From Candidatus Latescibacterota bacterium (lineage in GTDB: Bacteria; Latescibacterota; UBA2968; UBA8231), in contig CBDCXV010000001.1 in NCBI GenBank assembly GCA_965223905.1, forward strand, positions 1,600,001 to 1,664,000: DNA of 64,000 bases, in the 5' to 3' direction. The translations under genes were made by a program, and so were the position numbers. Positions 1-64,000 of this stretch are shown piece by piece (position 1 is the first letter of the stretch; the number at the start of each line of letters is the position of its first letter). The notes below the pieces were generated by a model. That model had not been told where the DNA came from. It searched no databases and worked only from the letters and a program-made list of their open reading frames with translations.

Positions 1-324
1 CCGGTCCAGCGGGTAGAAGAGGGAGGCGTCGATGCCGGCCCGCCCCGCGGCTCGAATGGTTTCGCAGAGAGCCTTGCGCTCCTCCGCGGCGGTCCCGAGC
101 ACAACCTCCTGCGAGGGGGGCGCCAGTATCACCCCGGAGACGAGGACGTCCCTCGCCCGCAGCTCCTCGATGACCCGGGTGAACTCCCCGGCCGTCGCAT
201 GGCCGCGCTCGTCGAATCCGGGGACCGTGTTGGCGCTGAGGAAGATCTCGTCGACGCCGCAGGCGCGGCACTCCGCGGCGACCTGGTCGGCGCTGCTGTA
301 CCCCATGTGAATTCCGATTCTCAT
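1..324 (-). CDS. Mannonate dehydratase / sugar-phosphate isomerase-like TIM-barrel protein, N-terminal part (runs off window)
   Basis: Read manually: ATG at 324 after GGAAAGAGAGGAACAT; MRIGIHMGYSS...LCETIRAAGRAGIDASLFYPLDR open to base 1; resembles the adjacent UxuA-like gene. Confidence 0.6.
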   Translation of the reverse strand, partial: MRIGIHMGYSSADQVAAECRACGVDEIFLSANTVPGFDERGHATAGEFTRVIEELRARDVLVSGVILAPPSQEVVLGTAAEERKALCETIRAAGRAGIDASLFYPLDR

Positions 325-347
325 ATGTTCCTCTCTTTCCGCGCCGG

Positions 348-1313
348 TCAGGCCGGCGACTCCTTGGAAACCGCCTGAATCAGGGCGATGATGTAGCCGA
401 ACTGGAACGCCCACCCCTGCCGGACGCGGCCGGAAACACCCTCGGGCGCGACGTCGTCCGGGTGAACGGGGGAGTGGTCGGGCATCAACATGTACGGATA
501 CCCGGTCCTGTGAAAGATCCTCGCCAGCTCGTGCATGTCGACGTCCCCTTCGTCCGGCCAGACCTCGACGAAGTCGCCGAGACCGCCGCGGATGTTACGG
601 AAGTGGACGTTGAAGATCTTCCTTTTCGAGGAGAAGTACTCGACGATCGGCGGCAGCTCCTTCCCCGGGTCATCGAGACCTTCCGAGGCGACCCCGCAGC
701 AGAAGTTGAACCCGTGGTACGGGCTGTCGACCAGCTCGCTGAACCGCTTGAGGCCCTCGAAGACCGGGTAGTTCCAGCGCTCCTCCCCGCGCAGCACCGG
801 CGCCGGCGGGTCGGGAAGGTGGCAGGCCATCTGGACCCCGTACTCCTCGGCCACCGGGATCACCCCTTCCAGGAAGTACTGGATGCGGGCGAAGATTTCG
901 TCGAGGTCGACGCGCCCGGCCTCGTGCGGCTCGTCGTTGTCGTACTTCGAGAACTCGAACGAGCTGTACCCCGACCCCCCGCGGCCGTAGCGCATCTCCG
1001 TCCGCTGGTATCCGACCGGAGTGAAGTTGTAGTTGAGGCCGCGCAGCCCGGCCTTTCCCGCGTTGGCGATCCAGCCGCGGATGGCGTCGATGTCGCGGTC
1101 CCGCTGCGGGTCGCGGGCAAACGGGATGCTTTCCGGCATCGGGATGTGGATCATTTCCAGCTCCACCCCCTCGGCCGCGGCCTCCTCCCGCTGCCTGACG
1201 ATCCGGTCGAGATCGTCGGGATCGATCGAGGTGTCCATGTGGGTGACGCCGTGACGCCTGAGGAACTCCAGCTCCGTCTTCGATGTTCCTATGCCCTGCA
1301 CTCCTACGTACAT
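348..1313 (-). CDS. uxuA: Mannonate dehydratase (UxuA family)
   Basis: Motifs MACHLPDPP, GFNFCCG, IFNVHFRNIRG, DEGDVDM, LMPDH; AAGGAG RBS. Confidence 0.75.
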   Translation of the reverse strand: MYVGVQGIGTSKTELEFLRRHGVTHMDTSIDPDDLDRIVRQREEAAAEGVELEMIHIPMPESIPFARDPQRDRDIDAIRGWIANAGKAGLRGLNYNFTPVGYQRTEMRYGRGGSGYSSFEFSKYDNDEPHEAGRVDLDEIFARIQYFLEGVIPVAEEYGVQMACHLPDPPAPVLRGEERWNYPVFEGLKRFSELVDSPYHGFNFCCGVASEGLDDPGKELPPIVEYFSSKRKIFNVHFRNIRGGLGDFVEVWPDEGDVDMHELARIFHRTGYPYMLMPDHSPVHPDDVAPEGVSGRVRQGWAFQFGYIIALIQAVSKESPA

Positions 1314-1380
1314 GCAAGTTGCTCCTTTTCTTCCTTAATGTGATGTCGCCCCAAGATCCCGATTTCAGGTGGTGCAGCCG

Positions 1381-1584
1381 TCATGTCGAGAGGCTCGCCT
1401 TGATACGCCCCCACGAGTCGTGCGCTGCCCCGGTGCCTCGGCTGCCGATGTCGTTCGACGGAAGCAGGATGCCATGGAGACCCGAAAATGTCACGACCCT
1501 CGTTTCCGGGGAAATCCGAATTGCCCCTCCGTCCATCGCCTCGGGGTGAAAAGAACGGCCTGGTCTCCTGGTGATCGAATCCCA
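1381..1584 (-). pseudogene. Orphan 3' remnant (or 51-aa small ORF 1381..1536) ending in HDSWGRIKASLST
   Basis: Manual translation ...HGILLPSNDIGSRGTGAAHDSWGRIKASLST* aligns with the C-terminus of 44942..45858 (DGLLVGVGDGIDDSAVHANSWARIKASLSR*). Confidence 0.6.
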
Positions 1585-3036
1585 TCAGACATTGTAGGAG
1601 GTCGACGCCGTAGTTCCCCCGCGGCCGGTCCAGTTGGTGTGGAAGAACTCGCCGCGGGGCCTGTCGACGCGCTCGTAGGTGTGGGCGCCGAAGTAGTCCC
1701 GCTGCGCCTGCAGCAGGTTGGCCGGCAGGATCTCGCTGCGGTAGCCGTCGTAGTAGGCCAGGGCGCTGCCGAAGGCCGGCACCGGCACTCCGAGCTGCAC
1801 CGCGGCAGCGACCACCCGGCGCCAGGATTCCTGGCTCTCGGCGAGGGCCGCGGAGAAATGGGGCGCCAGCAAAAGGTTGGCGAGGCCGGGGTCGGCGTCG
1901 AAGGCCTCCTTGATGCGCCCGAGAAAGCGCGCCCTGATGATGCAGCCGCCGCGCCACATCAAGGCGATGCTGCCGTAGTCGAGCGGCCATCCGTGCTCGG
2001 CCGCGGCGGCCCTGAGCAGCTGAAACCCCTGGGCGTAGGAGCAGATCTTGGAGGCGTACAGGGAGCGGCGCACGTCCTCGACGAAGGCGGCGGGGTCGCC
2101 GTCGAAACCGCGGTCCGCGCCCTTGAGAACCGCGGCCGCCCGCATCCGCTCTTCCTTGAGGGCGGAGAGGCAGCGGGCGAAGACCGCCTCGGTGATGGTC
2201 GCCGCGGGCGCCCCGAGCTGCAGCGCCTCGATCCCCGTCCACTTGCCCGTCCCTTTCTGTCCGGCCGTGTCGAGGATGACGTCGACCATCGGCCGCCCGG
2301 TCTCCTCGTCGGTGCGCGCCAGGATGTCGCCGGTGATCTCGATCAGGTAGCTGTCGAGCTCCCCCTGGTTCCACTGGCGGAAGACGGCGCTCATCTCCTG
2401 CGGGCTCATCTCGCAGACCCGGCGCAGCAGCGAGTAGGCCTCGCAGATCAGCTGCATGTCGCCGTACTCGATGCCGTTGTGGATCATCTTGACGTAATGG
2501 CCGGCCCCGTCCGGGCCGATCCAGTCGCAGCAGGGGGAGCCGCCGTCGACCTTGGCGGCGATGCCGCGGAAGATCTCGCGGACGTGCGGCCACGCCTTCT
2601 CGTTGCCGCCCGGCATGATGCTCGGTCCCTTGAGGGCCCCTTCCTCGCCGCCGGACACCCCGGTGCCGATGTAGAGGATCCCCTTTTGCGCGAGGTCGCG
2701 GGTCCGCCTCGTCGTGTCCCCGAAGTTCGAGTTGCCGCCGTCGATCAGGATGTCCCCCTTGTCGAGCAGGGGGAGGAACTCGGCGATCACCCTGTCGACC
2801 GCGGCCCCGGCCTGCACCATCAACATGACGCGGCGGGGGCGCGCGAGCCGGGAGACCAGCTCCGCGGGGGAGCGGGCGCCTAGGATCGGCAGACCCTTTG
2901 CCCTGCCCTCGAGAAAGGCGTCGACCTTGGAGGTGGTGCGGTTGTACACCGCCACGGTGAAGCCGTGATTGGCCATGTTCAGCACGAGGTTTTCCCCCAT
3001 TACCGCCAGTCCTGTGAGACCGATGTCGGCCTGCAT
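1585..3036 (-). CDS. gnd: 6-phosphogluconate dehydrogenase, decarboxylating (NADP)
   Basis: [50 protein letters not shown]; start MQADIG with AGAAAGGA RBS. Confidence 0.97.
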
Positions 3037-3090
3037 CCGCATTCCTTTCTGTTCAACCATTCTGGTCATCAATCCGGCTCTTCATTGTGG

Positions 3091-3279
3091 CTGGGCGCGT
3101 AAGTAAGCGTACGAACGAGGGCGCCGAGGCGCCCTGCTTACCGGGGGTGTACGGCGAGCGAAGGCAACGCGGCGAGCCGGGATTGAGGGAAAAATCGCAC
3201 AGATGAAGGGTTTGGATTGAACCGCGATTTTTCCCTCAAGATGCAGCGGCAACCGGATTCACGCGGATTGCGCGCCCAG
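3091..3279. other. Intergenic nested-palindrome element (possible structured RNA leader or MITE/REP-like repeat)
   Basis: Stems 3091-3099/3271-3279 (9 bp), 3103-3108/3136-3141, 3118-3125/3128-3135 and a perfect 16-bp stem 3183-3198/3224-3239. Confidence 0.55.
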
Positions 3280-3345
3280 GCACCAGGTTGACGGGTTCCC
3301 CCTGGAGTTGCGCGAACCAGCAGCGACTACCGGCCACCCGGCCCC

Positions 3346-4485
3346 TCACGGCTCGAGATGCCAGAACAACCCGTTGACCGCCAGTTCATCCCCCCCGCCC
3401 GGATACCAGCCGTACACGGTGAGGAAATGGCGCGGCTCGAACTCGATGGTCGGGGTCGTGAACGAATGGCCCGGGGGGTCGGGCACGAGCGCGAACTTCT
3501 GCGCGGCGAGCAGCTCGTCGGTGCCCTCTGCGCTGCCGTCCTGCCAGGCGCCGGCCCCGTCCAGGCTGACGCGGGCGAGGACCCTGCGGTCCCGGTACCC
3601 GCCCGAGTGCGTGACAACGACGGTACGGCTGGGAGCGAAATAAACATTCCCGCGGTGTCCATACCAGTTGGTCCACCCCGCCGCCCTGAAGGTGCGGCCG
3701 GCGTCGGTCGATTCGAAAAGGACCCCCTGCTTGATCGCGGGCCCGGGATTCCCTGTTCTCGCCATGAACTCCTCCGGATCCTCGTTGGGGACGGACGGGC
3801 GCTGGCAGCGCGTCATCAGCAGGATGCGCTTCCCGTCGCCGGGATCGACGGCGAGATTGGACTCGTGGGGGTTGAGGAAGGGATCCACCCGGGCGGCATC
3901 CCCCCAGGTACGGCCGCGGTCGCTGCTGCGCAGGATCAGATCCCCGAAGAGATCTCCGGGCCGCCCGCCGTACGCCTCCCCGGAAGCAGAGGGGAAGCTG
4001 TCCGCGTAAGGAGGGGCGGGAACGACCGTCGTCGAGAACATCAGGGTGCCGTCGGGCAGCTCGACGAAGGTGCGGTTTCCGTCTTCGTGGAAGCAGAGGT
4101 CGGGAATGCCGGGCGGGATTGTGCTGAAGTCGGTGGCCGACCGCTGCCAGGTGACCCCTCCGTCCGCCGAGTGCGAGACGTGGAGGTCCTGGCCGTACAG
4201 ACCTCCGGGGTGCTCCCGGTCGGAACCGTGGCTCAGCCACAGGCGGCCGTCTCCGCCGATGCCGATGCCGTGCAGCACCTGCGGGTGGGCGAGATCCGGC
4301 ATCTCCACCGGGACGGGGATCCACGAACGGCCCCGGTCCGCGCTCCGGTAGAGGGGGCCGGTCTGGGTGTTGAGGTAGACGGCGCCATCCGGGTGCCGGG
4401 CCATGCTCATCATCGACCGCCTGAGTATCCCGGGCGGGACTATTTCAACTTCGCCGTCGAGGGCGACGGCAACCGGGCAGTTCAC
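3346..4485 (-). CDS. Sialidase/BNR Asp-box beta-propeller protein
   Basis: Repeated SxDxGxTW Asp boxes (SADRGRSW, SADGGVTW, SSDRGRTW, STDAGRTF); GTG start after GGAGGAGAG. Confidence 0.8.
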   Translation of the reverse strand: MNCPVAVALDGEVEIVPPGILRRSMMSMARHPDGAVYLNTQTGPLYRSADRGRSWIPVPVEMPDLAHPQVLHGIGIGGDGRLWLSHGSDREHPGGLYGQDLHVSHSADGGVTWQRSATDFSTIPPGIPDLCFHEDGNRTFVELPDGTLMFSTTVVPAPPYADSFPSASGEAYGGRPGDLFGDLILRSSDRGRTWGDAARVDPFLNPHESNLAVDPGDGKRILLMTRCQRPSVPNEDPEEFMARTGNPGPAIKQGVLFESTDAGRTFRAAGWTNWYGHRGNVYFAPSRTVVVTHSGGYRDRRVLARVSLDGAGAWQDGSAEGTDELLAAQKFALVPDPPGHSFTTPTIEFEPRHFLTVYGWYPGGGDELAVNGLFWHLEP

Positions 4486-4659
4486 CTCTCCTCCTCTCCT
4501 TCGCCGCGATCCATCGACACCGCTCGACGACAGGATGCTCGACTCCAGGCGCAACATCGCGCGGCGTTCCGCAACCCCCAGCTGCTCGGCGCCGACCTGA
4601 CGCTGGAAGGCTCCCCGGCGGGCGGAGAGGAGCTGGCGCGCATCCCTCGGGCCGCGGCC

Positions 4660-5747
4660 CTACTCGATGCGGTGGTCGAGGACGACTTCCCGGCGCTCGC
4701 GGGCCGACAGCTCGATCCCGCGGCACATGCGCACGATCCGCTTCCCCTCTTCGGCGGTCAGCCGCGGCTGCCTGCCGGCGGCGATGCAGTCGGCGAACTC
4801 GTTGCATCCGGCGACGAAGCTGGAGGACCAGTCGGTCTTCATGTCGGAGTAGCCGGTGGTCTCGCCGTCCCTGTAGACGACGACCGGGGGAGCGTCGAGC
4901 AGCTGCGCGCTGCAGCGGTTGACCCAGATGAAGCCGCGGCTGCCGGTTATCTCGAACCACTCGTCCTCCGGCACGTACTTCGACCGCACCAGCATCTCGT
5001 CCGCACCAGCATCTCGTCCGACTGCACCACCTCGAAGCTGCCGTACTTCTCCGCGTCAATGTACTTCCATATGACCACGGCCGGGCTGTCGATCTTCCAG
5101 CCGTGCTGGATCGTCGTGTGGCTGATCCAGGAGAAGACCTTCTCGACGTCGCCGAGGAAGAAGAAGGCCAGCGCGAAGATGTGGGAGCCGTAGTCGAGCA
5201 TGACGCGGCCGCCGCCCCCTTTCTCCGGATCGAAGCGCCAGGACCAGCGCTCGTACGGGATCTCCCACCCCTCCCGTGTTCCGAGGGTCACCTTCATGCG
5301 CATCGACAGCGGCTCTCCGATTGCCCCCGACTCGAGGATATTCCTGGCCCGTACCAGCGGCGGGTAGTACTGGAAGTTCTCGAAGGTGCGGAAGATCCCG
5401 TCCGCCCGGTCCGCCGCGGCGATCAACTCGTCGCATTCCGCCACGGTCACCGCCATCGGCTTCTGCATGGAGACGTGCTTGCCCGCGGCGAGGGCGTCGA
5501 CCCCTATGCGCGCGTGCAGGTGGTGGGGGGTGATGACGTCGACGGCGTCGACCTCGGGGTCGTCGAGCAGGTCGCGGTAGTCGGTGCAGGCCTTCGCCGC
5601 CCCCCATTGCGCGGCGCGCTCGCGGGCCCGCTCCCCGTTGACGTCGCAGACGGCGTGAAGGTTTGCGTTGGGGGCGTTGGCGTACCCGAGGGCGTGGAGC
5701 CTGGCGATGTTGCCGGCCCCGATGATGCCGACGCGGACCTTGCTCAT
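4660..5747 (-). pseudogene. Gfo/Idh/MocA oxidoreductase, frameshifted by a 17-bp tandem duplication
   Basis: VGIIGAGNIA, TPHHLH, AGKHVSMQKP, GGGRVMLDYGSH in one frame; C-terminus in ORF 4660..4995. Confidence 0.8.
4984..5017. repeat. Perfect 2x17-bp tandem duplication CCGCACCAGCATCTCGT
   Basis: Read directly at 4984-5000 and 5001-5017. Confidence 0.95.
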
Positions 5748-5879
5748 GCCGGGATTACCGGGCCCGGCTGCCCCGGGAGAATCTCCCGTTCCCACTGGGC
5801 AGCCTGAGGTTGGGGCACCCGCCCCGGCGGCGCCCGCGGCTGCCCAAGCCAAGGCAGGCCGCCCCGCGGAAGCGGGTCC

Positions 5880-6668
5880 TCAAACCAAGTACTCCCCAGG
5901 GATCCGCGAACCCTTGTACTCCCCCTCCGGGTCGCGGCTTGCGATGACCTCTGGGATCTCCTCCTCCCAGTTGTCCGGCACCGTCAGCGGCCGCCGGTGC
6001 CAGGCCAGGATCAGGGTGCGGCGCACATCGGTCAGGTTGCGGTGCGCCGAGTGCAGGAGGCGGGCGTCGGCGATGGTCAGCGACCCGGCCTTCACCATCA
6101 CGTCCAACTGGTCGGGGTGGTCGCTGAACATCACCGGGTGGTCCTCGTCGATGAAGCGGGCCCCCTGCTCGTGGGCCGGCACCAGCTCATCGTGCAGCTC
6201 GTGGCGTTTGAGGTGCGACCCGGGGATCACCTTGAGGCAGCCGTTCTCGACCGAGGTGTCGGACAGGTAGTACGACAGGAACACGATCTGCGGCCACGGG
6301 GAGCAGCTGAACGGGTCGTTCCACTGCATCCAGTCCTGGTGCCAGTAGAGGGCCGGCTCCCCGGGATCCTTGGTCAGGATGATGATGCCCCCGGTGCTCT
6401 CGAAGTCGCCGAAGCCGAGCTGCTCCAGCACCCGCCGCGAGGCCGGCCACTCGAGCAGCCGCCGGATGACCTCGTTGTCGCTGCCCTGGGCGACGACGTG
6501 CTGCCCCTGGTAGCGGAACTCCTCGGCCATGACGTGGTGCTCCATCAGCCGGTCCGACTCGGCGCGCAGCTCCTGCAGGAATTCATCCGTCAGCACATCG
6601 TCGACCACGCAGCAGCCGTCGCCGATCATCTGCCGGCGCTTCGCCGCGGCCTCTTCCGGTGTCATCAT
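5880..6668 (-). CDS. Phytanoyl-CoA dioxygenase (PhyH) family Fe/2OG oxygenase
   Basis: WHQD, ENGCLKVIPGSH, LLHSAHRN. Confidence 0.9.
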   Translation of the reverse strand: MMTPEEAAAKRRQMIGDGCCVVDDVLTDEFLQELRAESDRLMEHHVMAEEFRYQGQHVVAQGSDNEVIRRLLEWPASRRVLEQLGFGDFESTGGIIILTKDPGEPALYWHQDWMQWNDPFSCSPWPQIVFLSYYLSDTSVENGCLKVIPGSHLKRHELHDELVPAHEQGARFIDEDHPVMFSDHPDQLDVMVKAGSLTIADARLLHSAHRNLTDVRRTLILAWHRRPLTVPDNWEEEIPEVIASRDPEGEYKGSRIPGEYLV

Positions 6669-6791
6669 CAAGCTCTCCTTCCCGGTTCGGTTTCGGGGGC
6701 TCAAAATCGCCATTTGCAGCGGCGCAAACCAGCGGGGATATTTGCCGCATCAGCCACGAAAAACCTCCACCCGACACCGGAGAAACCCGTC

Positions 6792-8429
6792 ATGCCCTCT
6801 TCCCGGACCGAGGCCGTCCTGCTCGACGACGAGCAGGTGCGCAGCTACATCGCCAACGGCTACATCCGAATCGACCTCTCCGTGCCCGCCGAGGTGCACG
6901 AGTCGATCGCCGTCAAGCTCGACCGCATGCTCGAGCTGGGACCGAACCTCGGCAACAACGTGCTGCCCCATACCCCGGAGTTCCGCCACGTCCTCAACTC
7001 GCCGGAGGTGCGCGGGGCGCTGAGCAGCCTGCTCGGACCGGACTACATCGAGCACCCGCACCGGTACTGCCACAACATGGCCCCCTTGGACGAGGCCCCC
7101 GAGGACATCGCCGCGGCGGTCGGCAAGCGCTGCCACCAGGATTCGTACACGCCGATGTCGCGGCCGCGGCAGCACTACCCGCGCTACGCCCGCATCATCT
7201 ACTACCCCCGGGCCACGCCGGAGAAGCACGGGCCGACGCACGTCACCCCGGGCTCGCAGTTCCACAAGACGGTTACCGACGAGGACCGCGCCGCGGCCCT
7301 CCCGATGGAGGGGCCGGCCGGCTCCCTGTGGATCACCCACTTCGACGTCATCCACGGCGCCGGGATCAACCTGTCGGACCGGACGCGGCACATGATCAAG
7401 TTCATCTACCTGCGCCGCGGCGGGCTGAAGGGTCCTGCCTGGAAGTGCCAGGACATCCAGTGGAAGACCCCTGAGGGCCTGCAGGCGCCGTGGGATCTCG
7501 AGGTCGCTTGGTCGCACATGTGGGACTGGATGTGCGGAAAGGAGGACCGCTGGGACAGCTTCAGGTCCGCACACGGGACCGGGAACGGCAACGGCGAGGA
7601 CCTCGCCGCAGCCCTGGAAGGGGACCGGCCCACCGCCGAGATGCTGGCCGCCATCCGCCGGGCCGCTGCCCTGGGTCCGCGCGCCGCCGGGGCGGTGCCG
7701 GCCCTGATCGGACTCCTGAAACCGGGGCACCAGGCGGTGCGCGCCGCGGCCACCTACGCGTTGGGCGCCATCGGGGAGCCCGCGGTTCCCGGGCTGGTTT
7801 CGAGACTGGAGGAGGCCGGACGCCGCGGCTGGGTCGAGGGGGAGCCGGCTACCTGGGGGGAGGGAACCGTGCAGATGATGGACGAGGCCCACGCCCTCGG
7901 GGCCGTCGGCAAGCCCGCGGTCGCCGCGCTGACCGGGCTGCTCGAGTCCGCCGGGGAGTGGGGGCGGATCAACGCCGCCTTCGCGCTCGGGGAGATGGAC
8001 TCGAGGGCCGCCGAGGCGGTGCCGGCCCTGAGCCGCTGCCTCGAGGACGACTCGCACCGCATCGTGCGCACCGCCATCGACGCCCTCGGCATGATCGGGG
8101 AGGACCCCGGCCGCTACCTGCCGCGCCTGCGCCGGTTTCTCGTCGAAACCCGCCCCGACTGGGGGGAGGTGCTGACCGGAAAGCGGGCCTGGATCGCGCG
8201 CGACCAGGTGCGCGTGAACGCCGCCACCGCCATGGCCCGCCTGGGGGCGCAGGCCGGCTCGGCCGAGGAGGAGCTGGTGCAGGCGCTCGACGACCCCTGC
8301 GGCTACGTCGGGCTGGTGGCGACCGACGCCCTGCGGCAACTCGGCTCGCCGAGCGCCAACCAGGCGGTGACCGACCTGGTCATGGCCCAGCGCTGGGACT
8401 CCTCCCTGTACCCCGAGCGGCCCTGGTAA
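6792..8429 (+). CDS. PhyH-family dioxygenase fused to HEAT/PBS-lyase repeats
   Basis: N-half CHQD...GPTHVTPGSQ...IHGAG; C-half repeats AATYALGAIG, AAFALGEM, AIDALGMIG. Confidence 0.85.
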   Translation: MPSSRTEAVLLDDEQVRSYIANGYIRIDLSVPAEVHESIAVKLDRMLELGPNLGNNVLPHTPEFRHVLNSPEVRGALSSLLGPDYIEHPHRYCHNMAPLDEAPEDIAAAVGKRCHQDSYTPMSRPRQHYPRYARIIYYPRATPEKHGPTHVTPGSQFHKTVTDEDRAAALPMEGPAGSLWITHFDVIHGAGINLSDRTRHMIKFIYLRRGGLKGPAWKCQDIQWKTPEGLQAPWDLEVAWSHMWDWMCGKEDRWDSFRSAHGTGNGNGEDLAAALEGDRPTAEMLAAIRRAAALGPRAAGAVPALIGLLKPGHQAVRAAATYALGAIGEPAVPGLVSRLEEAGRRGWVEGEPATWGEGTVQMMDEAHALGAVGKPAVAALTGLLESAGEWGRINAAFALGEMDSRAAEAVPALSRCLEDDSHRIVRTAIDALGMIGEDPGRYLPRLRRFLVETRPDWGEVLTGKRAWIARDQVRVNAATAMARLGAQAGSAEEELVQALDDPCGYVGLVATDALRQLGSPSANQAVTDLVMAQRWDSSLYPERPW

Positions 8430-8445
8430 GCGGGCGGAGGCCGAA

Positions 8446-9255
8446 ATGCAGCTCGACGACAGCCATTACGAGGCCTTCATGGAGCAGGGGTACGTGGTGG
8501 TCGAGGGATTCTACCCCGAGGAGAAGCGGGCCCGCATAGCCGCCCTCCTCCGCCGCATCATGCCCCCCTGGGAGGAGATTCGAGAGAACCCGCCCGAGGG
8601 GGGCCTGCTCAAGGACGACTTCCCGTACGAGGAGCAGTACTTCAACCACCTCATCCTCGACCCCGACCTGGTCGGCTTCGTGCGGCGGGTGCTCGACACG
8701 GAGAAGATCCACTTCCGCTACGCCCACAACTGGACCCGCTACCCCAACGGCCCGAAGGATAACCGCATGCACCGCGACAACGGCAACAACTCGCTGCTGC
8801 CGCCGTGCGGCGACGTCCGCTACGGGCAGATCAGCTCCTGGTACTTCCCCGAGGACGTGCCGGAAGACCAGGCGCCGATGATGGTCATCCCCAAGAAGTT
8901 CGGGGACGACGCCGGCAAGGGGGTGATGCTGGCGGTGCCGGGGGGCACGCAGATGATCTTCAACACCTATCTGTGGCACTCGGCCACCCCGTTCATGGGG
9001 AGCGAGGGGCAGCGCTACTCGGTGACCCGGATCTACGGCCGGGCGGATCATTACTGGGAAGGGGTCCGCAGCTACACCAACCTGGCGTCGGTGGAGCATT
9101 TCCGGGAGTTCATCGGCTCGATCAGCGCCGAGCAGCGGGAGCTGTTCCGGTTTCCCCCGGCAGGGCATTCGTACTACGACACCGAGACGCTGGCTGCGCT
9201 GGAGGAGCATTACCCTGGGTGGGGTGCCGGGGGGGAGTACACGGAGGCAGGGTAG
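8446..9255 (+). CDS. PhyH-family dioxygenase
   Basis: FMEQGYVVVEGF, MHRD, LWHSAT. Confidence 0.8.
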   Translation: MQLDDSHYEAFMEQGYVVVEGFYPEEKRARIAALLRRIMPPWEEIRENPPEGGLLKDDFPYEEQYFNHLILDPDLVGFVRRVLDTEKIHFRYAHNWTRYPNGPKDNRMHRDNGNNSLLPPCGDVRYGQISSWYFPEDVPEDQAPMMVIPKKFGDDAGKGVMLAVPGGTQMIFNTYLWHSATPFMGSEGQRYSVTRIYGRADHYWEGVRSYTNLASVEHFREFIGSISAEQRELFRFPPAGHSYYDTETLAALEEHYPGWGAGGEYTEAG

Positions 9256-9439
9256 GCTGGAGATGTAGGGGTAGGGAGTGAATGGCCAAGGTGAAGGCTT
9301 TGAACTTTCCCGGTTTGCAATGCCAGGGGATCTTTGTCAGGAGTAACTCCCCGCAGCCATTACCCGAACCATTTGTTCGGACGCTATCAGTAATGTGCCA
9401 TGGCATGAGAATTCGACCTGATACCGAGATGCTTTTTCC

Positions 9440-9772
9440 ATGAAATTGCCCGATGGCGAAAATGCGCTGGTACCAATCCAAAAAATTGAACAATATCTGC
9501 TTTCCGAGGTGCATGCCATAGGTCGAGCAAAGGCGCGATTCTTCCAAAGTGTCGGATATCAACCACGAGATGCTTCTGTTCTCGCCGCTGATTTAGCATC
9601 CATTGCCCGCAATGAGCAGGTCTCCGACGTTGCGGAGACACGTCATGGCACCAAGTATGTTGTGGATGGCAACCTGAAAACCCCATCGGGTTCGAGTGTT
9701 CGCATACGGACGGTCTGGATTGTTGAGGCAAGTCTGGATAGGCCGCGTTTGGTGACAGCGTATCCAGGCTGA
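9440..9772 (+). CDS. DUF6883-like putative toxin/nuclease domain protein
   Basis: KIEQYLLSEVHAIGRAKARFF...HGTKY...RTVWI...PRLVTAYP; lower GC; paired with DUF4926. Confidence 0.7.
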   Translation: MKLPDGENALVPIQKIEQYLLSEVHAIGRAKARFFQSVGYQPRDASVLAADLASIARNEQVSDVAETRHGTKYVVDGNLKTPSGSSVRIRTVWIVEASLDRPRLVTAYPG

Positions 9773-9792
9773 TCAAGGAGGATTGAGTTGAG

Positions 9793-10026
9793 ATGACTGA
9801 ATTGGATCTGGTAGTTCTCGAGGAGTCCATTGTAGAGCACGGTCTGGTGGCGGGCGATGTGGGGACGGTCGTCCATAGATATGCAGATGAGAAGGCGTCG
9901 GAGGTAGAGTTCGTGGATACCCAAGGTACCACCATTGCTGTTCTGACTCTGGAAGATTCGGTAGTGCGTACTCCCATGGCGGGTGAAATTCTACACGTTA
10001 GAGATGTATCGCCCGCGGGCTCCTGA
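9793..10026 (+). CDS. DUF4926-like protein (putative immunity/antitoxin partner)
   Basis: ELDLVVL...GLVAGDVGTVVH...EVEF...G.TIAV. Confidence 0.75.
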   Translation: MTELDLVVLEESIVEHGLVAGDVGTVVHRYADEKASEVEFVDTQGTTIAVLTLEDSVVRTPMAGEILHVRDVSPAGS

Positions 10027-10034
10027 CCTTTCTA

Positions 10035-10478
10035 GCAGATCAGCTCATGGTACTTCCCCGGACGTGCCGGAGGACCGGGCGCCGATGGCCGATGATGGTC
10101 GTCCCCAAGAAGTTCGGGGACGACGCCGGCAAGGGGGTGCTGCTGGCGGTGCCGGGGGGCACGCAGATGATCTTCAATACCTACCTGTGGCACTCGGCCA
10201 CCCCATTCAGAGCGAGCGAGGGGCAGCGCTACTCGGTAACCCGGATCTACGGCCGCGCCGACCATTACTGGGAAGGGGTCCGCAGCTACACCAACCTGGC
10301 GTTGGTGGAGCCGTTCCGGGAGTTCATCGGCTCGATCAGCGCCGAGCAGCGGGAGCTGTTCCGGTTTCCCCCGGCGGGGGACTCGTACTACAACGGGGTG
10401 ACGCTGGCTGGGTTGGAGGAGCATTATCCTGGGTGGAAGGCGGGTGGAGAGTACACGGAGTGGGGCAACTTAGATTAA
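10035..10478 (+). pseudogene. Degenerate direct-repeat copy of the 3' half of the PhyH gene 8446..9255
   Basis: Aligns to about 8826-9250 from GCAGATCAGCTC; no 5' half; small indels near its start. Confidence 0.9.
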
Positions 10479-10588
10479 CATGGGAAGTAAAACGATAACA
10501 GCAAATAATACTGTGAAGGAAAGTTTGGGGGAAAGGTTTCTAAAGGTGTCTTTATCTTGTTGTTGATTACGATAAAGAAACAGGGGCT

Positions 10589-11605
10589 ATGAAACGATAC
10601 TGGACCACTGATGAATTTGTACTAAGGCAGAAACGTCGAATACGAAAATCAGAACGCCTAAAGCAGAAAAGGAGAAAACAGTATAGGAGACCGCGCAAGG
10701 AATCACCGAAACCCCGAGCGACACGCTCGGGTCTGGAAGAACAAACCCTGGTTGCACCAGAAGTACTTAATCTTTTTGTAGAACCTAATGAAACTCTCAA
10801 CTACTGTAACACATTGCGATATCACCTTAACAAACGGGAAATTAAAGTCGATCTTGATCTTCGCAATATCCGTAGTTTTTCAAGTGATGCGCTTCTTTTA
10901 ATGCGGGCAATCATTTTGAACTCAAGAAGCCCCACTCGATCAGTCGGTGGAAATCTGCCGGTGGATCCGAAGGTGGCTTCCGAATTCAAAGCATCTGGTT
11001 TTTTCCAGGGGTTTGATCAGCCACCTGCTGATCTTCCTCCTGCCAAGGGGTTGATGTTGGACAAATCAAATTTTCGGGTGTATGCGAAAACTGCTTCGGA
11101 GTTGGTGGATTTCGCTGAAAATCACGTTGCAATCACTAGAGAATGCACTAACGCATGTTTTCAGACTCTTGTTGAGGTCATGACGAATACACACAACCAC
11201 GCGGGTGACAAGAAGCCCGGCATGCGTGAAGAAAAATGGTTTGTCAGTGTTTACTGCATAGAAGGATTGGCTTACTTCAATTTTGTTGATCTTGGAATTG
11301 GCATTTTAAAGAGCGCCCAAGCTATCAATTTCCTGAAAAGATTCGGTTCATCGCTTTTTGCGTTTGGCCGAATCAGCCTACTAAAAGAGGCCTTCAATGG
11401 TACAATCGGGTCTGTTACCGGTAATCCAGGCAGGGGTCTCGGGCTTCCAAGAATGAAATGGGATGCGGAAAACGATAAGCTGTCTGATCTCCAGGTATTG
11501 ACTTCTAATGTAATCGGATCTGTTGCTGATTTAGATTTCAAATCAATTCACCCTTCATTACATGGCACATTGTTTCGTTGGTGCGCCGGACCCAAAGGAG
11601 TCTGA
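10589..11605 (+). CDS. STAS-like domain + GHKL (HATPase_c) anti-sigma-type kinase/ATPase
   Basis: LDLRNIRSFSSDALL (STAS-like); N box EVMTNTHNHA, G1 FVDLGIGI, G2 GRGLGL; low GC. Confidence 0.7.
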   Translation: MKRYWTTDEFVLRQKRRIRKSERLKQKRRKQYRRPRKESPKPRATRSGLEEQTLVAPEVLNLFVEPNETLNYCNTLRYHLNKREIKVDLDLRNIRSFSSDALLLMRAIILNSRSPTRSVGGNLPVDPKVASEFKASGFFQGFDQPPADLPPAKGLMLDKSNFRVYAKTASELVDFAENHVAITRECTNACFQTLVEVMTNTHNHAGDKKPGMREEKWFVSVYCIEGLAYFNFVDLGIGILKSAQAINFLKRFGSSLFAFGRISLLKEAFNGTIGSVTGNPGRGLGLPRMKWDAENDKLSDLQVLTSNVIGSVADLDFKSIHPSLHGTLFRWCAGPKGV

Positions 11606-11608
11606 GGA

Positions 11609-11962
11609 ATGATAAAAATCAATATAGCTAAAGATTTCACTCAATTTCCTGGTCCTCGATACAAAAATCAGGGACCGGGGTCCGGACAGGAGTTCCGGGA
11701 AAACCACTTAGAACCTGCGTTCCTGAAAGCCAGAGAGACTAGTGGGCAAGTCACAATCGAACTCGATGGTCTAAAATACAGTTACCCCACGTCCTTTCTT
11801 GAAGAGGCATTTGGGGGCCTTGCCAGGCAGTACGGAATAGATGAAGTTGAGCGAATCTTACGCTTCGTGTCGGCTAATGAACCATTACTCGACACCGAAT
11901 GTCGCCACTACATAAAGCATGCACACGATACGCCCGGGACAAGTTTTAGGGGGGAGAAATGA
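11609..11962 (+). CDS. STAS-like DUF4325 domain protein
   Basis: IAKDF..PGPRY...GSGQEFR...IELDG...SFLEEAFGGL. Confidence 0.8.
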   Translation: MIKINIAKDFTQFPGPRYKNQGPGSGQEFRENHLEPAFLKARETSGQVTIELDGLKYSYPTSFLEEAFGGLARQYGIDEVERILRFVSANEPLLDTECRHYIKHAHDTPGTSFRGEK

Positions 11963-12507
11963 AAATACCAAAAAAAATAATCCTTCCCTTAGTGATCGGC
12001 GTTCTCATTGGAACCTTTGTAATGTCGTGGGTGGATACACCTCACATTTCAATTTGCTTGATAAATGCGGGGGTAACCTTGGTGGTCGGCTGGTGGATCC
12101 ACAGCGCTGTTCGACGCAGGGGGGAATCAGAGCGCGTTTCGACCGATTACTTATCAAATCTTAGCCGCCGGATTGACGAGTTGATAATGACGTGTCAAGG
12201 CGTTACAAACAGGGGGCCCGACGGTACTATTGAATTCACACGGCTCTCGAATGAGATATATTGGTTATGCATTGTTGCGGAGAAAATGAAACCCAGTCTG
12301 ACTTCATCGGTAGAAAAACTCCGTACACATTTCTTTATTTTCAAAACGCACTTGACCGGGGATGCTAATCCAGAAATTGGATTGGCATTGATGGAAGCAA
12401 ACGAAATGCGAATGACAGTTTTGAAAATCCATTGGGATCTGTGTCGATGTGTCTTAGATCGAAGGACTGATACGGGCCTTTTTCCCGGTTTCGAGGATGA
12501 TGTTTGA
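11959..12507 (+). CDS. Hypothetical protein with two N-terminal transmembrane segments
   Basis: Hydrophobic IILPLVIGVLIGTFVM and ISICLINAGVTLVVGWW; ATGA overlap with the upstream gene. Confidence 0.7.
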   Translation: MKIPKKIILPLVIGVLIGTFVMSWVDTPHISICLINAGVTLVVGWWIHSAVRRRGESERVSTDYLSNLSRRIDELIMTCQGVTNRGPDGTIEFTRLSNEIYWLCIVAEKMKPSLTSSVEKLRTHFFIFKTHLTGDANPEIGLALMEANEMRMTVLKIHWDLCRCVLDRRTDTGLFPGFEDDV

Positions 12508-12532
12508 AGTGGTCCGAAAGTAGGTGCTGGGT

Positions 12533-13273
12533 TTAAATTTTTTGCAGCGCCAGCCAGCGTTCCCACCAGACTCGCACCAGGTCGGGCAGGGCCGGCCCGA
12601 TGTTCTCCGCCACGCGCCACTGGAAGCAGTTGTCGGGCTCCAGCTTGGGTTCGTCCGGGTCGTACTTGCACAGCCCTCCTCTCAACACGAGCCGCTCGTT
12701 CACCCCCGGGGGCAGCTTGCCGCGGTGGATGGTGTTGCCGTCCCAGAACAGGGTCTGGCCCCGCTTGAGGACGACGTTCTCCATGCCGGGGAGATCCCTG
12801 TGCCTGTCGGAGACGAGGGCGTCCCGCTCCTCGTCGGTGCGGTAGCGGCTCTGGCTCCAGGGGACCAGCCACAGGCAGGGGTCGTCGATCAGGGCCGGCT
12901 GCCAGCGGAAGTTGGTCTTCGGCTTGTTGAGGAGGGCCATCTCCCCGTCGTAGGGGAGGTCGCGGTTCGTCCCCCCAACGTCCCGGTGCCAGCCGGTGTC
13001 GTAGGTCTCCCGGGCGTTGCGCAGGTGGACGTAGCCCAGCCGTAACTCCTTGCCCAGGAAGGCCTCGACGTATTGCAGCAGCTTCGGGGTCAGGAAATGC
13101 TCGCCGAATACGGGCTCGCCGAACTCGGGGGCGATCAGCCCGAAAATCGCCCCGGCGTCGGGCCCCATGCCGGGGACGTCCACCTCTCCGGACCGCACCT
13201 TGTTCCAGACGTTCCAGGAGGCGGTCTCGAGCCGTTTCAGCATATCCGGGCCGAAGACGTCGTAAGATGCACC
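12533..13273 (-). pseudogene. 5'-truncated PhyH-family dioxygenase
   Basis: WHRD, CLWLVPWS, IHRG; the frame runs upstream straight into the stop codon of the CARDB segment and the usual N-terminal 'GY/F..V' region is missing. Confidence 0.65.
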
Positions 13274-13534
13274 CTAATTTGACTCGCCGACTTGAATCGA
13301 GCCACAGTTGTTTTGGGTGTTCGACTCTCCTGCGACCGCATCCACACAGGCAATGTAGTACGTGCCCTCACTCGGCTGGGTGGTTAGATCGATCTGCTCA
13401 TTCCTGATGACGGCAGGCGCCAGGGCGTCCACGGTGTCCGTGCCGACTTCCGTATCGTCTGGAGAAAACGTCGCGTCTGCCGACCGGTAGTAGCGCAGGG
13501 TTGTAGCCGCCGACGTAACATCGCCATCATTTTG

Positions 13535-14997
13535 GGCTATATACGGGTTTTTCAACGTGGTATTTATAGCGTTTCCCCAATGAGATTTTTAGGGTTTCAT
13601 ACTGTACGGAATCGGGCCGGAATCTGCGCAGGGATATCGAGGTCTCCGACGCACAGGTAAATCAGGTCGGCAAAGGCATCCAGAGTTTTAAATCCACTGG
13701 CTCGATTCTTGACCATGCGGATAATGCGATTGAGCCCTTCGGCGGCGGCGTTGGTCAGGTGCGTGTCGACGAAGGCGGTGATGCCGGCCGCCTGCTTGCG
13801 CACCGTGTTGACGAACTTGCGCAGGGGCTGCAGGCGGCTGCGCAGGGCCGCCGTCGTCCACTTCTTGAGGAAGCGTTCGGCGGCCCAGCGCGCCTTGTAG
13901 CGCCAGAAGTGCTCGAACTCGTCCTTCAGGCTTAGGCGCGGTAGATGCGGCGGTTGGCCTTCTCCAGGGTTTGGAGCGTGCGCCGATCCTTTCGCGAGCG
14001 CTGGGCGGAGTGATGCAGCAGCACCCAGCGCAGGCCCTTGAGCAGCTTGCGGTCCTCGCCACAGGCTTGCCGCCACTGCTCCTTGCGCACCTCGTCGACG
14101 GCTTCGTTGAGGGCCTTGACGACGTGGAATCGGTCCAGGACCAACTCGGCGTTGGGACAATGCTGCCGGATGGCGCCGATGAAGGTCTCGCTCAGGTCGC
14201 AGCAGGCCCAGCGGATGCGGTCCTTCTGGAAGTCGCTGAGATGGTCCCGGAAAAACGCGTCGATGGTCTTCCGTGCCTTGCCCTTGCCGACCCAGACGAC
14301 ACGGGAGCGTTCCAGGTCGTAGACCAGGGTAGCGTATTTATGGCCCTTGGCGTAGGAGATCTCGTCGATGCCGAGGGTCTTCAGCCGGCGGATGCGGTGC
14401 CCCGTACGCCGGCGCTCGATGAGCCGGTGCAGCTGGTCGGACAGGGTCGACGGGGCCAGACCCAGCAGGCGCGCGGCGGCGGCCTGCGTCATCCACTGGC
14501 AGTACCTCAGCAGCAGGTATTCGAAGCGGTAGCTGACCTGGGCCGAGGGCGCCGCCCAGGGCACCTCCTCGACGCGACGGCCGTGGGTCGGGCAGCGGAT
14601 CTCCCGAGGGGCGTGGTGCAACCAGAGGGTACGGCCGCAAACGCGGACGTCGCGCCAGCGGCGGAACTCCATGACCTGTACGATCTTGCCGCGGCGCCCA
14701 CACTCGGGACACCGGCACCCGTTCCTTTGGGGCTTCACCGCGATCACGACGGCCGCTTCTTCCCCGTGTCCTTCGAACCACACGCCCACCGCGCGAAATC
14801 CCTTGAATTGGAACAGCTTGGAGACGAACTTCATAGCGGTCATAGGTCGCCTTCCCTTCCCTTTCTTGGGGAGTGCTTGATGGGGATACACCAAGCATAG
14901 GGAACGACCTATGGCCTTGTCATGTACTCAGATGGACAGCAAGGGCTCAGGTACTTTCCGTACTTACGTTTCGGCGTTGAAAAACCCGGATAGACCC
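13535..14997 (-). mobile_element. ISL3-family IS (transposase frameshifted ~13932), 8-bp TSD TCATTTTG
   Basis: CPECG zinc ribbon, LGIDE, LDRFHVVK, TNAAAEGLN; inverted repeats GGGTCTATCCGGGTTTTTCAA / GGCTATATACGGGTTTTTCAA; TSD at 13527-13534 and 14998-15005. Confidence 0.93.
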
Positions 14998-15129
14998 TCA
15001 TTTTGAACCCCTACCTCCAGCGAAAAACCAAATGCGCCCTCGGGATTGACCCAAGGACTATGGGACACCACAAGAGCATGGATGTCCAAGTCTGGTTAAT
15101 TCCCGGGTGGCGGCGGTGGCGCACTGACG

Positions 15130-16720
15130 GTCACTTGCACCCCGCTGGAGCAGTTGTTGCCGGTGGCGGATTCTTCAGAAACCGCATCAACGCAAGCCCC
15201 GTAGTAGTACGTGCCCGCCGTCGCCGGTGCCGTCAGACGAATCGTTGCCGCGTAGTTTTGCAGAGGGCCTTTCTCCCCCACTACATCCGTGCCCTCCAAC
15301 ATGTCGGATGTCGTGATCGTCGCGTCCGTCGAGCGGAAGTACCGCACCGTTGTGGTTGCCGACTGTGCATCTCCCTGGTTGTGCACCGTCACAATTAGCC
15401 TGAACGTCCCGCCCGTCTCCGGGGTGCTGTCGCTCACATTTGGCCCTAGCACAATCAAGTCCGGCGCAGGCCCCTCCCCCTCCACCGTGACCGTCACTTG
15501 CACCCCGCTGGAACAGTTGTTCCCGGTGGCGGATTCTCCAGAAACCGCATCAACGCACACCCCGTAGTAGTAGGTGCCCGCGTCCGTCGGTGCCGTCAGA
15601 CTGATCTCGATCTCTTCACTGTTAGTACCGGAGGCCGTAAGGGCGCCTACCTCACCCGTGCCCACCTGCGTATCGCTCGAAGAGATCGACCTGTCCGTTG
15701 AACGGTAGTAGCGTAGCGTCGTCGCCGACGACGAACCATTGCCCTGGTTGTGCACCGTCGGAAATAGCCCGAACGTCTCGCCCGTCTCCAGGGTGCTGTC
15801 GCTCACATTTAGCCCTAGCACAACCAAGTCCGGCGCAGGCCCCTCCCCCTCCACCGTGACCGTCACTTGCACCCCGCTGGAACAGTTGTTCCCAGTGGCG
15901 GATTCTCCAGAAACCGCATCAACGCAAGCCCCGTAGTAGTACGTGCCCGCCGTCGCCGGTGCCGTCAGACGAATCGTTGCCGCGTAGTTTTGCAGAGGGC
16001 CTTTCTCCCCCACTACATCCGTGCCCTCCAACATGTCGGATGTCGTGATCGTCGCGTCCGTCGAGCGGAAGTACCGCACCGTTGTGGTTGCCGACTGTGC
16101 ATCTCCCTGGTTGTGCACCGTCACAATTAGCCTGAACGTCCCGCCCGTCTCCGGGGTGCTGTCGCTCACATTTGGCCCTAGCACAATCAAGTCCGGCGCA
16201 GGCCCCTCCCCCTCCACCGTGACCGTCACTTGCACCCCGCTGGAACAGTTGTTCCCGGTGGCGGATTCTCCAGAAACCGCATCAACGCACACCCCGTAGT
16301 AGTAGGTGCCCGCGTCCGTCGGTGCCGTCAGACTGATCTCGATCTCTTCACTGTTAGTACCGGAGGCCGTAAGGGCGCCTACCTCACCCGTGCCCACCTG
16401 CGTATCGCTCGAAGAGATCGACCTGTCCGTTGAACGGTAGTAGCGTAGCGTCGTCGCCGACGACGAACCATTGCCCTGGTTGTGCACCGTCGGAAATAGC
16501 CCGAACGTCTCGCCCGTCTCCAGGGTGCTGTCGCTCACATTTAGCCCTAGCACAACCAAGTCCGGCGCAGGCCCCTCCCCCTCCACCGTGACCGTCACTT
16601 GCACCCCGCTGGAACAGTTGTTCCCAGTGGCGGATTCTCCAGAAACCGCATCAACGCAAGCCCCGTAGTAGTAGGTGCCCGCGCCCGTCGGTGCCGTCAG
16701 ACTGATCTCCTCACTGCTAG
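15130..16720. repeat. Near-perfect 732-bp tandem repeat (two alternating CARDB domains per unit)
   Basis: Identical shadow ORFs offset by exactly 732 bp (15289/16021, 15498/16230, 15739/16471). Confidence 0.9.
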
Positions 16721-19700
16721 TACCGGAGGCCGTAAGGGCGCCTACCTCACCCGTGCCCACCTGCGTATCGCTCGAAGAGATCGACCTGTCCGTTGAACGG
16801 TAGTAGTGCAGCGTCGTCGACGCTGACGAGCCATTGCCGCTGTTGCGTACCGTAACGCTCAATGTGAAGGATGTTGCGGCATCCGGGCTGCTGTTGCTGA
16901 CCGAAGGAGACTCAATTACCAGATCAGGTGCATTGTTCTGCGTTGGTGGTGGAGTGCCTCCAGTTGCTACCGCCACCGCCAGATTTTGTCGGTGTCTCCG
17001 GTTCCACGGTCACGGCCCCACCGCCTGATGTTTCCGGTGTCTTCGGTTCCACGGTCACGGCGCCATCGCTTGATGTTGCCAGCGTCTCCGGTTCCACGGT
17101 CACCGCCACCGGCAGGGTGGTTTCCAGGCCCCCTTCATCGCGGGCGGTAACCGCGACCGTCACCCGGCCGGTGGAGACCGGCGTGATGGTCAGCTCCGAG
17201 TCCATCAGACTCGCGGTGGCGACCGCCTCGTCGCTCGACGAGACCGTGTAGGTCAGCGTCCCTCCTTCCGGGTCGCGGAAGCGGCCGGCCAGGTTCAGGG
17301 CCGCCGCCTCACCTTCCACCTTGAGGATCTGCGCCGGCAGGCCGGTGCCCAGGGTCAGGCCGTACGGCTCCTTCAGGCCTTCGGTGATCAGGTCTTCCAC
17401 GTCGCTGCCGTCCAGGTTGGCCCGCTGGATCTTGTCGGTGCCGTAGTCGGTCCAGTAGATCTTGCCGCCTCCCAGGTCGAGGGCGATCGCCTGGGAGGTT
17501 CGCAGGCCTTCGGTGACCAGGTCTTCTACCTGTGAGCCGTCGAGATTGGCCCGCTGGATTTTGTCGGTGCCCCAGTCGGGCCAGTACATCTTGCCCCCTG
17601 CCAGGTCGAGGGCGATACCCCGGGGTTGATTGAGGCCGGTGACCAGGTCCTCGACCTCGGAGCCGTCGAGGTTGGCCCGCTGGATCTTGTCGGCGCCCCA
17701 GTCGGTCCAGTACATCTTGCCGCCGGCCACGTCGAGGGCGAGGCCGTAGGGCTCGTTCAACCCGTCGGTGACCAGGTCCTCGATTTCGGAGCCGTCGAGG
17801 TTGGCGCGCTGGATTTTGTCGATTCCCCAGTCGGTCCAGTACATCTTGCCCCTGGCCAGATCGAGGGCGACGCCGAACGGCGCCTTCAAGCCCTCGACGA
17901 CCAGGTCCTCTGCGTGGCTGCCGTCCAAGTTGGCGCGCCGGATCTTGTCGACGACGCTGTCGGTCCAGTACATGCGGCCGCCGTCCCGGTCCAGGGCGAT
18001 GCCCCGGGGCTGCTTGAGTCCGGTTACCAGGGTGCGGATGTCGCTGCCGTCGAGGTTGGACCGCTGAATGCGGTCGGTGCGGGCGTCGGTCCAATAGAGC
18101 AGGGGCACGGCTACGGGAGGGTGGTTGTCCGCAGCGGTCGGAGTCCGGGTCAGGGCCAGGCCCCGCGGGCTCTGCAAGCCCTCGCTCACCAGGTCTTCCA
18201 CCTCGGAACCGTCGAGGTTGGACCGCTGGATCATGTCGGTGCCGCTGTCGGTCCAGTAGAGCTTGCCCGCAGCCGCGTCCACGATGAGACCCCGGGGAGT
18301 GTGCAGGCCGATGGTGACCAGGTCTTCGACTTCCGTGCCGTCGAGGTTGGCGCGTTGGATCTTGTCGGTGCCGTTGTCGGTCCAGTAGAGCTTGCCGCCG
18401 GTTGCGTCGAGGGCCAGCCCCCGGGGAATGCTCAGGCCGGTGGTGACGAGGTCCTCGATCTCGCTGCCGTCGAGGTTGGCGCGCTGGATTTTGTCGGTGC
18501 CGCTGTCGGTCCAGTAGAGCTTGCCGCCGGCTACATCGAGAGCCAGGCTCAACGGCGACTGCAGGCCGGTGACGAGGTCTTCCACCTCGGAGCCGTCGAG
18601 ATTGGCGCGCTGGATTTTGTCGGTGCCGTTGTCGGACCAATAGAGTTTGCCCGCAACCGCGTCGAGGGCCAGGGCCAAAGGGGTCTGCAGACCGTTGGTG
18701 ACCAGGTCTTCGATTTCGGAGCCGTCGAGGTTGGCGCGCTGGATCTTGTCGGTGCCGTAGTCGGTCCAGTACAGCTTGGAGGCCGCCGCGTCCACGACCA
18801 AGCCGCGCGGATAGACCAGGCCGCTGTCGACGACGTCCTCGACCCCGGAGCCGTCGAGGTGAGCCCGTTGAATCCGGTCGCTGCCCGCGTCCGTCCAGTA
18901 GAGCCGCGGTCCTTCGTCATCTGCCCCCACCGGGGCGCCGATCCCATCCGGAAGCGACAGGTCGGACGGGTCCGCATGGTACGCAACGATGAAGCGGGCG
19001 TCGGCCAGATCCACCTGACCGTCCCGGTTGACGTCCCCCAGGGTGATATCCCCGTTGGGAATGGAAAGGGAGGGGTCCTCGCTGTACGAGGCGACCAGCA
19101 GGGCGTCGGCGAGATCGACCTGGCCGTTGTTGTCGACATCTCCCAGGAGGCCGCCTGCGGCCACCTTTCCGCGAGGCAAGCTGGCCAGCGTTTCCACCCG
19201 GATTTCGACCGGACCGTCCTCCACCCGGAATGCCGGGTCGACGTAGGGGATGAGTCCCGGGCCAGTGACCGTCAACCCGTAGACCTGCCCTTGGTCGCCG
19301 GGGGGGACCCACGACCCTGATGCTATCGCTCCCGCAGTCCTGCTTGATGGATCCGCTGCACCGTCGGTGCCCGGGCTGGCTGAGGTCCCGCCACCGGAGG
19401 GAGCTATTCCCGCCGAGCCCACCGGCCCGTCCAGCAGCACCATCGACCGGGTCAGGCGCTCCCCGCCGGCCAGCAGCCGGTACAAGTACACCCCTGTAGC
19501 CACGCCCCGCCCCGAGGCATCGGTCGCGTGCCATGTCGCCGTGTGAAAACCAGCCGCCTGTTTCCCGTCGACCAGGGTGGCAACCCGCTGCCCCAGGATG
19601 TTGAACACCTCCAGCCGCACCCGAGTCGGGGCGGGCAGCTGGTACGGGATGATCGTCGAGGGATTGAACGGGTTGGGGTAGTTCTGGCCCAGGTGCATGT

Positions 19701-20112
19701 GCGCCGGCCGGGGGGCGGCCTGGCGCAGGGCGTTCAGGGGAAAGGCGAAGTAGCCGCTCTCATCGGCGGTGGCCCGTAGCGAGCGCCCCAGCTCGGCGAA
19801 CAGCCGCACCCGCGCCCCGGCCGCCGGGGCGCCCGAAGACAGAAGCACACGCCCCTCCAGAAGCGGCTCGGCGCCGGCGCCTGACCCCGGTGCCGCGAGG
19901 CAGCCGAGCACCGCCAGCAGCCATCCGAAACCGCCGGCCCCCGGGAAAGAGGCCCAGGAGCGTCGGGCGGACAGGGTGCGGGAAGTGGACAGGGTGCGGG
20001 AAGTATCCATGGGGTTCTCCAGTCGCAAGGTCGGCCGCATGCAGGACCGGGGTTGCCGAAGCCCCGGCAGGAACGCACCGGGGGCCCCGCGCGTTCGGAT
20101 CCTGTGGATGTA

Positions 20113-20128
20113 TGCAAAGACTGTGCCA
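20113..20128 (-). promoter_or_regulatory. Sigma54 -24/-12 promoter for the giant surface-protein gene
   Basis: Minus strand TGGCACAGTCTTTGCA = TGGCAC-N5-TTGCA, about 100 bp upstream of ATG 20010. Confidence 0.75.
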
Positions 20129-20207
20129 TCTGGAAAGAAATGGAGCTAACTACTTGCAGATAAAGGGGTTAACCCATATGGAGTGAAGCGAGGAAAAAGG
20201 GGTCGAG

Positions 20208-20361
20208 TGTCGCATTTTGGAACACTTCTGCGCCTGCTCCAGGGGTCGACTGAAGGGGAGTCAACTGTTCAACCAACTGTTTATAAACGGGTTATATAAA
20301 CCCAGGGGGCGGCAGTGAGGCCGTGTGTCGCGATGTGCGACGCCTGTCTCATTTTGCGACA
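20208..20361. promoter_or_regulatory. Three related 17-bp palindromes, candidate enhancer-binding-protein sites
   Basis: TGTCGCATTTTGGAACA (20208), TGTCGCGATGTGCGACG (20326), TGTCTCATTTTGCGACA (20345), 80-230 bp upstream of the sigma54 site. Confidence 0.55.
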
Positions 20362-21033
20362 CAAAGGGCAACGGCAGGAAATGGGCCCGTGCGATCGGAT
20401 CTCCGGCGCGGAGGGCCCGCATCCGCAGCCCGCCGACAGCCAGAAAAACCCGAGAGGAACAGCGGCAGCAACCAGCCAAGGGGGCCGGTGTCGCACCCGG
20501 CCGGACGGCGGTACCCGGACCCGCCAACCGGCCGCAAGGGCCAGGACGATGGCCACGAGTGGGCTGAGGATCGGGCGGCTCACTCGCTCTCGGTGGTGCT
20601 CTTTACTTCAAGGACGATGGTCGCAGGCTTGTCAGGGATGGCGTCGGGATGCGCTATGACGGCACCCCCGTTCGTCAGCCTTCACCGGGAAGGACGGGGG
20701 ACTTATCGTGGCGGGGGTCAACGCGAAAAAGTGGGATCGGTGGACGACACGGTCCGGGCACTCCTGCTTCCGGCTCCCGCCCGCCGTGCCCTTCGCGCGG
20801 GCGTGGCCGGCCGCAGGTTCCAGCCGTTCTCGGTCACCTCGTAGCGGATGTAGCTGTCCCTGCGCACGGGCCCATAGCGCGCGGAGGCCGCCTCATGGCA
20901 GCCCATCCCCGATTCGCTTCACCCTCAAGTGAGGGAGCGGAAGATTTGCAACCAAGAATCGCAGCTTGTCGAGCTCCACGGGAGCCGGGGAGCCCGTAGT
21001 CCCTCGCACCGCCCCTGCACCGCGACTCCGCTG

Positions 21034-21912
21034 TCAGATATATCCCGAGGAGGAGAGCAGATCGATCTCGTCGCTCAGCCGTTCGAGCACGTGGTCGAGG
21101 TAGATGGACATGCGCTGGAAAGGCAGGTTGTCGCGTCCGATCGCCGGCATGTAGTTGAAGAAAACAGAACGCCTGATCGAGTCGTTGGTGACGGGATAGG
21201 CGTTGTGGGTCATCCCCTCCGAGAAGACGACGACGTCCCCGGGCGCGGCCAGCACCGGCACCGCCATCGGGTTCCTTCTCGCGTCCGTCATGTCGAAAGG
21301 ACAGGGGAAGTTCGCCTTGTGGCTCCCCGGGATCGCGGCGAAGGGGCCGTTCTCCACCCGGGTCATGTCGGACAGGATCACCACGCTCTTGGTGCTCCTG
21401 CAGGCGAACCGCTGCTGCGTGTGGTCGTAGGCGTAGTAGATGTCGCGGTCGAGAGGAAAGCCGCCGTTGTGGAGCCCGCCCCCTGAAACGGGTCCCACCT
21501 TCTCGATGTAGTAGGTCGCCGAGATGTAGACCGGGCCGCCCGCCAGCTCGCGGTGGATGGACTTCATCACCGGATCGCGCACAATGCGGTCGAACTTCGC
21601 GGTGCCGCACAGGGCGTGGTCGACCCGCCCGATGCCGCCGGTCCCGGGGTTGGGGCGCCGGTCGGGGCGGTGCTCCCCCTTCCAGAACGGATGCTCCGGG
21701 TCGGACATCGCCGGGGCCAGGAAATAGCTGGCGACCCCGATCCGGGTGTAGGTCTCGTAGTCGACGGGAATCGCCTGAAGCTCGTCGATGCCGGCGTGGA
21801 ACTCCGCCACCGCCTCCTCGTCGTAGTGCCCTTTCAGAACGATGTACCCCCGCAGGTCGAACTCGTACTTCTGCTCCGGGGTCAGGGCGAAAGCGGAATC
21901 AGTGGAGGTCAT
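21034..21912 (-). CDS. PhyH-family Fe/2OG oxygenase with an HxG variant triad
   Basis: FDLRGYIVL, GGLHNGG, ENGPFAAIPGSHK, MTHNA. Confidence 0.85.
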   Translation of the reverse strand: MTSTDSAFALTPEQKYEFDLRGYIVLKGHYDEEAVAEFHAGIDELQAIPVDYETYTRIGVASYFLAPAMSDPEHPFWKGEHRPDRRPNPGTGGIGRVDHALCGTAKFDRIVRDPVMKSIHRELAGGPVYISATYYIEKVGPVSGGGLHNGGFPLDRDIYYAYDHTQQRFACRSTKSVVILSDMTRVENGPFAAIPGSHKANFPCPFDMTDARRNPMAVPVLAAPGDVVVFSEGMTHNAYPVTNDSIRRSVFFNYMPAIGRDNLPFQRMSIYLDHVLERLSDEIDLLSSSGYI

Positions 21913-21998
21913 TTTCCGGGTGCTCCTCTTTGCCGCCCGGGGTCAGGAGGTGCAGCGGTTTGCCCTTCGCGTCAGGATCGTCGGCACGCGGCGCTGCC

Positions 21999-23282
21999 CT
22001 ACAGGTCGTATCCTGCTTCGCCGTGCTCGTTCAGATCGAGTCCACTGGTCTCGGTATCCTCATCTACTCGCAGGCCGATGGCCAGGTCGATGACCTTGAG
22101 AATCACAAACGAGACGATCAGGGTATAAACCGCTGCGCCGACAGCAGCAAAAGCCTGGATACCCAACTGTTTTCCCATGTTCAGGCCCTCGACGGTGCCG
22201 CCCAGGGAGGTCGAGGCGAAGAAGGACACCAGCAGAACCCCGACCAGGCCGCCGAAGCCGTGAACCCCCACTACGTCGAGCGCGTCGTCGTACCCGCAGG
22301 TGCGCTTGAGCCAGGTGGCGGCCCAATAGGCTACCAGACCGGAGCACAGGCCGATGGCAAAGGCGCCGAGCGGCCCCACTGTGCCCGAGGCCGGGGTAAT
22401 GGCCGCCAGTCCCGCGATGGCCCCGGTGGCAAAACCGAGCGCACTGGGTTTCCCGTTTTTGATCCAATCGAGGAAAATCCAGGTCAGCGCTGCGACGCTG
22501 GGGGAGATCTGGGTGACCACGACTGCCATGGCGGCCTGCCCGTTCGCCGCCAGGGCGCTGCCGCCATTGAAACCGAACCACCCAACCCAGAGCATGGCCG
22601 TGCCGACGAGGTTCATGGTCATGTTGTGCGGGGGCATCGGCTGCTTGGGATAGCCGGCGCGCTTGCCGACGAGGATCGCCGCCACCAGGGCGGCCGCCCC
22701 CGCGGTGATGTGGACGACGATGCCGCCGGCAAAGTCGAATACCCCCATGGCGCCCAGGTACCCGCCCTCTCCCCAGACCATGTGGGTGATGGGCAGATAA
22801 ACCAGAACGCACCACAGCCCGCTGAACCACAACACCGCCGAAAACTTCATGCGCTCGGCAAAGGCACCGACGATAAGCCCGGGAGTGATGATGGCGAACG
22901 TCATCTGGAAAACGAAGAAGAGCGGTTCGGGGATGGTGCCGGAAAGGCTGTCCGGGGAGACCCCGCTGAGAAAGACCTTGGACAGGCTGCCGATGAAGGG
23001 ATTGCCGGCTGTAAAGGCCAGGCTGTATCCGAAAAGGGTCCACAAGACCGTGATCAGGGCGGCAATCCCGAAACAGCTCATATAGACCGAGAGCACGTTG
23101 CGCGTGCGCACCAAGCCGGCGTAGAACATGGCCAGGCCCGGTATCATCATGAAGAGCACCAGGCCGGTGGAAATCAGGATCCAGGCCGTGTCTCCGGTGT
23201 CGAGCTTGTCCTGGGCTGAAGCGGAATTCGGTGCCCAGACCAGCAACAGAGGGAGGATTCCCCACACTCTGCGAAACTTCAT
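21999..23282 (-). CDS. amtB: Ammonium transporter
   Basis: FQMTFAIIT, DFAGGIVVH, LWVGWFGFNGGS, DDALDVVGVHG; AGGAGG RBS. Confidence 0.96.
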   Translation of the reverse strand: MKFRRVWGILPLLLVWAPNSASAQDKLDTGDTAWILISTGLVLFMMIPGLAMFYAGLVRTRNVLSVYMSCFGIAALITVLWTLFGYSLAFTAGNPFIGSLSKVFLSGVSPDSLSGTIPEPLFFVFQMTFAIITPGLIVGAFAERMKFSAVLWFSGLWCVLVYLPITHMVWGEGGYLGAMGVFDFAGGIVVHITAGAAALVAAILVGKRAGYPKQPMPPHNMTMNLVGTAMLWVGWFGFNGGSALAANGQAAMAVVVTQISPSVAALTWIFLDWIKNGKPSALGFATGAIAGLAAITPASGTVGPLGAFAIGLCSGLVAYWAATWLKRTCGYDDALDVVGVHGFGGLVGVLLVSFFASTSLGGTVEGLNMGKQLGIQAFAAVGAAVYTLIVSFVILKVIDLAIGLRVDEDTETSGLDLNEHGEAGYDL

Positions 23283-23584
23283 AATGAACCTCCTATGGGT
23301 GCGAACTACGTGGAATGCGTCAGGGGCCCTCGCGGTCTGCACCGGGAAATGGGGGTCGGTCCCATGCTCTCGCTGGCTCTCCGATCACGAACCGGGCCCC
23401 GCACGGATGACGAGGACCTCCATCCCCTGCACAACGCGGGCAAATTCCCTTTACCCCCTGTCCGAGTCAAGGCGGTCCGGGATCATCGGCTTCGCTTGCA
23501 CGACATCGATACACTGCGCTTGTTAATCCTGTCTCCAGGACCGCTGCCCCGCCGACTCCGGCACCAACCGCGAGGTAAAACCGC

Positions 23585-24424
23585 ATGCTGACCCGGGAAC
23601 AGATCGACGCCTACCGCCGCGACGGCTTCGTCAAGGTCGAAGGCCTGTTCACCCCGGACGAGGTCGCCGACCTCGCCGGCGACATGGTGCGCATCATCGA
23701 GGAGTGGGGGGAGGAGACCATCGGCTGGAGGGGGCCGTGGAGGAAGGGCTACCTGCCCGACGACGAACAGGAGAGCACCAAGGCGGTGTTCCTCCACAAC
23801 CCGCAGCATTACTCCGCGGTCTGGGGGCGGGTCATCTTCCACGAGCGCCTGCTCGCCTGCATCACCGCCCTGATCGGCGACAGCATCCAGTGGCATCACA
23901 CCGTCCTCCACGCCAAGCCGCCGGAAAGGGGCACCCCCTTCCCGATGCACCAGGACTTCCCCTTCTACCCGCACGACGGCGCCGGCTTCGTCGACTGCCT
24001 GCTGCACCTCGACGACGCCCCGTTCGAGTCGGGCGCCCTGCACGTCGTTCCCGGAAGCCACAGGCAGGGGCCGCTCGAGCACGTCCTCGGCCCCGACACG
24101 GCGCCGCACCTGCCGCTCGACCAGTATCACCCCGACAAGGTCGACAGCGTGGCCATCCCGGCGCGGGCGGGGGACGTCGTCTTCTTCAGCTACATGGCCG
24201 TGCACTGGTCCGACTGCAACCGCACCGGTCAGTGGCGCAAGGCGGTGCGCTTCGGCTACCACCACACCGGCCTGCGCCCCGTCGGGCGCGCCGAGGACGA
24301 CCCCTACAGCATCGACCTCGACAACCTGCTCGAACGCAACAGCAACACCGTCGTATCCGGCTTCCGCTCCAACCACGAAGAGCTGAAGCAGGCTCCGACC
24401 GCTTCCGTCCAGGCCCGCGCATGA
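23585..24424 (+). CDS. PhyH-family dioxygenase
   Basis: YRRDGFV, PMHQD, GALHVVPGSH, VHWSDCN. Confidence 0.9.
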   Translation: MLTREQIDAYRRDGFVKVEGLFTPDEVADLAGDMVRIIEEWGEETIGWRGPWRKGYLPDDEQESTKAVFLHNPQHYSAVWGRVIFHERLLACITALIGDSIQWHHTVLHAKPPERGTPFPMHQDFPFYPHDGAGFVDCLLHLDDAPFESGALHVVPGSHRQGPLEHVLGPDTAPHLPLDQYHPDKVDSVAIPARAGDVVFFSYMAVHWSDCNRTGQWRKAVRFGYHHTGLRPVGRAEDDPYSIDLDNLLERNSNTVVSGFRSNHEELKQAPTASVQARA

Positions 24425-24442
24425 CCCGCATCGAGGCCGGCG

Positions 24443-24964
24443 ATGGCGGGGGCTGAACCGGGGCCGCGGGCAGGTGCCGCGCGCCGCCTCTGCACCGTCG
24501 AGATTGCCAAGGACTACCTCTCTTTCTCGGCGGCGCACTTCACCATCTTCTCCGGGGAGAGGCGGGAGAACCTGCACGGCCACAACTTCGCCGTGCAGGG
24601 CCGGGCCACCGGCTGGGTCGGGGAGAACGGTCTCACCTTCGATTACGAGCTGCTGAAGTCGGGAATCGGGAAGCTGTGCACCCGCCTCGACGAGAAGCTG
24701 CTGCTCCCCTCCGGCTCCCCGCACCTCGACATCCGCAGCGGCACCGAAGGGGTGGAGGTCCGCTTCGGAGAGGAGCGCCTGCATTTCCTCGAAAGGGACG
24801 TCCTGCTGATTCCGGTCGCCAACGTTACCGTGGAAGAGCTCTCCGGGTGGTTCCTCGACCTCCTGCTCGCCGACCGGGAGATCGACGCCCTAGCCCTGGA
24901 AGAGCTCGAGGTCCGCGTCTCCAGCGGACCCGGCCAATGGGGGATCAGCCGCTGGCGGCGCTGA
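24443..24964 (+). CDS. queD: 6-carboxytetrahydropterin synthase / PTPS (QueD family)
   Basis: FSAAH, LHGHNF, NVTVEELS. Confidence 0.75.
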   Translation: MAGAEPGPRAGAARRLCTVEIAKDYLSFSAAHFTIFSGERRENLHGHNFAVQGRATGWVGENGLTFDYELLKSGIGKLCTRLDEKLLLPSGSPHLDIRSGTEGVEVRFGEERLHFLERDVLLIPVANVTVEELSGWFLDLLLADREIDALALEELEVRVSSGPGQWGISRWRR

Positions 24965-25011
24965 TCGGCCGCTGCTCAGTCCTTTCGGTTGACCTGAAGA
25001 GGAGCTTTCCG

Positions 25012-26589
25012 ATGCGCTTTTTCAACACGGCAGGTCCGGTCAAGCCCGCAAAGCACTACTGCATCGCGCCCTTGGATCGGCTGAACCTGGCCGGGGTGAT
25101 CGCGCTGGTGCGGGACGAGAAGTATTTCGTGCTGCACGCGCCGCGTCAGACCGGCAAGACCTCGACGCTGCTGGCGTTGCGCGACCTGCTCAATGCCAAA
25201 GGGCGCTATCGCTGCGTGTACGTCAATGTCGAGGTCGGGCAGGCGGCCCGTGAAGACACCCAGCGAGCCATGCGGGCGATCCTCAGCCAACTGGCCTTGC
25301 GCGCCCGGCATGCCCTGCAAGACGAGTTCGTCGAGGAAATCTGGTTCGATGTGTTGCAACGATCCGGTCCCGATGCCGCTCTCCAGCAAGTGCTCAGCCG
25401 CTGGGCGGCAGCCGACTCGACGCCGCTGGTGCTGCTGATCGACGAGATCGACGCACTGGTGGGCGACACCCTCGTGTCGGTGCTGCGGCAGTTGCGCGCC
25501 GGCTACGACCTGCGGCCAGAGGGGTTTCCGCAGAGCTTGGTGCTGTGCGGCGTGCGCGACGTGCGCGACTACCGCATTCAATCGACCGCGGAGAACGCCA
25601 TCATCACCGGCGGTAGCGCGTTCAACATCAAGGCCCGGTCGTTGCGTCTGGACGACTTTCCGCGGGCGGAGGTGCTGGCGCTGCTGGGGCAGCACACCGA
25701 GGAGACCGGCCAGGTCTTCACCGCCGAGGCGCTGAAGACGGTCTGGACGCAGACCCAGGGGCAGCCGTGGCTGGTCAACGCGCTGGCCGACGAAGCCTGT
25801 TTTGCGGGCGAATTCGCCGAGGAGTGGCATCGTCCGGTTGCCGCCGAGGCCATCCACGCCGCGAAAGAGCGGCTCATCGCGCGGCGCGAGACGCATCTGG
25901 ATCAGTTGGCCGACAAGCTCAGGGAGGATCGGGTGCGAGGGGTGGTCGAGCCGCTGCTGAGTGGTGGCGAAGCGCGCTCGCTTCCACCGGACGACTTGAT
26001 GTACGCCCGCGATCTGGGCCTCATCAGCATCGACGACCCCATGCGCATCGCCAATCCGATGTACCGCGAAGTCATTCCGCGGGAACTGACCTATACCACT
26101 CAAGCGACGTTAGCCCAGGACACGGCGTGGTATGTGGATGCCGAGGGCGGCTTGGACCTGGGCAAGCTGCTGCCGGCCTTTCAGGCGTTCTTCCGCGAGC
26201 ACTCGGAGCACTGGGCGGAGCGGTTCCAGTACAAGGAAGCCGGTCCGCAACTGCTGTTGCAGGCGTTTCTGCAGCGAATTGTCAATAGCGGCGGGCGGAT
26301 CGAGCGGGAGTATGGGTTGGGGCGGATGCGGACGGATTTGCTGATCGTGTGGCCGCAAGGTGAGCAGACGCGCCGATTCGTCGTCGAGTGCAAAGTGCTG
26401 CACAAGAGCCTGGAGCAGACTATCGGCGCGGGGCTGGAACAGACCGCGGACTACATGGATCGCTGCCAGGCGGAGGCGGGTCATCTGGTGATATTCGACC
26501 GGCGGGCAGGGCGGCGTTGGGACGACAAACTGTTTCACAGCCGCCGGGTGTCGAATGGCGGCGTGGAGGTCCAGGTGTGGGGGATGTGA
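25012..26589 (+). CDS. AAA-like ATPase with C-terminal PD-(D/E)XK nuclease-like domain
   Basis: MRFFNTAGP, APRQTGKTS, LLIDEID, REYGLGRMRTDL...VECK. Confidence 0.85.
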   Translation: MRFFNTAGPVKPAKHYCIAPLDRLNLAGVIALVRDEKYFVLHAPRQTGKTSTLLALRDLLNAKGRYRCVYVNVEVGQAAREDTQRAMRAILSQLALRARHALQDEFVEEIWFDVLQRSGPDAALQQVLSRWAAADSTPLVLLIDEIDALVGDTLVSVLRQLRAGYDLRPEGFPQSLVLCGVRDVRDYRIQSTAENAIITGGSAFNIKARSLRLDDFPRAEVLALLGQHTEETGQVFTAEALKTVWTQTQGQPWLVNALADEACFAGEFAEEWHRPVAAEAIHAAKERLIARRETHLDQLADKLREDRVRGVVEPLLSGGEARSLPPDDLMYARDLGLISIDDPMRIANPMYREVIPRELTYTTQATLAQDTAWYVDAEGGLDLGKLLPAFQAFFREHSEHWAERFQYKEAGPQLLLQAFLQRIVNSGGRIEREYGLGRMRTDLLIVWPQGEQTRRFVVECKVLHKSLEQTIGAGLEQTADYMDRCQAEAGHLVIFDRRAGRRWDDKLFHSRRVSNGGVEVQVWGM

Positions 26590-26766
26590 GACCTGCCCCC
26601 TGAACGGGAGCTGCCTGTTTATCCGGTTGCAGCGGCGAACAGAGGTGGTCCCCCTCGCCGAGGCACGGCACGGAATTGCGCCGGGGAACAGCAGCCCTTA
26701 TCGTGCACCGCAACATAGCTCACCTGAACATCGACAAGCAGAAACCGGAAAACAGGAGAGGGATTC

Positions 26767-27420
26767 ATGGCAGACCAGAAACCGACCATCGACGTAATGG
26801 AGAGCGCCCCGTTCCTCGTGAAGGGCCTGAAGAAACTGACCGATTCCGAGGGCCGCCCGGTAGAGTTCCCCGAGTTTGCCAAAAAGAAAGGGGTGCTGGC
26901 GCTCTGCCGCTGCGGGCAGTCGGAAGACAAGCCGTTCTGCGACGGCACCCACAGGGATGTCGGCTTTTCCGGAAAGCGCGAACGCAGCGGAGAAGGGGAG
27001 GTGCGCGAGTTCGCAGGGGCGGAGATCACCGTGGTGGACGATGCCGGAAGCTGCTGCCACGCAGGGGAATGCGTCGCCGGCGCCGAAGCCGTCTTCTTCA
27101 GCTGGCAGGGGGACGAGCGGGTTTCCGAGCCCGACAAGGACAGCCGCGAAGCGATCATCGCCGCGGTCCGCAACTGCCCCTCCGGGGCGCTGGCCTACAA
27201 GCTCGAAGGGAAGCTTCACGACATCTACTTCTCCGAGCCCGAGATCCGCGTTTCGAAGGACGGCCCGCTTGAGGTGCGGGGCGGCGTTGGTCTCAACAAC
27301 CCGGACGGCCCCGGACCGAGGAGCGGGGACCACTACGCCCTGTGCCGCTGCGGCGCCTCGAAGAACAAGCCGTTCTGCGACGGCTCCCACTCCGCCGTCG
27401 GCTTCAGCGACGAGCAGTAG
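26767..27420 (+). CDS. CDGSH iron-sulfur protein (CDGSH-ferredoxin-CDGSH)
   Basis: LCRCGQSEDKPFCDGTH, CCHAGEC...CPSGAL, LCRCGASKNKPFCDGSH. Confidence 0.9.
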   Translation: MADQKPTIDVMESAPFLVKGLKKLTDSEGRPVEFPEFAKKKGVLALCRCGQSEDKPFCDGTHRDVGFSGKRERSGEGEVREFAGAEITVVDDAGSCCHAGECVAGAEAVFFSWQGDERVSEPDKDSREAIIAAVRNCPSGALAYKLEGKLHDIYFSEPEIRVSKDGPLEVRGGVGLNNPDGPGPRSGDHYALCRCGASKNKPFCDGSHSAVGFSDEQ

Positions 27421-27432
27421 GAGGGGGGAGCC

Positions 27433-28329
27433 ATGTCCGTCGACATCTACGAACGCAGCCCGGTCGGCAGCTTCACCAGGGAGCACTTGATCGAGTACAC
27501 CTCCGACTGGGAGGGGGAGCGCTTTGCCGACGGCCGCCCGCGCGTGCCGGACGAAATCATCGAGCGCATGAGGAACGTCACCCTGACCCAGGCCTGGGGC
27601 ACCTGCAACGGCGCCGGCTACGAGTTCCAGTTCGAAGGCGGCTTCATCAACACCCACCCGGGGCAGGTGCTGTGCGGGCGCGCCGTCACGGCGACCTTCA
27701 TGCCGCGGCGCCCCGACTGCCGCCGCGCCCTCGACGAGCAGGGTGAGAAGGGGGGGCACGAGGGGGACCACATCCACTGGACCATCAACATGCTGGTGAC
27801 AGGGGACGTGTACGTCGCCGACGTCTTCGGCAAGATCGACAAGGGGGCGATCATCGGCGACAACCTCGCCGCCTCCATCAAGGCGAAATCGGGGAACGGC
27901 GTCCTCCACGACAACTCGGTGCGCGACATCGAGGGGATCCGCGGCCTCGAGGACTTCCCCTGTTTCGTGCGCGGCTGGCACCCGTCGATCGCGGCGCCGA
28001 CGATCATGCTGACCGGCATGAACTGCCCGACCCGCATCGGCGGCTGCACGGTGATGCCCGGGGACATCGTCCTCGGCAAGGGGGACGCGGTGGTCTTCAT
28101 TCCCCCGCACCTGGCCGAGCAGACCGTCACCACCGCCGAGATCGTGCACCTGCGCGACATCTTCGGCAAGACCCGCCTCGGCGAGGGGAAGTACCTGCCC
28201 GGGGAGATCGACGGGCGCTGGGGGGACCACATCGAGAAGGACTTCTCCGAGTGGCTGGAGGACCACATCGACGAGCTGCCGGTCCCCAAGAGCGCGATCC
28301 AGGAGTACCTGAAGACAAGGACCTGGTGA
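27433..28329 (+). CDS. RraA/HMG aldolase family protein
   Basis: GRAVTATF, IIGDNLA, VRDIEG, VMPGDIVLG. Confidence 0.8.
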   Translation: MSVDIYERSPVGSFTREHLIEYTSDWEGERFADGRPRVPDEIIERMRNVTLTQAWGTCNGAGYEFQFEGGFINTHPGQVLCGRAVTATFMPRRPDCRRALDEQGEKGGHEGDHIHWTINMLVTGDVYVADVFGKIDKGAIIGDNLAASIKAKSGNGVLHDNSVRDIEGIRGLEDFPCFVRGWHPSIAAPTIMLTGMNCPTRIGGCTVMPGDIVLGKGDAVVFIPPHLAEQTVTTAEIVHLRDIFGKTRLGEGKYLPGEIDGRWGDHIEKDFSEWLEDHIDELPVPKSAIQEYLKTRTW

Positions 28330-28401
28330 AGGTACCCAAGGCTGGGTTCCTGTCTAGGCCTTGACGAGGTTGACCACTAAAAAAGAGAAGACAGAGAAGT
28401 G

Positions 28402-29529
28402 ATGGAAATTCAAGGTAAGAACCTTTGGCAGCATGCGGCCGGGGATCCAGCTCACAACCACGTGGATCTGTGCCTTGAATGGGGGGTCATTTTGAATGGC
28501 CCAGGTGGGAAGGGTGAATGGAATGACGGCGCTTGTTATGGTCGGGGCAGAAAACAAACCGATCTCCGCCGATTCTGCGAAGAAACGGAGATGAAGACCG
28601 GCGATATCGTCGTTCTTCGTATAGGCACAACGGCAATCTACGGAGTCGGTGTCGTCGGCGAATACAAATGGTGCGACGAATTCAATGATGTTGACGGGTG
28701 GGACCTTGGACACACGCGCCGCGTGCATTGGTTATGGCGATACGATGTCGATGGCATGATCAATGGCATGCCCTCTCCCCAATCTTTCGACACATACACA
28801 ATGAAGCTTGGAGACACGACGCAGCGTCTCGATGCTCCCGCGGTAATATCCTGGCTGGAGTCACTGGATATTCCAGATGATCAGGCTTCGCATTTACTCC
28901 CTGACCTGCCAAAGGCCGCCGAGGGAGAAGGGTGTAATAAAATCAGTAGCGATAAGATAGCAGAGTTCTTGTTCAAAGAAGGCATTCCAAGCGATTCAAT
29001 TCGAAACCTGTTGGATCCGAACGGCGAATTCATTCGAATCGCCAACTGGTACAGGGGACTAAATCCTTCAGAGAACGAAACAGTGAGCCATCTCGTCGTA
29101 CCACTGGTTCGGATCCTCGGTTGGACCCCTCAAAGGATAGCCCTAGAATGGAGCAGAATCGATATCGCGCTCTTCTCAAGAATGCCTCGGAACAACGACC
29201 ATCTCTCCGTGGTCGTCGAAGCCAAGAAGGTTCACAACGCGTGTTTGTCGTGGGCAGTATCCCAGGCTCAAAACTACGCATCGCCACTTCCGAATTGCCG
29301 CCGTCTGGTCGTAACGGACGGCCTTCGTTACGGGATATTCACTAGAACGAGTAAGGACGAGGAATTTTCGCTGTATGCCTATCTGAACCTTACCAGACTT
29401 CGCAACCAGTATCCGGTCTACGGATGCAACGGCGCCAAAGAAGCAATCCTGGCCATGACTCCCGAATGGGAACCTGATTGGCAAACTGATTCGCAACAGG
29501 CTGCCCTGTCGCGGGAAAACGCGGAGTAG
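28402..29529 (+). CDS. Putative restriction endonuclease: McrB-N-like DNA-binding region + HSDR_N-like PD-(D/E)XK domain
   Basis: EMKTGDIVV...YGVGVVGEY...HTRRVHW; ENET...PLVRILGW...IDIAL...VVEAKK...QAQNYA...VTDGLRY. Confidence 0.6.
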   Translation: MEIQGKNLWQHAAGDPAHNHVDLCLEWGVILNGPGGKGEWNDGACYGRGRKQTDLRRFCEETEMKTGDIVVLRIGTTAIYGVGVVGEYKWCDEFNDVDGWDLGHTRRVHWLWRYDVDGMINGMPSPQSFDTYTMKLGDTTQRLDAPAVISWLESLDIPDDQASHLLPDLPKAAEGEGCNKISSDKIAEFLFKEGIPSDSIRNLLDPNGEFIRIANWYRGLNPSENETVSHLVVPLVRILGWTPQRIALEWSRIDIALFSRMPRNNDHLSVVVEAKKVHNACLSWAVSQAQNYASPLPNCRRLVVTDGLRYGIFTRTSKDEEFSLYAYLNLTRLRNQYPVYGCNGAKEAILAMTPEWEPDWQTDSQQAALSRENAE

Positions 29530-29578
29530 GTGCTGGACGGTCGTTTCCCTTACGAACGGGAATAGAAGGAGACATTTC

Positions 29579-29863
29579 ATGGACGAGGACTATCTAAAGG
29601 GGGTCATCGAGGGATTGGGCGGTGCCAAAGCCTTGATGGATGAGATGGACCAGTATCACGAAATCGTCGCTCGCATGAGAAAGGAGCGCCCCAATCTGTT
29701 GGAGCGTCACCCCGACAAATGGGTGGCGATGGGACAGGAGGGGGTCTTGGCCGTAGGAGACTCCATGGATGAGGTGCTCAGCGAGGTTGAAGGCCGTGGG
29801 TTGCATGGAGCGGACGTAGTGATCGAGTTCATGGACACGGACCCTCCCCTGCTGATCCTGTGA
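29579..29863 (+). CDS. DUF5678-like small protein
   Basis: LLERHPDKWVAM...VLAVGDSMDEV. Confidence 0.6.
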   Translation: MDEDYLKGVIEGLGGAKALMDEMDQYHEIVARMRKERPNLLERHPDKWVAMGQEGVLAVGDSMDEVLSEVEGRGLHGADVVIEFMDTDPPLLIL

Positions 29864-30025
29864 TCATCGGCGAGTTTGACGATCAGGGGCGACCATACGT
29901 CGAGGGCCGTGTTTTTTATCATCCCGCGCCTGGATTTCAATGAGATCGTACCGTTCCAACGAGGGACTGCCGTCGCTGCTCGGGCGTGATGTCATCAACC
30001 ACTGGCATATATACAAATCCAGGCT
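29860..30025 (+). pseudogene. Internally deleted retropepsin-like aspartyl protease remnant
   Basis: GTG overlaps the DUF5678 stop: IIGEFDDQGRPYVEG... then GLPSLLGRDVINHW; catalytic DTG segment absent. Confidence 0.5.
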
Positions 30026-30532
30026 ATGTCCATAGAACCAACCGGATCCGAAAAACCTTCGGTCTATATCGAGTCATCCATAGTCGGCTATTTAGCATCG
30101 CGGCCCAGCCGGGATGTAGTCGGAGCGGCTCGCCAAGCGATTTCTCACGATTGGTGGAGCAACCACCGGCATCGATTTGATCTTCGCATTTCTGCACTGG
30201 TCGAAGAAGAAATCTGCCGTGGGGACGACGAGGCGGCTGAACGGCGTCTGGGTTGGGTAGCCGAGATTCCGAGCTTGAGGATCTCGGACCAAGCTACTGA
30301 ACTGGCAGGACAGTTGCTGGCTGAAGGGGTTATTCCCGCAGGGAGTGAAGACGACGCGTTGCACATCGCAATTGCCGCCGCTCAGGGGGCGGATTTTCTC
30401 CTGACCTGGAATTTCCGTCATATCAACAACGCCGAAACGAAATCGGCTATTTTAAGAGTTGTAGAATCGTGTGGATTTGTATGTCCACACATCTGTTCGC
30501 CCGAAGGATTGGGGGGAGTATCAGATGATTGA
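30026..30532 (+). CDS. PIN-domain (VapC-like) toxin
   Basis: VYIESSIVGY, DALHIAIA, FLLTWNFRHI. Confidence 0.85.
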   Translation: MSIEPTGSEKPSVYIESSIVGYLASRPSRDVVGAARQAISHDWWSNHRHRFDLRISALVEEEICRGDDEAAERRLGWVAEIPSLRISDQATELAGQLLAEGVIPAGSEDDALHIAIAAAQGADFLLTWNFRHINNAETKSAILRVVESCGFVCPHICSPEGLGGVSDD

Positions 30533-30698
30533 AGATCCTGTTGTTGAAGAAATTCGCCGGCACCGTAAAGTCCATGCTGCCGAACATGGAAATGACCTTG
30601 GGCGCATTGTTCAAGCACTCCGCAAGCGCGAACGGGAATCTGATCGTCCGCTGCTGAATCCAGGGCCAAAGAAGCAACCAAGCCCAACCGAGGGCTGA
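30525..30698 (+). CDS. Small putative antitoxin
   Basis: MIEDPVVEEIRRHR..., overlaps the end of the PIN gene. Confidence 0.65.
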   Translation: MIEDPVVEEIRRHRKVHAAEHGNDLGRIVQALRKRERESDRPLLNPGPKKQPSPTEG

Positions 30699-30700
30699 TA

Positions 30701-30771
30701 TTCGACCGGCCCCTGCTCTACCTGATGGGGGACGGTTCCACCTGCTCGAGCTGGCTCATCGCGGCCGGAAG
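30701..30771 (+). repeat. Degenerate scrap of the 5' region of gene 33896..35803
   Basis: TTCGACCGGCCCCTGCTCTACCTGATGGGGGACGG... vs 34085 TTCAACTGGCCCCTGCTCTACCTGATGGGGGGCGG... Confidence 0.8.
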
Positions 30772-30968
30772 AGCGCCCCGCCGCCGCCGTTGCGAAAATC
30801 CGGGCCGCGTTCGCCGTCGAAAAGGCGGCGCAGCCTGCGATCCGAAGAGCTTCTCGCGCGGCGGACAACATCCGGACCGATACGAGCCGCCACCTGGCGG
30901 CGCGCTTCGCGACTCGACAGCCACTCCTCCCATTTCCAGGAAACCTTGACCGGCTCAGTCGAGCTCAC
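30756..30968 (-). CDS. Small hypothetical partner of the nucleotidyltransferase-like gene
   Basis: GTG start overlaps the 3' end of 30955..31548; C-terminus probably degraded. Confidence 0.3.
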   Translation of the reverse strand: MSSTEPVKVSWKWEEWLSSREARRQVAARIGPDVVRRARSSSDRRLRRLFDGERGPDFRNGGGGALFRPR

Positions 30969-31548
30969 GTTCCACCTCGGCCTTCAGGCCGGTCATCTGT
31001 TCGGCGACGTCGAAAGAGGGCAAGGCCGCCAACCGGTCTACCTCGTCCCAATCGACCGGCGTCCGCCCCGCGAGACAGACCGCGAGCAGCTTCCTCGCCG
31101 CATCGCGCGCCTCGCTGTCGCTCGCTGGATAGAACGCCGAAAGCACCCGCTCCACGAGAACCTGCTCCACGGGAATGATCGATATCCTCCCACAGGGTGT
31201 GTCGATCTCACGACACGCCGTGCGCGCTTCGTTTTCCAGCAAACCGAGTAGATCGACATACAGGTCGCCGACCAGCCAGCTTCGGGGGCCGCCCGTCGCC
31301 TTCAACTTGCCCATGAGATCCTGCGCCTGGCGCAGCGGTACCGGTTGCGGATTCAGACGGCAGAAATCGATATCGCCGGACATGTATGCCCCTTCCGTGT
31401 AGAACTCGACGGCGGAGCCGCCGACGACGACGAGTTCCCAGCCGGCTTCCCGGAAAACACCGGTTACGAGCCCGGCGAGCTTCAGGGCTTTCTCGAGCAG
31501 GTCTTCGGTAGCCTGAATATCCTGCAGGGCTGAATCTATCGAGTCCAT
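30955..31548 (-). CDS. Nucleotidyltransferase-fold (DUF6036-like) protein
   Basis: VVVGGSAVEFY...SGDIDF minimal NTase motif. Confidence 0.65.
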   Translation of the reverse strand: MDSIDSALQDIQATEDLLEKALKLAGLVTGVFREAGWELVVVGGSAVEFYTEGAYMSGDIDFCRLNPQPVPLRQAQDLMGKLKATGGPRSWLVGDLYVDLLGLLENEARTACREIDTPCGRISIIPVEQVLVERVLSAFYPASDSEARDAARKLLAVCLAGRTPVDWDEVDRLAALPSFDVAEQMTGLKAEVERELD

Positions 31549-31603
31549 ACTGACAAGGGTACCGGCGGCAGCGGACGCCGGCAACGCGCTTGGAGTACCA
31601 AGG

Positions 31604-31655
31604 GCTGCCGGTCCCGAAGCGCGCGATCGAGGAGTACCTGAAGACGCGGACCTGA
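31604..31655 (+). repeat. Degenerate copy of the last ~55 bp of the RraA gene
   Basis: GCTGCCGGTCCCGAAGCGCGCGATCGAGGAGTACCTGAAGACGCGGACCTGA vs 28275 GCTGCCGGTCCCCAAGAGCGCGATCCAGGAGTACCTGAAGACAAGGACCTGGTGA. Confidence 0.85.
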
Positions 31656-31729
31656 TGGAAGAGTGCGGATGAAGATGGAGCGGCTGGCCCATTCCATCGG
31701 CCAGACAGGCTTTGGCGAGAAGGCGGCTC

Positions 31730-33553
31730 TCAAGCTCTGGAACACGGGTCGCCGCCCGCCTCCGCGCGGCCGCCCGCCTCCGCGCGGCCGCCCGCCTCCG
31801 CGCCGGCGTCCACCTCCTCCCAGGCGACCAGCTCCCAGCCGTGAAACACCATGGCCAGGCCGACGTGGCGCACTGACGGGTAGCGGCGCCGCAAGCCCGG
31901 ATCCGCCAGGTAGCCGCGCACCTGCTGCTCCGCCTCCTGCATCTTCGCCGCCACCAATGAGTCGTCGAGGGACTCGCCCCGCTTCAGATACTTGAGTTCC
32001 ACCACGTAGCCGTACCGCAGATCGGGGTACTGGGCGACGAACGGCTCCAGGTAGAGATCGGCGTACCCTTTGTTCAGCTCGTACTCCGAGTGCAGCAGAA
32101 ACTGGTTCACCATGCTGAAGTGGGCTGCCACGAACCCGTGGATAACCTTCTCGCCGTCGAGGTAGTCGCGAATTCCCGTCTGCTCGACGAGGGCGGCGCG
32201 CAGGAAGTCGAGGGCCGGCCGCCAGGCGCCTTCGTAGGCCATCTTCCGCACCAGGCCGGAGAAGGTGTGGACATCGAGGGAGAACATGCCCACGTCATCG
32301 TAGGCATCGCGCAGGTACCCGTACATCAGGCGCTTGACCGTCTGGTTGGGAATGCCCAGCCGGGACACCCCGTGCACCACCTCGCGAATGCTGAGCAGAC
32401 CGAAGTAGAACAGCAGCGACAGGAAGTTCTCGCGCCGGTCGAGCCGGTCCAGGGGGAAGCTGACCTGGATGTCGCTGTCGGTTACTTCCTCGGCGATAAT
32501 GTGGCGCAGCAGGTCGAAGTTGCCGTTGAGCTGCCGGTTGACCGTCAGCAGGTGGCGCAGCTTGCCGTAGTCGATGCGCACGTTGCTGTCGATCAACTCC
32601 CGCGGCGCCCCCTTGTTCGGCATGGACTCATCGAGGAAATAGAGGACCATGTCGGTGTTGTAGAGGTCCCCCTCGACCTCCTCGGAAAACCGGTAGCCGT
32701 TGTACCACTCCCGCATCACCTCCAGGGCGGCTTCGACCTCCTGGTTGAACACCCCGTGGTCCCGGTATATCTCCAGCAGGCCCCGCACCTCCTCTTCGGT
32801 GAAGCCCAGCATATCGTTGAACTCCGGCCGCAAGCTGATGTTCTTGCCGATGTTGAAGCCGCTGGTGACGTCGTCCATCGTGATCGGCGACACCCCGGTG
32901 ATGAACAGCCGCTCCAGGCCGCCGCGGCTCTTCTCGGCCCCGGCCTTGAGGGTGGCGAAGAAATTGCGGTAGAAGCCGCCGCCGTGAGTGAAGGACTGGT
33001 ACGCCTCGGCTCCGTGATAGGCCAGCACGGTGTTGGCGAAGTTGTCGTACTCGTCGATGAGCACGTACAGCCGGATGCCGTGATCGCCAGCGTACAGGAA
33101 CAGCTCGTTGAGCTGGCCGTTGACCGAACTCGACGATCGGATGTGACGCCGCGCCGCCTCGGGAAACAGGTCCGCATTCCGCTCCAGCGCGTGCCGGACC
33201 ACCAGTTGACAATACTCTTCGAAGTAGTGATCGAGGGTGTCCAGGGCGTTCTTGAACGCCGAAAAGTTGAAGCGCAGGATGACGTAGCGATGGCGGTTTT
33301 CGGTGGGATGCCGCCCGATGTCGGTGCCGCCGAAGACGGCCTCGAATTCATCGGCTCCCATGCGGTCGTAGTAATTTTCCAGCAGGGAGACCCAGCAGGT
33401 CTTGCCCATGCGACGGGGGCGAATCAGAAAGGCGTAGCGTTCCTCTTCGAGGGAGTGAAGGAAGCGGGTCTTGTCGACGTAGAGGCGCTGCTCAAGGCGG
33501 ATGGCACGGAAGTCCGCCCAACCGTAAGGAATACGGGGCCAGGTTGCAGACAT
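31730..33553 (-). CDS. AAA-ATPase-like + PD-(D/E)XK (PDDEXK_9-type) protein
   Basis: IPYG.ADF...YVDKT, RPRRMGKT, LIDEYD, FITGVSP, WYNGY, GYADL...VELKY. Confidence 0.88.
   Translation of the reverse strand: MSATWPRIPYGWADFRAIRLEQRLYVDKTRFLHSLEEERYAFLIRPRRMGKTCWVSLLENYYDRMGADEFEAVFGGTDIGRHPTENRHRYVILRFNFSAFKNALDTLDHYFEEYCQLVVRHALERNADLFPEAARRHIRSSSSVNGQLNELFLYAGDHGIRLYVLIDEYDNFANTVLAYHGAEAYQSFTHGGGFYRNFFATLKAGAEKSRGGLERLFITGVSPITMDDVTSGFNIGKNISLRPEFNDMLGFTEEEVRGLLEIYRDHGVFNQEVEAALEVMREWYNGYRFSEEVEGDLYNTDMVLYFLDESMPNKGAPRELIDSNVRIDYGKLRHLLTVNRQLNGNFDLLRHIIAEEVTDSDIQVSFPLDRLDRRENFLSLLFYFGLLSIREVVHGVSRLGIPNQTVKRLMYGYLRDAYDDVGMFSLDVHTFSGLVRKMAYEGAWRPALDFLRAALVEQTGIRDYLDGEKVIHGFVAAHFSMVNQFLLHSEYELNKGYADLYLEPFVAQYPDLRYGYVVELKYLKRGESLDDSLVAAKMQEAEQQVRGYLADPGLRRRYPSVRHVGLAMVFHGWELVAWEEVDAGAEAGGRAEAGGRAEAGGDPCSRA
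31751..31803. repeat. 3x18-bp tandem repeat encoding an (R)AEAGG tail
   Basis: GCCGCCCGCCTCCGCGCG x3. Confidence 0.85.
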
Positions 33554-33895
33554 GGCGACTCCTTGAACCTTCAGGACGGGCTTTTCAGCCTTGAGAACTC
33601 CATGCCCGCCTGTTTCAAGTCAAAGCTTCAGCAGAATCGTGGGGTGGTTTCCCTTGGTGAAGGCTTGCCTGAAATATAGACGGCACTTGAAGGCGGGGAA
33701 ATTTCCGAGCCGGCCCGGTAGCCCCGCGGTCCCCGCGCCCCATGGGGCCGGAAGGCAGTCTTTGAAGATGCCAGTTCGAGAAGACAAAAGGAGACAACCC
33801 GACCGTTTTTCCCGGACGACTGACAGCCGGCACCGGCATCGCGTTATTATAGGAACTCTTCTGAACCCCCTTGAATAACAACCGGAGGACCTGAC

Positions 33896-35803
33896 TTGGA
33901 AACGATCCGCGCCACCGTGCCGGTGACCCGGCCCCCTTCCTGGGCGGTGCAGCAGCGCCACCTGATGGCGGCGATGAAGGAGGGCGTCCACCCCTTCGTC
34001 GACCGCTACGTGCGCGACAACGGCGAGTTCATCTGGGACGACGCCTGGGGCGGCGGCAGCCCGGACGACTACTACGAGCCGTACTTCAACTGGCCCCTGC
34101 TCTACCTGATGGGGGGCGGTTCCCACCTGCTCGACCTCGCCCATCGGGGCTGGGAGGGAGTGACGCGGCAGCTGACCCGCTGCGGCACGGTTCACGACGA
34201 GTACCACAAGGCCGAGGACGTCTTCCACATTTCCGAGAGCGACGTCTTCTTCTACCACCTCTGCCTCGCCGATCCGGCCAACGGCAGCCTGCGCCTCAGG
34301 GCGCGCAAGTTCGCCGGCTTCTACACCGGCGACGACCCGGCGGTCAGGAACTACGACCCGGAGAAGCGGATCATCCTGTCGCCGATCAACGGCTCCGGGG
34401 GGCCGAGCTACCGCGACGATTCCCAGCGCGATTCCCTGCACCGCGGCAGCGAGCGCTACGGCATTCCGTTCTACGACCTGCCCGGCATCTCCTCCTGGAG
34501 GGACACCGAGGAGGACGCCAAGGCGCTGGAGATGGGCCGCGCCGCTCACGACCGCTGGGCCAGGGGGGACGTCATCCACAACCTCGCCCAGACCACCCTG
34601 GCGACCAACGCTTTTCTGCTGACCGGCGAGGAGAGGTACCGCGACTGGGCCATCGAGTACACCGACGCCTGGTTGGAGCGCGCCCGGGCCAACGACTGGA
34701 TGATCCCCGACAACGTCGGCCACTCCGGCGCCGTCGGGGAGTACATCGGCGGCAAGTGGTACGGCGGCCTCTACGGATGGACCTTCCCGCACGGCTGGTA
34801 CAACATCCAGATGGCCCTGCTCGCGGCCGCGGGCAACGCCCTCCTGCTCACCGGCGACGACGCCTGGCTGGAGCTGCCGCGGCGCCAGCAGGACCGCATC
34901 TTCGAGCTGGGGGAGCAGCGCGACGCGCGCGGCGAGCTCATGAGCCTCGACCATCACTGGTTCGGCCAGTTCACCGCCATGGGGGAGCGCGGCGAAACCT
35001 TCCTCGTCCCCTACCGCTACGGCGACGCCGGCTGGTTCGACTGGCAGCCGCTGTCGCCGGTCTTCCCCGCGGCCTTGTGGAACCTGTCGATGGCCGACGG
35101 CGACTGGGAGCGGATCGAGCAGGTGCGCACCAGGGAGGCGTACGACTGGAGGGAGGTGGTCTGCTTCCACAACAAGGAGGACACCGGCCACGAGCAGCCC
35201 TGGCTGCGCTTCCTCGCCGGGGACAATCCCGATTTCCCCGAGCGCATGCTGCAGGCAGCCCACCAGGAAGTCACCCGCCGTCTCGCCCTGGTGCGCGGCG
35301 AGACCGAGGTCGGCACGCGCCACAACATCCACCTGTGGCAGGAGGTCAACCCGGTCAGCTCCGAGGCCCTGATCCAGCAGACCCTCGGGGCGCCGCAGCC
35401 GATCTACAACGGCGGCCTCCTGCACGCGCGCCTGCGTTACTACGATGCCCGCGCCCGCGGCCCCGGCCTGCCCCCCGACGTCGCCGCCCTGGTGACGAAG
35501 CTCGAGGCCGGGCGGACCGTGGTCCGGCTGGTCAACCTGAACTCCAACGCCGGCCGCGAGCTGGTGATCCAGGCCGGCGCCTACGGCGAGCACCGCTTCT
35601 CGGGGGCGCAGTACACCGCCCTGGACAGCGACTACCCCGGCCCCGCAACCGACTACGCAGGGCAACCAGTGACCGAAGAGACGCGCACCGCGGACTTCGC
35701 CGGCAGGTACCTCGGAGTGGAGCTGCCTCCGGGAACCGAGATCACCATCGACCTCGCCACCGACCGCTACGCCGGCAAGCCCTCCTGCGCGAGCCTCTAC
35801 TGA
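33896..35803 (+). CDS. Conserved hypothetical ~635-aa protein (paralog A, Trp/Asp-rich, probable helical toroid enzyme)
   Basis: High GC3, GGAGG RBS with TTG start; motifs shared with paralog B. Confidence 0.8.
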   Translation: METIRATVPVTRPPSWAVQQRHLMAAMKEGVHPFVDRYVRDNGEFIWDDAWGGGSPDDYYEPYFNWPLLYLMGGGSHLLDLAHRGWEGVTRQLTRCGTVHDEYHKAEDVFHISESDVFFYHLCLADPANGSLRLRARKFAGFYTGDDPAVRNYDPEKRIILSPINGSGGPSYRDDSQRDSLHRGSERYGIPFYDLPGISSWRDTEEDAKALEMGRAAHDRWARGDVIHNLAQTTLATNAFLLTGEERYRDWAIEYTDAWLERARANDWMIPDNVGHSGAVGEYIGGKWYGGLYGWTFPHGWYNIQMALLAAAGNALLLTGDDAWLELPRRQQDRIFELGEQRDARGELMSLDHHWFGQFTAMGERGETFLVPYRYGDAGWFDWQPLSPVFPAALWNLSMADGDWERIEQVRTREAYDWREVVCFHNKEDTGHEQPWLRFLAGDNPDFPERMLQAAHQEVTRRLALVRGETEVGTRHNIHLWQEVNPVSSEALIQQTLGAPQPIYNGGLLHARLRYYDARARGPGLPPDVAALVTKLEAGRTVVRLVNLNSNAGRELVIQAGAYGEHRFSGAQYTALDSDYPGPATDYAGQPVTEETRTADFAGRYLGVELPPGTEITIDLATDRYAGKPSCASLY

Positions 35804-35884
35804 GGACGGGGGCGGCCTCGACGGAACGACCCGCCGAACGGGATCGGCCCGGAAGGCGCCGGCGCTTCATCCAATGAGGAATCC

Positions 35885-37831
35885 ATGCCCAACGACACCT
35901 TGATCACCGCCGACCTGCCTGCGGTCTCGCAGCCGAACTGGGCGCTCTGGGAGCGCGCGCTGTTCGACGCCATGGACGAGTCCGTCTTCCCCTACCTCGA
36001 GCACTTCACCCGCGACGACGGCGAGTTCATCTGGGAGGACGAGTGGGGCGGCGGCAGCCACGACGACTTCTACGAGCCGTTCTTCAACTGGCCAACCCTC
36101 TACCTGATGGGAGGGGGCGACCACCTGCTGGGCCTCGCCCACCGCCAGTGGAACGCCGTCACCCGGCAGCTGTCCCGGCTCGGCACCGTGTACAAGGAGT
36201 ACGGCCTCGACGCCGACAACATGCACCAGTCGGAGTGCGACATCGCCTTCTACAACCTCTGCATAGCCGACCCCCTGAACCCGATCAACGAGGTGCGCGC
36301 CCGCCGCTTCGCCGGCTTCTATCTCAACGAGGACCCCGAGGCGATCAACTACGACCCGGAGCTCAAGCTCCTCTTCAACGGCCACCACGGCAGCCGGGGG
36401 CCGCACTACCGCCCCCTGTCCGAGCGCGAGAACGCCAGCTACAGCCCGCTCGGCGGCAGCATGGAGCGCTACAGCCTGCCGTTTTTCGACCTGCCCGGAA
36501 TCGAAAGCGTCCAGGACCTCGCCGACCCGGCCAAGGCCAGGGCCATGGGACAGGCCCTGTTCGACCGCTGGTACAAGGGGGACACGCCGGTCAACCTGTC
36601 GCTGACCTCGCTGATGACGAACGCCTTCCTGCTCACCGGGGAGGAGAAGTACCGCGACTGGGTGGTCGAGTACACCGGCGCCTGGCACCGGCGCGCCCGC
36701 GACAACGGCGGCCTGCTGCCCGACCAGGTCGGCCACAGCGGCCAGGTCGGAGAATACCTCGGGGGCAAGTGGTACGGCGGCGCCATGGGCTGGACCTTCC
36801 CGCACGGCTTCCTGACCATGCAGTTCGCCGTCCTCGACGCCGTCGCCAACGCCCTGCTGATCACCGGCGACCGCGGCTGGCTCGACCTCGCCCGCGTGCA
36901 GCAGGAGCGCATCCTCGACATGGGGGAGATGCGCGAGATCCGGCGCGGGGAGATGAGCGTCAGCGAGCGCTGGGTGGAGCAGTTCGACGCCCTCGAGCCG
37001 GGGCAGAAGACCCTGCTGGTCCCCTACCGCTACGGCGACGCCGGCTGGTTCGACTGGCAGCCGATGCTGTCCGTCTACCCGGTGACCCTGTGGTACCTGT
37101 CGATGGAGGAGCGGGACTGGCAGAGCGTCGAGCGGGTGCGCGAGGGGGACGTCCACGACTGGAACTCGGTGTTCGCCTTCCACAACAAGGAGGACTCCGG
37201 CCACGAGCAGCCCTGGGTGCGCTACCTGGCCGGGGCCAACCCCGACTTCCCGGAGCGCATGCTGCACGCCACCCACCAGATCGTCAACCGCCGCAACACC
37301 CTGGTGCGCGAGGACGAGGACGTCGGCACGCGCTTCCATATCCACCAGTGGCAGTGGGGCAACCCGCTGTCGTCGGAGGCGCTGATCCAGCTGACCCTGG
37401 GCGGGCCGCAGCCTATCTACAACGGCGGCCTGCTGCACGCCCGGGTGCGCTACTACGACTGCGAGCGCCGGCGGCCGGGGCTGCCCGAAGAGGTCGGCGC
37501 CCTGGTGGAGAAGCTCGAAGCCGGCCGCACCGTCGTGCGCCTGGTGAACCTGAACACCGTCGAACCGCGCCGCCTCGTCATCCAGGCCGGGGCTTTCGGC
37601 GAGCACCGTTTCGGAAAGGCCACGTTCAGCGGCCGCAGCAGCGACTGGCCGGGCGAGCTGGGGGGCTACGCCGGCACCTACGCGCCGCCGCCGCTGCAGG
37701 CCGAGGAGCGCAGCGTCGAAGTAGGGGGGTCACACCTGACCGTCGAGCTTCCCCCCGGCATGGAGATCCGCCTCGACCTCGAGACCGAGCGCTACGTCAA
37801 CCAGCCCTCATACCACAACGGGCCTTTCTAG
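35885..37831 (+). CDS. Conserved hypothetical ~648-aa protein (paralog B)
   Basis: DDFYEPFFNWP, GKWYGG..GWTFPHG, FHNKEDSGHEQPW shared with paralog A. Confidence 0.8.
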   Translation: MPNDTLITADLPAVSQPNWALWERALFDAMDESVFPYLEHFTRDDGEFIWEDEWGGGSHDDFYEPFFNWPTLYLMGGGDHLLGLAHRQWNAVTRQLSRLGTVYKEYGLDADNMHQSECDIAFYNLCIADPLNPINEVRARRFAGFYLNEDPEAINYDPELKLLFNGHHGSRGPHYRPLSERENASYSPLGGSMERYSLPFFDLPGIESVQDLADPAKARAMGQALFDRWYKGDTPVNLSLTSLMTNAFLLTGEEKYRDWVVEYTGAWHRRARDNGGLLPDQVGHSGQVGEYLGGKWYGGAMGWTFPHGFLTMQFAVLDAVANALLITGDRGWLDLARVQQERILDMGEMREIRRGEMSVSERWVEQFDALEPGQKTLLVPYRYGDAGWFDWQPMLSVYPVTLWYLSMEERDWQSVERVREGDVHDWNSVFAFHNKEDSGHEQPWVRYLAGANPDFPERMLHATHQIVNRRNTLVREDEDVGTRFHIHQWQWGNPLSSEALIQLTLGGPQPIYNGGLLHARVRYYDCERRRPGLPEEVGALVEKLEAGRTVVRLVNLNTVEPRRLVIQAGAFGEHRFGKATFSGRSSDWPGELGGYAGTYAPPPLQAEERSVEVGGSHLTVELPPGMEIRLDLETERYVNQPSYHNGPF

Positions 37832-37978
37832 TTTTCGCCATATCCGGGTATTCCATCACGGAAGGCAATGGTCTCACGAGATGCTCGATCTGGTCTGGAT
37901 ACAGGACAGAATCAGAACGGGTCAGTACTACGTTTCGAAACATGGCGATCAGGAAAGACAGAACGACAACCTGTCTCT

Positions 37979-38062
37979 CGAGACGGTGTTCTGGCGCTTG
38001 TGATACGGGCTAACGCTGCACACAGGCATGCCCCTCCAGCACCGACCTCACCGCCTTGTAGA
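37979..38062 (-). mobile_element. IS256 transposase remnant, distal half
   Basis: YKAVRSVLEGHACVQR..PYHKRQNTV (QRCxxHK motif), continues the fragment at 44606. Confidence 0.7.
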
Positions 38063-38178
38063 CCCTAACGTTGCATAAATCTGTTTGAAGCGGTGGTTGT
38101 GATCAGGCGGCTTCCTTCAGGATTTCGAGGAAATGCAACAGATCTTTTTCGACTTTTGGATTGGAGTTCAAGGTCAGG
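38063..38178 (-). mobile_element. IS1380 terminal remnant (inverted repeat + transposase 3' end)
   Basis: Nearly identical to 43056-43172 (CCCTAACGTTGCATAAA...; LTLNSNPKVEKDLLHFLEILKEAA*). Confidence 0.9.
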
Positions 38179-39561
38179 CTGGACTTTTGCAAAAGGCAGA
38201 ATTCCTGGGATAATCGGTCAAGGATAGAGGGTAGCGCGAACTCGATGGAACTTGGTATGTTTGGTAGGACGAAGGCATCCCCCGCCTTCGTTTCCCCTGG
38301 CCATGAGAGAGGTTGTTCATGCCAGGTATTGTTGATTTTCCCACGGTGGTTGAAGACGCGGTGGCCGAGTTCGGCGGCCTCTTCGCCAACGCCCCGGAGC
38401 GCCGTCACTTTGGCGAGTATCTGACCGGGTTGATGGTGGCCGAACGCAAAAATGTATCGGCGATCAACGCCGAGTTCGTCGAGACCACCGATCAGTCCTG
38501 CCTGAACCGCTGGATTACGCAGGTGCGATGGGACGGGAAATGGCTCAACGAACATCGCCTGGAATGGTTGCAGGAGCGTCCCTCGACGCGCTATTCGGGG
38601 CGCGGGGTGATCGCCATCGACAACACCTTGGTCGGCCACAGCGGAGAAAAGATCGAGGACGTGGGTTGGTTTTGGGATCACTCCGACCAGCGCCATAGGA
38701 TTGCCCACGACTACGTCATCGCCAACTACGTGTGCACCTCGGGGAAATACTATCCGATGGAATTCCTGTCGCTTTCGCAAGCGCCGGGAAGGGGAGACGG
38801 ACACCTCCTTCAAGAGCCATACCGAGCTGTTCAAAGAGCTCGTGGACTGGGTCGTGTTCCGCCAGATCCCGGGCGATTTCGCCTTCGACTGCTACTTCAG
38901 CAGTGTCGAGTGTCTCGATCACCTCCATAGTCATGAGCGCGGCTACGTAGGGGCCCTGAAGAGCAACCGCAAGGTCGAGTTCAAGGGCGGCCTGATGAAG
39001 GCCGCCGAAGTGGCTGCGAAGATCCCACCCGAGGATCGCAAACAGGTCAGCATCGGCAAGCGCAAACAATGGTATTTCACCAAAACCCTGAGTCTGCCCA
39101 AGCTCGAGCACCGGGTTCGCCTGGTGATCCTGTGGGATCGCAAGAACGGCAGGGAAGCGGTCAAGTTTCTACTGACCCATCGCGTGCACTGGGAGATCAG
39201 TCGTATTCTGAACGTCTATCGCAAACGCTGGACGGGCACCGAGACTTTCATCGGGACGGCAAGCACCATCTGGGCATGGGAGACGGTCAGTTACGCAGCG
39301 GCGAGGGCCAGACTCGGCATAGGTACCTCGTGATGCTGACGCACAGTCTGCTCATGGCACGGAGGCGGCAGGGCCGTGCGCGTGACTGGGCTCATAGCGT
39401 GCTGACGACCATTGGCGAGGCCTGTCGAGCCGTGTCGCGAGAAACGCTCAGTAAAACCATCACCTGGGCGGTCGAACAGGCCATAACAGTAGGGTGGACG
39501 CAGGAGAGAATCGTCACACACCTAAAACTTGTGTAAAAAAGCGGAGTTTGCAAAAGTCCAG
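38179..39561 (+). mobile_element. IS701-family IS, frameshifted transposase; no TSD (adjacent deletion)
   Basis: Inverted repeats CTGGACTTTTGCAAA / TTTGCAAAAGTCCAG; YLTGLM...KNVS.I, IAIDNT, AFDCYF, YRKRW..E..HRDGKHHLG. Confidence 0.8.
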
Positions 39562-42015
39562 TCGGTAACCCAGTCAGCGAACACCCGGGACCAGGCGCCC
39601 ATCGGCTGCGGCGGAGGAAAGGATCGCGTGTCTTCGGGGTTGTCGGGATAATACCATTTCAGAGAACCGCCTCCCATCACGCTCCAGTATCCGATCCCCG
39701 CGCTCTGCTGTCTCAAATCGGCGTTATACAACTTGGTAAACACGTCGGTGGCCAGAGGAAGAGGATCGCCTTCCGTGTGATGAGCAATCCAGGCATTCCG
39801 TCTCTGCTTTATGAGATGATTGAAGCCGCTGCGGTCATACAGCTCTGGAAGTCCCATGAAATGCCCGTACTCATGCGCCATGATGGCAACCATTTCAGGG
39901 AACGTCTCCCCCTTTAGAACCATCATATCCTTGGATACTTTCTTCGTGGAACCGGCCGGCAAAAAGCTGAATGTGTCGGCAATGCCTCCCAGCCGACACT
40001 TATTGAATTTTTCAGGAACAACGACGGCAAGCGCATCGTAATCCTCGCAGTCAATAGCGACATCGGCGTAGGCAGTAGGGGCGGCTTCCAGAACTTCGGT
40101 TCCAAATGTCTTGTAATTCCAAGACGCACATCCGTACTTGGCATCATTGCAGAATCAAACTTGCTGCGATACCATTTGGTCACGATGGTCCTGTTCGCAC
40201 CTTGAACCGTGAGAGTCTCGCGTGACATCTCCTTCATGTAATGGGAAAAACTGCCGCTCACGGACACATCCAACAGATCAAGCGCCGACCGGTCCGTGTT
40301 TCCGCTTCTTCCTTCAAAATGATCGCTTTCCAGATCATATGGAGCCGTAGTTATATCGGAAAAGGTGGCAAACAGAACCAGCATCTTGATCGTGCCGTCG
40401 TGGAAATGTTCCTCTTCCGGGGTGAATTCCGCAAAGGAGCTTGCCGAGCCGCCCGACGATCTTGTCGCGCCGGAATCGTCTCCGGTAAGCCCGTACCCGC
40501 AGAAAATTTCCTGACCCCATGCAGCACCGGTCCACAAAATAACCGCCAACAACAGGGTCTATCCGGGTTTTTCAACGCCGAAACCTGAGTACATGACAAG
40601 GCCATAGGTCGTTCCCTATGCTTGGTGTATCCCCATCAAGCACTCCCCAGGAAAGGGAAGGGAAGGCGACCTATGACCGCTATGAAGTTCGTCTCCAAGC
40701 TGTTCAAGTTCAAGGGGTTTGGCGCTGTCGACGTGTGCTTCGAAGGACGCGGGGAGGAAGCGGCCGTTGTGGTTGCGGTACAGCCCCACAAGAAGGGGTG
40801 CCGCTGTCCCCAGTGTGGGCGCCGGAGCAAGATCGTACGGGTCATGGAGCCCCGCCGCTGGCGCGACGTCCGCATTTGCGGCCGTACCGTCTGGTTGTAC
40901 CACCGCCCTCGAGAGATTCGCTGTCCGACCCACGGCCGGCACGTCGAGGAGGTGCCCTGGGCGGCGCCCTCGGCCCGGGTCAGCTACCGCTTCGAATACC
41001 TGCTGCTGACCTACTGCCAGTGGATGCCGCAGGTGGTCGCCGCGCGCTTGCTGGGCCTGGCTCCTTCGACCCTGTCCGACCAGTTGCATCGGCTCATCGC
41101 GCGCCGACGTACAGGCCATCGCATCCGCGGGCTGAGGACCCTCGGCATCGACGAGGTCTCCTACGCCAAGGGCCATAAATACGCCACCCTGGTCTATGAC
41201 CTGGAACGTTCCTGTGTCGTCTGGGTCGGCCAGGGCAAGGCGAGGGAAACGATCGATACGTTCTTCCGGGACCATCTCAGCGCCTTCCAGAAGGACCGCA
41301 TCCGCTGGGCCTGCTGCGACCTGAGCGAGACCTTCATCGGCGCCATCCGGCAGCATGGTCCCAACGCCGAGTTGGTCCTGGACCGATTCCACGTCGTCAA
41401 GGCCCTCAACGAAGCCGTCGACGAGGTGCGCAAGGAGCAGTGGCGGCAAGCCTGCGGCGAGGACCGCAAGCTGCTCAAGGGCCTGCGCTGGGTGCTGCTG
41501 CATCACTCCGCCCAGCGCTCGCGAAAGGACCGGCGCACGCTCCAAACCCTGGAGAAGGCCAACCGCCGCATCTACCGCGCCTGGCGCCTGAAGGACGAGT
41601 TCGAGCACTTCTGGCGCTACAAGGCGCGCTGGGCCGCCGAACGCTTCCTCAAGAAGTGGACGACGGCGGCCCTGCGCAGCCGCCTGCAGCCCCTGCGCAA
41701 GTTCGTCAACACGGTGCGCAAGCAGGCGGCCGGCATCACCGCCTTCGTCGACACGCACCTGACCAACGCCGCCGCCGAAGGGCTCAATCGCATTATCCGC
41801 ATGGTCAAGAATCGAGCCAGTGGATTTAAAACTCTGGATGCCTTTGCCGACCTGATTTACCTGTGCGTCGGAGACCTCGATATCCCTGCGCAGATTCCGG
41901 CCCGATTCCGTACAGTATGAAACCCTCAATATCTCTCTCTGTAAACGCTATAAATTGTCCTTTGAAGAATCCGGATATAGCCCAACAACAGATACACTGC
42001 CATCATGAATACCAT
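39562..42015 (-). pseudogene. Immune inhibitor A / M6-family metalloprotease, split by ISL3 in its signal peptide and truncated by IS701
   Basis: MVFMMAVYLL|LAVILWTGAAWG rejoined across ISL3; MLVLFATFSD, AHEYGHFMGLPELYD, GYWSVMGGGS, MGAWSR. Confidence 0.8.
40555..41982 (+). mobile_element. ISL3-family IS, intact transposase (40622..41920), 8-bp TSD CAACAACA
   Basis: Inverted repeats match 17/21; TSD at 40547-40554 and 41983-41990. Confidence 0.95.
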
Positions 42016-42029
42016 CCTTTTCCAAGTTG

Positions 42030-42899
42030 TCATTTTGAAAGAAAAGTCTGCTTGATGCGCCCCCATGAATCTGCCGAAATCACAGAGCCATACAGAGATT
42101 CCCAATCGTCAGCACAGCACCAATAGGGATGAAGGAGAGCATCGTCAGGCTCTTGAAGTTGGAAATGCGAGGTTATGTTGAATCCTCTACTTTCTGTCCG
42201 ATCGTACTGATCGAGGTCATACATCGTCCAGGACAAGCCAATGATCATACCCGGTTCTAGGTCCTTGACGACAGAGGCTGACCCATCTTCCTCGGAAAAA
42301 GGATCAAATAGCGTCCAGGCCGATTCGATAAACATCCAATGCTCCGGGCGGGTTTTTTCCGGAATGTCGTCAAAACAGAATCTGCAGGGAGGACCGTCCA
42401 TATAGGAAAAGGCGAATGATACATACTCTGTACTCTCATACCACGCAGGTTCGCGGCCGCGAAGGTCAAAGCTCAGTGAGAAATCATGGGTGGTCGGCTC
42501 GTAGCCCATAGACAGGCTGTATCCAGGCATGAAGGTGCCGGAATGGTCAGCGTCAAAATGGAGAACGAACGGATTGGGATCGCTCCACTGGTCGTCGTAT
42601 CGCCATTCCTGTATATACAACTGGCCGGGCTCGCCCCATCCAACCAGAATTTGAGAATACAGGGAATGGGGGTCCGGAGCCTCGTTCTCTTGCGTCCTAC
42701 TCCACTTCGATGAAATCATGTAAGGCCAGAAGCCGGCAAATGTGCTTTCATCCTGCAACGGGAGATCGGGTATGCCATCGATGACAGGCTGAAGCTCTTC
42801 CGGCCACCACCAGAAGACAGGGTAGATTGTCTCTTCGGGCTCGTGAGCTTCCACGCCGTTTAATGACAGAACTATTGCTGATACCAATAAGCGAATCAT
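42030..42899 (-). CDS. Secreted CBM9/DOMON-like protein with SWGRIK C-terminal tail
   Basis: Signal peptide MIRLLVSAIVLSLNGVEA; IYPV..PVIDG, VGW....LYI, FDADHSG, LEPGMIIGL; ends ADSWGRIKQTFLSK. Confidence 0.65.
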   Translation of the reverse strand: MIRLLVSAIVLSLNGVEAHEPEETIYPVFWWWPEELQPVIDGIPDLPLQDESTFAGFWPYMISSKWSRTQENEAPDPHSLYSQILVGWGEPGQLYIQEWRYDDQWSDPNPFVLHFDADHSGTFMPGYSLSMGYEPTTHDFSLSFDLRGREPAWYESTEYVSFAFSYMDGPPCRFCFDDIPEKTRPEHWMFIESAWTLFDPFSEEDGSASVVKDLEPGMIIGLSWTMYDLDQYDRTESRGFNITSHFQLQEPDDALLHPYWCCADDWESLYGSVISADSWGRIKQTFLSK

Positions 42900-43055
42900 G
42901 AATCTTCTCCTGTGCGCCCGATCACACCGGCGAGGTGTTAGAGGTGACAGTCCTCTGTGTTGAAGGTGTAGCGAACCACGACAGCCCCGAGTCATGCGTG
43001 TGCGCCGGCAACGGCGCAGGCGAAGCGTTGGCAGGGGGAGGCGTAGGTCTGTAAA

Positions 43056-44605
43056 CCCTAACGTTGCATAAATCTGTTTGAAGGCGGTGGTTGTGATCAG
43101 GCGGCTTCCTTCAGGATTTCGAGGAAATGCAACAGATCTTTTTCAACTTTTGGATTGGAGTTCAGGGTCAGGGTCAACTCGCCCTTGGGCTGAGTGAGGC
43201 GCCCGGCGCGTTGAATGAAGCGATGACGCAGCGTGTCCAAGGTTTGGAAGGTCCACGCCGCCGGACGTTTGCCACGCGAATAGTTCGATCGCGGCTGCGC
43301 CAGCATCTGCATTTCGCGTCCCAGATTGTGGGCCATCATCGCACACAAAGTAACCATCTGGTTGCCGAGCAACCGTCGGGTGGGGATCAGATCCAGCCCG
43401 GCCTGTTGCTTGGCCTCGGCGAAGATCCCTTCCTGGGCGCCGCGGCCATAGTGGAAGAGGAGCACGCTGCGTGGCGAGTTCATCTTGTTGGTAACCACAA
43501 CGCGGTACTCGTGATCGATGTGCCGGGGTTCGAACAGATCCAGTTGCAGCGCTTGCTTGGTCTGACGCGGCACCGCACGGCGCACAAACAGAAACCGGTA
43601 GCAGGCCGGCCAGCTTTCCGGTTTCCAGTCACTCTCGAAATAGGAGCAGTGCTCATCGAGGTAGCGCCAGCGCTGGCGCGCTTCGATCTGGTCCTTGAGT
43701 ACGGGAAAGCGTTCGAAAGGGACACTGATCGTGCATCCGACGCCATACAGGTCCATGAGAGTGAGCGTGTTTTGGCTGAAGAAGGCGCTGTCCAGTCGCG
43801 ACTCGAGCACGGTGGGCGCCAAGGCGTCGCGCACGCGATCGAAGGCGTCCATCATGAACGCATGGGCGTCCTTGCTGTCATGGACGTTGCCGGGCCGGTG
43901 AAGGACATCCAGAAACTGTCCGGTTTGCGCCACCGTGCAGAACAGGTTGTAGTAGCTGCGCGCCCCCTTCTTTTTCGGATTATAGCCAACGGCGGTCCCT
44001 TCGGCATGACCACAGGTGGAGATCACCGAGCCGTCGAAGTCGAGAGTCAGACGGGGGAAGCGCTCACGCTGGAGCGCTTGCATGACCAGGGTCGAAGACA
44101 GGTGTCGCACTTTTGCGATACTTGAATGGCCCATTTTTGCCAGCGCGCGACTGAGGGTGGCCACATCCGGCAGGCGACGTAAGCCCAACAAACGCAGGAC
44201 CACCGGATCGTCCCGGTAATAGTCCACGTCCCGCAGCCGCCGGAAGCCCAGCAACAGATGCACGATGAGCAACAACACAATGACATGGGGAGCAAAGGTC
44301 GCTGCGCTTTTGGCGGGGAAGCAGGACTTCAGTCGAGTCTTTAGATGCAAGCGCCGAAAGAGCAGTTGAAAAACGATCACTCCCGCAAAGGAAGTAAGCC
44401 GTTGATCTTCGAAGCGAAGACGCGGGAGCTTGTGAAAACGGGCCAAAATGTCTTGTTTTCTGAACCTCACTTGCGGTGTCCTCCTGGAAGGGGTCGATAC
44501 AGGTCATGGGTGACAGTATCAAATACCCCCTTTTTCAGAGGGCGCCGCAAGTGACAAGGTGCACTCCGGAGAAGAAAAAAGCCCTGTTTTTATGCAACCA
44601 GAGGG
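43056..44605 (-). mobile_element. IS1380-family IS, transposase 43097..44470
   Basis: LTSFAG, TLDFDGS, GYNPKK, RPGNVH, RLDSAF, YGRGAQE; inverted repeats CCCTAACGTTGCATAAA / CCCTCTGGTTGCATAAA. Confidence 0.92.
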
Positions 44606-44905
44606 TAGAGCCCTTCTCGCCGTCGAGGACAACCAGTAGTCCGGCTTCGTACTGCAACCCCCGCTCGACCAACTCGGACAGAAACCGGCGGCAGACCCGC
44701 TCGTTCTCGGTGGCCGCCTGCACGAAGCCCAGAGGAATCTTTCTGTCCGTCCAGGGTGACGCCCAGAGGAGCGATGAGGATCTCCTCGCCTGTCTGCTTC
44801 AGGCAGGTCGGCGAAGCTCTTGCCGTCGAGGAACAGCGCCACCAGGTCGTATACTTCCAGGGATCGCTCCTGGAATTCGCCAGCTTTCAGAGCCGTGCCT
44901 TTCAC
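44606..44905 (-). mobile_element. IS256 transposase remnant, proximal half
   Basis: FQERSL..YDLVALFLDGKSFA; ATENERVC..FL..LVERGL....LLVVLDGEKG. Confidence 0.8.
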
Positions 44906-44941
44906 GTAGCGAGTCCTGTTCGTTCAGGAGGTTTACTTGAA

Positions 44942-45858
44942 ATGATACCAATATCGGTCGGGATCCGTGCTGCTTCCCCCTTGCTGTGCTCGCCACACTG
45001 CAGCCAGCTCAGAGCCATGTTGGGGATCGCGTCTATCCCATTTACGAGTTGACCGAGGAGATGGTCGCACAGATCGATGTCAAGGACGGGTTGCTGGATG
45101 AGTGGACGGAAAGAGAACCCACATTGACACTATTGGATTTCGAACTGAAACCGTATGTGTCCGATATCGCATCGTTTGATCCGGCTGATCTGGATTTCAG
45201 GATCTGGCTTGGTTGGACCCGGTCGCCCAGTCGGATCTATGTTGCTGCAATAATGGCAGATGATGTCTACGTAAACGACTACGAGGGCCCTGAAAAATCG
45301 AGCTTTTCGATGCTCGCCAACGACTCGATGGCGCTGTTGATCGATGCTGACCACAGCGGTGGATCTTCTAGGCCCAACAACCAGCCGGGAGCTGACGCTG
45401 AGAGAATTTTTGAAGCTTCAAACGCGCAATGGTACGACGCTTTGTCTGAAGCACCTGGGGATGGGAACCTTGAAATACGTGCCATCGACAAGCGCGGTTG
45501 GCCGGTTCGTCCACCGTTTGGAGACGGCGGAGGGGGTGTGCAAAGCGAGAATCCTGTATTCTGGGTGACGGAATTTTACGTGACTCCGTTCGCGCACTTC
45601 GACTATGAAGACCAACAAGCAAGTGCAAGGTACGAACTGGTTCCAGGCCGAATTGTCGGATTTCGATTGCTGGTGCAAGACCGCGATTCCGGTGACTTCC
45701 CTCCCGGGAAGTACGATTTACCGGTCTGGGATCTGGAGTTGGAGTTCACGGCGGATGGGTTCGTCGACGGGCTCTTGGTGGGCGTCGGCGATGGGATTGA
45801 CGACAGTGCCGTGCACGCGAATTCCTGGGCCCGAATCAAGGCGTCGTTGAGTCGCTGA
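44942..45858 (+). CDS. Secreted CBM9/DOMON-like protein with SWARIK tail (possible frameshift in signal peptide; open frame from 44986)
   Basis: CAGGAGG RBS before ATG 44942; VYPIYEL..IDVKDGLLDEW, WLGW....IYVA...DD, IDADHSGG; ends ANSWARIKASLSR. Confidence 0.7.
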
Positions 45859-45896
45859 AATAATGCTGCCCCCCAGCTCGGCCAAGGAGGTGTACC

Positions 45897-46045
45897 GTGG
45901 CGGTTTGCTTCGTGGTGATTCTGCTCTGCCTGTGTATGGCATCAAGGCCATCTCAGGTGTACCCGATCCCCGAAATCACAGATGAGATGATGCAGGAGCT
46001 CGACCTGGCCGACGGACACACCGAGGAATGGACGGAGTTGAACTG
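45897..46045 (+). pseudogene. Truncated N-terminus of another member of the same secreted family
   Basis: AAGGAGG RBS; signal peptide then VYPIPEITDEMMQELDLADGHTEEWTE vs VYPIYELTEEMVAQIDVKDGLLDEWTE. Confidence 0.7.
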
Positions 46046-46185
46046 TGGTGAACAGTATTTCGAAGCTCGCGTATTGAAGGGTATAGAAAAGAAATTCAAC
46101 GAACTCCACGTCCATGGAAGCAAGGCGAGCAAGGCGGTTCAAGTTCCCGTTGAACATTTCCTGGATCTGCACCAGGTCTGAAGTA

Positions 46186-46292
46186 TCCCGCCTGACCGTC
46201 GAACTCCCCCCCCCCCCCGCATGGAGATCCCCCTCGACCTAGGGACGGAGCGGTACGTCAGCGAGCCCTCATACCGCAACGGACCGTTCTAA
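46186..46292 (+). repeat. Degenerate copy of the last ~100 bp of gene 35885..37831
   Basis: LTVELP..MEIPLDLGTERYVSEPSYRNGPF* vs LTVELPPGMEIRLDLETERYVNQPSYHNGPF* (37730-37831). Confidence 0.9.
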
Positions 46293-46422
46293 CTGGAGCT
46301 TTACCCCCCTGCCACCGGGGGACGGACAAGCCGTAGCCCGCAGGTCGGCACCGGCTCGGCGGTCTCCGGCGCTTCGGGTGCTCCACCTCGTCCCGGCCGC
46401 CGCCGGGCGCGGAAGGACCCGG

Positions 46423-47409
46423 TCAGGAGCGCTGGATCATCTCGATGATCGGACCTTCGAGCCTGCTCATCGGGTGCTCGAGCGCCTCGGCCCGCATCTG
46501 CTCGAGCCGCTTCGTCGCCTCGACGTGGCCGTCGGTGAATTCCTTGACGAAGGCCCCACCCATGATGTCGTCGACGAGAAACGAGCGCGCCTTTTCGCGG
46601 ATCTCGTCGTTGAGCAGCTCCTTCGCCCTTGTCATGGTCCCGTACTGGCTGGTCGTCGAGTGGTAGCGCATCTGCTTGTAGATGCCGTAGCGCGCCATCA
46701 GCGAGAAGACCTCGGCGTTCTCGGTCGAGGCGTAGAGCACCATGATGATCTCCTCCGGGGGAAGGCCCTTGTCGACGGCGAGCTCGAAGCAGAACTCGAG
46801 CCAGGCGTGGATGCCGGCCCACACGACCTGCTCGGTGTAGAGGTTGACGTACGCCTCTCCGAGGAAGGAGGACTCGTAGATCCCCGCCCGCGTCAGCCCC
46901 ATCCCCTTGCACAAAGCCATCGCCGTCTCGCGCGCCGTGCCGGTGGCGTCCCGCTCCACCGCGAACTGCCCGACGCCGCCGCCGCCGGCCTCGAAGCGCT
47001 CGCGCACGATGTTGCCCATCATGATCGGGGCGATCATGATGGCGTCGGCCTCCGCGGGCGGCGCGATCACCTTGTAGCCGACGTTGTAGCCGCTTCCCCA
47101 GCAGAGGGTGTCCCCCGCCTCGATGCCCGGGGCTATGTGCTCGTCCCAGATGAAGGGCATCGACTCGTCGGTGGTCAGCACCAGCAGGATGTCCCCCGCC
47201 CCGGCCGCATCGAGCAGCGGCACCGGCTCCCATCCTTCCTTCCTCGCCAGCTCGCCGTACTCGTCGTCGCGGTTGCCGACGATCACCTCCATGCCGCTGT
47301 CGCGCAGGTTGAGGGCCTGCGCCCGCCCCTGGTTGCCGTAGCCGAGAACGGCAATGGTCCGCCCCTGCAGGACGTCGAGGGTCACGTCGTCGTCGTGGTA
47401 GATCTTCAT
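46423..47409 (-). CDS. ilvC: Ketol-acid reductoisomerase family (divergent IlvC)
   Basis: IAVLGYGNQGRAQALNLRDSG, LYTEQ, HSTTSQYG. Confidence 0.75.
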   Translation of the reverse strand: MKIYHDDDVTLDVLQGRTIAVLGYGNQGRAQALNLRDSGMEVIVGNRDDEYGELARKEGWEPVPLLDAAGAGDILLVLTTDESMPFIWDEHIAPGIEAGDTLCWGSGYNVGYKVIAPPAEADAIMIAPIMMGNIVRERFEAGGGGVGQFAVERDATGTARETAMALCKGMGLTRAGIYESSFLGEAYVNLYTEQVVWAGIHAWLEFCFELAVDKGLPPEEIIMVLYASTENAEVFSLMARYGIYKQMRYHSTTSQYGTMTRAKELLNDEIREKARSFLVDDIMGGAFVKEFTDGHVEATKRLEQMRAEALEHPMSRLEGPIIEMIQRS

Positions 47410-47519
47410 GATCGCTCTTCTCCCGGGTTTTCAGTCGCGTTAGCTTTGCCAACGGACCAGGTTTTCCGCTTACGCAAGCGATACCGCGCGGCGCGGGCAA
47501 GCCGCCCAGGAGGCACGGG

Positions 47520-48329
47520 ATGATTACCAGTCTGACCCCATCGCAGATCGACGCATACGAAGAGGACGGGTATCTCCTGCTCCCCGGTTTCCTCGACGAT
47601 GGGGAGCTCGAGCGCTGGCGCCGGGCCGTCGACGACGGCGTCGCCCGTCTCGTCGGCAACGCCGACCCCGGGATCAAGCTCTTCGACAACCAGAACCGCG
47701 ACGACTACTACAGGGACGTCTTCGTCCAGTGCGTCAACATGTGGAAGGGGAGCGGGCAGGTGCGCGAGCTCGTCCTCGACGAACGGCTGGGCAGGCTCGC
47801 GGCCGAGCTCGTCAGCGCCTCCGGCATGCGCCTGTATCACGACCACGCGCTGATAAAGAAGCCGTGGGCCAACCCGACCAACTGGCACCTCGACAACCCG
47901 TCCGACCCCTACTTCTCGCACCAGTCGACGATGCTGTGGATCGCCCTCGACGCCGCCGCCCTTCAGAACGGCTGCCTCTACTTCCTTCCCGGCTCCCACA
48001 AGTCGAGCCGTTTCGAAAGGGTGCCGGCGCTCAGCGAGACGCGGATCGACGCCCTCTTCGAGCATTACCCGGAATGGCGCGGCATCGAGCCGGTCGCGGT
48101 CGAGGCCAGGGCCGGGGACGCGGTCTTCATCAGCGGCCTGATCGCCCACGCCGCGGGCCCCAACATGAGCCGCCGGCCGCGGCGGGCTTTCGCCATCCTC
48201 TTCATGCAGGAAGGAGCGACCTTCAGCGGGCGGCAGAGCGCCCTTCCCGACGCCGTCTTCTCCCGCCTCGAGATCGGCGACGTCATCGCCGACGACGAGC
48301 ACCTGCCGCTGCTCTGGTCCCGGAGCTGA
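47520..48329 (+). CDS. PhyH-family dioxygenase
   Basis: YEEDGY, WHLD, NGCLYFLPGSH, AHAAGPN. Confidence 0.9.
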   Translation: MITSLTPSQIDAYEEDGYLLLPGFLDDGELERWRRAVDDGVARLVGNADPGIKLFDNQNRDDYYRDVFVQCVNMWKGSGQVRELVLDERLGRLAAELVSASGMRLYHDHALIKKPWANPTNWHLDNPSDPYFSHQSTMLWIALDAAALQNGCLYFLPGSHKSSRFERVPALSETRIDALFEHYPEWRGIEPVAVEARAGDAVFISGLIAHAAGPNMSRRPRRAFAILFMQEGATFSGRQSALPDAVFSRLEIGDVIADDEHLPLLWSRS

Positions 48330-48333
48330 AGCG

Positions 48334-49101
48334 ATGCGCCGAAACCAGGTTCTCGAGAAGCTGCGGGCGGACCGGCCGGTCCTGGGGGCGATGCTCGGAC
48401 TGGGATCACCCAACGTCGCCGAGCTGATGGCGATGGCCGGGTACGATTTCCTCATCATCGAGACCGAGCACAACGGCCTCGACAGCGCCCAGGTCGAGCA
48501 CATGCTGATGGCCATCGGCCGGGAGGCGGTCCCGATCGTGCGCGTGCCGAGCGCCGACCCGGTGTTCATCCAGCGGTCGCTCGACATCGGCGGCATGGGC
48601 ATCCTCGTGCCGATGGTGCGCACCGCGGAGGAGGCCGCCGCCATCGTCGCCGCCACCCGCTACCCGCCGGAAGGCACGCGCGGGTTCGGCCCATTGCGCG
48701 CCTCGCGGTACACCTTCGACTACGACGACTACTACACCAGCGCCGGCGACAACCTGCTGGTGTCCCTGATCGTCGAAACCAGGGAGGCGCTGGATAATCT
48801 CGACGAGATAGCGTCGGTCCCCGGGGTCGACGCCCTCTTCTTCGGCCTCTTCGATCTCTGCCTGTCGCTGGGGCTCAACCCGATGCAGCAGCCGTTCCCC
48901 GAGCTCGAGGAGGCGATGGAAGCCGCGGCCGCGATCGGCAGGGAGCGGGGCGTGGCGATCGGCGTCGGGGTCCCCTCGCCCGAGGAGCTGCGGCGCCGCA
49001 ACGACATGGGCTTCAGGTTTCACGTGTACGGCACCGACTACATGCTGCTCGGGGCCGCGGCCAGGGCTGGGGTGGAAGCCTTCCGCAGCCTGGAGGGGTA
49101 G
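48334..49101 (+). CDS. HpcH/HpaI aldolase family protein
   Basis: GYDFLIIETEH, LDIGGMGILVPMV, YPPEGTRG, VETREAL, PGVDALFFGLFDL. Confidence 0.9.
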   Translation: MRRNQVLEKLRADRPVLGAMLGLGSPNVAELMAMAGYDFLIIETEHNGLDSAQVEHMLMAIGREAVPIVRVPSADPVFIQRSLDIGGMGILVPMVRTAEEAAAIVAATRYPPEGTRGFGPLRASRYTFDYDDYYTSAGDNLLVSLIVETREALDNLDEIASVPGVDALFFGLFDLCLSLGLNPMQQPFPELEEAMEAAAAIGRERGVAIGVGVPSPEELRRRNDMGFRFHVYGTDYMLLGAAARAGVEAFRSLEG

Positions 49102-49225
49102 CGGTTTTCAGCGCCGGCAGGTGCAAGTGGTGAGGGGAGATGCGAGCCTTCGGGTATTCCTCCTGAACGGTGTCAGAATGCGATGGCTCGGATTGAGCAC
49201 CATAGTGGACGATCAATCTCGATTA

Positions 49226-50257
49226 ATGCATGAGACGGAGACCGAAACTTTGAAGTCTGCCCGGTGGGAATTTGGTTTTTTGTCAGAATCTATTTCCGCC
49301 AACTTCGACGGTTGGCGGATAGAACCCCTTGATGATTTCGCAGGAATTCTGGAAGAGTGGAACAAGCGGTCTGATCCCAAAGGTTGGGTTCTTCCCCCAA
49401 TCATCGAGCAGGTCAAGGTCAAACGAACTCCGGAGGGGGAAGAAGTCGAGGATGTCGTACCCAATACACGTAGTTCGGCAAACTTATGGCGTATGCCTGG
49501 GAGTCATTCTCTCATATATGAGGGTAGGGAACCACCCGCTCAGGAATCCACCAAACCTGGAGCACCTTACTTTATCGTGCAGTTTTTGGGAGCGATCAAT
49601 GGCTGTGAACTTCAGCTCTCTAACTGGTGGGTAAGTGGGAAAAAACGCCTGAAGCCACGAGGCTTCCTTCATCCCGTGGACGATGCCCTCAACCACTGCC
49701 TGTCCATGGCTTATGCCTGGTACGATGCACAGGACGATCATATTACGGGGAGCGGTAAATAGGTGACATAGATGGCACCATTTCCCCTTCGAGAGTGTTG
49801 TAAACTTTCAATTACTCCCCGTAGTAGTAGAAGAGTAATCAGCAGTAGCCTATTCATACATTCTCACAGCGAGTCTTACGAATTCTCATGGGAACGCTTC
49901 CTGTGGCAACACACCGCCTTCGAGGGGTGTTTCCACTTGGCGAAGAAGGTGCATGGGATGGAAGCCGGTGGCCGAAGGAACCGTTTTCAGGTTTTTTCCG
50001 AACACTTCGGCCTGCGACCCGACGCAGAGCAGTTCAAGACGTTTAGCCACATCAGGAATGAGCTCGTTCACGAAGTGATGTGGGGAGATCAGGTGCCAGG
50101 ATTTGGTGGCGAGGGTCAGCCTTGGAACCAAACCATCTACTTGGCCAACTTCACAACTCTTGCTCTTTTAGCCGTGATGAATGTAAAGACACCAAGTCTT
50201 CAAATGAATTGGAATACACGCTCTCGCATAGTCCTTGGACCTCCGAACAGCAGATAG
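49226..50257 (+). pseudogene. Low-GC HEPN-like (RxxxxH) protein interrupted by a 78-bp insert
   Basis: The two ORFs share a frame; C-terminal IRNELVHE; deleting the insert gives DDHI-SSRRVISS in frame. Confidence 0.55.
49744..49823. mobile_element. MITE-like insert with TACGGGGAG...CTCCCCGTA ends (TA duplication)
   Basis: 9-bp terminal inverted repeat; precise removal of 78 bp restores the ORF. Confidence 0.65.
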
Positions 50258-50493
50258 AGAGGTGGAGCTATTTTTGGACAGTCGAACAGCAGTGTCACGG
50301 TGGATTCATTGGTATCTGGTCCCCTGTCCTTCTTGTTGGGGCGTTCCTCCCTGAGATCTGCACCCTGCGGGATACCGGTTTCCTGCCTCGACACCGGTAT
50401 GGTCCACTTTCCTTTACCGGCTGGTGACCGAGTAGAGCGTTCAGACCCGTAAGCTCACCCTGCTGCGGTGACTTGGTGCGACTGCCGTTTCCC

Positions 50494-51551
50494 CTACTCC
50501 AGGTCCAGCTCCACCTTCTCGATGCAGATCCCTTCGCCGCCTTCCTCGAGTTTCACCGTCAGCAGGTTCTCCCCGCTCGCCAGCGCCACGCCGGCAACCG
50601 GGTACACCAGCCAGCCCTCGTCGACCGCGGCCAGGCGCAGGCGGATGTTGTTGAAGCGGACCTCCAGCCGCTCGGCGGTCGACCTCGACATGGGAACGGT
50701 GTACAGGCCGTCCCCCCAGACGTAGGGATTGCGCCGGATCAGCCCGCTGCCGATCCGCTCTTCCTCCGGTCCGTCCTCGGCCTCGTCCGATGCCAGCAGG
50801 CGCAGCCGCGCCTCGCAGCTTCCCAGACTCTGCTCCGGTTCCCCGACGTACAGCTTGAAGTAGGTGACCCCCTTGCCGTGACGCCCCAGCCGCGCCGGCA
50901 GCGGAGCCAGGGCATTGGCATTCTGGAACGCGTGGATGACTGTGATCCCCTCTTCGGGATAGCCGAACTCCCACGGGGCTCCGCCGGAGCGCCGCTGTAG
51001 CGCGAAGGTCTTTTTCTTTCCAGACAGCTTCTCCGGATCGTCCGCCTCCGACAGAAATGTCCGGTTCGTGTCCCAGTCTTGAAGATGGCAGGGGCTCACC
51101 GGCTTCCGCCGCAGTCCGGCCTCTTCCACGGCGCGCTCGTCCGAGCACCGGAAGTTGAACACGGCGATGCCGTCCGCCCCCTGGTGCCACCACTTCGAGG
51201 CCAGTCCGCGCACAGGACGGGCAGCGGCGTGCATTTGTACCGTCCCTCGAGCCCGCGCTGACGCGACAGGGACACCACCTGCGGCAGGAAGTCGTTGCCG
51301 GCGTCGAGCCACTCCTTCAGACCGGGGGAGTGGGGCAGGAACCTGCTCGGGTAGCAGGCCATGGCCCCGTCGACGTCCCACAGCACCGAGTCGAACCGGA
51401 ACTCCTCCCAGCGCGTGAAGTCGAGGACCACCTCGGCGTACTCCTGCGGCGACAGCAGCGAGGGCCGGTAGCCGAAGAATCCAGGGTCGTTGTGGTTCAG
51501 CAGCCGGCGCGGGCGCGCCACGCAGTCCTCGTGCTCTTTTTCCAGGTTCAC
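50494..51551 (-). pseudogene. Hypothetical TIM-barrel/glycoside-hydrolase-like protein with frameshift or internal deletion
   Basis: N-part RPRRLLNHND...DSVLWD in one frame; C-part RGLASKWWHQGADGIAVFNF in another. Confidence 0.55.
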
Positions 51552-51927
51552 TCTTCCATCAGGTCCTTGTCTGCGGCGGTTACCGTCCTGCCCGGCGATC
51601 CTCCGGGGGTTCTCCCGATCATCCGGAATCTCCAGGTTCCCACTGGGTCCGCCTGGACATCCCCTCTTTCTGTTCCGTCTACAGTGAAATCATTCGGCCG
51701 ATTGCACAATCCCTTTCACCAGCGCAGGCCAGCTATAGGAAGACCAGGCAGATCGAGGCGGATTGTTTCGAACATGGCAAGTGCGCGCCGCCACATGGGA
51801 TTTGTACATTGAACGGCAGAATGCAGATCCTCAGCCACCTGTCTCCATGCATGTACCTGGCGTGCGTGAAGCTGTCGACCGACCTGGATGGACCAACCCG
51901 AAGCCTGTTGAGCCGGGTGAGTTCGGT

Positions 51928-52545
51928 GTGACTACGCCAACGGTCGAGGACAGCAGGACCCGGGGACGGAGAATCCTCCTCGTTGCCGGCCTTTCCATCG
52001 CCGCAGCATTGGCCCTGGTGGTCTGGAGAACCGGCTCCCGCGGCTCCGCCCTCGACCTCGACGGGCAGAGTCTGGACCCTCTCGCCGTGAGCCGCGGGAA
52101 GGGAACCGTCCTGATCTTCACCCGTTCCGACTGTCCCATATCGAATCGCTACGCCCCCGAGGTGCAACGTCTGGCGGATCGCTTCGCGCCGCTGGGAATC
52201 GCGTTCTGGCTTGTCTACGTCGATCCGGATGAAGAACCGCCGGCGATACGGCGACACCTCGAGGAGTTCGGCTACGGCCTCCCGGCGCTGCGCGACACCG
52301 AACACCGGCTCGTGCGCCTGGCCGGCGCCAAGGTAACGCCCGAGGCTGCGGTGTACGCTTCGGGGCGGGAGCTGGTATATGGGGGCCGCATCGACAACCG
52401 CTATTTCGACTATGACCGCAAGCGCCTGACCCCCACGAAACGGGATCTCGAGGAAGCTCTTGAAGCCCTGCTCGCCGGACGGGAGCCCGAAGTGAAGAGG
52501 TCGCCTGCCGTAGGCTGCTACATCGCCGATCTGATCGATGAGTAG
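51928..52545 (+). CDS. Membrane-anchored redoxin (AhpC/TSA-like)
   Basis: TM segment, DCPISNRY, GAKVTPEA, YGGRIDN, AVGCYI; start approximate. Confidence 0.8.
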   Translation: MTTPTVEDSRTRGRRILLVAGLSIAAALALVVWRTGSRGSALDLDGQSLDPLAVSRGKGTVLIFTRSDCPISNRYAPEVQRLADRFAPLGIAFWLVYVDPDEEPPAIRRHLEEFGYGLPALRDTEHRLVRLAGAKVTPEAAVYASGRELVYGGRIDNRYFDYDRKRLTPTKRDLEEALEALLAGREPEVKRSPAVGCYIADLIDE

Positions 52546-52739
52546 ACTGGCTTCCTCGCCTTGACGGCCTGCGCAGGGCCAGGTCCGGGGTGCGGCCCCA
52601 TTGCACCTGCTGTCCCTCGACGTCAGAAAGAGGGCGAGCTCCCGTCCCTCCCAGTCGGGATTGCCACGCCCCGTCGACATCTCAACCTACCGCGGATTCC
52701 CGCCTTTTTTCGATACAGTCACAACTACGGAAGGAAAGC

Positions 52740-53816
52740 ATGAAAATCACCAGGATCGAACGGATCGATATCGACATGCCCTACCAGGAGCAGGTCGTCG
52801 AGCACCTGCGCAAGGGCTGGGGCCTCGGCAACAGGGCAACGGACGAGGAGTTCGCGGAGGAGAGGGAGCGCTTCGAACGGGAGTTCCGCGGCAGCGTGCC
52901 GCCGCGGGTGCGATCCGCCCTGTACCTGGTCCACACCGACGAGGGCCTGACCGGACTCGGGGAAGGTGCAGCCCTGGGCGGCGATCAGCTCGCCGGGTAC
53001 GAGGGGCGCTCCCCTTTCGAGTATATCAACGACGACGGCCCCGGACCGTTGCAGATCGCCTTCTACGACCTCATGGGGCAGGCGGTCGGGCTGCCCCTCG
53101 CCCGTCTCCTGGGACCGGCTCGCGACACCGCGCCGCTGGCCTGGTGGTCGCACTCTTTCCCCCCCGACGTGTTGCAGGCGGAGGCTGTGCGCGCCCTGGC
53201 CTGCGGCTACCGCGTGCACAAGTTCAAGCGCCGCGCCCACACCGACGTCGTCGAGCAGGTCGCCGCCATCGCCGAGGTGGCCCCCGCCGACTACGAAATC
53301 ACCGTCGACGCCAACCAGACCTTCGGCACTCGCGAGCGAGCTCTCGACATCGGGGGCCGGCTGCGGCGCTTCCCCCAGGTTCACTGCCTCGAGTCGCCGA
53401 TCGACCAGGGGGATATGGACGGGTACCGCCTCCTCAAGGACCTGGGGTTCAAGCTCGCCCACCACATGGGCTCCCCCGAGGCGATCGAGGCCCTGTATTC
53501 CGGGGCCTACGACTACTTCATCATCGGCGCCCGGATCGCCGCGACGCTGCGCGACGCCCACATCTGCGGCGCCCGCGACAAGCCGTTCTGGATGCAGCTC
53601 GGCGCCGACGGAACCGGGGTCTCGACGCTGTTCATGCTGCACCTGGCCGCGGCGATCCCCAACGCCGTTCTCGGGCACGTGTCGATGCAGCACCTGCACG
53701 AAGCGTCCATTCTGAACGAAGAGATCGTCGTCAGGGCTGGACAAGTGACGATTCCCACCAGCCCGGGGCTGGGCGCAACTCTCGACATGGAGGTCGTCGA
53801 GCGCTACCGGGTGTGA
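52740..53816 (+). CDS. Mandelate racemase/muconate-lactonizing (enolase superfamily) enzyme
   Basis: VHTDEGLTGLGE, YDLMGQ, HKFK, VDANQ, LESP, PGLG. Confidence 0.85.
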   Translation: MKITRIERIDIDMPYQEQVVEHLRKGWGLGNRATDEEFAEERERFEREFRGSVPPRVRSALYLVHTDEGLTGLGEGAALGGDQLAGYEGRSPFEYINDDGPGPLQIAFYDLMGQAVGLPLARLLGPARDTAPLAWWSHSFPPDVLQAEAVRALACGYRVHKFKRRAHTDVVEQVAAIAEVAPADYEITVDANQTFGTRERALDIGGRLRRFPQVHCLESPIDQGDMDGYRLLKDLGFKLAHHMGSPEAIEALYSGAYDYFIIGARIAATLRDAHICGARDKPFWMQLGADGTGVSTLFMLHLAAAIPNAVLGHVSMQHLHEASILNEEIVVRAGQVTIPTSPGLGATLDMEVVERYRV

Positions 53817-53954
53817 TCCGCGGTGCAGCCGGATTTGCAGGGCCGGAAATCCCGGATCGCACCTGGGGGGCCCCGTCCGGATTCAAACCATGTCCGCACG
53901 GGAGGAAGTGCTTCCCACGGCGGAGGAACGTCTCGAAGATGCCGGAGGGAAACG

Positions 53955-54321
53955 ATGAAACACACCGCAGTCCTGCGAGAGGAGGGCCGCTACAACGCCT
54001 TCCCGGTCCTGCACCAGCTCGCCGACGGGCGCATTGCCATCGGCTGCGTCTCCTCTCCCGTTGGGGATCCATGGCGATGGGGGACTGGCCGGTTTTCGTC
54101 TCGGCGGGCAACGGCGGGGGCTGGAGCCGCTCGGACGACCCGGCGCTGCCGCCCAACTTGCCCGGCAGCAGCCCCCGCGAGCAGTACGACCGCCTCTGCG
54201 GGGTCCTTTCCGACGGCACCTGGATGGCGGTAGGCTCGGTCGGGTACGAGTGCCGGGACCCGTCCCGCCGGGCGGAGGCCGAGGCCCGGGGGCTGCGGAT
54301 CATCGAGGAGTTCCGCCGCGG
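53955..54321 (+). pseudogene. Truncated, frameshifted sialidase-like N-terminus
   Basis: GGAGG RBS, MKHTAVLREEGRYNAFP..LADGRI; ends against the convergent gene. Confidence 0.5.
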
Positions 54322-55605
54322 TCAGTCCAGGTCCCGCAGGTACTCGTCCGGCCTGGCCGAGTCGGGCGGCCAGTACCCGTCCCGGGACTGGTGCCAGCGC
54401 TTGCCGCACATCTCCGTGATGATCGTCCACTCGCTCGGCCCCGGATCGGGGTCCGGGTGGAACAGGAAGCGGGTCCCTCCCGCAGCCCGGGTCGCCCTCA
54501 GTATGCCGTCGAGGTCGCGGGCCGGCATGGCGTCGCCGGCGTGGGGAGAGCGGCCGGTGGAAACCCAGAAAACGGTCTTGTCGGCGTCGCCGATCGCCTC
54601 GAGGGCGCGCCTCGTCTCGTGGTGGACGAACTCGGTGAAGAACTCTTCGGGAAACCCCATCTCCAGGTCGATCAGGGAACCGACGCCAGGCAGCTCGATG
54701 CCGAAGAGGGATTTCATCAGCAGGAAGGCGTCGTTCTCGCTCAGCGACGGATTCCATTCGACGAACTTCTGCACCCAGCGCTGCACCGTGCCGTAGAGGC
54801 CGTCGAAGCCGCGGTGCCAGTAGTAGTGCTTGGGGAAGATGTAGTCGAACCAGGGCCCCATCTGCTGGTAGTTCTGGCCGGTCAGCGAGGACCAGCTGGT
54901 GATGCGGGGAATGCCGCCCAGCTCGACGTAGCGGTCGACCTTGTCGAGGGTTTCGCGGGCCTGCTTCCAGGAGGCCAGGGATGTCGCCTGCCGCGCGCGC
55001 AGCCAGTAGAGCCCGTCCTCGTCGATGTCGAACAGGATCAGGCCGGCGAAGGTGCCGCCGTCGGCGTGGTAGCGCACCATGTCGGGAGTGAGGCTGTGAC
55101 AGCGGTCCCGCAGGTGGGCGATGCCGCGCTCGAGCCGGTCGACGTCGAACCCCAGGCCGGAGAACTGCCCGCGCTCGCCGTCGCGGATCTCGAAGAGCTC
55201 GCCGCCGTGATGCCAGGCGAGCTCGTAGTGATTCTCGCCGGGGCCGTCGACGATGACGCCCTGCACCTGGGGGTAGCGGTTGACGAGGCTCTGCACGTGC
55301 GCGGTGGTGCCGCTGTCGAAGACCATGACGTGCCAGCCGCGGGCGCGCGCGTCGTCGAGCATGTCGCTGAGCCCCTTCTCCTTCTCCGGGTCGCGCGGCG
55401 CCGGCTCCGGGGGGTCCAGTCCGAGGGCTGCGTAGGCCTGCGGGTCCTGCGGGAAGGCGGGAACGGTGGTGCCGTCCTCCTGCATGAAGAACATGCGGCC
55501 GACGACGATGCCGCGGACGCCCCCCTCCTCCCAGGCGTCGAAGATCTGCCTGTAGTCGCTCATGTAGCGTTCGAGCGGGTTGAAGACGAAGATCCAGCAT
55601 TTCAT
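54322..55605 (-). CDS. Conserved hypothetical protein (probable TIM barrel)
   Basis: High GC3 427-aa frame from MKCWIF. Confidence 0.7.
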   Translation of the reverse strand: MKCWIFVFNPLERYMSDYRQIFDAWEEGGVRGIVVGRMFFMQEDGTTVPAFPQDPQAYAALGLDPPEPAPRDPEKEKGLSDMLDDARARGWHVMVFDSGTTAHVQSLVNRYPQVQGVIVDGPGENHYELAWHHGGELFEIRDGERGQFSGLGFDVDRLERGIAHLRDRCHSLTPDMVRYHADGGTFAGLILFDIDEDGLYWLRARQATSLASWKQARETLDKVDRYVELGGIPRITSWSSLTGQNYQQMGPWFDYIFPKHYYWHRGFDGLYGTVQRWVQKFVEWNPSLSENDAFLLMKSLFGIELPGVGSLIDLEMGFPEEFFTEFVHHETRRALEAIGDADKTVFWVSTGRSPHAGDAMPARDLDGILRATRAAGGTRFLFHPDPDPGPSEWTIITEMCGKRWHQSRDGYWPPDSARPDEYLRDLD

Positions 55606-55689
55606 TCCGGGATTTCCGAGGTTCCCTGGAGCATCCATTGCCTCACCTTCCTTCGATTTCGCCACGGAGATTGGCGCCGTACTCCTCGA

Positions 55690-55890
55690 CGTCCTCGCGC
55701 CAGGTGTCGGCAGTCGAGGATCTCCCGCAGCTTCTCCTCCTTGTCCGGCTCCCGCGGTTCGGGCGGGGGAGGTTCGACGCCGAACGCCTCAAATACCTTG
55801 GGGTCGGGCGCGAAGGCGCGAAGGCGCGAACGAAAGATCCGTCCTCCTGCTCGAACCCGCAGGCGGAGGTTGCGACGAATGCGCCCCACA
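55690..55890 (-). pseudogene. Remnant of a paralog of the N-terminal region of 54322..55605
   Basis: AFAPDPKVFEAFGVEPPPPEPREPDKEEKLREILD vs AFPQDPQAYAALGLDPPEPAPRDPEKEKGLSDMLD. Confidence 0.65.
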
Positions 55891-55894
55891 GGCC

Positions 55895-56758
55895 TCACCA
55901 CTCGACGTCCATCATGTCGCGCCCCCAGAAGAGCGGACCGGTAAAGACGCTTTGCACCTCGGCTATCGCCCGGGTGGTCTCCTCGGGCGGCTCGAGGGTG
56001 ATTGACTGGTGGTTGATCACCAGCCGCCTGGCCCCGGCTTCAGCGGCCATGCGCCCTGCGCTCAGGGTGCCGGTCTCGGAGACCGCGCTGGGATAGGTGC
56101 GGATCTTCTCCTCCCGGTGCACCGCCTCCATCACGAACAGGTCGGCGTCGCGCGCCAGCTCCACGACCGCATCGGCAGGCGCGGTGTCGCCGCTGAAGGC
56201 GACGATCCCCTCATCGGTTTCGAAGCGGAACCCGTAACACTCGATGTAGGGCTGCGCGTGCACGACCTGGCGGGCGTGGCAGGTCCAGCCCTCTCCTTCC
56301 GCTACCTTGCCCTCGCCGTATTCCCCGACCTCGATTACGGGAGCCGGCCGCTCCCCGGCGCCGCCGCGCATGTGAAAGGCGTGGACGCTCATCGGGTGGT
56401 TGGTGCGCGCGATGACGTCGTACCAGAACACGCCCCTCTCCTCGCTCCAGATCGCCGAGGTGACCTCCCGGATCGGCGGCGGACCGTGGACGCGCAGATC
56501 CGGCTCCGTGCCGACGCACTGGTCGAAGCGCGTCATCAGGAAGCAGAGGTAGTCGGAAACGTGGTCGGAGTGCAGGTGGGTGAAGAAGAGATCGTTTACG
56601 GATGTACAGGGGATTCCCATCCTGTACATCTTGTAGGTCGAGGCGGGGCCGCAGTCGATCATCAGGCGCTGGCCGCAGATCTCGAGGACGAAGCAGGTCC
56701 CCCAGCGGTCGGGGGTCCAGGTCGGAGTTCCCGCTCCGACGATTCTCAGTTTCGGCAT
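55895..56758 (-). CDS. MBL-fold metallohydrolase (RNase Z/arylsulfatase-like)
   Basis: GAGTP, IDCG, THLHSDH, FSGDT, LVINH. Confidence 0.88.
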   Translation of the reverse strand: MPKLRIVGAGTPTWTPDRWGTCFVLEICGQRLMIDCGPASTYKMYRMGIPCTSVNDLFFTHLHSDHVSDYLCFLMTRFDQCVGTEPDLRVHGPPPIREVTSAIWSEERGVFWYDVIARTNHPMSVHAFHMRGGAGERPAPVIEVGEYGEGKVAEGEGWTCHARQVVHAQPYIECYGFRFETDEGIVAFSGDTAPADAVVELARDADLFVMEAVHREEKIRTYPSAVSETGTLSAGRMAAEAGARRLVINHQSITLEPPEETTRAIAEVQSVFTGPLFWGRDMMDVEW

Positions 56759-56995
56759 TTCCTAACTCCTTGGGAGACAGACTCTCTTGCATGTGGGGAG
56801 ACGGTCCAAGCCAGGCGCGGGGGGCCCTCCGGTCCGCCGGCGGGATTGCTCACGTGCATTCTGCGAAGAGGGTCGATGCGAACGACGGCCGCGCAGCTTC
56901 GGCGGAAGGTCGGCGCAGGTCACGGCCTTCGGTGAAGGAACTCCCCCCCGGTTCGGGGCGGACCTCGTACTATCGGTTCGAACCCCGCGGCGCTG

Positions 56996-57907
56996 CTACG
57001 GTACGTACGGCTGGCCGGTGCGGCGCAGTTCCTTGGTCACCGCTATCTGGCAGGTCAGGTAGCCGCCCATGTACCCGGTGGCGAACCCCGGGCGCGCGTC
57101 CCCGATGGTGCCGACGATGAGATTGGCGTGCTCGACGGAAATCGCGTAGCGGTCGACGAGCAGGGCCACCATCTCCCGCCACGCCGCTTTCAGCGCCTCT
57201 CCCCAGTCGTCCGCCCGCGACCCGGTCAGCCATTCCTCCGGGGCCTCGACCACCCCGGTGGTCTCTACCACCGGACTGCTGCAGGGAAACCCGGGTGAGC
57301 GGTCGACCTTCAGGGTCACCGCGGAGTCGATTTCCACGCCGGCCCCGGTCAGCTCGCCATCCCCCATGCGGGCGTGTACGTCCCCAAGCGACAGCAACCC
57401 CCCCGGCTTCTGGGCGCGGATGTGGACGGTGCTTCCCGGCTGGATGGAGTTGAAGTCCATGTTGCCGCCGTGGTCGATGGCGTTCGGGGCCCAGGATTCC
57501 AGCTGCATGACGCCGATCATCGGCCGCACCGGCACGACGAGGTCCGGCGGAAAGTGGATGAGACCGTCGCGCACCGGGGCGATGCAGCGCCAGTTGCCCC
57601 AGTTGGGGCCGCCGTTGCGGTAGAAGCCGTACGGGGCGCACTTGATGTCGATGATTTCGAGGGCCACCCAGTCGTCGGGACCGATCCCCTCGATGGCGAA
57701 GGGACCACCTCGCCGCGAGTAGCGGGGGTGGGTGGCGGCAGCGGTAATCTGGCCGGCCCTGGTTTCTCCGGCAGCCTCGTAGTCGTGGTCGTTGCCGCCC
57801 ACGGTTTCGATGACCACGGTCTCCCCGAGCTCGAGGGTTCCTCTCAACTGCCCGATTTCAGGGTCGTCCGGCCCGCTGTAGCAGGGTGTTCTGGTAAAGC
57901 GGCGCAT
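56996..57907 (-). CDS. Acetamidase/formamidase family protein
   Basis: GPFAIEG, RPMIGV, HGGNMDF, LSLGDVHARMGDGE. Confidence 0.85.
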   Translation of the reverse strand: MRRFTRTPCYSGPDDPEIGQLRGTLELGETVVIETVGGNDHDYEAAGETRAGQITAAATHPRYSRRGGPFAIEGIGPDDWVALEIIDIKCAPYGFYRNGGPNWGNWRCIAPVRDGLIHFPPDLVVPVRPMIGVMQLESWAPNAIDHGGNMDFNSIQPGSTVHIRAQKPGGLLSLGDVHARMGDGELTGAGVEIDSAVTLKVDRSPGFPCSSPVVETTGVVEAPEEWLTGSRADDWGEALKAAWREMVALLVDRYAISVEHANLIVGTIGDARPGFATGYMGGYLTCQIAVTKELRRTGQPYVP

Positions 57908-58012
57908 ATCGGTCTCCGGTGTCGTAGATTTTCCGGTTGCTTCAGGCGATTGACAGCGGCGAATTCTCCGCAAAGCACAATTCGCGGTCAACCGAAAGAA
58001 AGCGGCCAACAG

Positions 58013-58792
58013 ATGCGCGCGGACCAGATCTCCAGCGGGGTCACGGAAGCGACCATCGTTCCCGGGCGCGGCGGGCTCGTAACCCGGTTCGCGGTCTCCG
58101 GGCGCGAGATCCTCTTTCTCGACCGCGCCAGCTTCGAAGACCGCGGACAGCCTGTCCGCGGCGGCATTCCCGTCCTCTTTCCGTTCGCCGGCCGCCTCGC
58201 CGACAACCTGCTCCTGGCGACGGGAACCTCCCTGGGCCTGCACGGCTTCGCCCGCGATCTCGAGTGGACGGTCACCGGACACGGCGCCGACCGGCACCGG
58301 ATGGAGCTGGTGGCCAGCCCGGAAATACTCGAGACCTACCCGTTCGCGCACCGGTTGACGCAGACCACGTCCGTGGCGGACGGCGAGCTGTCCCTCGCTC
58401 TCGAGATCGAAAACAGGTCCCCGCGGCCGATGCCGGTGGCGCCGGGATGGCACCCCTACTTCCGCTGCCCCCGTGAAAGCAAGGCCGGTGTCCGCTACGG
58501 ACTGGCGGACTTCCCCTGCGAGCAGCTCGGCGACTCCTACGACTTCGGGCTGGAAGCGCCGGCGGCCGGGAGAATCGATTTCGACATCCCGGGTGAGGGC
58601 GGTGTCTCGCTGTCGTTTTCTCCAGGATTCCGCCACCTGCAGTTCTGGACCCTGCCGGATCGCGACTTCATCTGCGTGGAGCCCTGGGACGGTCCTCCTG
58701 GTGTCATCAACAGCGACCGCGGCCGCCTCGTCTCCCCCGGCGGAACGCTGACCTGCCGGATGCGGATTTCTCCGCCAGCCCGGGAGTCCTGA
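58013..58792 (+). CDS. Aldose 1-epimerase family protein
   Basis: VRGGIPVLFP, HGFARD, YPF, GWHPYF, FICVEPW. Confidence 0.88.
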   Translation: MRADQISSGVTEATIVPGRGGLVTRFAVSGREILFLDRASFEDRGQPVRGGIPVLFPFAGRLADNLLLATGTSLGLHGFARDLEWTVTGHGADRHRMELVASPEILETYPFAHRLTQTTSVADGELSLALEIENRSPRPMPVAPGWHPYFRCPRESKAGVRYGLADFPCEQLGDSYDFGLEAPAAGRIDFDIPGEGGVSLSFSPGFRHLQFWTLPDRDFICVEPWDGPPGVINSDRGRLVSPGGTLTCRMRISPPARES

Positions 58793-58797
58793 CCGGA

Positions 58798-59394
58798 ATG
58801 TCGCTTCAGCGCCGGGTCCGCGAGCTGCTCGACAGGCTCGACGCCAGAACCTCCGCGTACGCCCGGCACCTGCCCTCCGGTGCCGGGATCGCGGTGCGCG
58901 CCGACGAGCCCGTCGACACCCTGAGCGTGATCAAGATACCGGTGCTGGTTCTCGCTTTCCGCGACGTGGAAGCCGGGAAGCTCGACCTCGAAGGCCGCCG
59001 CGTCGTCGGCCCGCAGGATCTCCGCAACGGCACCGGGGTCCTGAAGAACTTCGAGCCCGGCCTGCAACCGACCTGGGGCGATCTGCTGACGCAGATGATC
59101 ATCACCAGCGACAACACCGCCACCGATATCGTCGTCGACAGGGTCGGCTTCGAGCGCGTCAACGACCTGCTGGGCAAGCTCGGGTACACCGGGACCCGGC
59201 TTCAGCACACCCTGGCCGGCTACTTCCGCCGCCGCTGGGAGCTCCTCGATCCGGCCAACGCCTCGCTGTCGAACACCGAGGCTTCCGCCCGCGGCAATCT
59301 GTCACTCGCGGTACAAGGGGGGGCTGCCCCCGGGAGCAGGCCCGGTCCGGGAGCTTCAGAGGGGCTGCGTCGGAAAGCGACGGCGATCAGGTAG
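58798..59394 (+). pseudogene. Class A beta-lactamase-like serine hydrolase, C-terminally truncated
   Basis: SVIK, SDNTAT; no KTG motif, only 198 aa. Confidence 0.7.
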
Positions 59395-59410
59395 CCCCCA
59401 TCTTCTCTGC

Positions 59411-60241
59411 TCAGCCTCCCTCGCTCCAGGCCTCGTAGCGCGCCACCGCCAGGTCGTCGAGGCTTTCCTGCCCTCCCGCCGCCACCTCCAGCCTCACGGT
59501 CGTCTCCAGGAGGTCCCCGGGACCGGCGTCGCGGCCGAAGAGGTGGAAGTACTGCGAGTTGTGGAAGCCGTTGTACCCCGAGAGCCCGATGCAGTCCCGG
59601 CGCCTGGCCATCGAGACGACGGAGGGACCGAAACGATGCTGCTGGGTCATCAGCGGCAGCGCGTAGTCCGGTCCCAGCATCCAGTTCTGGGACGGCTTCG
59701 TCATCCAGCGCCCGTCGAGGAAGAGGCGGCGCGCTTCGTCGTCGCGGGGCCACGCCTCGTCGTTGAACTCCCCGCACCAGGCGGTCTCGTACCAGCGCAT
59801 CGGAACGGCCGCATCGACGCTCGCGTCCTTCAGCGCAAAGCGCGGCCTGTGGTAGGGGGTGAAGTAGCTCGACACGAACAGCTCGTAGGCGGCGTAGGGC
59901 TGCAGGACCTCGGCCTGAATCCCCATCTCGACGGCGAGCTGATCCGCGAATACGCGGTAGCGCACGGAAAGGCGGACGTTGTTTTCAGGACACGGGGGCC
60001 AGCGCACCCACGCGTCCCCCTCTTCGACCGACACCTCGGCTTGCCGCTGGCGCACGATATCGATCTGACGGGCATCCGCGGCGGCTCGGTAGATGCTGAG
60101 CCAGGCGAACTCAGGCCCTTCGTCGAGGTGGAAGTGGGTCCCTTTCGACAGGCGGATTCCGTTGCTGCCGAGAACGGTGACCGACCAGTCGCCCATCGGG
60201 GACTGGATCGTTTCAGGTGGCGCGTAGGGGGCAAACGACAT
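59411..60241 (-). CDS. Hypothetical protein
   Basis: 276-aa frame, GGAGG RBS, typical codon bias. Confidence 0.65.
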   Translation of the reverse strand: MSFAPYAPPETIQSPMGDWSVTVLGSNGIRLSKGTHFHLDEGPEFAWLSIYRAAADARQIDIVRQRQAEVSVEEGDAWVRWPPCPENNVRLSVRYRVFADQLAVEMGIQAEVLQPYAAYELFVSSYFTPYHRPRFALKDASVDAAVPMRWYETAWCGEFNDEAWPRDDEARRLFLDGRWMTKPSQNWMLGPDYALPLMTQQHRFGPSVVSMARRRDCIGLSGYNGFHNSQYFHLFGRDAGPGDLLETTVRLEVAAGGQESLDDLAVARYEAWSEGG

Positions 60242-60399
60242 GGGGTTCCTCCGCTTTCAATGCCGGCGGCCCGGGCCGGCTATGGTTACTCAACCTTCTT
60301 CGCAACCTCGACCCATGCAGCGCGCCGTAGGGTAGATCTGCTTGACGGTCGCAGTTTGGGGCCAGGCTCGGCGCGAGGGCAGAAGCTGCCCCGTCACTC

Positions 60400-60791
60400 G
60401 CTCCGGCGCAATCCGAAGGCCGTGATGGCGAGTCGGCAAGGAAGCAGAGCGTCCCGACCGGAACCAGGAGAACACCGATGAACGGGTCTCCGCCATGAGT
60501 CCGGATTCCCCCGAGAAAGAACCCCAGGGGAAGAAGCAGGGCCGCGGCGATCAGCAGCGGGGAGGCCTTCGCCAGGCGCTCGGCCGCCGGGGGCTCCTGG
60601 CTCCCCGCGACGAGGGCGTACAGGATGTTGACGATTGCCAGCAGCCCTCCGTGGGCGTGGGCGAGCCTCCACATCCGCCTCCGCACCTCGTTTCCGACGT
60701 CGAGGTACCGCCCGACCTTGAAGCCGTGCATCGACTCCAGCGCGATCCCAAGGGTCGCGAAGAGAAGCAGGGCGAACCATCCGAAGCGCAT
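60400..60791 (-). CDS. Small membrane protein (AHAHG motif); 3' end uncertain
   Basis: Four hydrophobic segments, RRMWRLAHAHGGLL; composition degrades after LCFLA. Confidence 0.55.
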
Positions 60792-61069
60792 GTTGCGGCC
60801 GGCAATCCACCGGGATCCTGTCGTGGGTATTCATCACCAACGGAACGACCCCGCAAAAATACTCCCGGTAACCGCCGGCGGAGGCGTATGTTCTGGGATT
60901 ACGACGGAACCCCGACTGCACCGGCACCGCGGCGACGAGCTGTCTGCAGGCAGGAAAACGCCCCGGCGCCCATCCTCCAGGCTTGGTTTGCCCTCAAGGA
61001 ACAGGATGAACCGGCGGTGTATCTGGTGAAGCTTCACCCTTTGCAACGGCCCCCCGACCCCGAAGGGGG

Positions 61070-62911
61070 GTGAACCCTGCCCAGGCAGCGATTTCCCTTC
61101 CGGGCCGTCGGCGTCGGCGCCCTGATGGCCTTTGCCATAGCAACCCTGTTTCCCTACGGCGTCCTCGTCAGGGGCACCTCCATCGGCCCCACCGATTTCA
61201 TCACCTCGGAGTCGCTGTTTCTGCTGTTCCTGCTGGTCGTCGTCAACACCCCGGCGAGGTGGCTGCTGCCCCGGTTTGCCTTCTCGGCTCACGAGCTGGT
61301 CGTCATCTACGCGATGATGATCGCCGCTTCCGCAGTGCCCATCATCGGCGTCACCGCTCAGCTCATCCCCTTTCTGCCGGGTGTCTACTACTTCGCCACC
61401 CCCGAGAACCACTGGGACGAGCTGATCCACCCCTATGTGAAGTCCTGGCTGGCGCCCCAGGACGAGGCCGCGGTCCGCTACTTCTTCGAGGGCCTGCCAG
61501 GCGCTGGCAGGACGAGCGCCTCGTCTACCCGCTCGTGCAGCTGCCGCTCGACATGGTCTCCGAGGACGGCGGCGGCTCACCGGTGAACCGGTTCCTGAAG
61601 AGCCCCCTGATGTGGCTGGGGTTCGCCATACCGTTCGTGCTGCTCAGCTTCTCCGGTCTCCACGCCCATTTTCCCGCCATCCCCGGCCTCGAGCTCAGCA
61701 CCGCGTTACCGCTGTTCCACGGCATGAAGGGATTGGGGTACGCCCAGGACGAGGTCTTCGTCTCCCTGCGCTTCCTCCTCATCGGACTGAGCTACTTCGT
61801 CCCTCTCGAAGTGTCGTTCAGCCTGTGGTTCTTCTACCTGCTGAACCACCTGCAGGTCGGCCTCTTCACTCGCATCGGTTTCGACGTGCCGGGGTTCCAG
61901 GAACTGCACTCCGAAGGCACCATCGCCAGCGCCCACCAGGGTATGGGGGCGATGATCGCCCTGGTGGCCGTTTCCCTGTGGACGGCGAGGCGCCACCTTG
62001 CCGGCGCCTTCCGCTCCGCGTTCTCGAGGGGCGCTGCCGGGGACGGGGAGGAGATGCTTCGCTACCGCACCTGTGTCTGGATGCTGCTCGCCGCGGCGGC
62101 CTATGCGGTAGCCTGGCTGAACGCGGCCGGGGTGCCTGTCGCCGTCGCCATGGCGCTTCTGGCGGTGGCGTTCGCCGTCTTCATCGGTCTGACACGGGTT
62201 GTAGCGGAAGGGGGAATAGGCTACGGCCGGGCGACCATGACCCCGATGGGATTCACCGTGCACCTCTTCGGGACTGCGCAGATCGGTCCCGAGGGGCTGA
62301 CCCATTTCGCCCTCGCTCACGGCTGGGGCGGCGACATTCGCACCACGGTGATGACCTCGGCGGCGAACGGCCTCAAACTCGCGACGGCAACCCGTACCCG
62401 GCCGCAGCCGCTGTTCTGGGCGATCCTCATCGCGGTGACAGTGGCGCTGGCCGGATCCGCCTGGACCGTGATATCCGCAGGCTACGCCCACGGCGGGATC
62501 AACCTGCACTACTGGTTCTACGGCCGTTTCGGGCAGTGGGCGTTCGAGCAGCTGGCGATCAAGCAGCTCAACCCGATACCGGACTGGAACATCCTCGGGC
62601 CTCGGGGGCTGTTCACGGCGCTCGGCGCCGGGGGGATGGGGGTGCTGATGTTCCTCCGCCACCGGTTTCTCGGGTGGCCGCTGCATTACATCGGCTTTCC
62701 GGTCGCCGGCACCTACGTCATGTTCTTCGCCTGGTTCGGGCTCTTCACCGGCTGGCTGTTCAAGCTCGTCATCCTCAGGTACGGAGGCAGCCGGCTCTAC
62801 CTGCGCATGCGGCCCTTCTTCCTGGGGATGGTGCTGGGCAACATCGTCTGCGCCGGTTTCTGGATGGCCGTGACTCTGATCACCGGGGTGCGCGCCCCCA
62901 TCCCGCTCTGA
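61070..62911 (+). pseudogene. DUF6785/DUF6784-type polytopic membrane protein, frameshifted/internally deleted
   Basis: ELVVIYAM, YFATPENHW, YFFEGL in one frame; ERLVYPLVQLP, WPLHYIG, RPFFLG in another. Confidence 0.7.
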
Positions 62912-63153
62912 GGGCGGGGCCGCGGGCGCCGAGGCGGGCACAGCTGGAAGCCCAGGATCGGGATAGTCGATCAGCTGGCGGCCTGCGAAACACCCCCCGC
63001 CTCCCTGTTCCACACTTCGAGGGGGTTCCCTCCACGGTGCGGACAACCATTCCCCGAACCATCGCCGCGGCCGCCGTCCGGCAAGCCGCGGTGTCAACAC
63101 CGTCCCGCTCCGATCATCCGCCTTTCCGGAAGGGAAAATCGTGCAAGGGGCAA

Positions 63154-64000
63154 CTACGTGCCCGGTACGCGGTGCGCCAGCCGCTGCAGGATCTCCCTGG
63201 CGTTGCTTTCGCCCGGATCGATTAGCAGGGCCCGGCGCAGCTCGACTCTGGCGGCCCTCCATTTCTCCTGCACAAGGGCGACCACCCCGAGAAGCATGTG
63301 GCGCCGAGCTTCGAAGCGCCGGTCGAGCCGTTTCGCCGTCTCCTCGTCGACGCCTGGGAGGTACGGAACTATGCTCGCCGTCAGTTGCGTTGAGACGCTG
63401 CGAAGCGCCGGCATGCCCCGGCTGGTCCCCTTGCGCTTGCGCTCGGAGAAACTGATGTAGGGACGGTCGTCGGTGTTCGTGGGACCGGTGCCCGCATAGG
63501 CGGCCAGCCCCGTCTCGCCGAGGGCGAGGGTGCTGAGCAGGGAGATCGCGTCTCCGAGGAAGACCTCGTCCAGCTGCCGGCTGATCGACGTTTCGCGCAG
63601 CCTGGCGTTCAGCTGTTCGACGTCGATGTGCAATCTCTCCGGGGTGGCCAGCATCACCGCGTAGCTTCGCGTCAGCCACAGGGAGGCGTGCGGGAACACG
63701 GTCCGGAAGGTGCGCAGGATCATCTTGAAATCCGCCACCGTGAGGCCGTGCAGGGGCAGCCACTGGGCGACGATCCCCCCGGGGTTCAGCCGTTGCCGGC
63801 ACAGCCGGTAGAACTCCTCCGTGTACAGCACCCAGCTGTCCGCGGTGCCGGGATGGGTGGCGTCGCCGATGAGGAGGTCGTACGTGCGCTCGCTGCGCAG
63901 CACGTGGTTGCGGCCGTCCTCGGGAATCAGCTCGAGAACCCCCTGCCCGAAACGCTCGTACACCTCGTTGTTGTGGTCGGCGAAGTGAATCCCCGCTTCC
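63154..64000 (-). CDS. Spermidine synthase-like methyltransferase domain with C-terminal TPR (partial; start beyond window)
   Basis: EDGRNHV, YDLLIGDATHP, LYTEEFY, LNPGGIVAQWLP, NTDDRP. Confidence 0.8.
   Translation of the reverse strand, partial: EAGIHFADHNNEVYERFGQGVLELIPEDGRNHVLRSERTYDLLIGDATHPGTADSWVLYTEEFYRLCRQRLNPGGIVAQWLPLHGLTVADFKMILRTFRTVFPHASLWLTRSYAVMLATPERLHIDVEQLNARLRETSISRQLDEVFLGDAISLLSTLALGETGLAAYAGTGPTNTDDRPYISFSERKRKGTSRGMPALRSVSTQLTASIVPYLPGVDEETAKRLDRRFEARRHMLLGVVALVQEKWRAARVELRRALLIDPGESNAREILQRLAHRVPGT

Follow-up and report, generated by a model that had tools for sequence, protein, structure and literature searches.

The 64,000-nucleotide stretch of DNA analysed here (the window) raises the question of how cargo genes come to lie between intact genes and degraded copies of those genes' own 3' ends when no integrase is present. 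An earlier note had proposed that three genes in the window are each followed by a degenerate 3'-end copy, as direct repeats reaching the stop region, and alignments and E-values bear this out. Local alignment, and BLASTN with each gene as query and the whole window as target, showed that 8826–9246 matches 10035–10460 (repeat 1; 89.7% over 428 columns, E 2.3e-165), 28275–28331 matches 31604–31661 (repeat 2; 88% over 54–58 nt, E 2.1e-14) and 37735–37830 matches 46191–46291 (repeat 3; 82% over 101 columns, E 2.4e-23). Orientation was direct in 3/3; the distance from the end of the upstream arm to the stop codon is 9 nt in repeat 1, 0 nt in repeat 2 and 1 nt in repeat 3. Only these three, among six low-copy local repeats in the window, are of the tail type; the others are the paralogy of two tandem genes (A and B), a domain repeat within a CDGSH gene, and a 72-nt paralog-A fragment at 30701–30771, which derives from near the 5' end of paralog A. 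Further BLASTN matches were a 76-nt IS end (E 2e-30) and a 68-nt repeat in the neighbouring CDGSH gene (E 1.6e-9); apart from these and the A/B paralogy, the remaining matches in the window had E-values of ~1e-6 or worse. These searches confirmed the three gene-end repeats as real: 5'-truncated fragments of the same gene, variable in length, lie 3' of the intact copy together with GC-poor cargo.

Three insertion sites compared across the genus

The genome measures 7.9 Mb, and our comparison set consisted of two genomes of the same genus, G001 (3 contigs) and G002 (1 contig). At locus 1, the intact parent (8446–9255, forward strand) is a PhyH-family gene (Pfam PhyH, 34.1 bits) whose orthologues share 92% amino acid identity in G002 and 89% in G001. 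BLASTN and local alignment place the upstream arm of repeat 1 at 8826–9246 (forward). The last ~65 nt of the intact gene show a burst of lineage-specific substitutions; such substitutions in PhyH number 5, 4, 6 and 11 per ~200 nt, with 10 of them falling within 9181–9241. Cassette 1 follows (9247–10034, forward; GC ~0.52), with a DUF6883 toxin-like gene (9440–9772; Pfam, 98.5 bits) and its DUF4926 partner (9793–10026; 64.6 bits). Both exceed their Pfam cut-offs and are small and adjacent, as in type II toxin-antitoxin systems, and a preprint assigns the two genes to a BECR RNase toxin and the protein conferring immunity to it; we read it as a predicted toxin-antitoxin pair. The cassette is present once in the genome and is 80–81% identical in nucleotides to copies in two other genera, where no tail repeat flanks it within 1.5 kb. 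An element of ~50 nt lying 5' of DUF6883 recurs beside a frameshifted tyrosine recombinase at C1:1176197. Inspection by eye of 9220–9460 and 9990–10060 found no attC-type inverted repeat, and Rfam returned nothing over gathering score for 8400–12600.

Tail copy 1 (10035–10478, forward; local alignment) is a 5'-truncated PhyH pseudogene with indels of −2 and +7 nt and 15 copy-specific substitutions (3/5/7 by codon position). Its extreme 3' end resembles the end of the G002 PhyH gene and has a C-terminal extension like that of G002. At eight sites the copy shares its state with one relative and the gene with the other, the copy siding with G002 at 6 and with G001 at 2. Beyond it lies older cargo (10479–12520, forward; Pfam and look-alike clusters) comprising a 338-aa ATPase-like ORF (10589–11605), a STAS-like DUF4325 gene (11609–11962) and a 182-aa ORF. 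The 338-aa ORF, formerly labelled GHKL, has no Pfam match at E≤0.1, and the label comes from look-alikes only. A convergent PhyH-like gene (12533–13243, reverse), identified by comparison with G001, is the conserved right flank of this hotspot. G001 has an empty site, the convergent gene beginning 41 nt past the end of the PhyH match, and G002 carries a homologue of the STAS/ATPase cargo (69% identical) directly after PhyH. The window has the G002 pattern in the last codons of the tail copy and in the cargo downstream, and the last 9 nt of the intact gene are unique. Contigs from two other samples match cassette 1 up to 10034 and then continue with 111 unlike letters.

Because the source DNA is metagenomic and strain variants occur precisely at this junction, an assembly chimera of co-occurring strains has to be considered. 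One contig from the probable source sample ends exactly at 10034, and the junction 10034/10035 is covered by just 26 letters of a short-read contig, below the 31-letter rule of the tool used. That contig nevertheless contains 26 letters of copy 1, including a copy-specific base, and same-sample contigs bridge 9246/9247 and 10478/10479 without difference. Moreover, copy 1 is a frameshifted pseudogene rather than a strain's working gene, the junction joins non-homologous DNA, and the same anatomy is found in G002 and G001, assembled in one and three contigs. We regard a chimera as scarcely credible.

At locus 2, the intact parent is an RraA-like gene (27433–28329, forward; Pfam, 66.7 bits), and the upstream arm of the repeat spans 28275–28331. 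Its cargo (28332–31603, forward; Pfam) consists of a 376-aa ORF (28399–29529), a DUF5678 gene (29579–29863), a weak PIN-like ORF (30026–30532) and a block at 30496–31596, inside which the paralog-A 5'-region fragment sits. The cargo had been called defence-type; PADLOC and NCBIfam gave no match, and Pfam gave sub-threshold HSDR_N_2 and PIN hits only. Tail copy 2 (31604–31661, forward; BLASTN and local alignment), the old RraA end, lies ~70 nt from a convergent AAA-ATPase_like/PDDEXK_9 gene (31730–33553, reverse; Pfam), the old RraA neighbour, which is present in G001 and missing from the G002 locus. The copy is 92% identical to the RraA end of G001 and 88% identical to the window's own. G002 has the cargo (89% over 26674–29957 and 98% over 30496–31596), and only 198 nt of it are present in G001. 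The order in G001 is RraA beside the ATPase gene; in G002, RraA, cargo and block without the ATPase gene; and in the window, RraA, cargo, block, RraA tail copy and ATPase gene. Thus, at loci 1 and 2 the window resembles two parent-like arrangements placed in series, which are seen apart in relatives or co-occurring strains. G001 and G002 show empty or parent-like arrangements at these two loci, and the earlier note's claim of stacking is supported there.

Locus 3 has a different history. Its parent, paralog B (35885–37831, forward; upstream arm 37735–37830), is a tandem paralogue of A (33896–35803; 73% nucleotide identity). Paralog B has DUF8034 look-alikes, which we treat as a lead only. The region 37981–46041 contains three multi-copy IS (~38179–39562, 40585–41982 and 43051–44607) and ORFs (comparison with relatives; Pfam DDE_Tnp_1, ISL3 and DDE_Tnp_1_4); Pfam confirms two ISL3 copies and a DDE_Tnp_1_4 transposase in the window. 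This region is missing in G002, and G001 has just ~80 nt of its left edge. It is followed by a C-terminal remnant (46042–46181, forward) of a zinc-finger antitoxin-like gene, homologous to the C-terminal part of an ~88-aa ORF kept in both G001 and G002; its N-terminus was destroyed by the 8 kb insertion. In G002 a DUF4258 gene lies 5' of the zinc-finger ORF, DUF4258 being over its Pfam cut-off and the zinc-finger partner below. Tail copy 3 (46191–46291, forward) is common to the three species with the same left junction, 355–627 nt past the gene and behind the small DUF4258/zinc-finger toxin-antitoxin cassette, with homology of just ~100 nt in each. On the right, the locus is flanked by a conserved ketol-acid reductoisomerase gene (46423–47409, reverse; Pfam KARI_N and KARI_C), which is 92–94% identical in G001 and G002. 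Tail copy 3 and the small predicted toxin-antitoxin cassette predate the genus, and the 8 kb cargo is a later, IS-rich insertion into that cassette. The earlier note had the copy closing an 8.3 kb cargo block; the copy is instead the older of the two, and stacking in that sense fails at this locus.

Gene-end repeats across the genome

We scanned the whole genome for similar structures, allowing elements up to 30 kb and using gene models from a home-made gene caller, and found 32 events of gene, spacer and tail copy. Downstream fragment HSPs ended at the stop codon ±30 nt in 43 of 95 cases, where 7.2 were expected (P 9e-20), about six times the chance level. Spacers have a GC content of 0.586, against 0.657 for the parent genes (lower in 28/32), and often carry toxin-antitoxin or defence genes. 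The repeats are 45–832 nt long. In at least 9 events the boundary between gene and cargo lies 0–3 nt past the stop codon; in 2 others it falls a few codons short of the stop.

Such precision might suggest the strong form of the earlier note's reading, a dedicated tail-capture system by which gene ends or stop codons are recognised and used as insertion points for cassettes, the boundary being tighter than random intergenic insertion would give. We consider this very improbable. Tail copies range from 45 to 832 nt, no common motif or associated gene was found, and a boundary at the stop codon follows from the end of homology between diverged alleles, conservation ending there. Genes are in some cases preceded by fragments of gene 5' ends (13 classified and ~10 more masked by uncertain start codons), a less frequent class than the tail copies; the earlier view that gene ends are in themselves hotspots is not supported. 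The asymmetry in favour of tails is moderate and rests on the home-made gene caller.

Several of these loci are informative as to which side of the insertion is old. At C11:1.40 Mb, G002 provides an exact empty site; the copy and its downstream DNA are collinear with the G002 tail and downstream DNA, and the sites peculiar to the gene and those peculiar to the copy take reciprocal positions. The copy at C11:2.04 Mb and its downstream DNA equal the single gene end of G001 and the DNA beyond it. On the basis of 8 shared sites (94.9%), a tail fragment in G002 at this locus groups with the single gene of G001 and not with the tail of the intact gene; the copy in the window genome itself has the state of the intact tails at those 8 sites. 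The copy at this locus is a mosaic, which suggests later gene conversion. A copy joined to ancestral downstream DNA, with an empty site in relatives, was thus seen at locus 1, at C11:1.40 Mb and at C11:2.04 Mb, and in part at locus 2. These comparisons identify the downstream copy as the old end of the resident gene, still joined to its old neighbour DNA, and the intact gene's end and the cassette as the newcomers. They also support the view that tail copies and intact tails are different alleles of the kinds found in relatives, in agreement with the proposal that "gene end + cargo" alleles come from relatives.

The hsdM locus bears on the same point. Its cargo is a MazE and PIN pair, both over the Pfam cut-off, and most differences between each arm and the G001 reference fall at third codon positions (15/23 and 11/18), which indicates two functional-type alleles rather than a recent duplication followed by decay. 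Along most of the repeat, sites specific to the gene alternate with sites specific to the copy. The junction of cassette and hsdM fragment recurs in G001 at another locus, at 96% identity compared with 93% for the host gene. A palindrome is found at the left boundary of the hsdM copy. In all five of five events, the mean position of gene-specific sites is 3' of that of copy-specific sites (pooled one-sided p = 0.10; one event 0.047).

The repeats could also have arisen in place, by template-switching partial duplication or as relics of a decayed tandem paralogue, which at locus 3 would be a third copy after A and B. A and B are indeed tandem paralogues, the end of A is weakly similar to copy 3 (61%), and the hsdM palindrome is compatible with such an origin. 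However, the arms are distinct alleles, with reciprocal states relative to the other genomes at the 8 sites of locus 1, and the hsdM differences fall mostly in third positions in both arms. The G002 fragment at C11:2.04 Mb groups with the G001 single gene, though the window genome's copy sides with the intact tails; and at locus 3 the homology is confined to ~100 nt in three species, with a toxin-antitoxin cassette as spacer and not the remains of a paralogue. An origin in place is therefore quite unlikely.

We searched the whole genome in six frames for tyrosine and serine recombinases, obtaining 19 matches to PF00589 and 1 to PF00239. In agreement with the earlier note, these profiles detected none in the window; nor was there any in the 32 events (0/32), the nearest lying 4.5 kb away. 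Up to 21 kb, no integrase-bearing intermediate was detected, and inspection by eye of the boundaries of the 32 events revealed no common motif, consistent with the claim that there is no shared att site. Neither the recombinase gene nor the common core att that marks an integrase-mediated element is found here. The lack of recombinases and the genome-wide excess of gene-end repeats are plain observations.

The anatomy of intact gene, cargo and displaced 3' end is nonetheless that of site-specific integration into protein genes; phage 21 and e14 integrate in this way at the 3' end of icd, with an element-borne replacement end. The events could be remains of elements that brought a replacement 3' end and whose integrase was deleted or acted in trans, leaving addictive toxin-antitoxin genes and the displaced end. 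The 19 PF00589 matches, and the recurrence of the DUF6883-upstream element beside a frameshifted recombinase, are compatible with this reading. The recombinase-free events, the missing intermediates, boundaries without a common motif and repeats of such unequal length (in the scan up to 30 kb) argue against it, and we judge it unlikely.

Discussion

Integrase-free, homology-anchored insertion-duplication, with the tail copies as displaced ends of resident genes, is probably the best account of these loci. Incoming DNA from a related genome, consisting of the 3' part of the same gene and then a small cassette (often a toxin-antitoxin pair or defence gene), would recombine with the resident gene via shared homology. 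The product would be an intact hybrid gene with an imported end, the imported cassette, and the old 5'-truncated end with its old downstream DNA; integrase and att site would play no part. Repeated rounds, IS insertions and deletions would cause the blocks to stack and erode. A ratchet may shift the boundary to the stop codon, because the homology of diverged donors and recipients ends where selection ends, and toxin-antitoxin cargo may be over-represented because a cell whose repeats recombine, and which so loses the cassette, would die.

Such an insertion could occur by two routes. By the first, a circle made up of "tail fragment + cassette" would enter the gene through one crossover, a Campbell-type insertion-duplication via RecA. 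By the second, known as homology-facilitated illegitimate recombination, a linear fragment would be anchored by homology on its upstream side and its other end would be joined illegitimately within the resident tail. We tentatively favour the circle, to which the reciprocal sites at C11:1.40 Mb, the uniform direction in five events and the hsdM-fragment junction in G001 point, the positional signal being weak at p = 0.10; the linear route is somewhat less likely. Interleaved sites or later gene conversion could either imitate a crossover pattern or remove one. Contigs of public runs showed no circular molecule; the only backward joint among them (10453 to 9328, with 18 extra letters, depth 2.1) more plausibly represents an allele of another strain. 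The earlier idea of a new capture mechanism is not supported: either circle-mediated homologous or homology-facilitated illegitimate recombination would explain the anatomy, and the mechanism is not new, both routes having already been proposed for rhs and T6SS arrays.

Islands of this kind are usually proposed to grow by double crossover in flanking core genes, which is traceless and cannot add new DNA beside old. Here, the displaced, dated gene-end copy is a trace that marks each event and tells the old side from the new, making donor-type and recipient-type arrangements searchable in relatives. With ~30 scars in one 7.9 Mb genome the process becomes countable, and a gene-end-repeat scan is applicable to any set of complete genomes, where it would give the share of island growth due to one-sided recombination and test toxin-antitoxin cargo as the keeper of unstable insertions. 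How toxin-antitoxin islets and defence hotspots free of mobile elements enter chromosomes is described as open in passages of PMC10250203 and PMC13617665. We speculate, without holding it likely, that there is a class of "tail-anchored cassettes": mobile units needing host homologous recombination only, in which a toxin-antitoxin or defence cassette would be carried along with a copy of a host gene's 3' part. They would loop out as a circle when the two tail repeats recombine, re-enter any naive allele of that gene in a new cell by single crossover, re-form the repeats, and be kept as loss of the toxin-antitoxin pair kills. If true, this would explain both the building and the spread of integrase-free islets and hotspots.

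Integration of the phage 21/e14 type likewise leaves an intact hybrid gene, cargo and a diverged, displaced 3' end as a direct repeat, but it depends on an integrase and on a fixed core site, and here neither was found. Closer in this respect are the rhs loci, for which Jackson et al. (2009, PMC2935791), in their treatment of C-terminal displacement, proposed that a small circle of gene stretch and cargo is excised and inserted through homologous recombination. The portions of that work concerned describe, as here, an intact gene followed by strings of displaced 3' fragments, which vary in length, and by GC-poor cargo, free of integrase. There, however, the parent is a polymorphic toxin and the displaced part its variable toxic tip with an immunity gene; our parents are ordinary genes (PhyH, RraA-like, DUF8034-like, hsdM and others), none of the three in the window being a polymorphic toxin, conservation of the duplicated part continues up to the stop codon, and an independent cassette serves as cargo. 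In Vibrio cholerae, the T6SS effector-immunity modules discussed in sections of Kirchberger et al. (2017, PMC5361080) were attributed to homology-facilitated illegitimate recombination, no integrase having been found in the account given there, and when new modules arrive from relatives, older modules are displaced downstream together with a 3' remnant of the effector. Those sections concern one functional system under selection for retention of immunity, in contrast to ~30 unrelated loci in one genome here.

Toxin-antitoxin islets without mobile-element genes (Mol Biol Evol 2026, PMC13617665), for which the relevant passages propose spread by homologous recombination at flanking core genes, share the very small size of the islands, with a toxin-antitoxin pair alone between core genes. 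Duplication of a flanking gene end is not described in those passages, although the supplements may bear on the matter; what they mention as duplicated is a short palindrome and a toxin-antitoxin system. Finally, the integrase-free core defence hotspots of Johnson et al. (2023, PMC10250203), whose mode of assembly is stated as open in the relevant passages, are similar in holding variable defence cargo between conserved genes, free of mobile-element scars in those passages. Here, by contrast, scars exist and indicate the route.

Gene-end repeats and their surroundings

BLASTN of each gene against the whole window, together with local alignment, confirmed that three genes carry a direct repeat of their own 3' end downstream. 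At PhyH (locus 1; Pfam, 8446-9255), 8826-9246 and 10035-10460 are 89.7% identical over 428 columns (E = 2.3e-165). At the RraA-like gene (locus 2; Pfam, 27433-28329), 28275-28331 and 31604-31661 are ~88% identical over 54-58 nt (E = 2.1e-14). At paralog B (locus 3; 35885-37831), which follows its tandem paralog A (33896-35803), 37735-37830 and 46191-46291 are 82% identical over 101 columns (E = 2.4e-23). Distances between the end of the upstream arm and the stop codon are 9, 0 and 1 nt, respectively. Copy 1, the PhyH tail copy, has a 2-nt deletion and a 7-nt insertion close to its 5' end and is therefore a pseudogene. A separate scan found six low-copy local repeats in the window in total, the other three being the A/B paralogy, a domain repeat in a CDGSH gene and, at 30701-30771, a 72-nt piece of paralog A.

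Pfam placed DUF6883 and DUF4926 at 9440-10026 within cassette 1 (9247-10034), STAS-like DUF4325 at 11609-11962, AAA-ATPase_like/PDDEXK_9 at 31730-33553 (minus strand), KARI at 46423-47409 (minus strand), two ISL3 copies and a DDE_Tnp_1_4 transposase. A 2026 preprint interprets DUF6883 as an RNase toxin of the BECR fold, partnered by DUF4926, and assigns DUF4258 to the superfamily of DUF6883. Two labels in the earlier note found no clear support: 'GHKL' for 10589-11605 lacked Pfam support, and 'defence-type' for the RraA cargo returned zero PADLOC or NCBIfam matches. Clusters resembling 10589-11605 are named ATP-binding and carry HATPase_c on 13-18% of members, which serves as a lead only, and the RraA cargo contains DUF5678 adjoining a sub-threshold PIN-like ORF. 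Across 22 window ORFs, PADLOC gave no match and NCBIfam a single sub-threshold one, to an M6 metalloprotease domain. Paralogs A and B resemble DUF8034 clusters, again a lead only. One sub-threshold Rfam match to a viral hairpin in 8400-12600 was taken as chance.

PhyH-domain genes are unusually dense, with six in 43 kb (5997-8429, 8446-9255, 12533-13243, 21034-21912, 23585-24424 and 47520-48329), one of them fused to HEAT repeats. The minus strand of 15096-20040 encodes two highly repetitive surface-type proteins: a CARDB protein built of 732-bp units whose identity reaches 100%, and a 1038-aa protein with twelve LDL-receptor class B repeats and a dockerin. An LDL-receptor class B/dockerin protein is also found elsewhere in the hotspot in G002, one of two same-genus relatives. 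The ISL3 copies (13532-14931, broken into two ORFs, and 40585-41985) are inverted, 93-96% identical and 25.6 kb apart. Because synteny with both congeners stops at ~13.3 kb, just ahead of the first copy, the inverted pair may mark a rearrangement.

Arrangement of locus 1 in relatives and in public runs

The window's genome (G000; 7.9 Mb, 11 contigs) was compared with the two same-genus genomes found, G001 and G002. In G001 the PhyH match is followed by 41 nt and then by a convergent PhyH-like gene (window 12540-13263), an empty site. In G002 a homologue of the STAS/ATPase cargo (69% identical; window 10782-12295) follows PhyH directly, with neither cassette nor tail copy at this locus. In a four-way alignment the codons of copy 1 past 10460 resemble the C-terminal extension of G002 PhyH, and the final 9 nt of intact PhyH are unique. 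Copy 1 with the STAS/ATPase cargo is therefore the resident arrangement, and the newcomer is the cassette together with the intact gene's end. Substitutions specific to intact PhyH number 5, 4, 6 and 11 per ~200 nt along the gene, with 10 falling within 9181-9241. The 15 copy-specific substitutions are spread 3/5/7 over codon positions 1/2/3, as expected for decay. At 8 sites the copy agrees with one relative and the gene with the other; the two arms are therefore different alleles.

Six public runs hold part of 8300-12600, all seen as contigs, and two of them (X1 and X2) may be the source sample. An X1 contig covering 9132-10060 with zero differences bridges the gene-to-cassette junction; it extends 26 letters into copy 1, including a copy-specific base, short of the 31 letters needed to count as bridging. 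A second X1 contig (10346-12727) bridges copy 1 to the old cargo and flank. In X3 and X5, which come from other samples, a 400-letter contig matches 9746-10034 with 0 and 3 other letters, respectively, and its remaining 111 letters lie off the stretch, so cassette 1 is followed there by other DNA. Contigs of X3 and X5 give no cover in bins 10572-12473, which does not count as a finding under the criteria used. A minor X1 contig (depth 2.1) joins 10453 to 9328 with 18 other letters; we take it for another allele of the gene-cassette junction rather than a circle. Skipping joints whose sides fell below 31 letters (8801 to 10250, for example) were discounted.

The DUF6883/DUF4926 cassette also occurs outside the genus, in G012 and G019 and as partial copies in a further five genomes, where no tail repeat was seen within 1.5 kb; this comparison provides no independent replicate of the architecture. 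Upstream of DUF6883 lies a conserved element of ~50 nt (9342-9403) with a 6-bp hairpin (CCGAAC, 5 nt, GTTCGG). It recurs at G000:C1:1176197-1176258, G000:C10:1670814-1670855 and G002:C1:6350-6400, one copy sitting between a frameshifted tyrosine recombinase and an NYN-domain gene, and it may be an operator or other regulatory site. A 62-nt cassette piece matching a site near a recombinase had prompted an integron/attC reading; we saw no attC-like structure by eye, and the shared piece proved to be this hairpin element.

Locus 2 and locus 3

Locus 2 differs in order among the three genomes. In G001, RraA is followed by 65 nt, a 198-nt piece corresponding to window 30781-30978, the ATPase gene and then paralog A. 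In G002 it is followed by the cargo (89% over 26674-29957), by a block matching window 30496-31596 at 98% identity and, after about 100 nt, by paralog A; the ATPase gene is missing. The window has RraA, cargo, the block, 7 unmatched nt, the RraA tail copy and the ATPase gene. The tail copy is 92% identical to the RraA end of G001 versus 88% to the window's own, and at an AA/CG dinucleotide in '...GACAAGGACC...' it agrees with both relatives where the intact RraA differs. The window thus holds a G002-type arrangement stacked ahead of a G001-type one. The flanks of the block are 89-95% identical between window and G002, against 98% for the block itself, which suggests recent exchange of the block between the two species.

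The 72-nt paralog A fragment lies inside this block; it comes from near the 5' end of A (86% to 34085-34156) and sits 3.1 kb upstream of A in the window and about 930 nt upstream in G002. The 3' end of the AAA-ATPase_like/PDDEXK_9 gene contains three tandem 18-nt units (31751-31801), and its last ~80 nt are non-homologous to those of the G001 gene.

At locus 3, both relatives share tail copy 3 and its left junction; the copy lies 355 nt past paralog B in G001 and 627 nt past it in G002. In both, the spacer encodes an ~88-aa CxxC zinc-finger ORF with weak, below cut-off similarity to Pfam MqsA and YokU (E 1.6e-4 to 3e-4), and in G002 a DUF4258 gene (E = 3e-18) precedes it. The window retains only the C-terminal half of the zinc-finger gene (45897-46181). 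The 8-kb stretch 37981-46041 is an insertion into the old cassette; it contains three IS families, each with several to many genome copies. The copy therefore predates the genus and, contrary to the earlier note, does not close the present cargo.

Genome-wide frequency of gene-end repeats

Self-BLASTN in 30-kb tiles, which detects repeats up to 30 kb apart, gave 2,899 HSPs, 2,831 of them at least 40 nt long. After pairs with more than three genome-wide copies, a spacer below 100 nt or both arms in one gene were dropped, 376 were kept. Genes were called with a home-made ORF and GC3 rule that takes the longest ORF, which makes start codons unreliable. The 376 pairs comprised 117 paralogue pairs, 73 with both arms intergenic, 51 internal/upstream direct, 44 internal/downstream direct, 43 tail/downstream direct, 14 with a short parent, 13 head/upstream direct, 8 head/downstream direct, 6 tail/upstream direct, 6 inverted and 1 other. 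Removing 9 tail/downstream pairs (fragment in a frame open for at least 450 nt) and 2 merged duplicates from the 43 left 32 events. The RraA case was missed, its copy lying inside a called antisense ORF, so the scan undercounts.

Downstream fragments reached the stop codon within ±30 nt in 43 of 95 HSPs versus 7.2 expected (Poisson P = 9e-20), and upstream fragments reached the start in 13 of 70 versus 4.2 expected (P = 4e-4). The tail excess is real yet moderate, since another 10 or so internal/upstream fragments are found within 250 nt of a start codon that may have been called too far upstream. Convergent gene arrangement was rejected as the cause of the tail-over-head excess: 13 of the 32 events are convergent, against a 39% baseline. 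Median spacer GC is 0.586 versus 0.657 in the parents, lower in 28 of 32 spacers; the median for stretches of matching length taken downstream of random genes is 0.638.

A six-frame search of the whole genome yielded 19 PF00589 matches and one PF00239 match. None fell in the window, bearing out its description as integrase-free, or in any of the 32 events, the nearest being 4.5 kb away. Inspected by eye, the event boundaries have no common motif. In at least 9 events the gene-to-cargo boundary follows the stop by 0-3 nt; at locus 1 and hsdM it precedes the stop by a few codons. A Pfam survey covering 140 ORFs, drawn from 18 event loci plus two others, identified in the spacers PIN or PIN_3 toxins, a MazE-PIN pair, an AHJR-like nuclease, an AAA_21/AAA_15 ATPase, PDDEXK_1 with AAA_22, SIR2_2 and Schlafen/AlbA_2, the rest being WD40, FGE-sulfatase and ORFs without assignment.

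Other events in relatives

Further events were compared with the two congeners, per-event sites being few and linked. The parent at C11:1.40 Mb is an AAA_14/DUF4143 gene; downstream of it come a 956-bp PIN pair and then a 397-nt copy (96.7%). G002 has the exact empty site, and the copy with its downstream DNA is collinear with the G002 tail and downstream. Among 14 variable sites, 6 are gene-specific, all in the middle or 3' part, and 6 are copy-specific, 4 of them in the first 50 nt. The locus is nested in a second gene/tail-copy pair (G000:C11:1401500-1408000), in the order gene X1, gene X2, PIN pair, X2 tail copy, X1 tail copy; the G002 counterpart keeps X2 and the X1 tail fragment, almost all of X1 having been lost there.

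Both G000 and G002 carry the copy at C11:2.04 Mb, and G001 has a single gene whose end and downstream DNA correspond to the copy and its downstream. The G002 copy is nearest the G001 gene (94.9%), and the mosaic G000 copy suggests gene conversion. An element of ~1.1 kb at G000:C11:2046861-2047987 matches one site in G002 at 97% identity and dozens of others at about 65%. It encodes a 358-aa ORF without a Pfam assignment and is possibly an insertion sequence not yet classified.

At hsdM, a MazE-PIN pair precedes an 832-nt copy (94.7%). Each arm has 26 specific sites, 23 and 18 of them within the repeat; third codon positions account for 15/23 and 11/18, so both are functional-type alleles. In G001 the syntenic hsdM has no cassette. 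Elsewhere in that genome, a second locus contains 288 nt of hsdM tail, then the cassette and the copy's first 78 nt, at 96% versus 93% for the host gene; this shared cassette-to-fragment junction also fits a 'tail + cassette' unit that travels. At its left boundary (about G000:C2:505675) the window genome's copy meets a perfect 7-bp palindrome (GCGCGGG, 5 nt, CCCGCGC), which may be a recurrent breakpoint because two further G001 hsdM fragments (C3, 78 nt and 37 nt) begin at the same point. Elsewhere, both copies at C11:1.80 Mb are partial and rearranged, the parent at C10:0.05 Mb belongs to a multi-copy family, and at C2:0.18 Mb and C2:0.52 Mb relatives match the repeat alone and not the flanks.

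Mechanism and relation to known systems

Each downstream copy is a resident gene end that has stayed with its resident neighbours, and the end adjoining the cargo came from outside. The two arms are distinct alleles, no recombinase accompanies them, and arrangements resembling both parental ones exist in relatives. Homology-anchored insertion-duplication fits these facts. A single crossover with a circle would leave a gene of resident sequence 5' of the crossover point and donor sequence 3' of it, with the copy the other way round. The predicted pattern is present at C11:1.40 Mb, and the mean position of gene-specific sites lies 3' of that of copy-specific sites in 5/5 events, but with a pooled one-sided p of 0.10. 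The same product could also arise from a linear fragment joined by homology at one side and illegitimately at the other.

Under homology-anchored insertion-duplication, the boundary would fall at the stop codon, the point where selection ceases and, with it, the homology of diverged alleles. Head scars, which cut a gene off from its promoter, would for that reason be rarer. Toxin-antitoxin pairs stabilise DNA, and such cargo may be common because its loss by recombination between the repeats is penalised. An older survey reportedly remarks on direct repeats around toxin-antitoxin loci.

Literature searches yielded, among the listings and passages covered, no prior description of gene-end duplications beside toxin-antitoxin or defence islets at ordinary genes. 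Recent work calls open both the building of integrase-free defence hotspots (PMC10250203) and the integration of toxin-antitoxin islets (PMC13617665). Homologous recombination with a small circle has been proposed for displaced rhs gene tips (PMC2935791), and homology-facilitated illegitimate recombination for arrays of T6SS effector-immunity modules (PMC5361080) and, more generally, for variable segments (PMC2884548). Within the literature searched, therefore, the events described here are a variant of the known: both recombination routes had been proposed for rhs and T6SS loci, and what is new is the gene-end duplications beside islets at ordinary genes.
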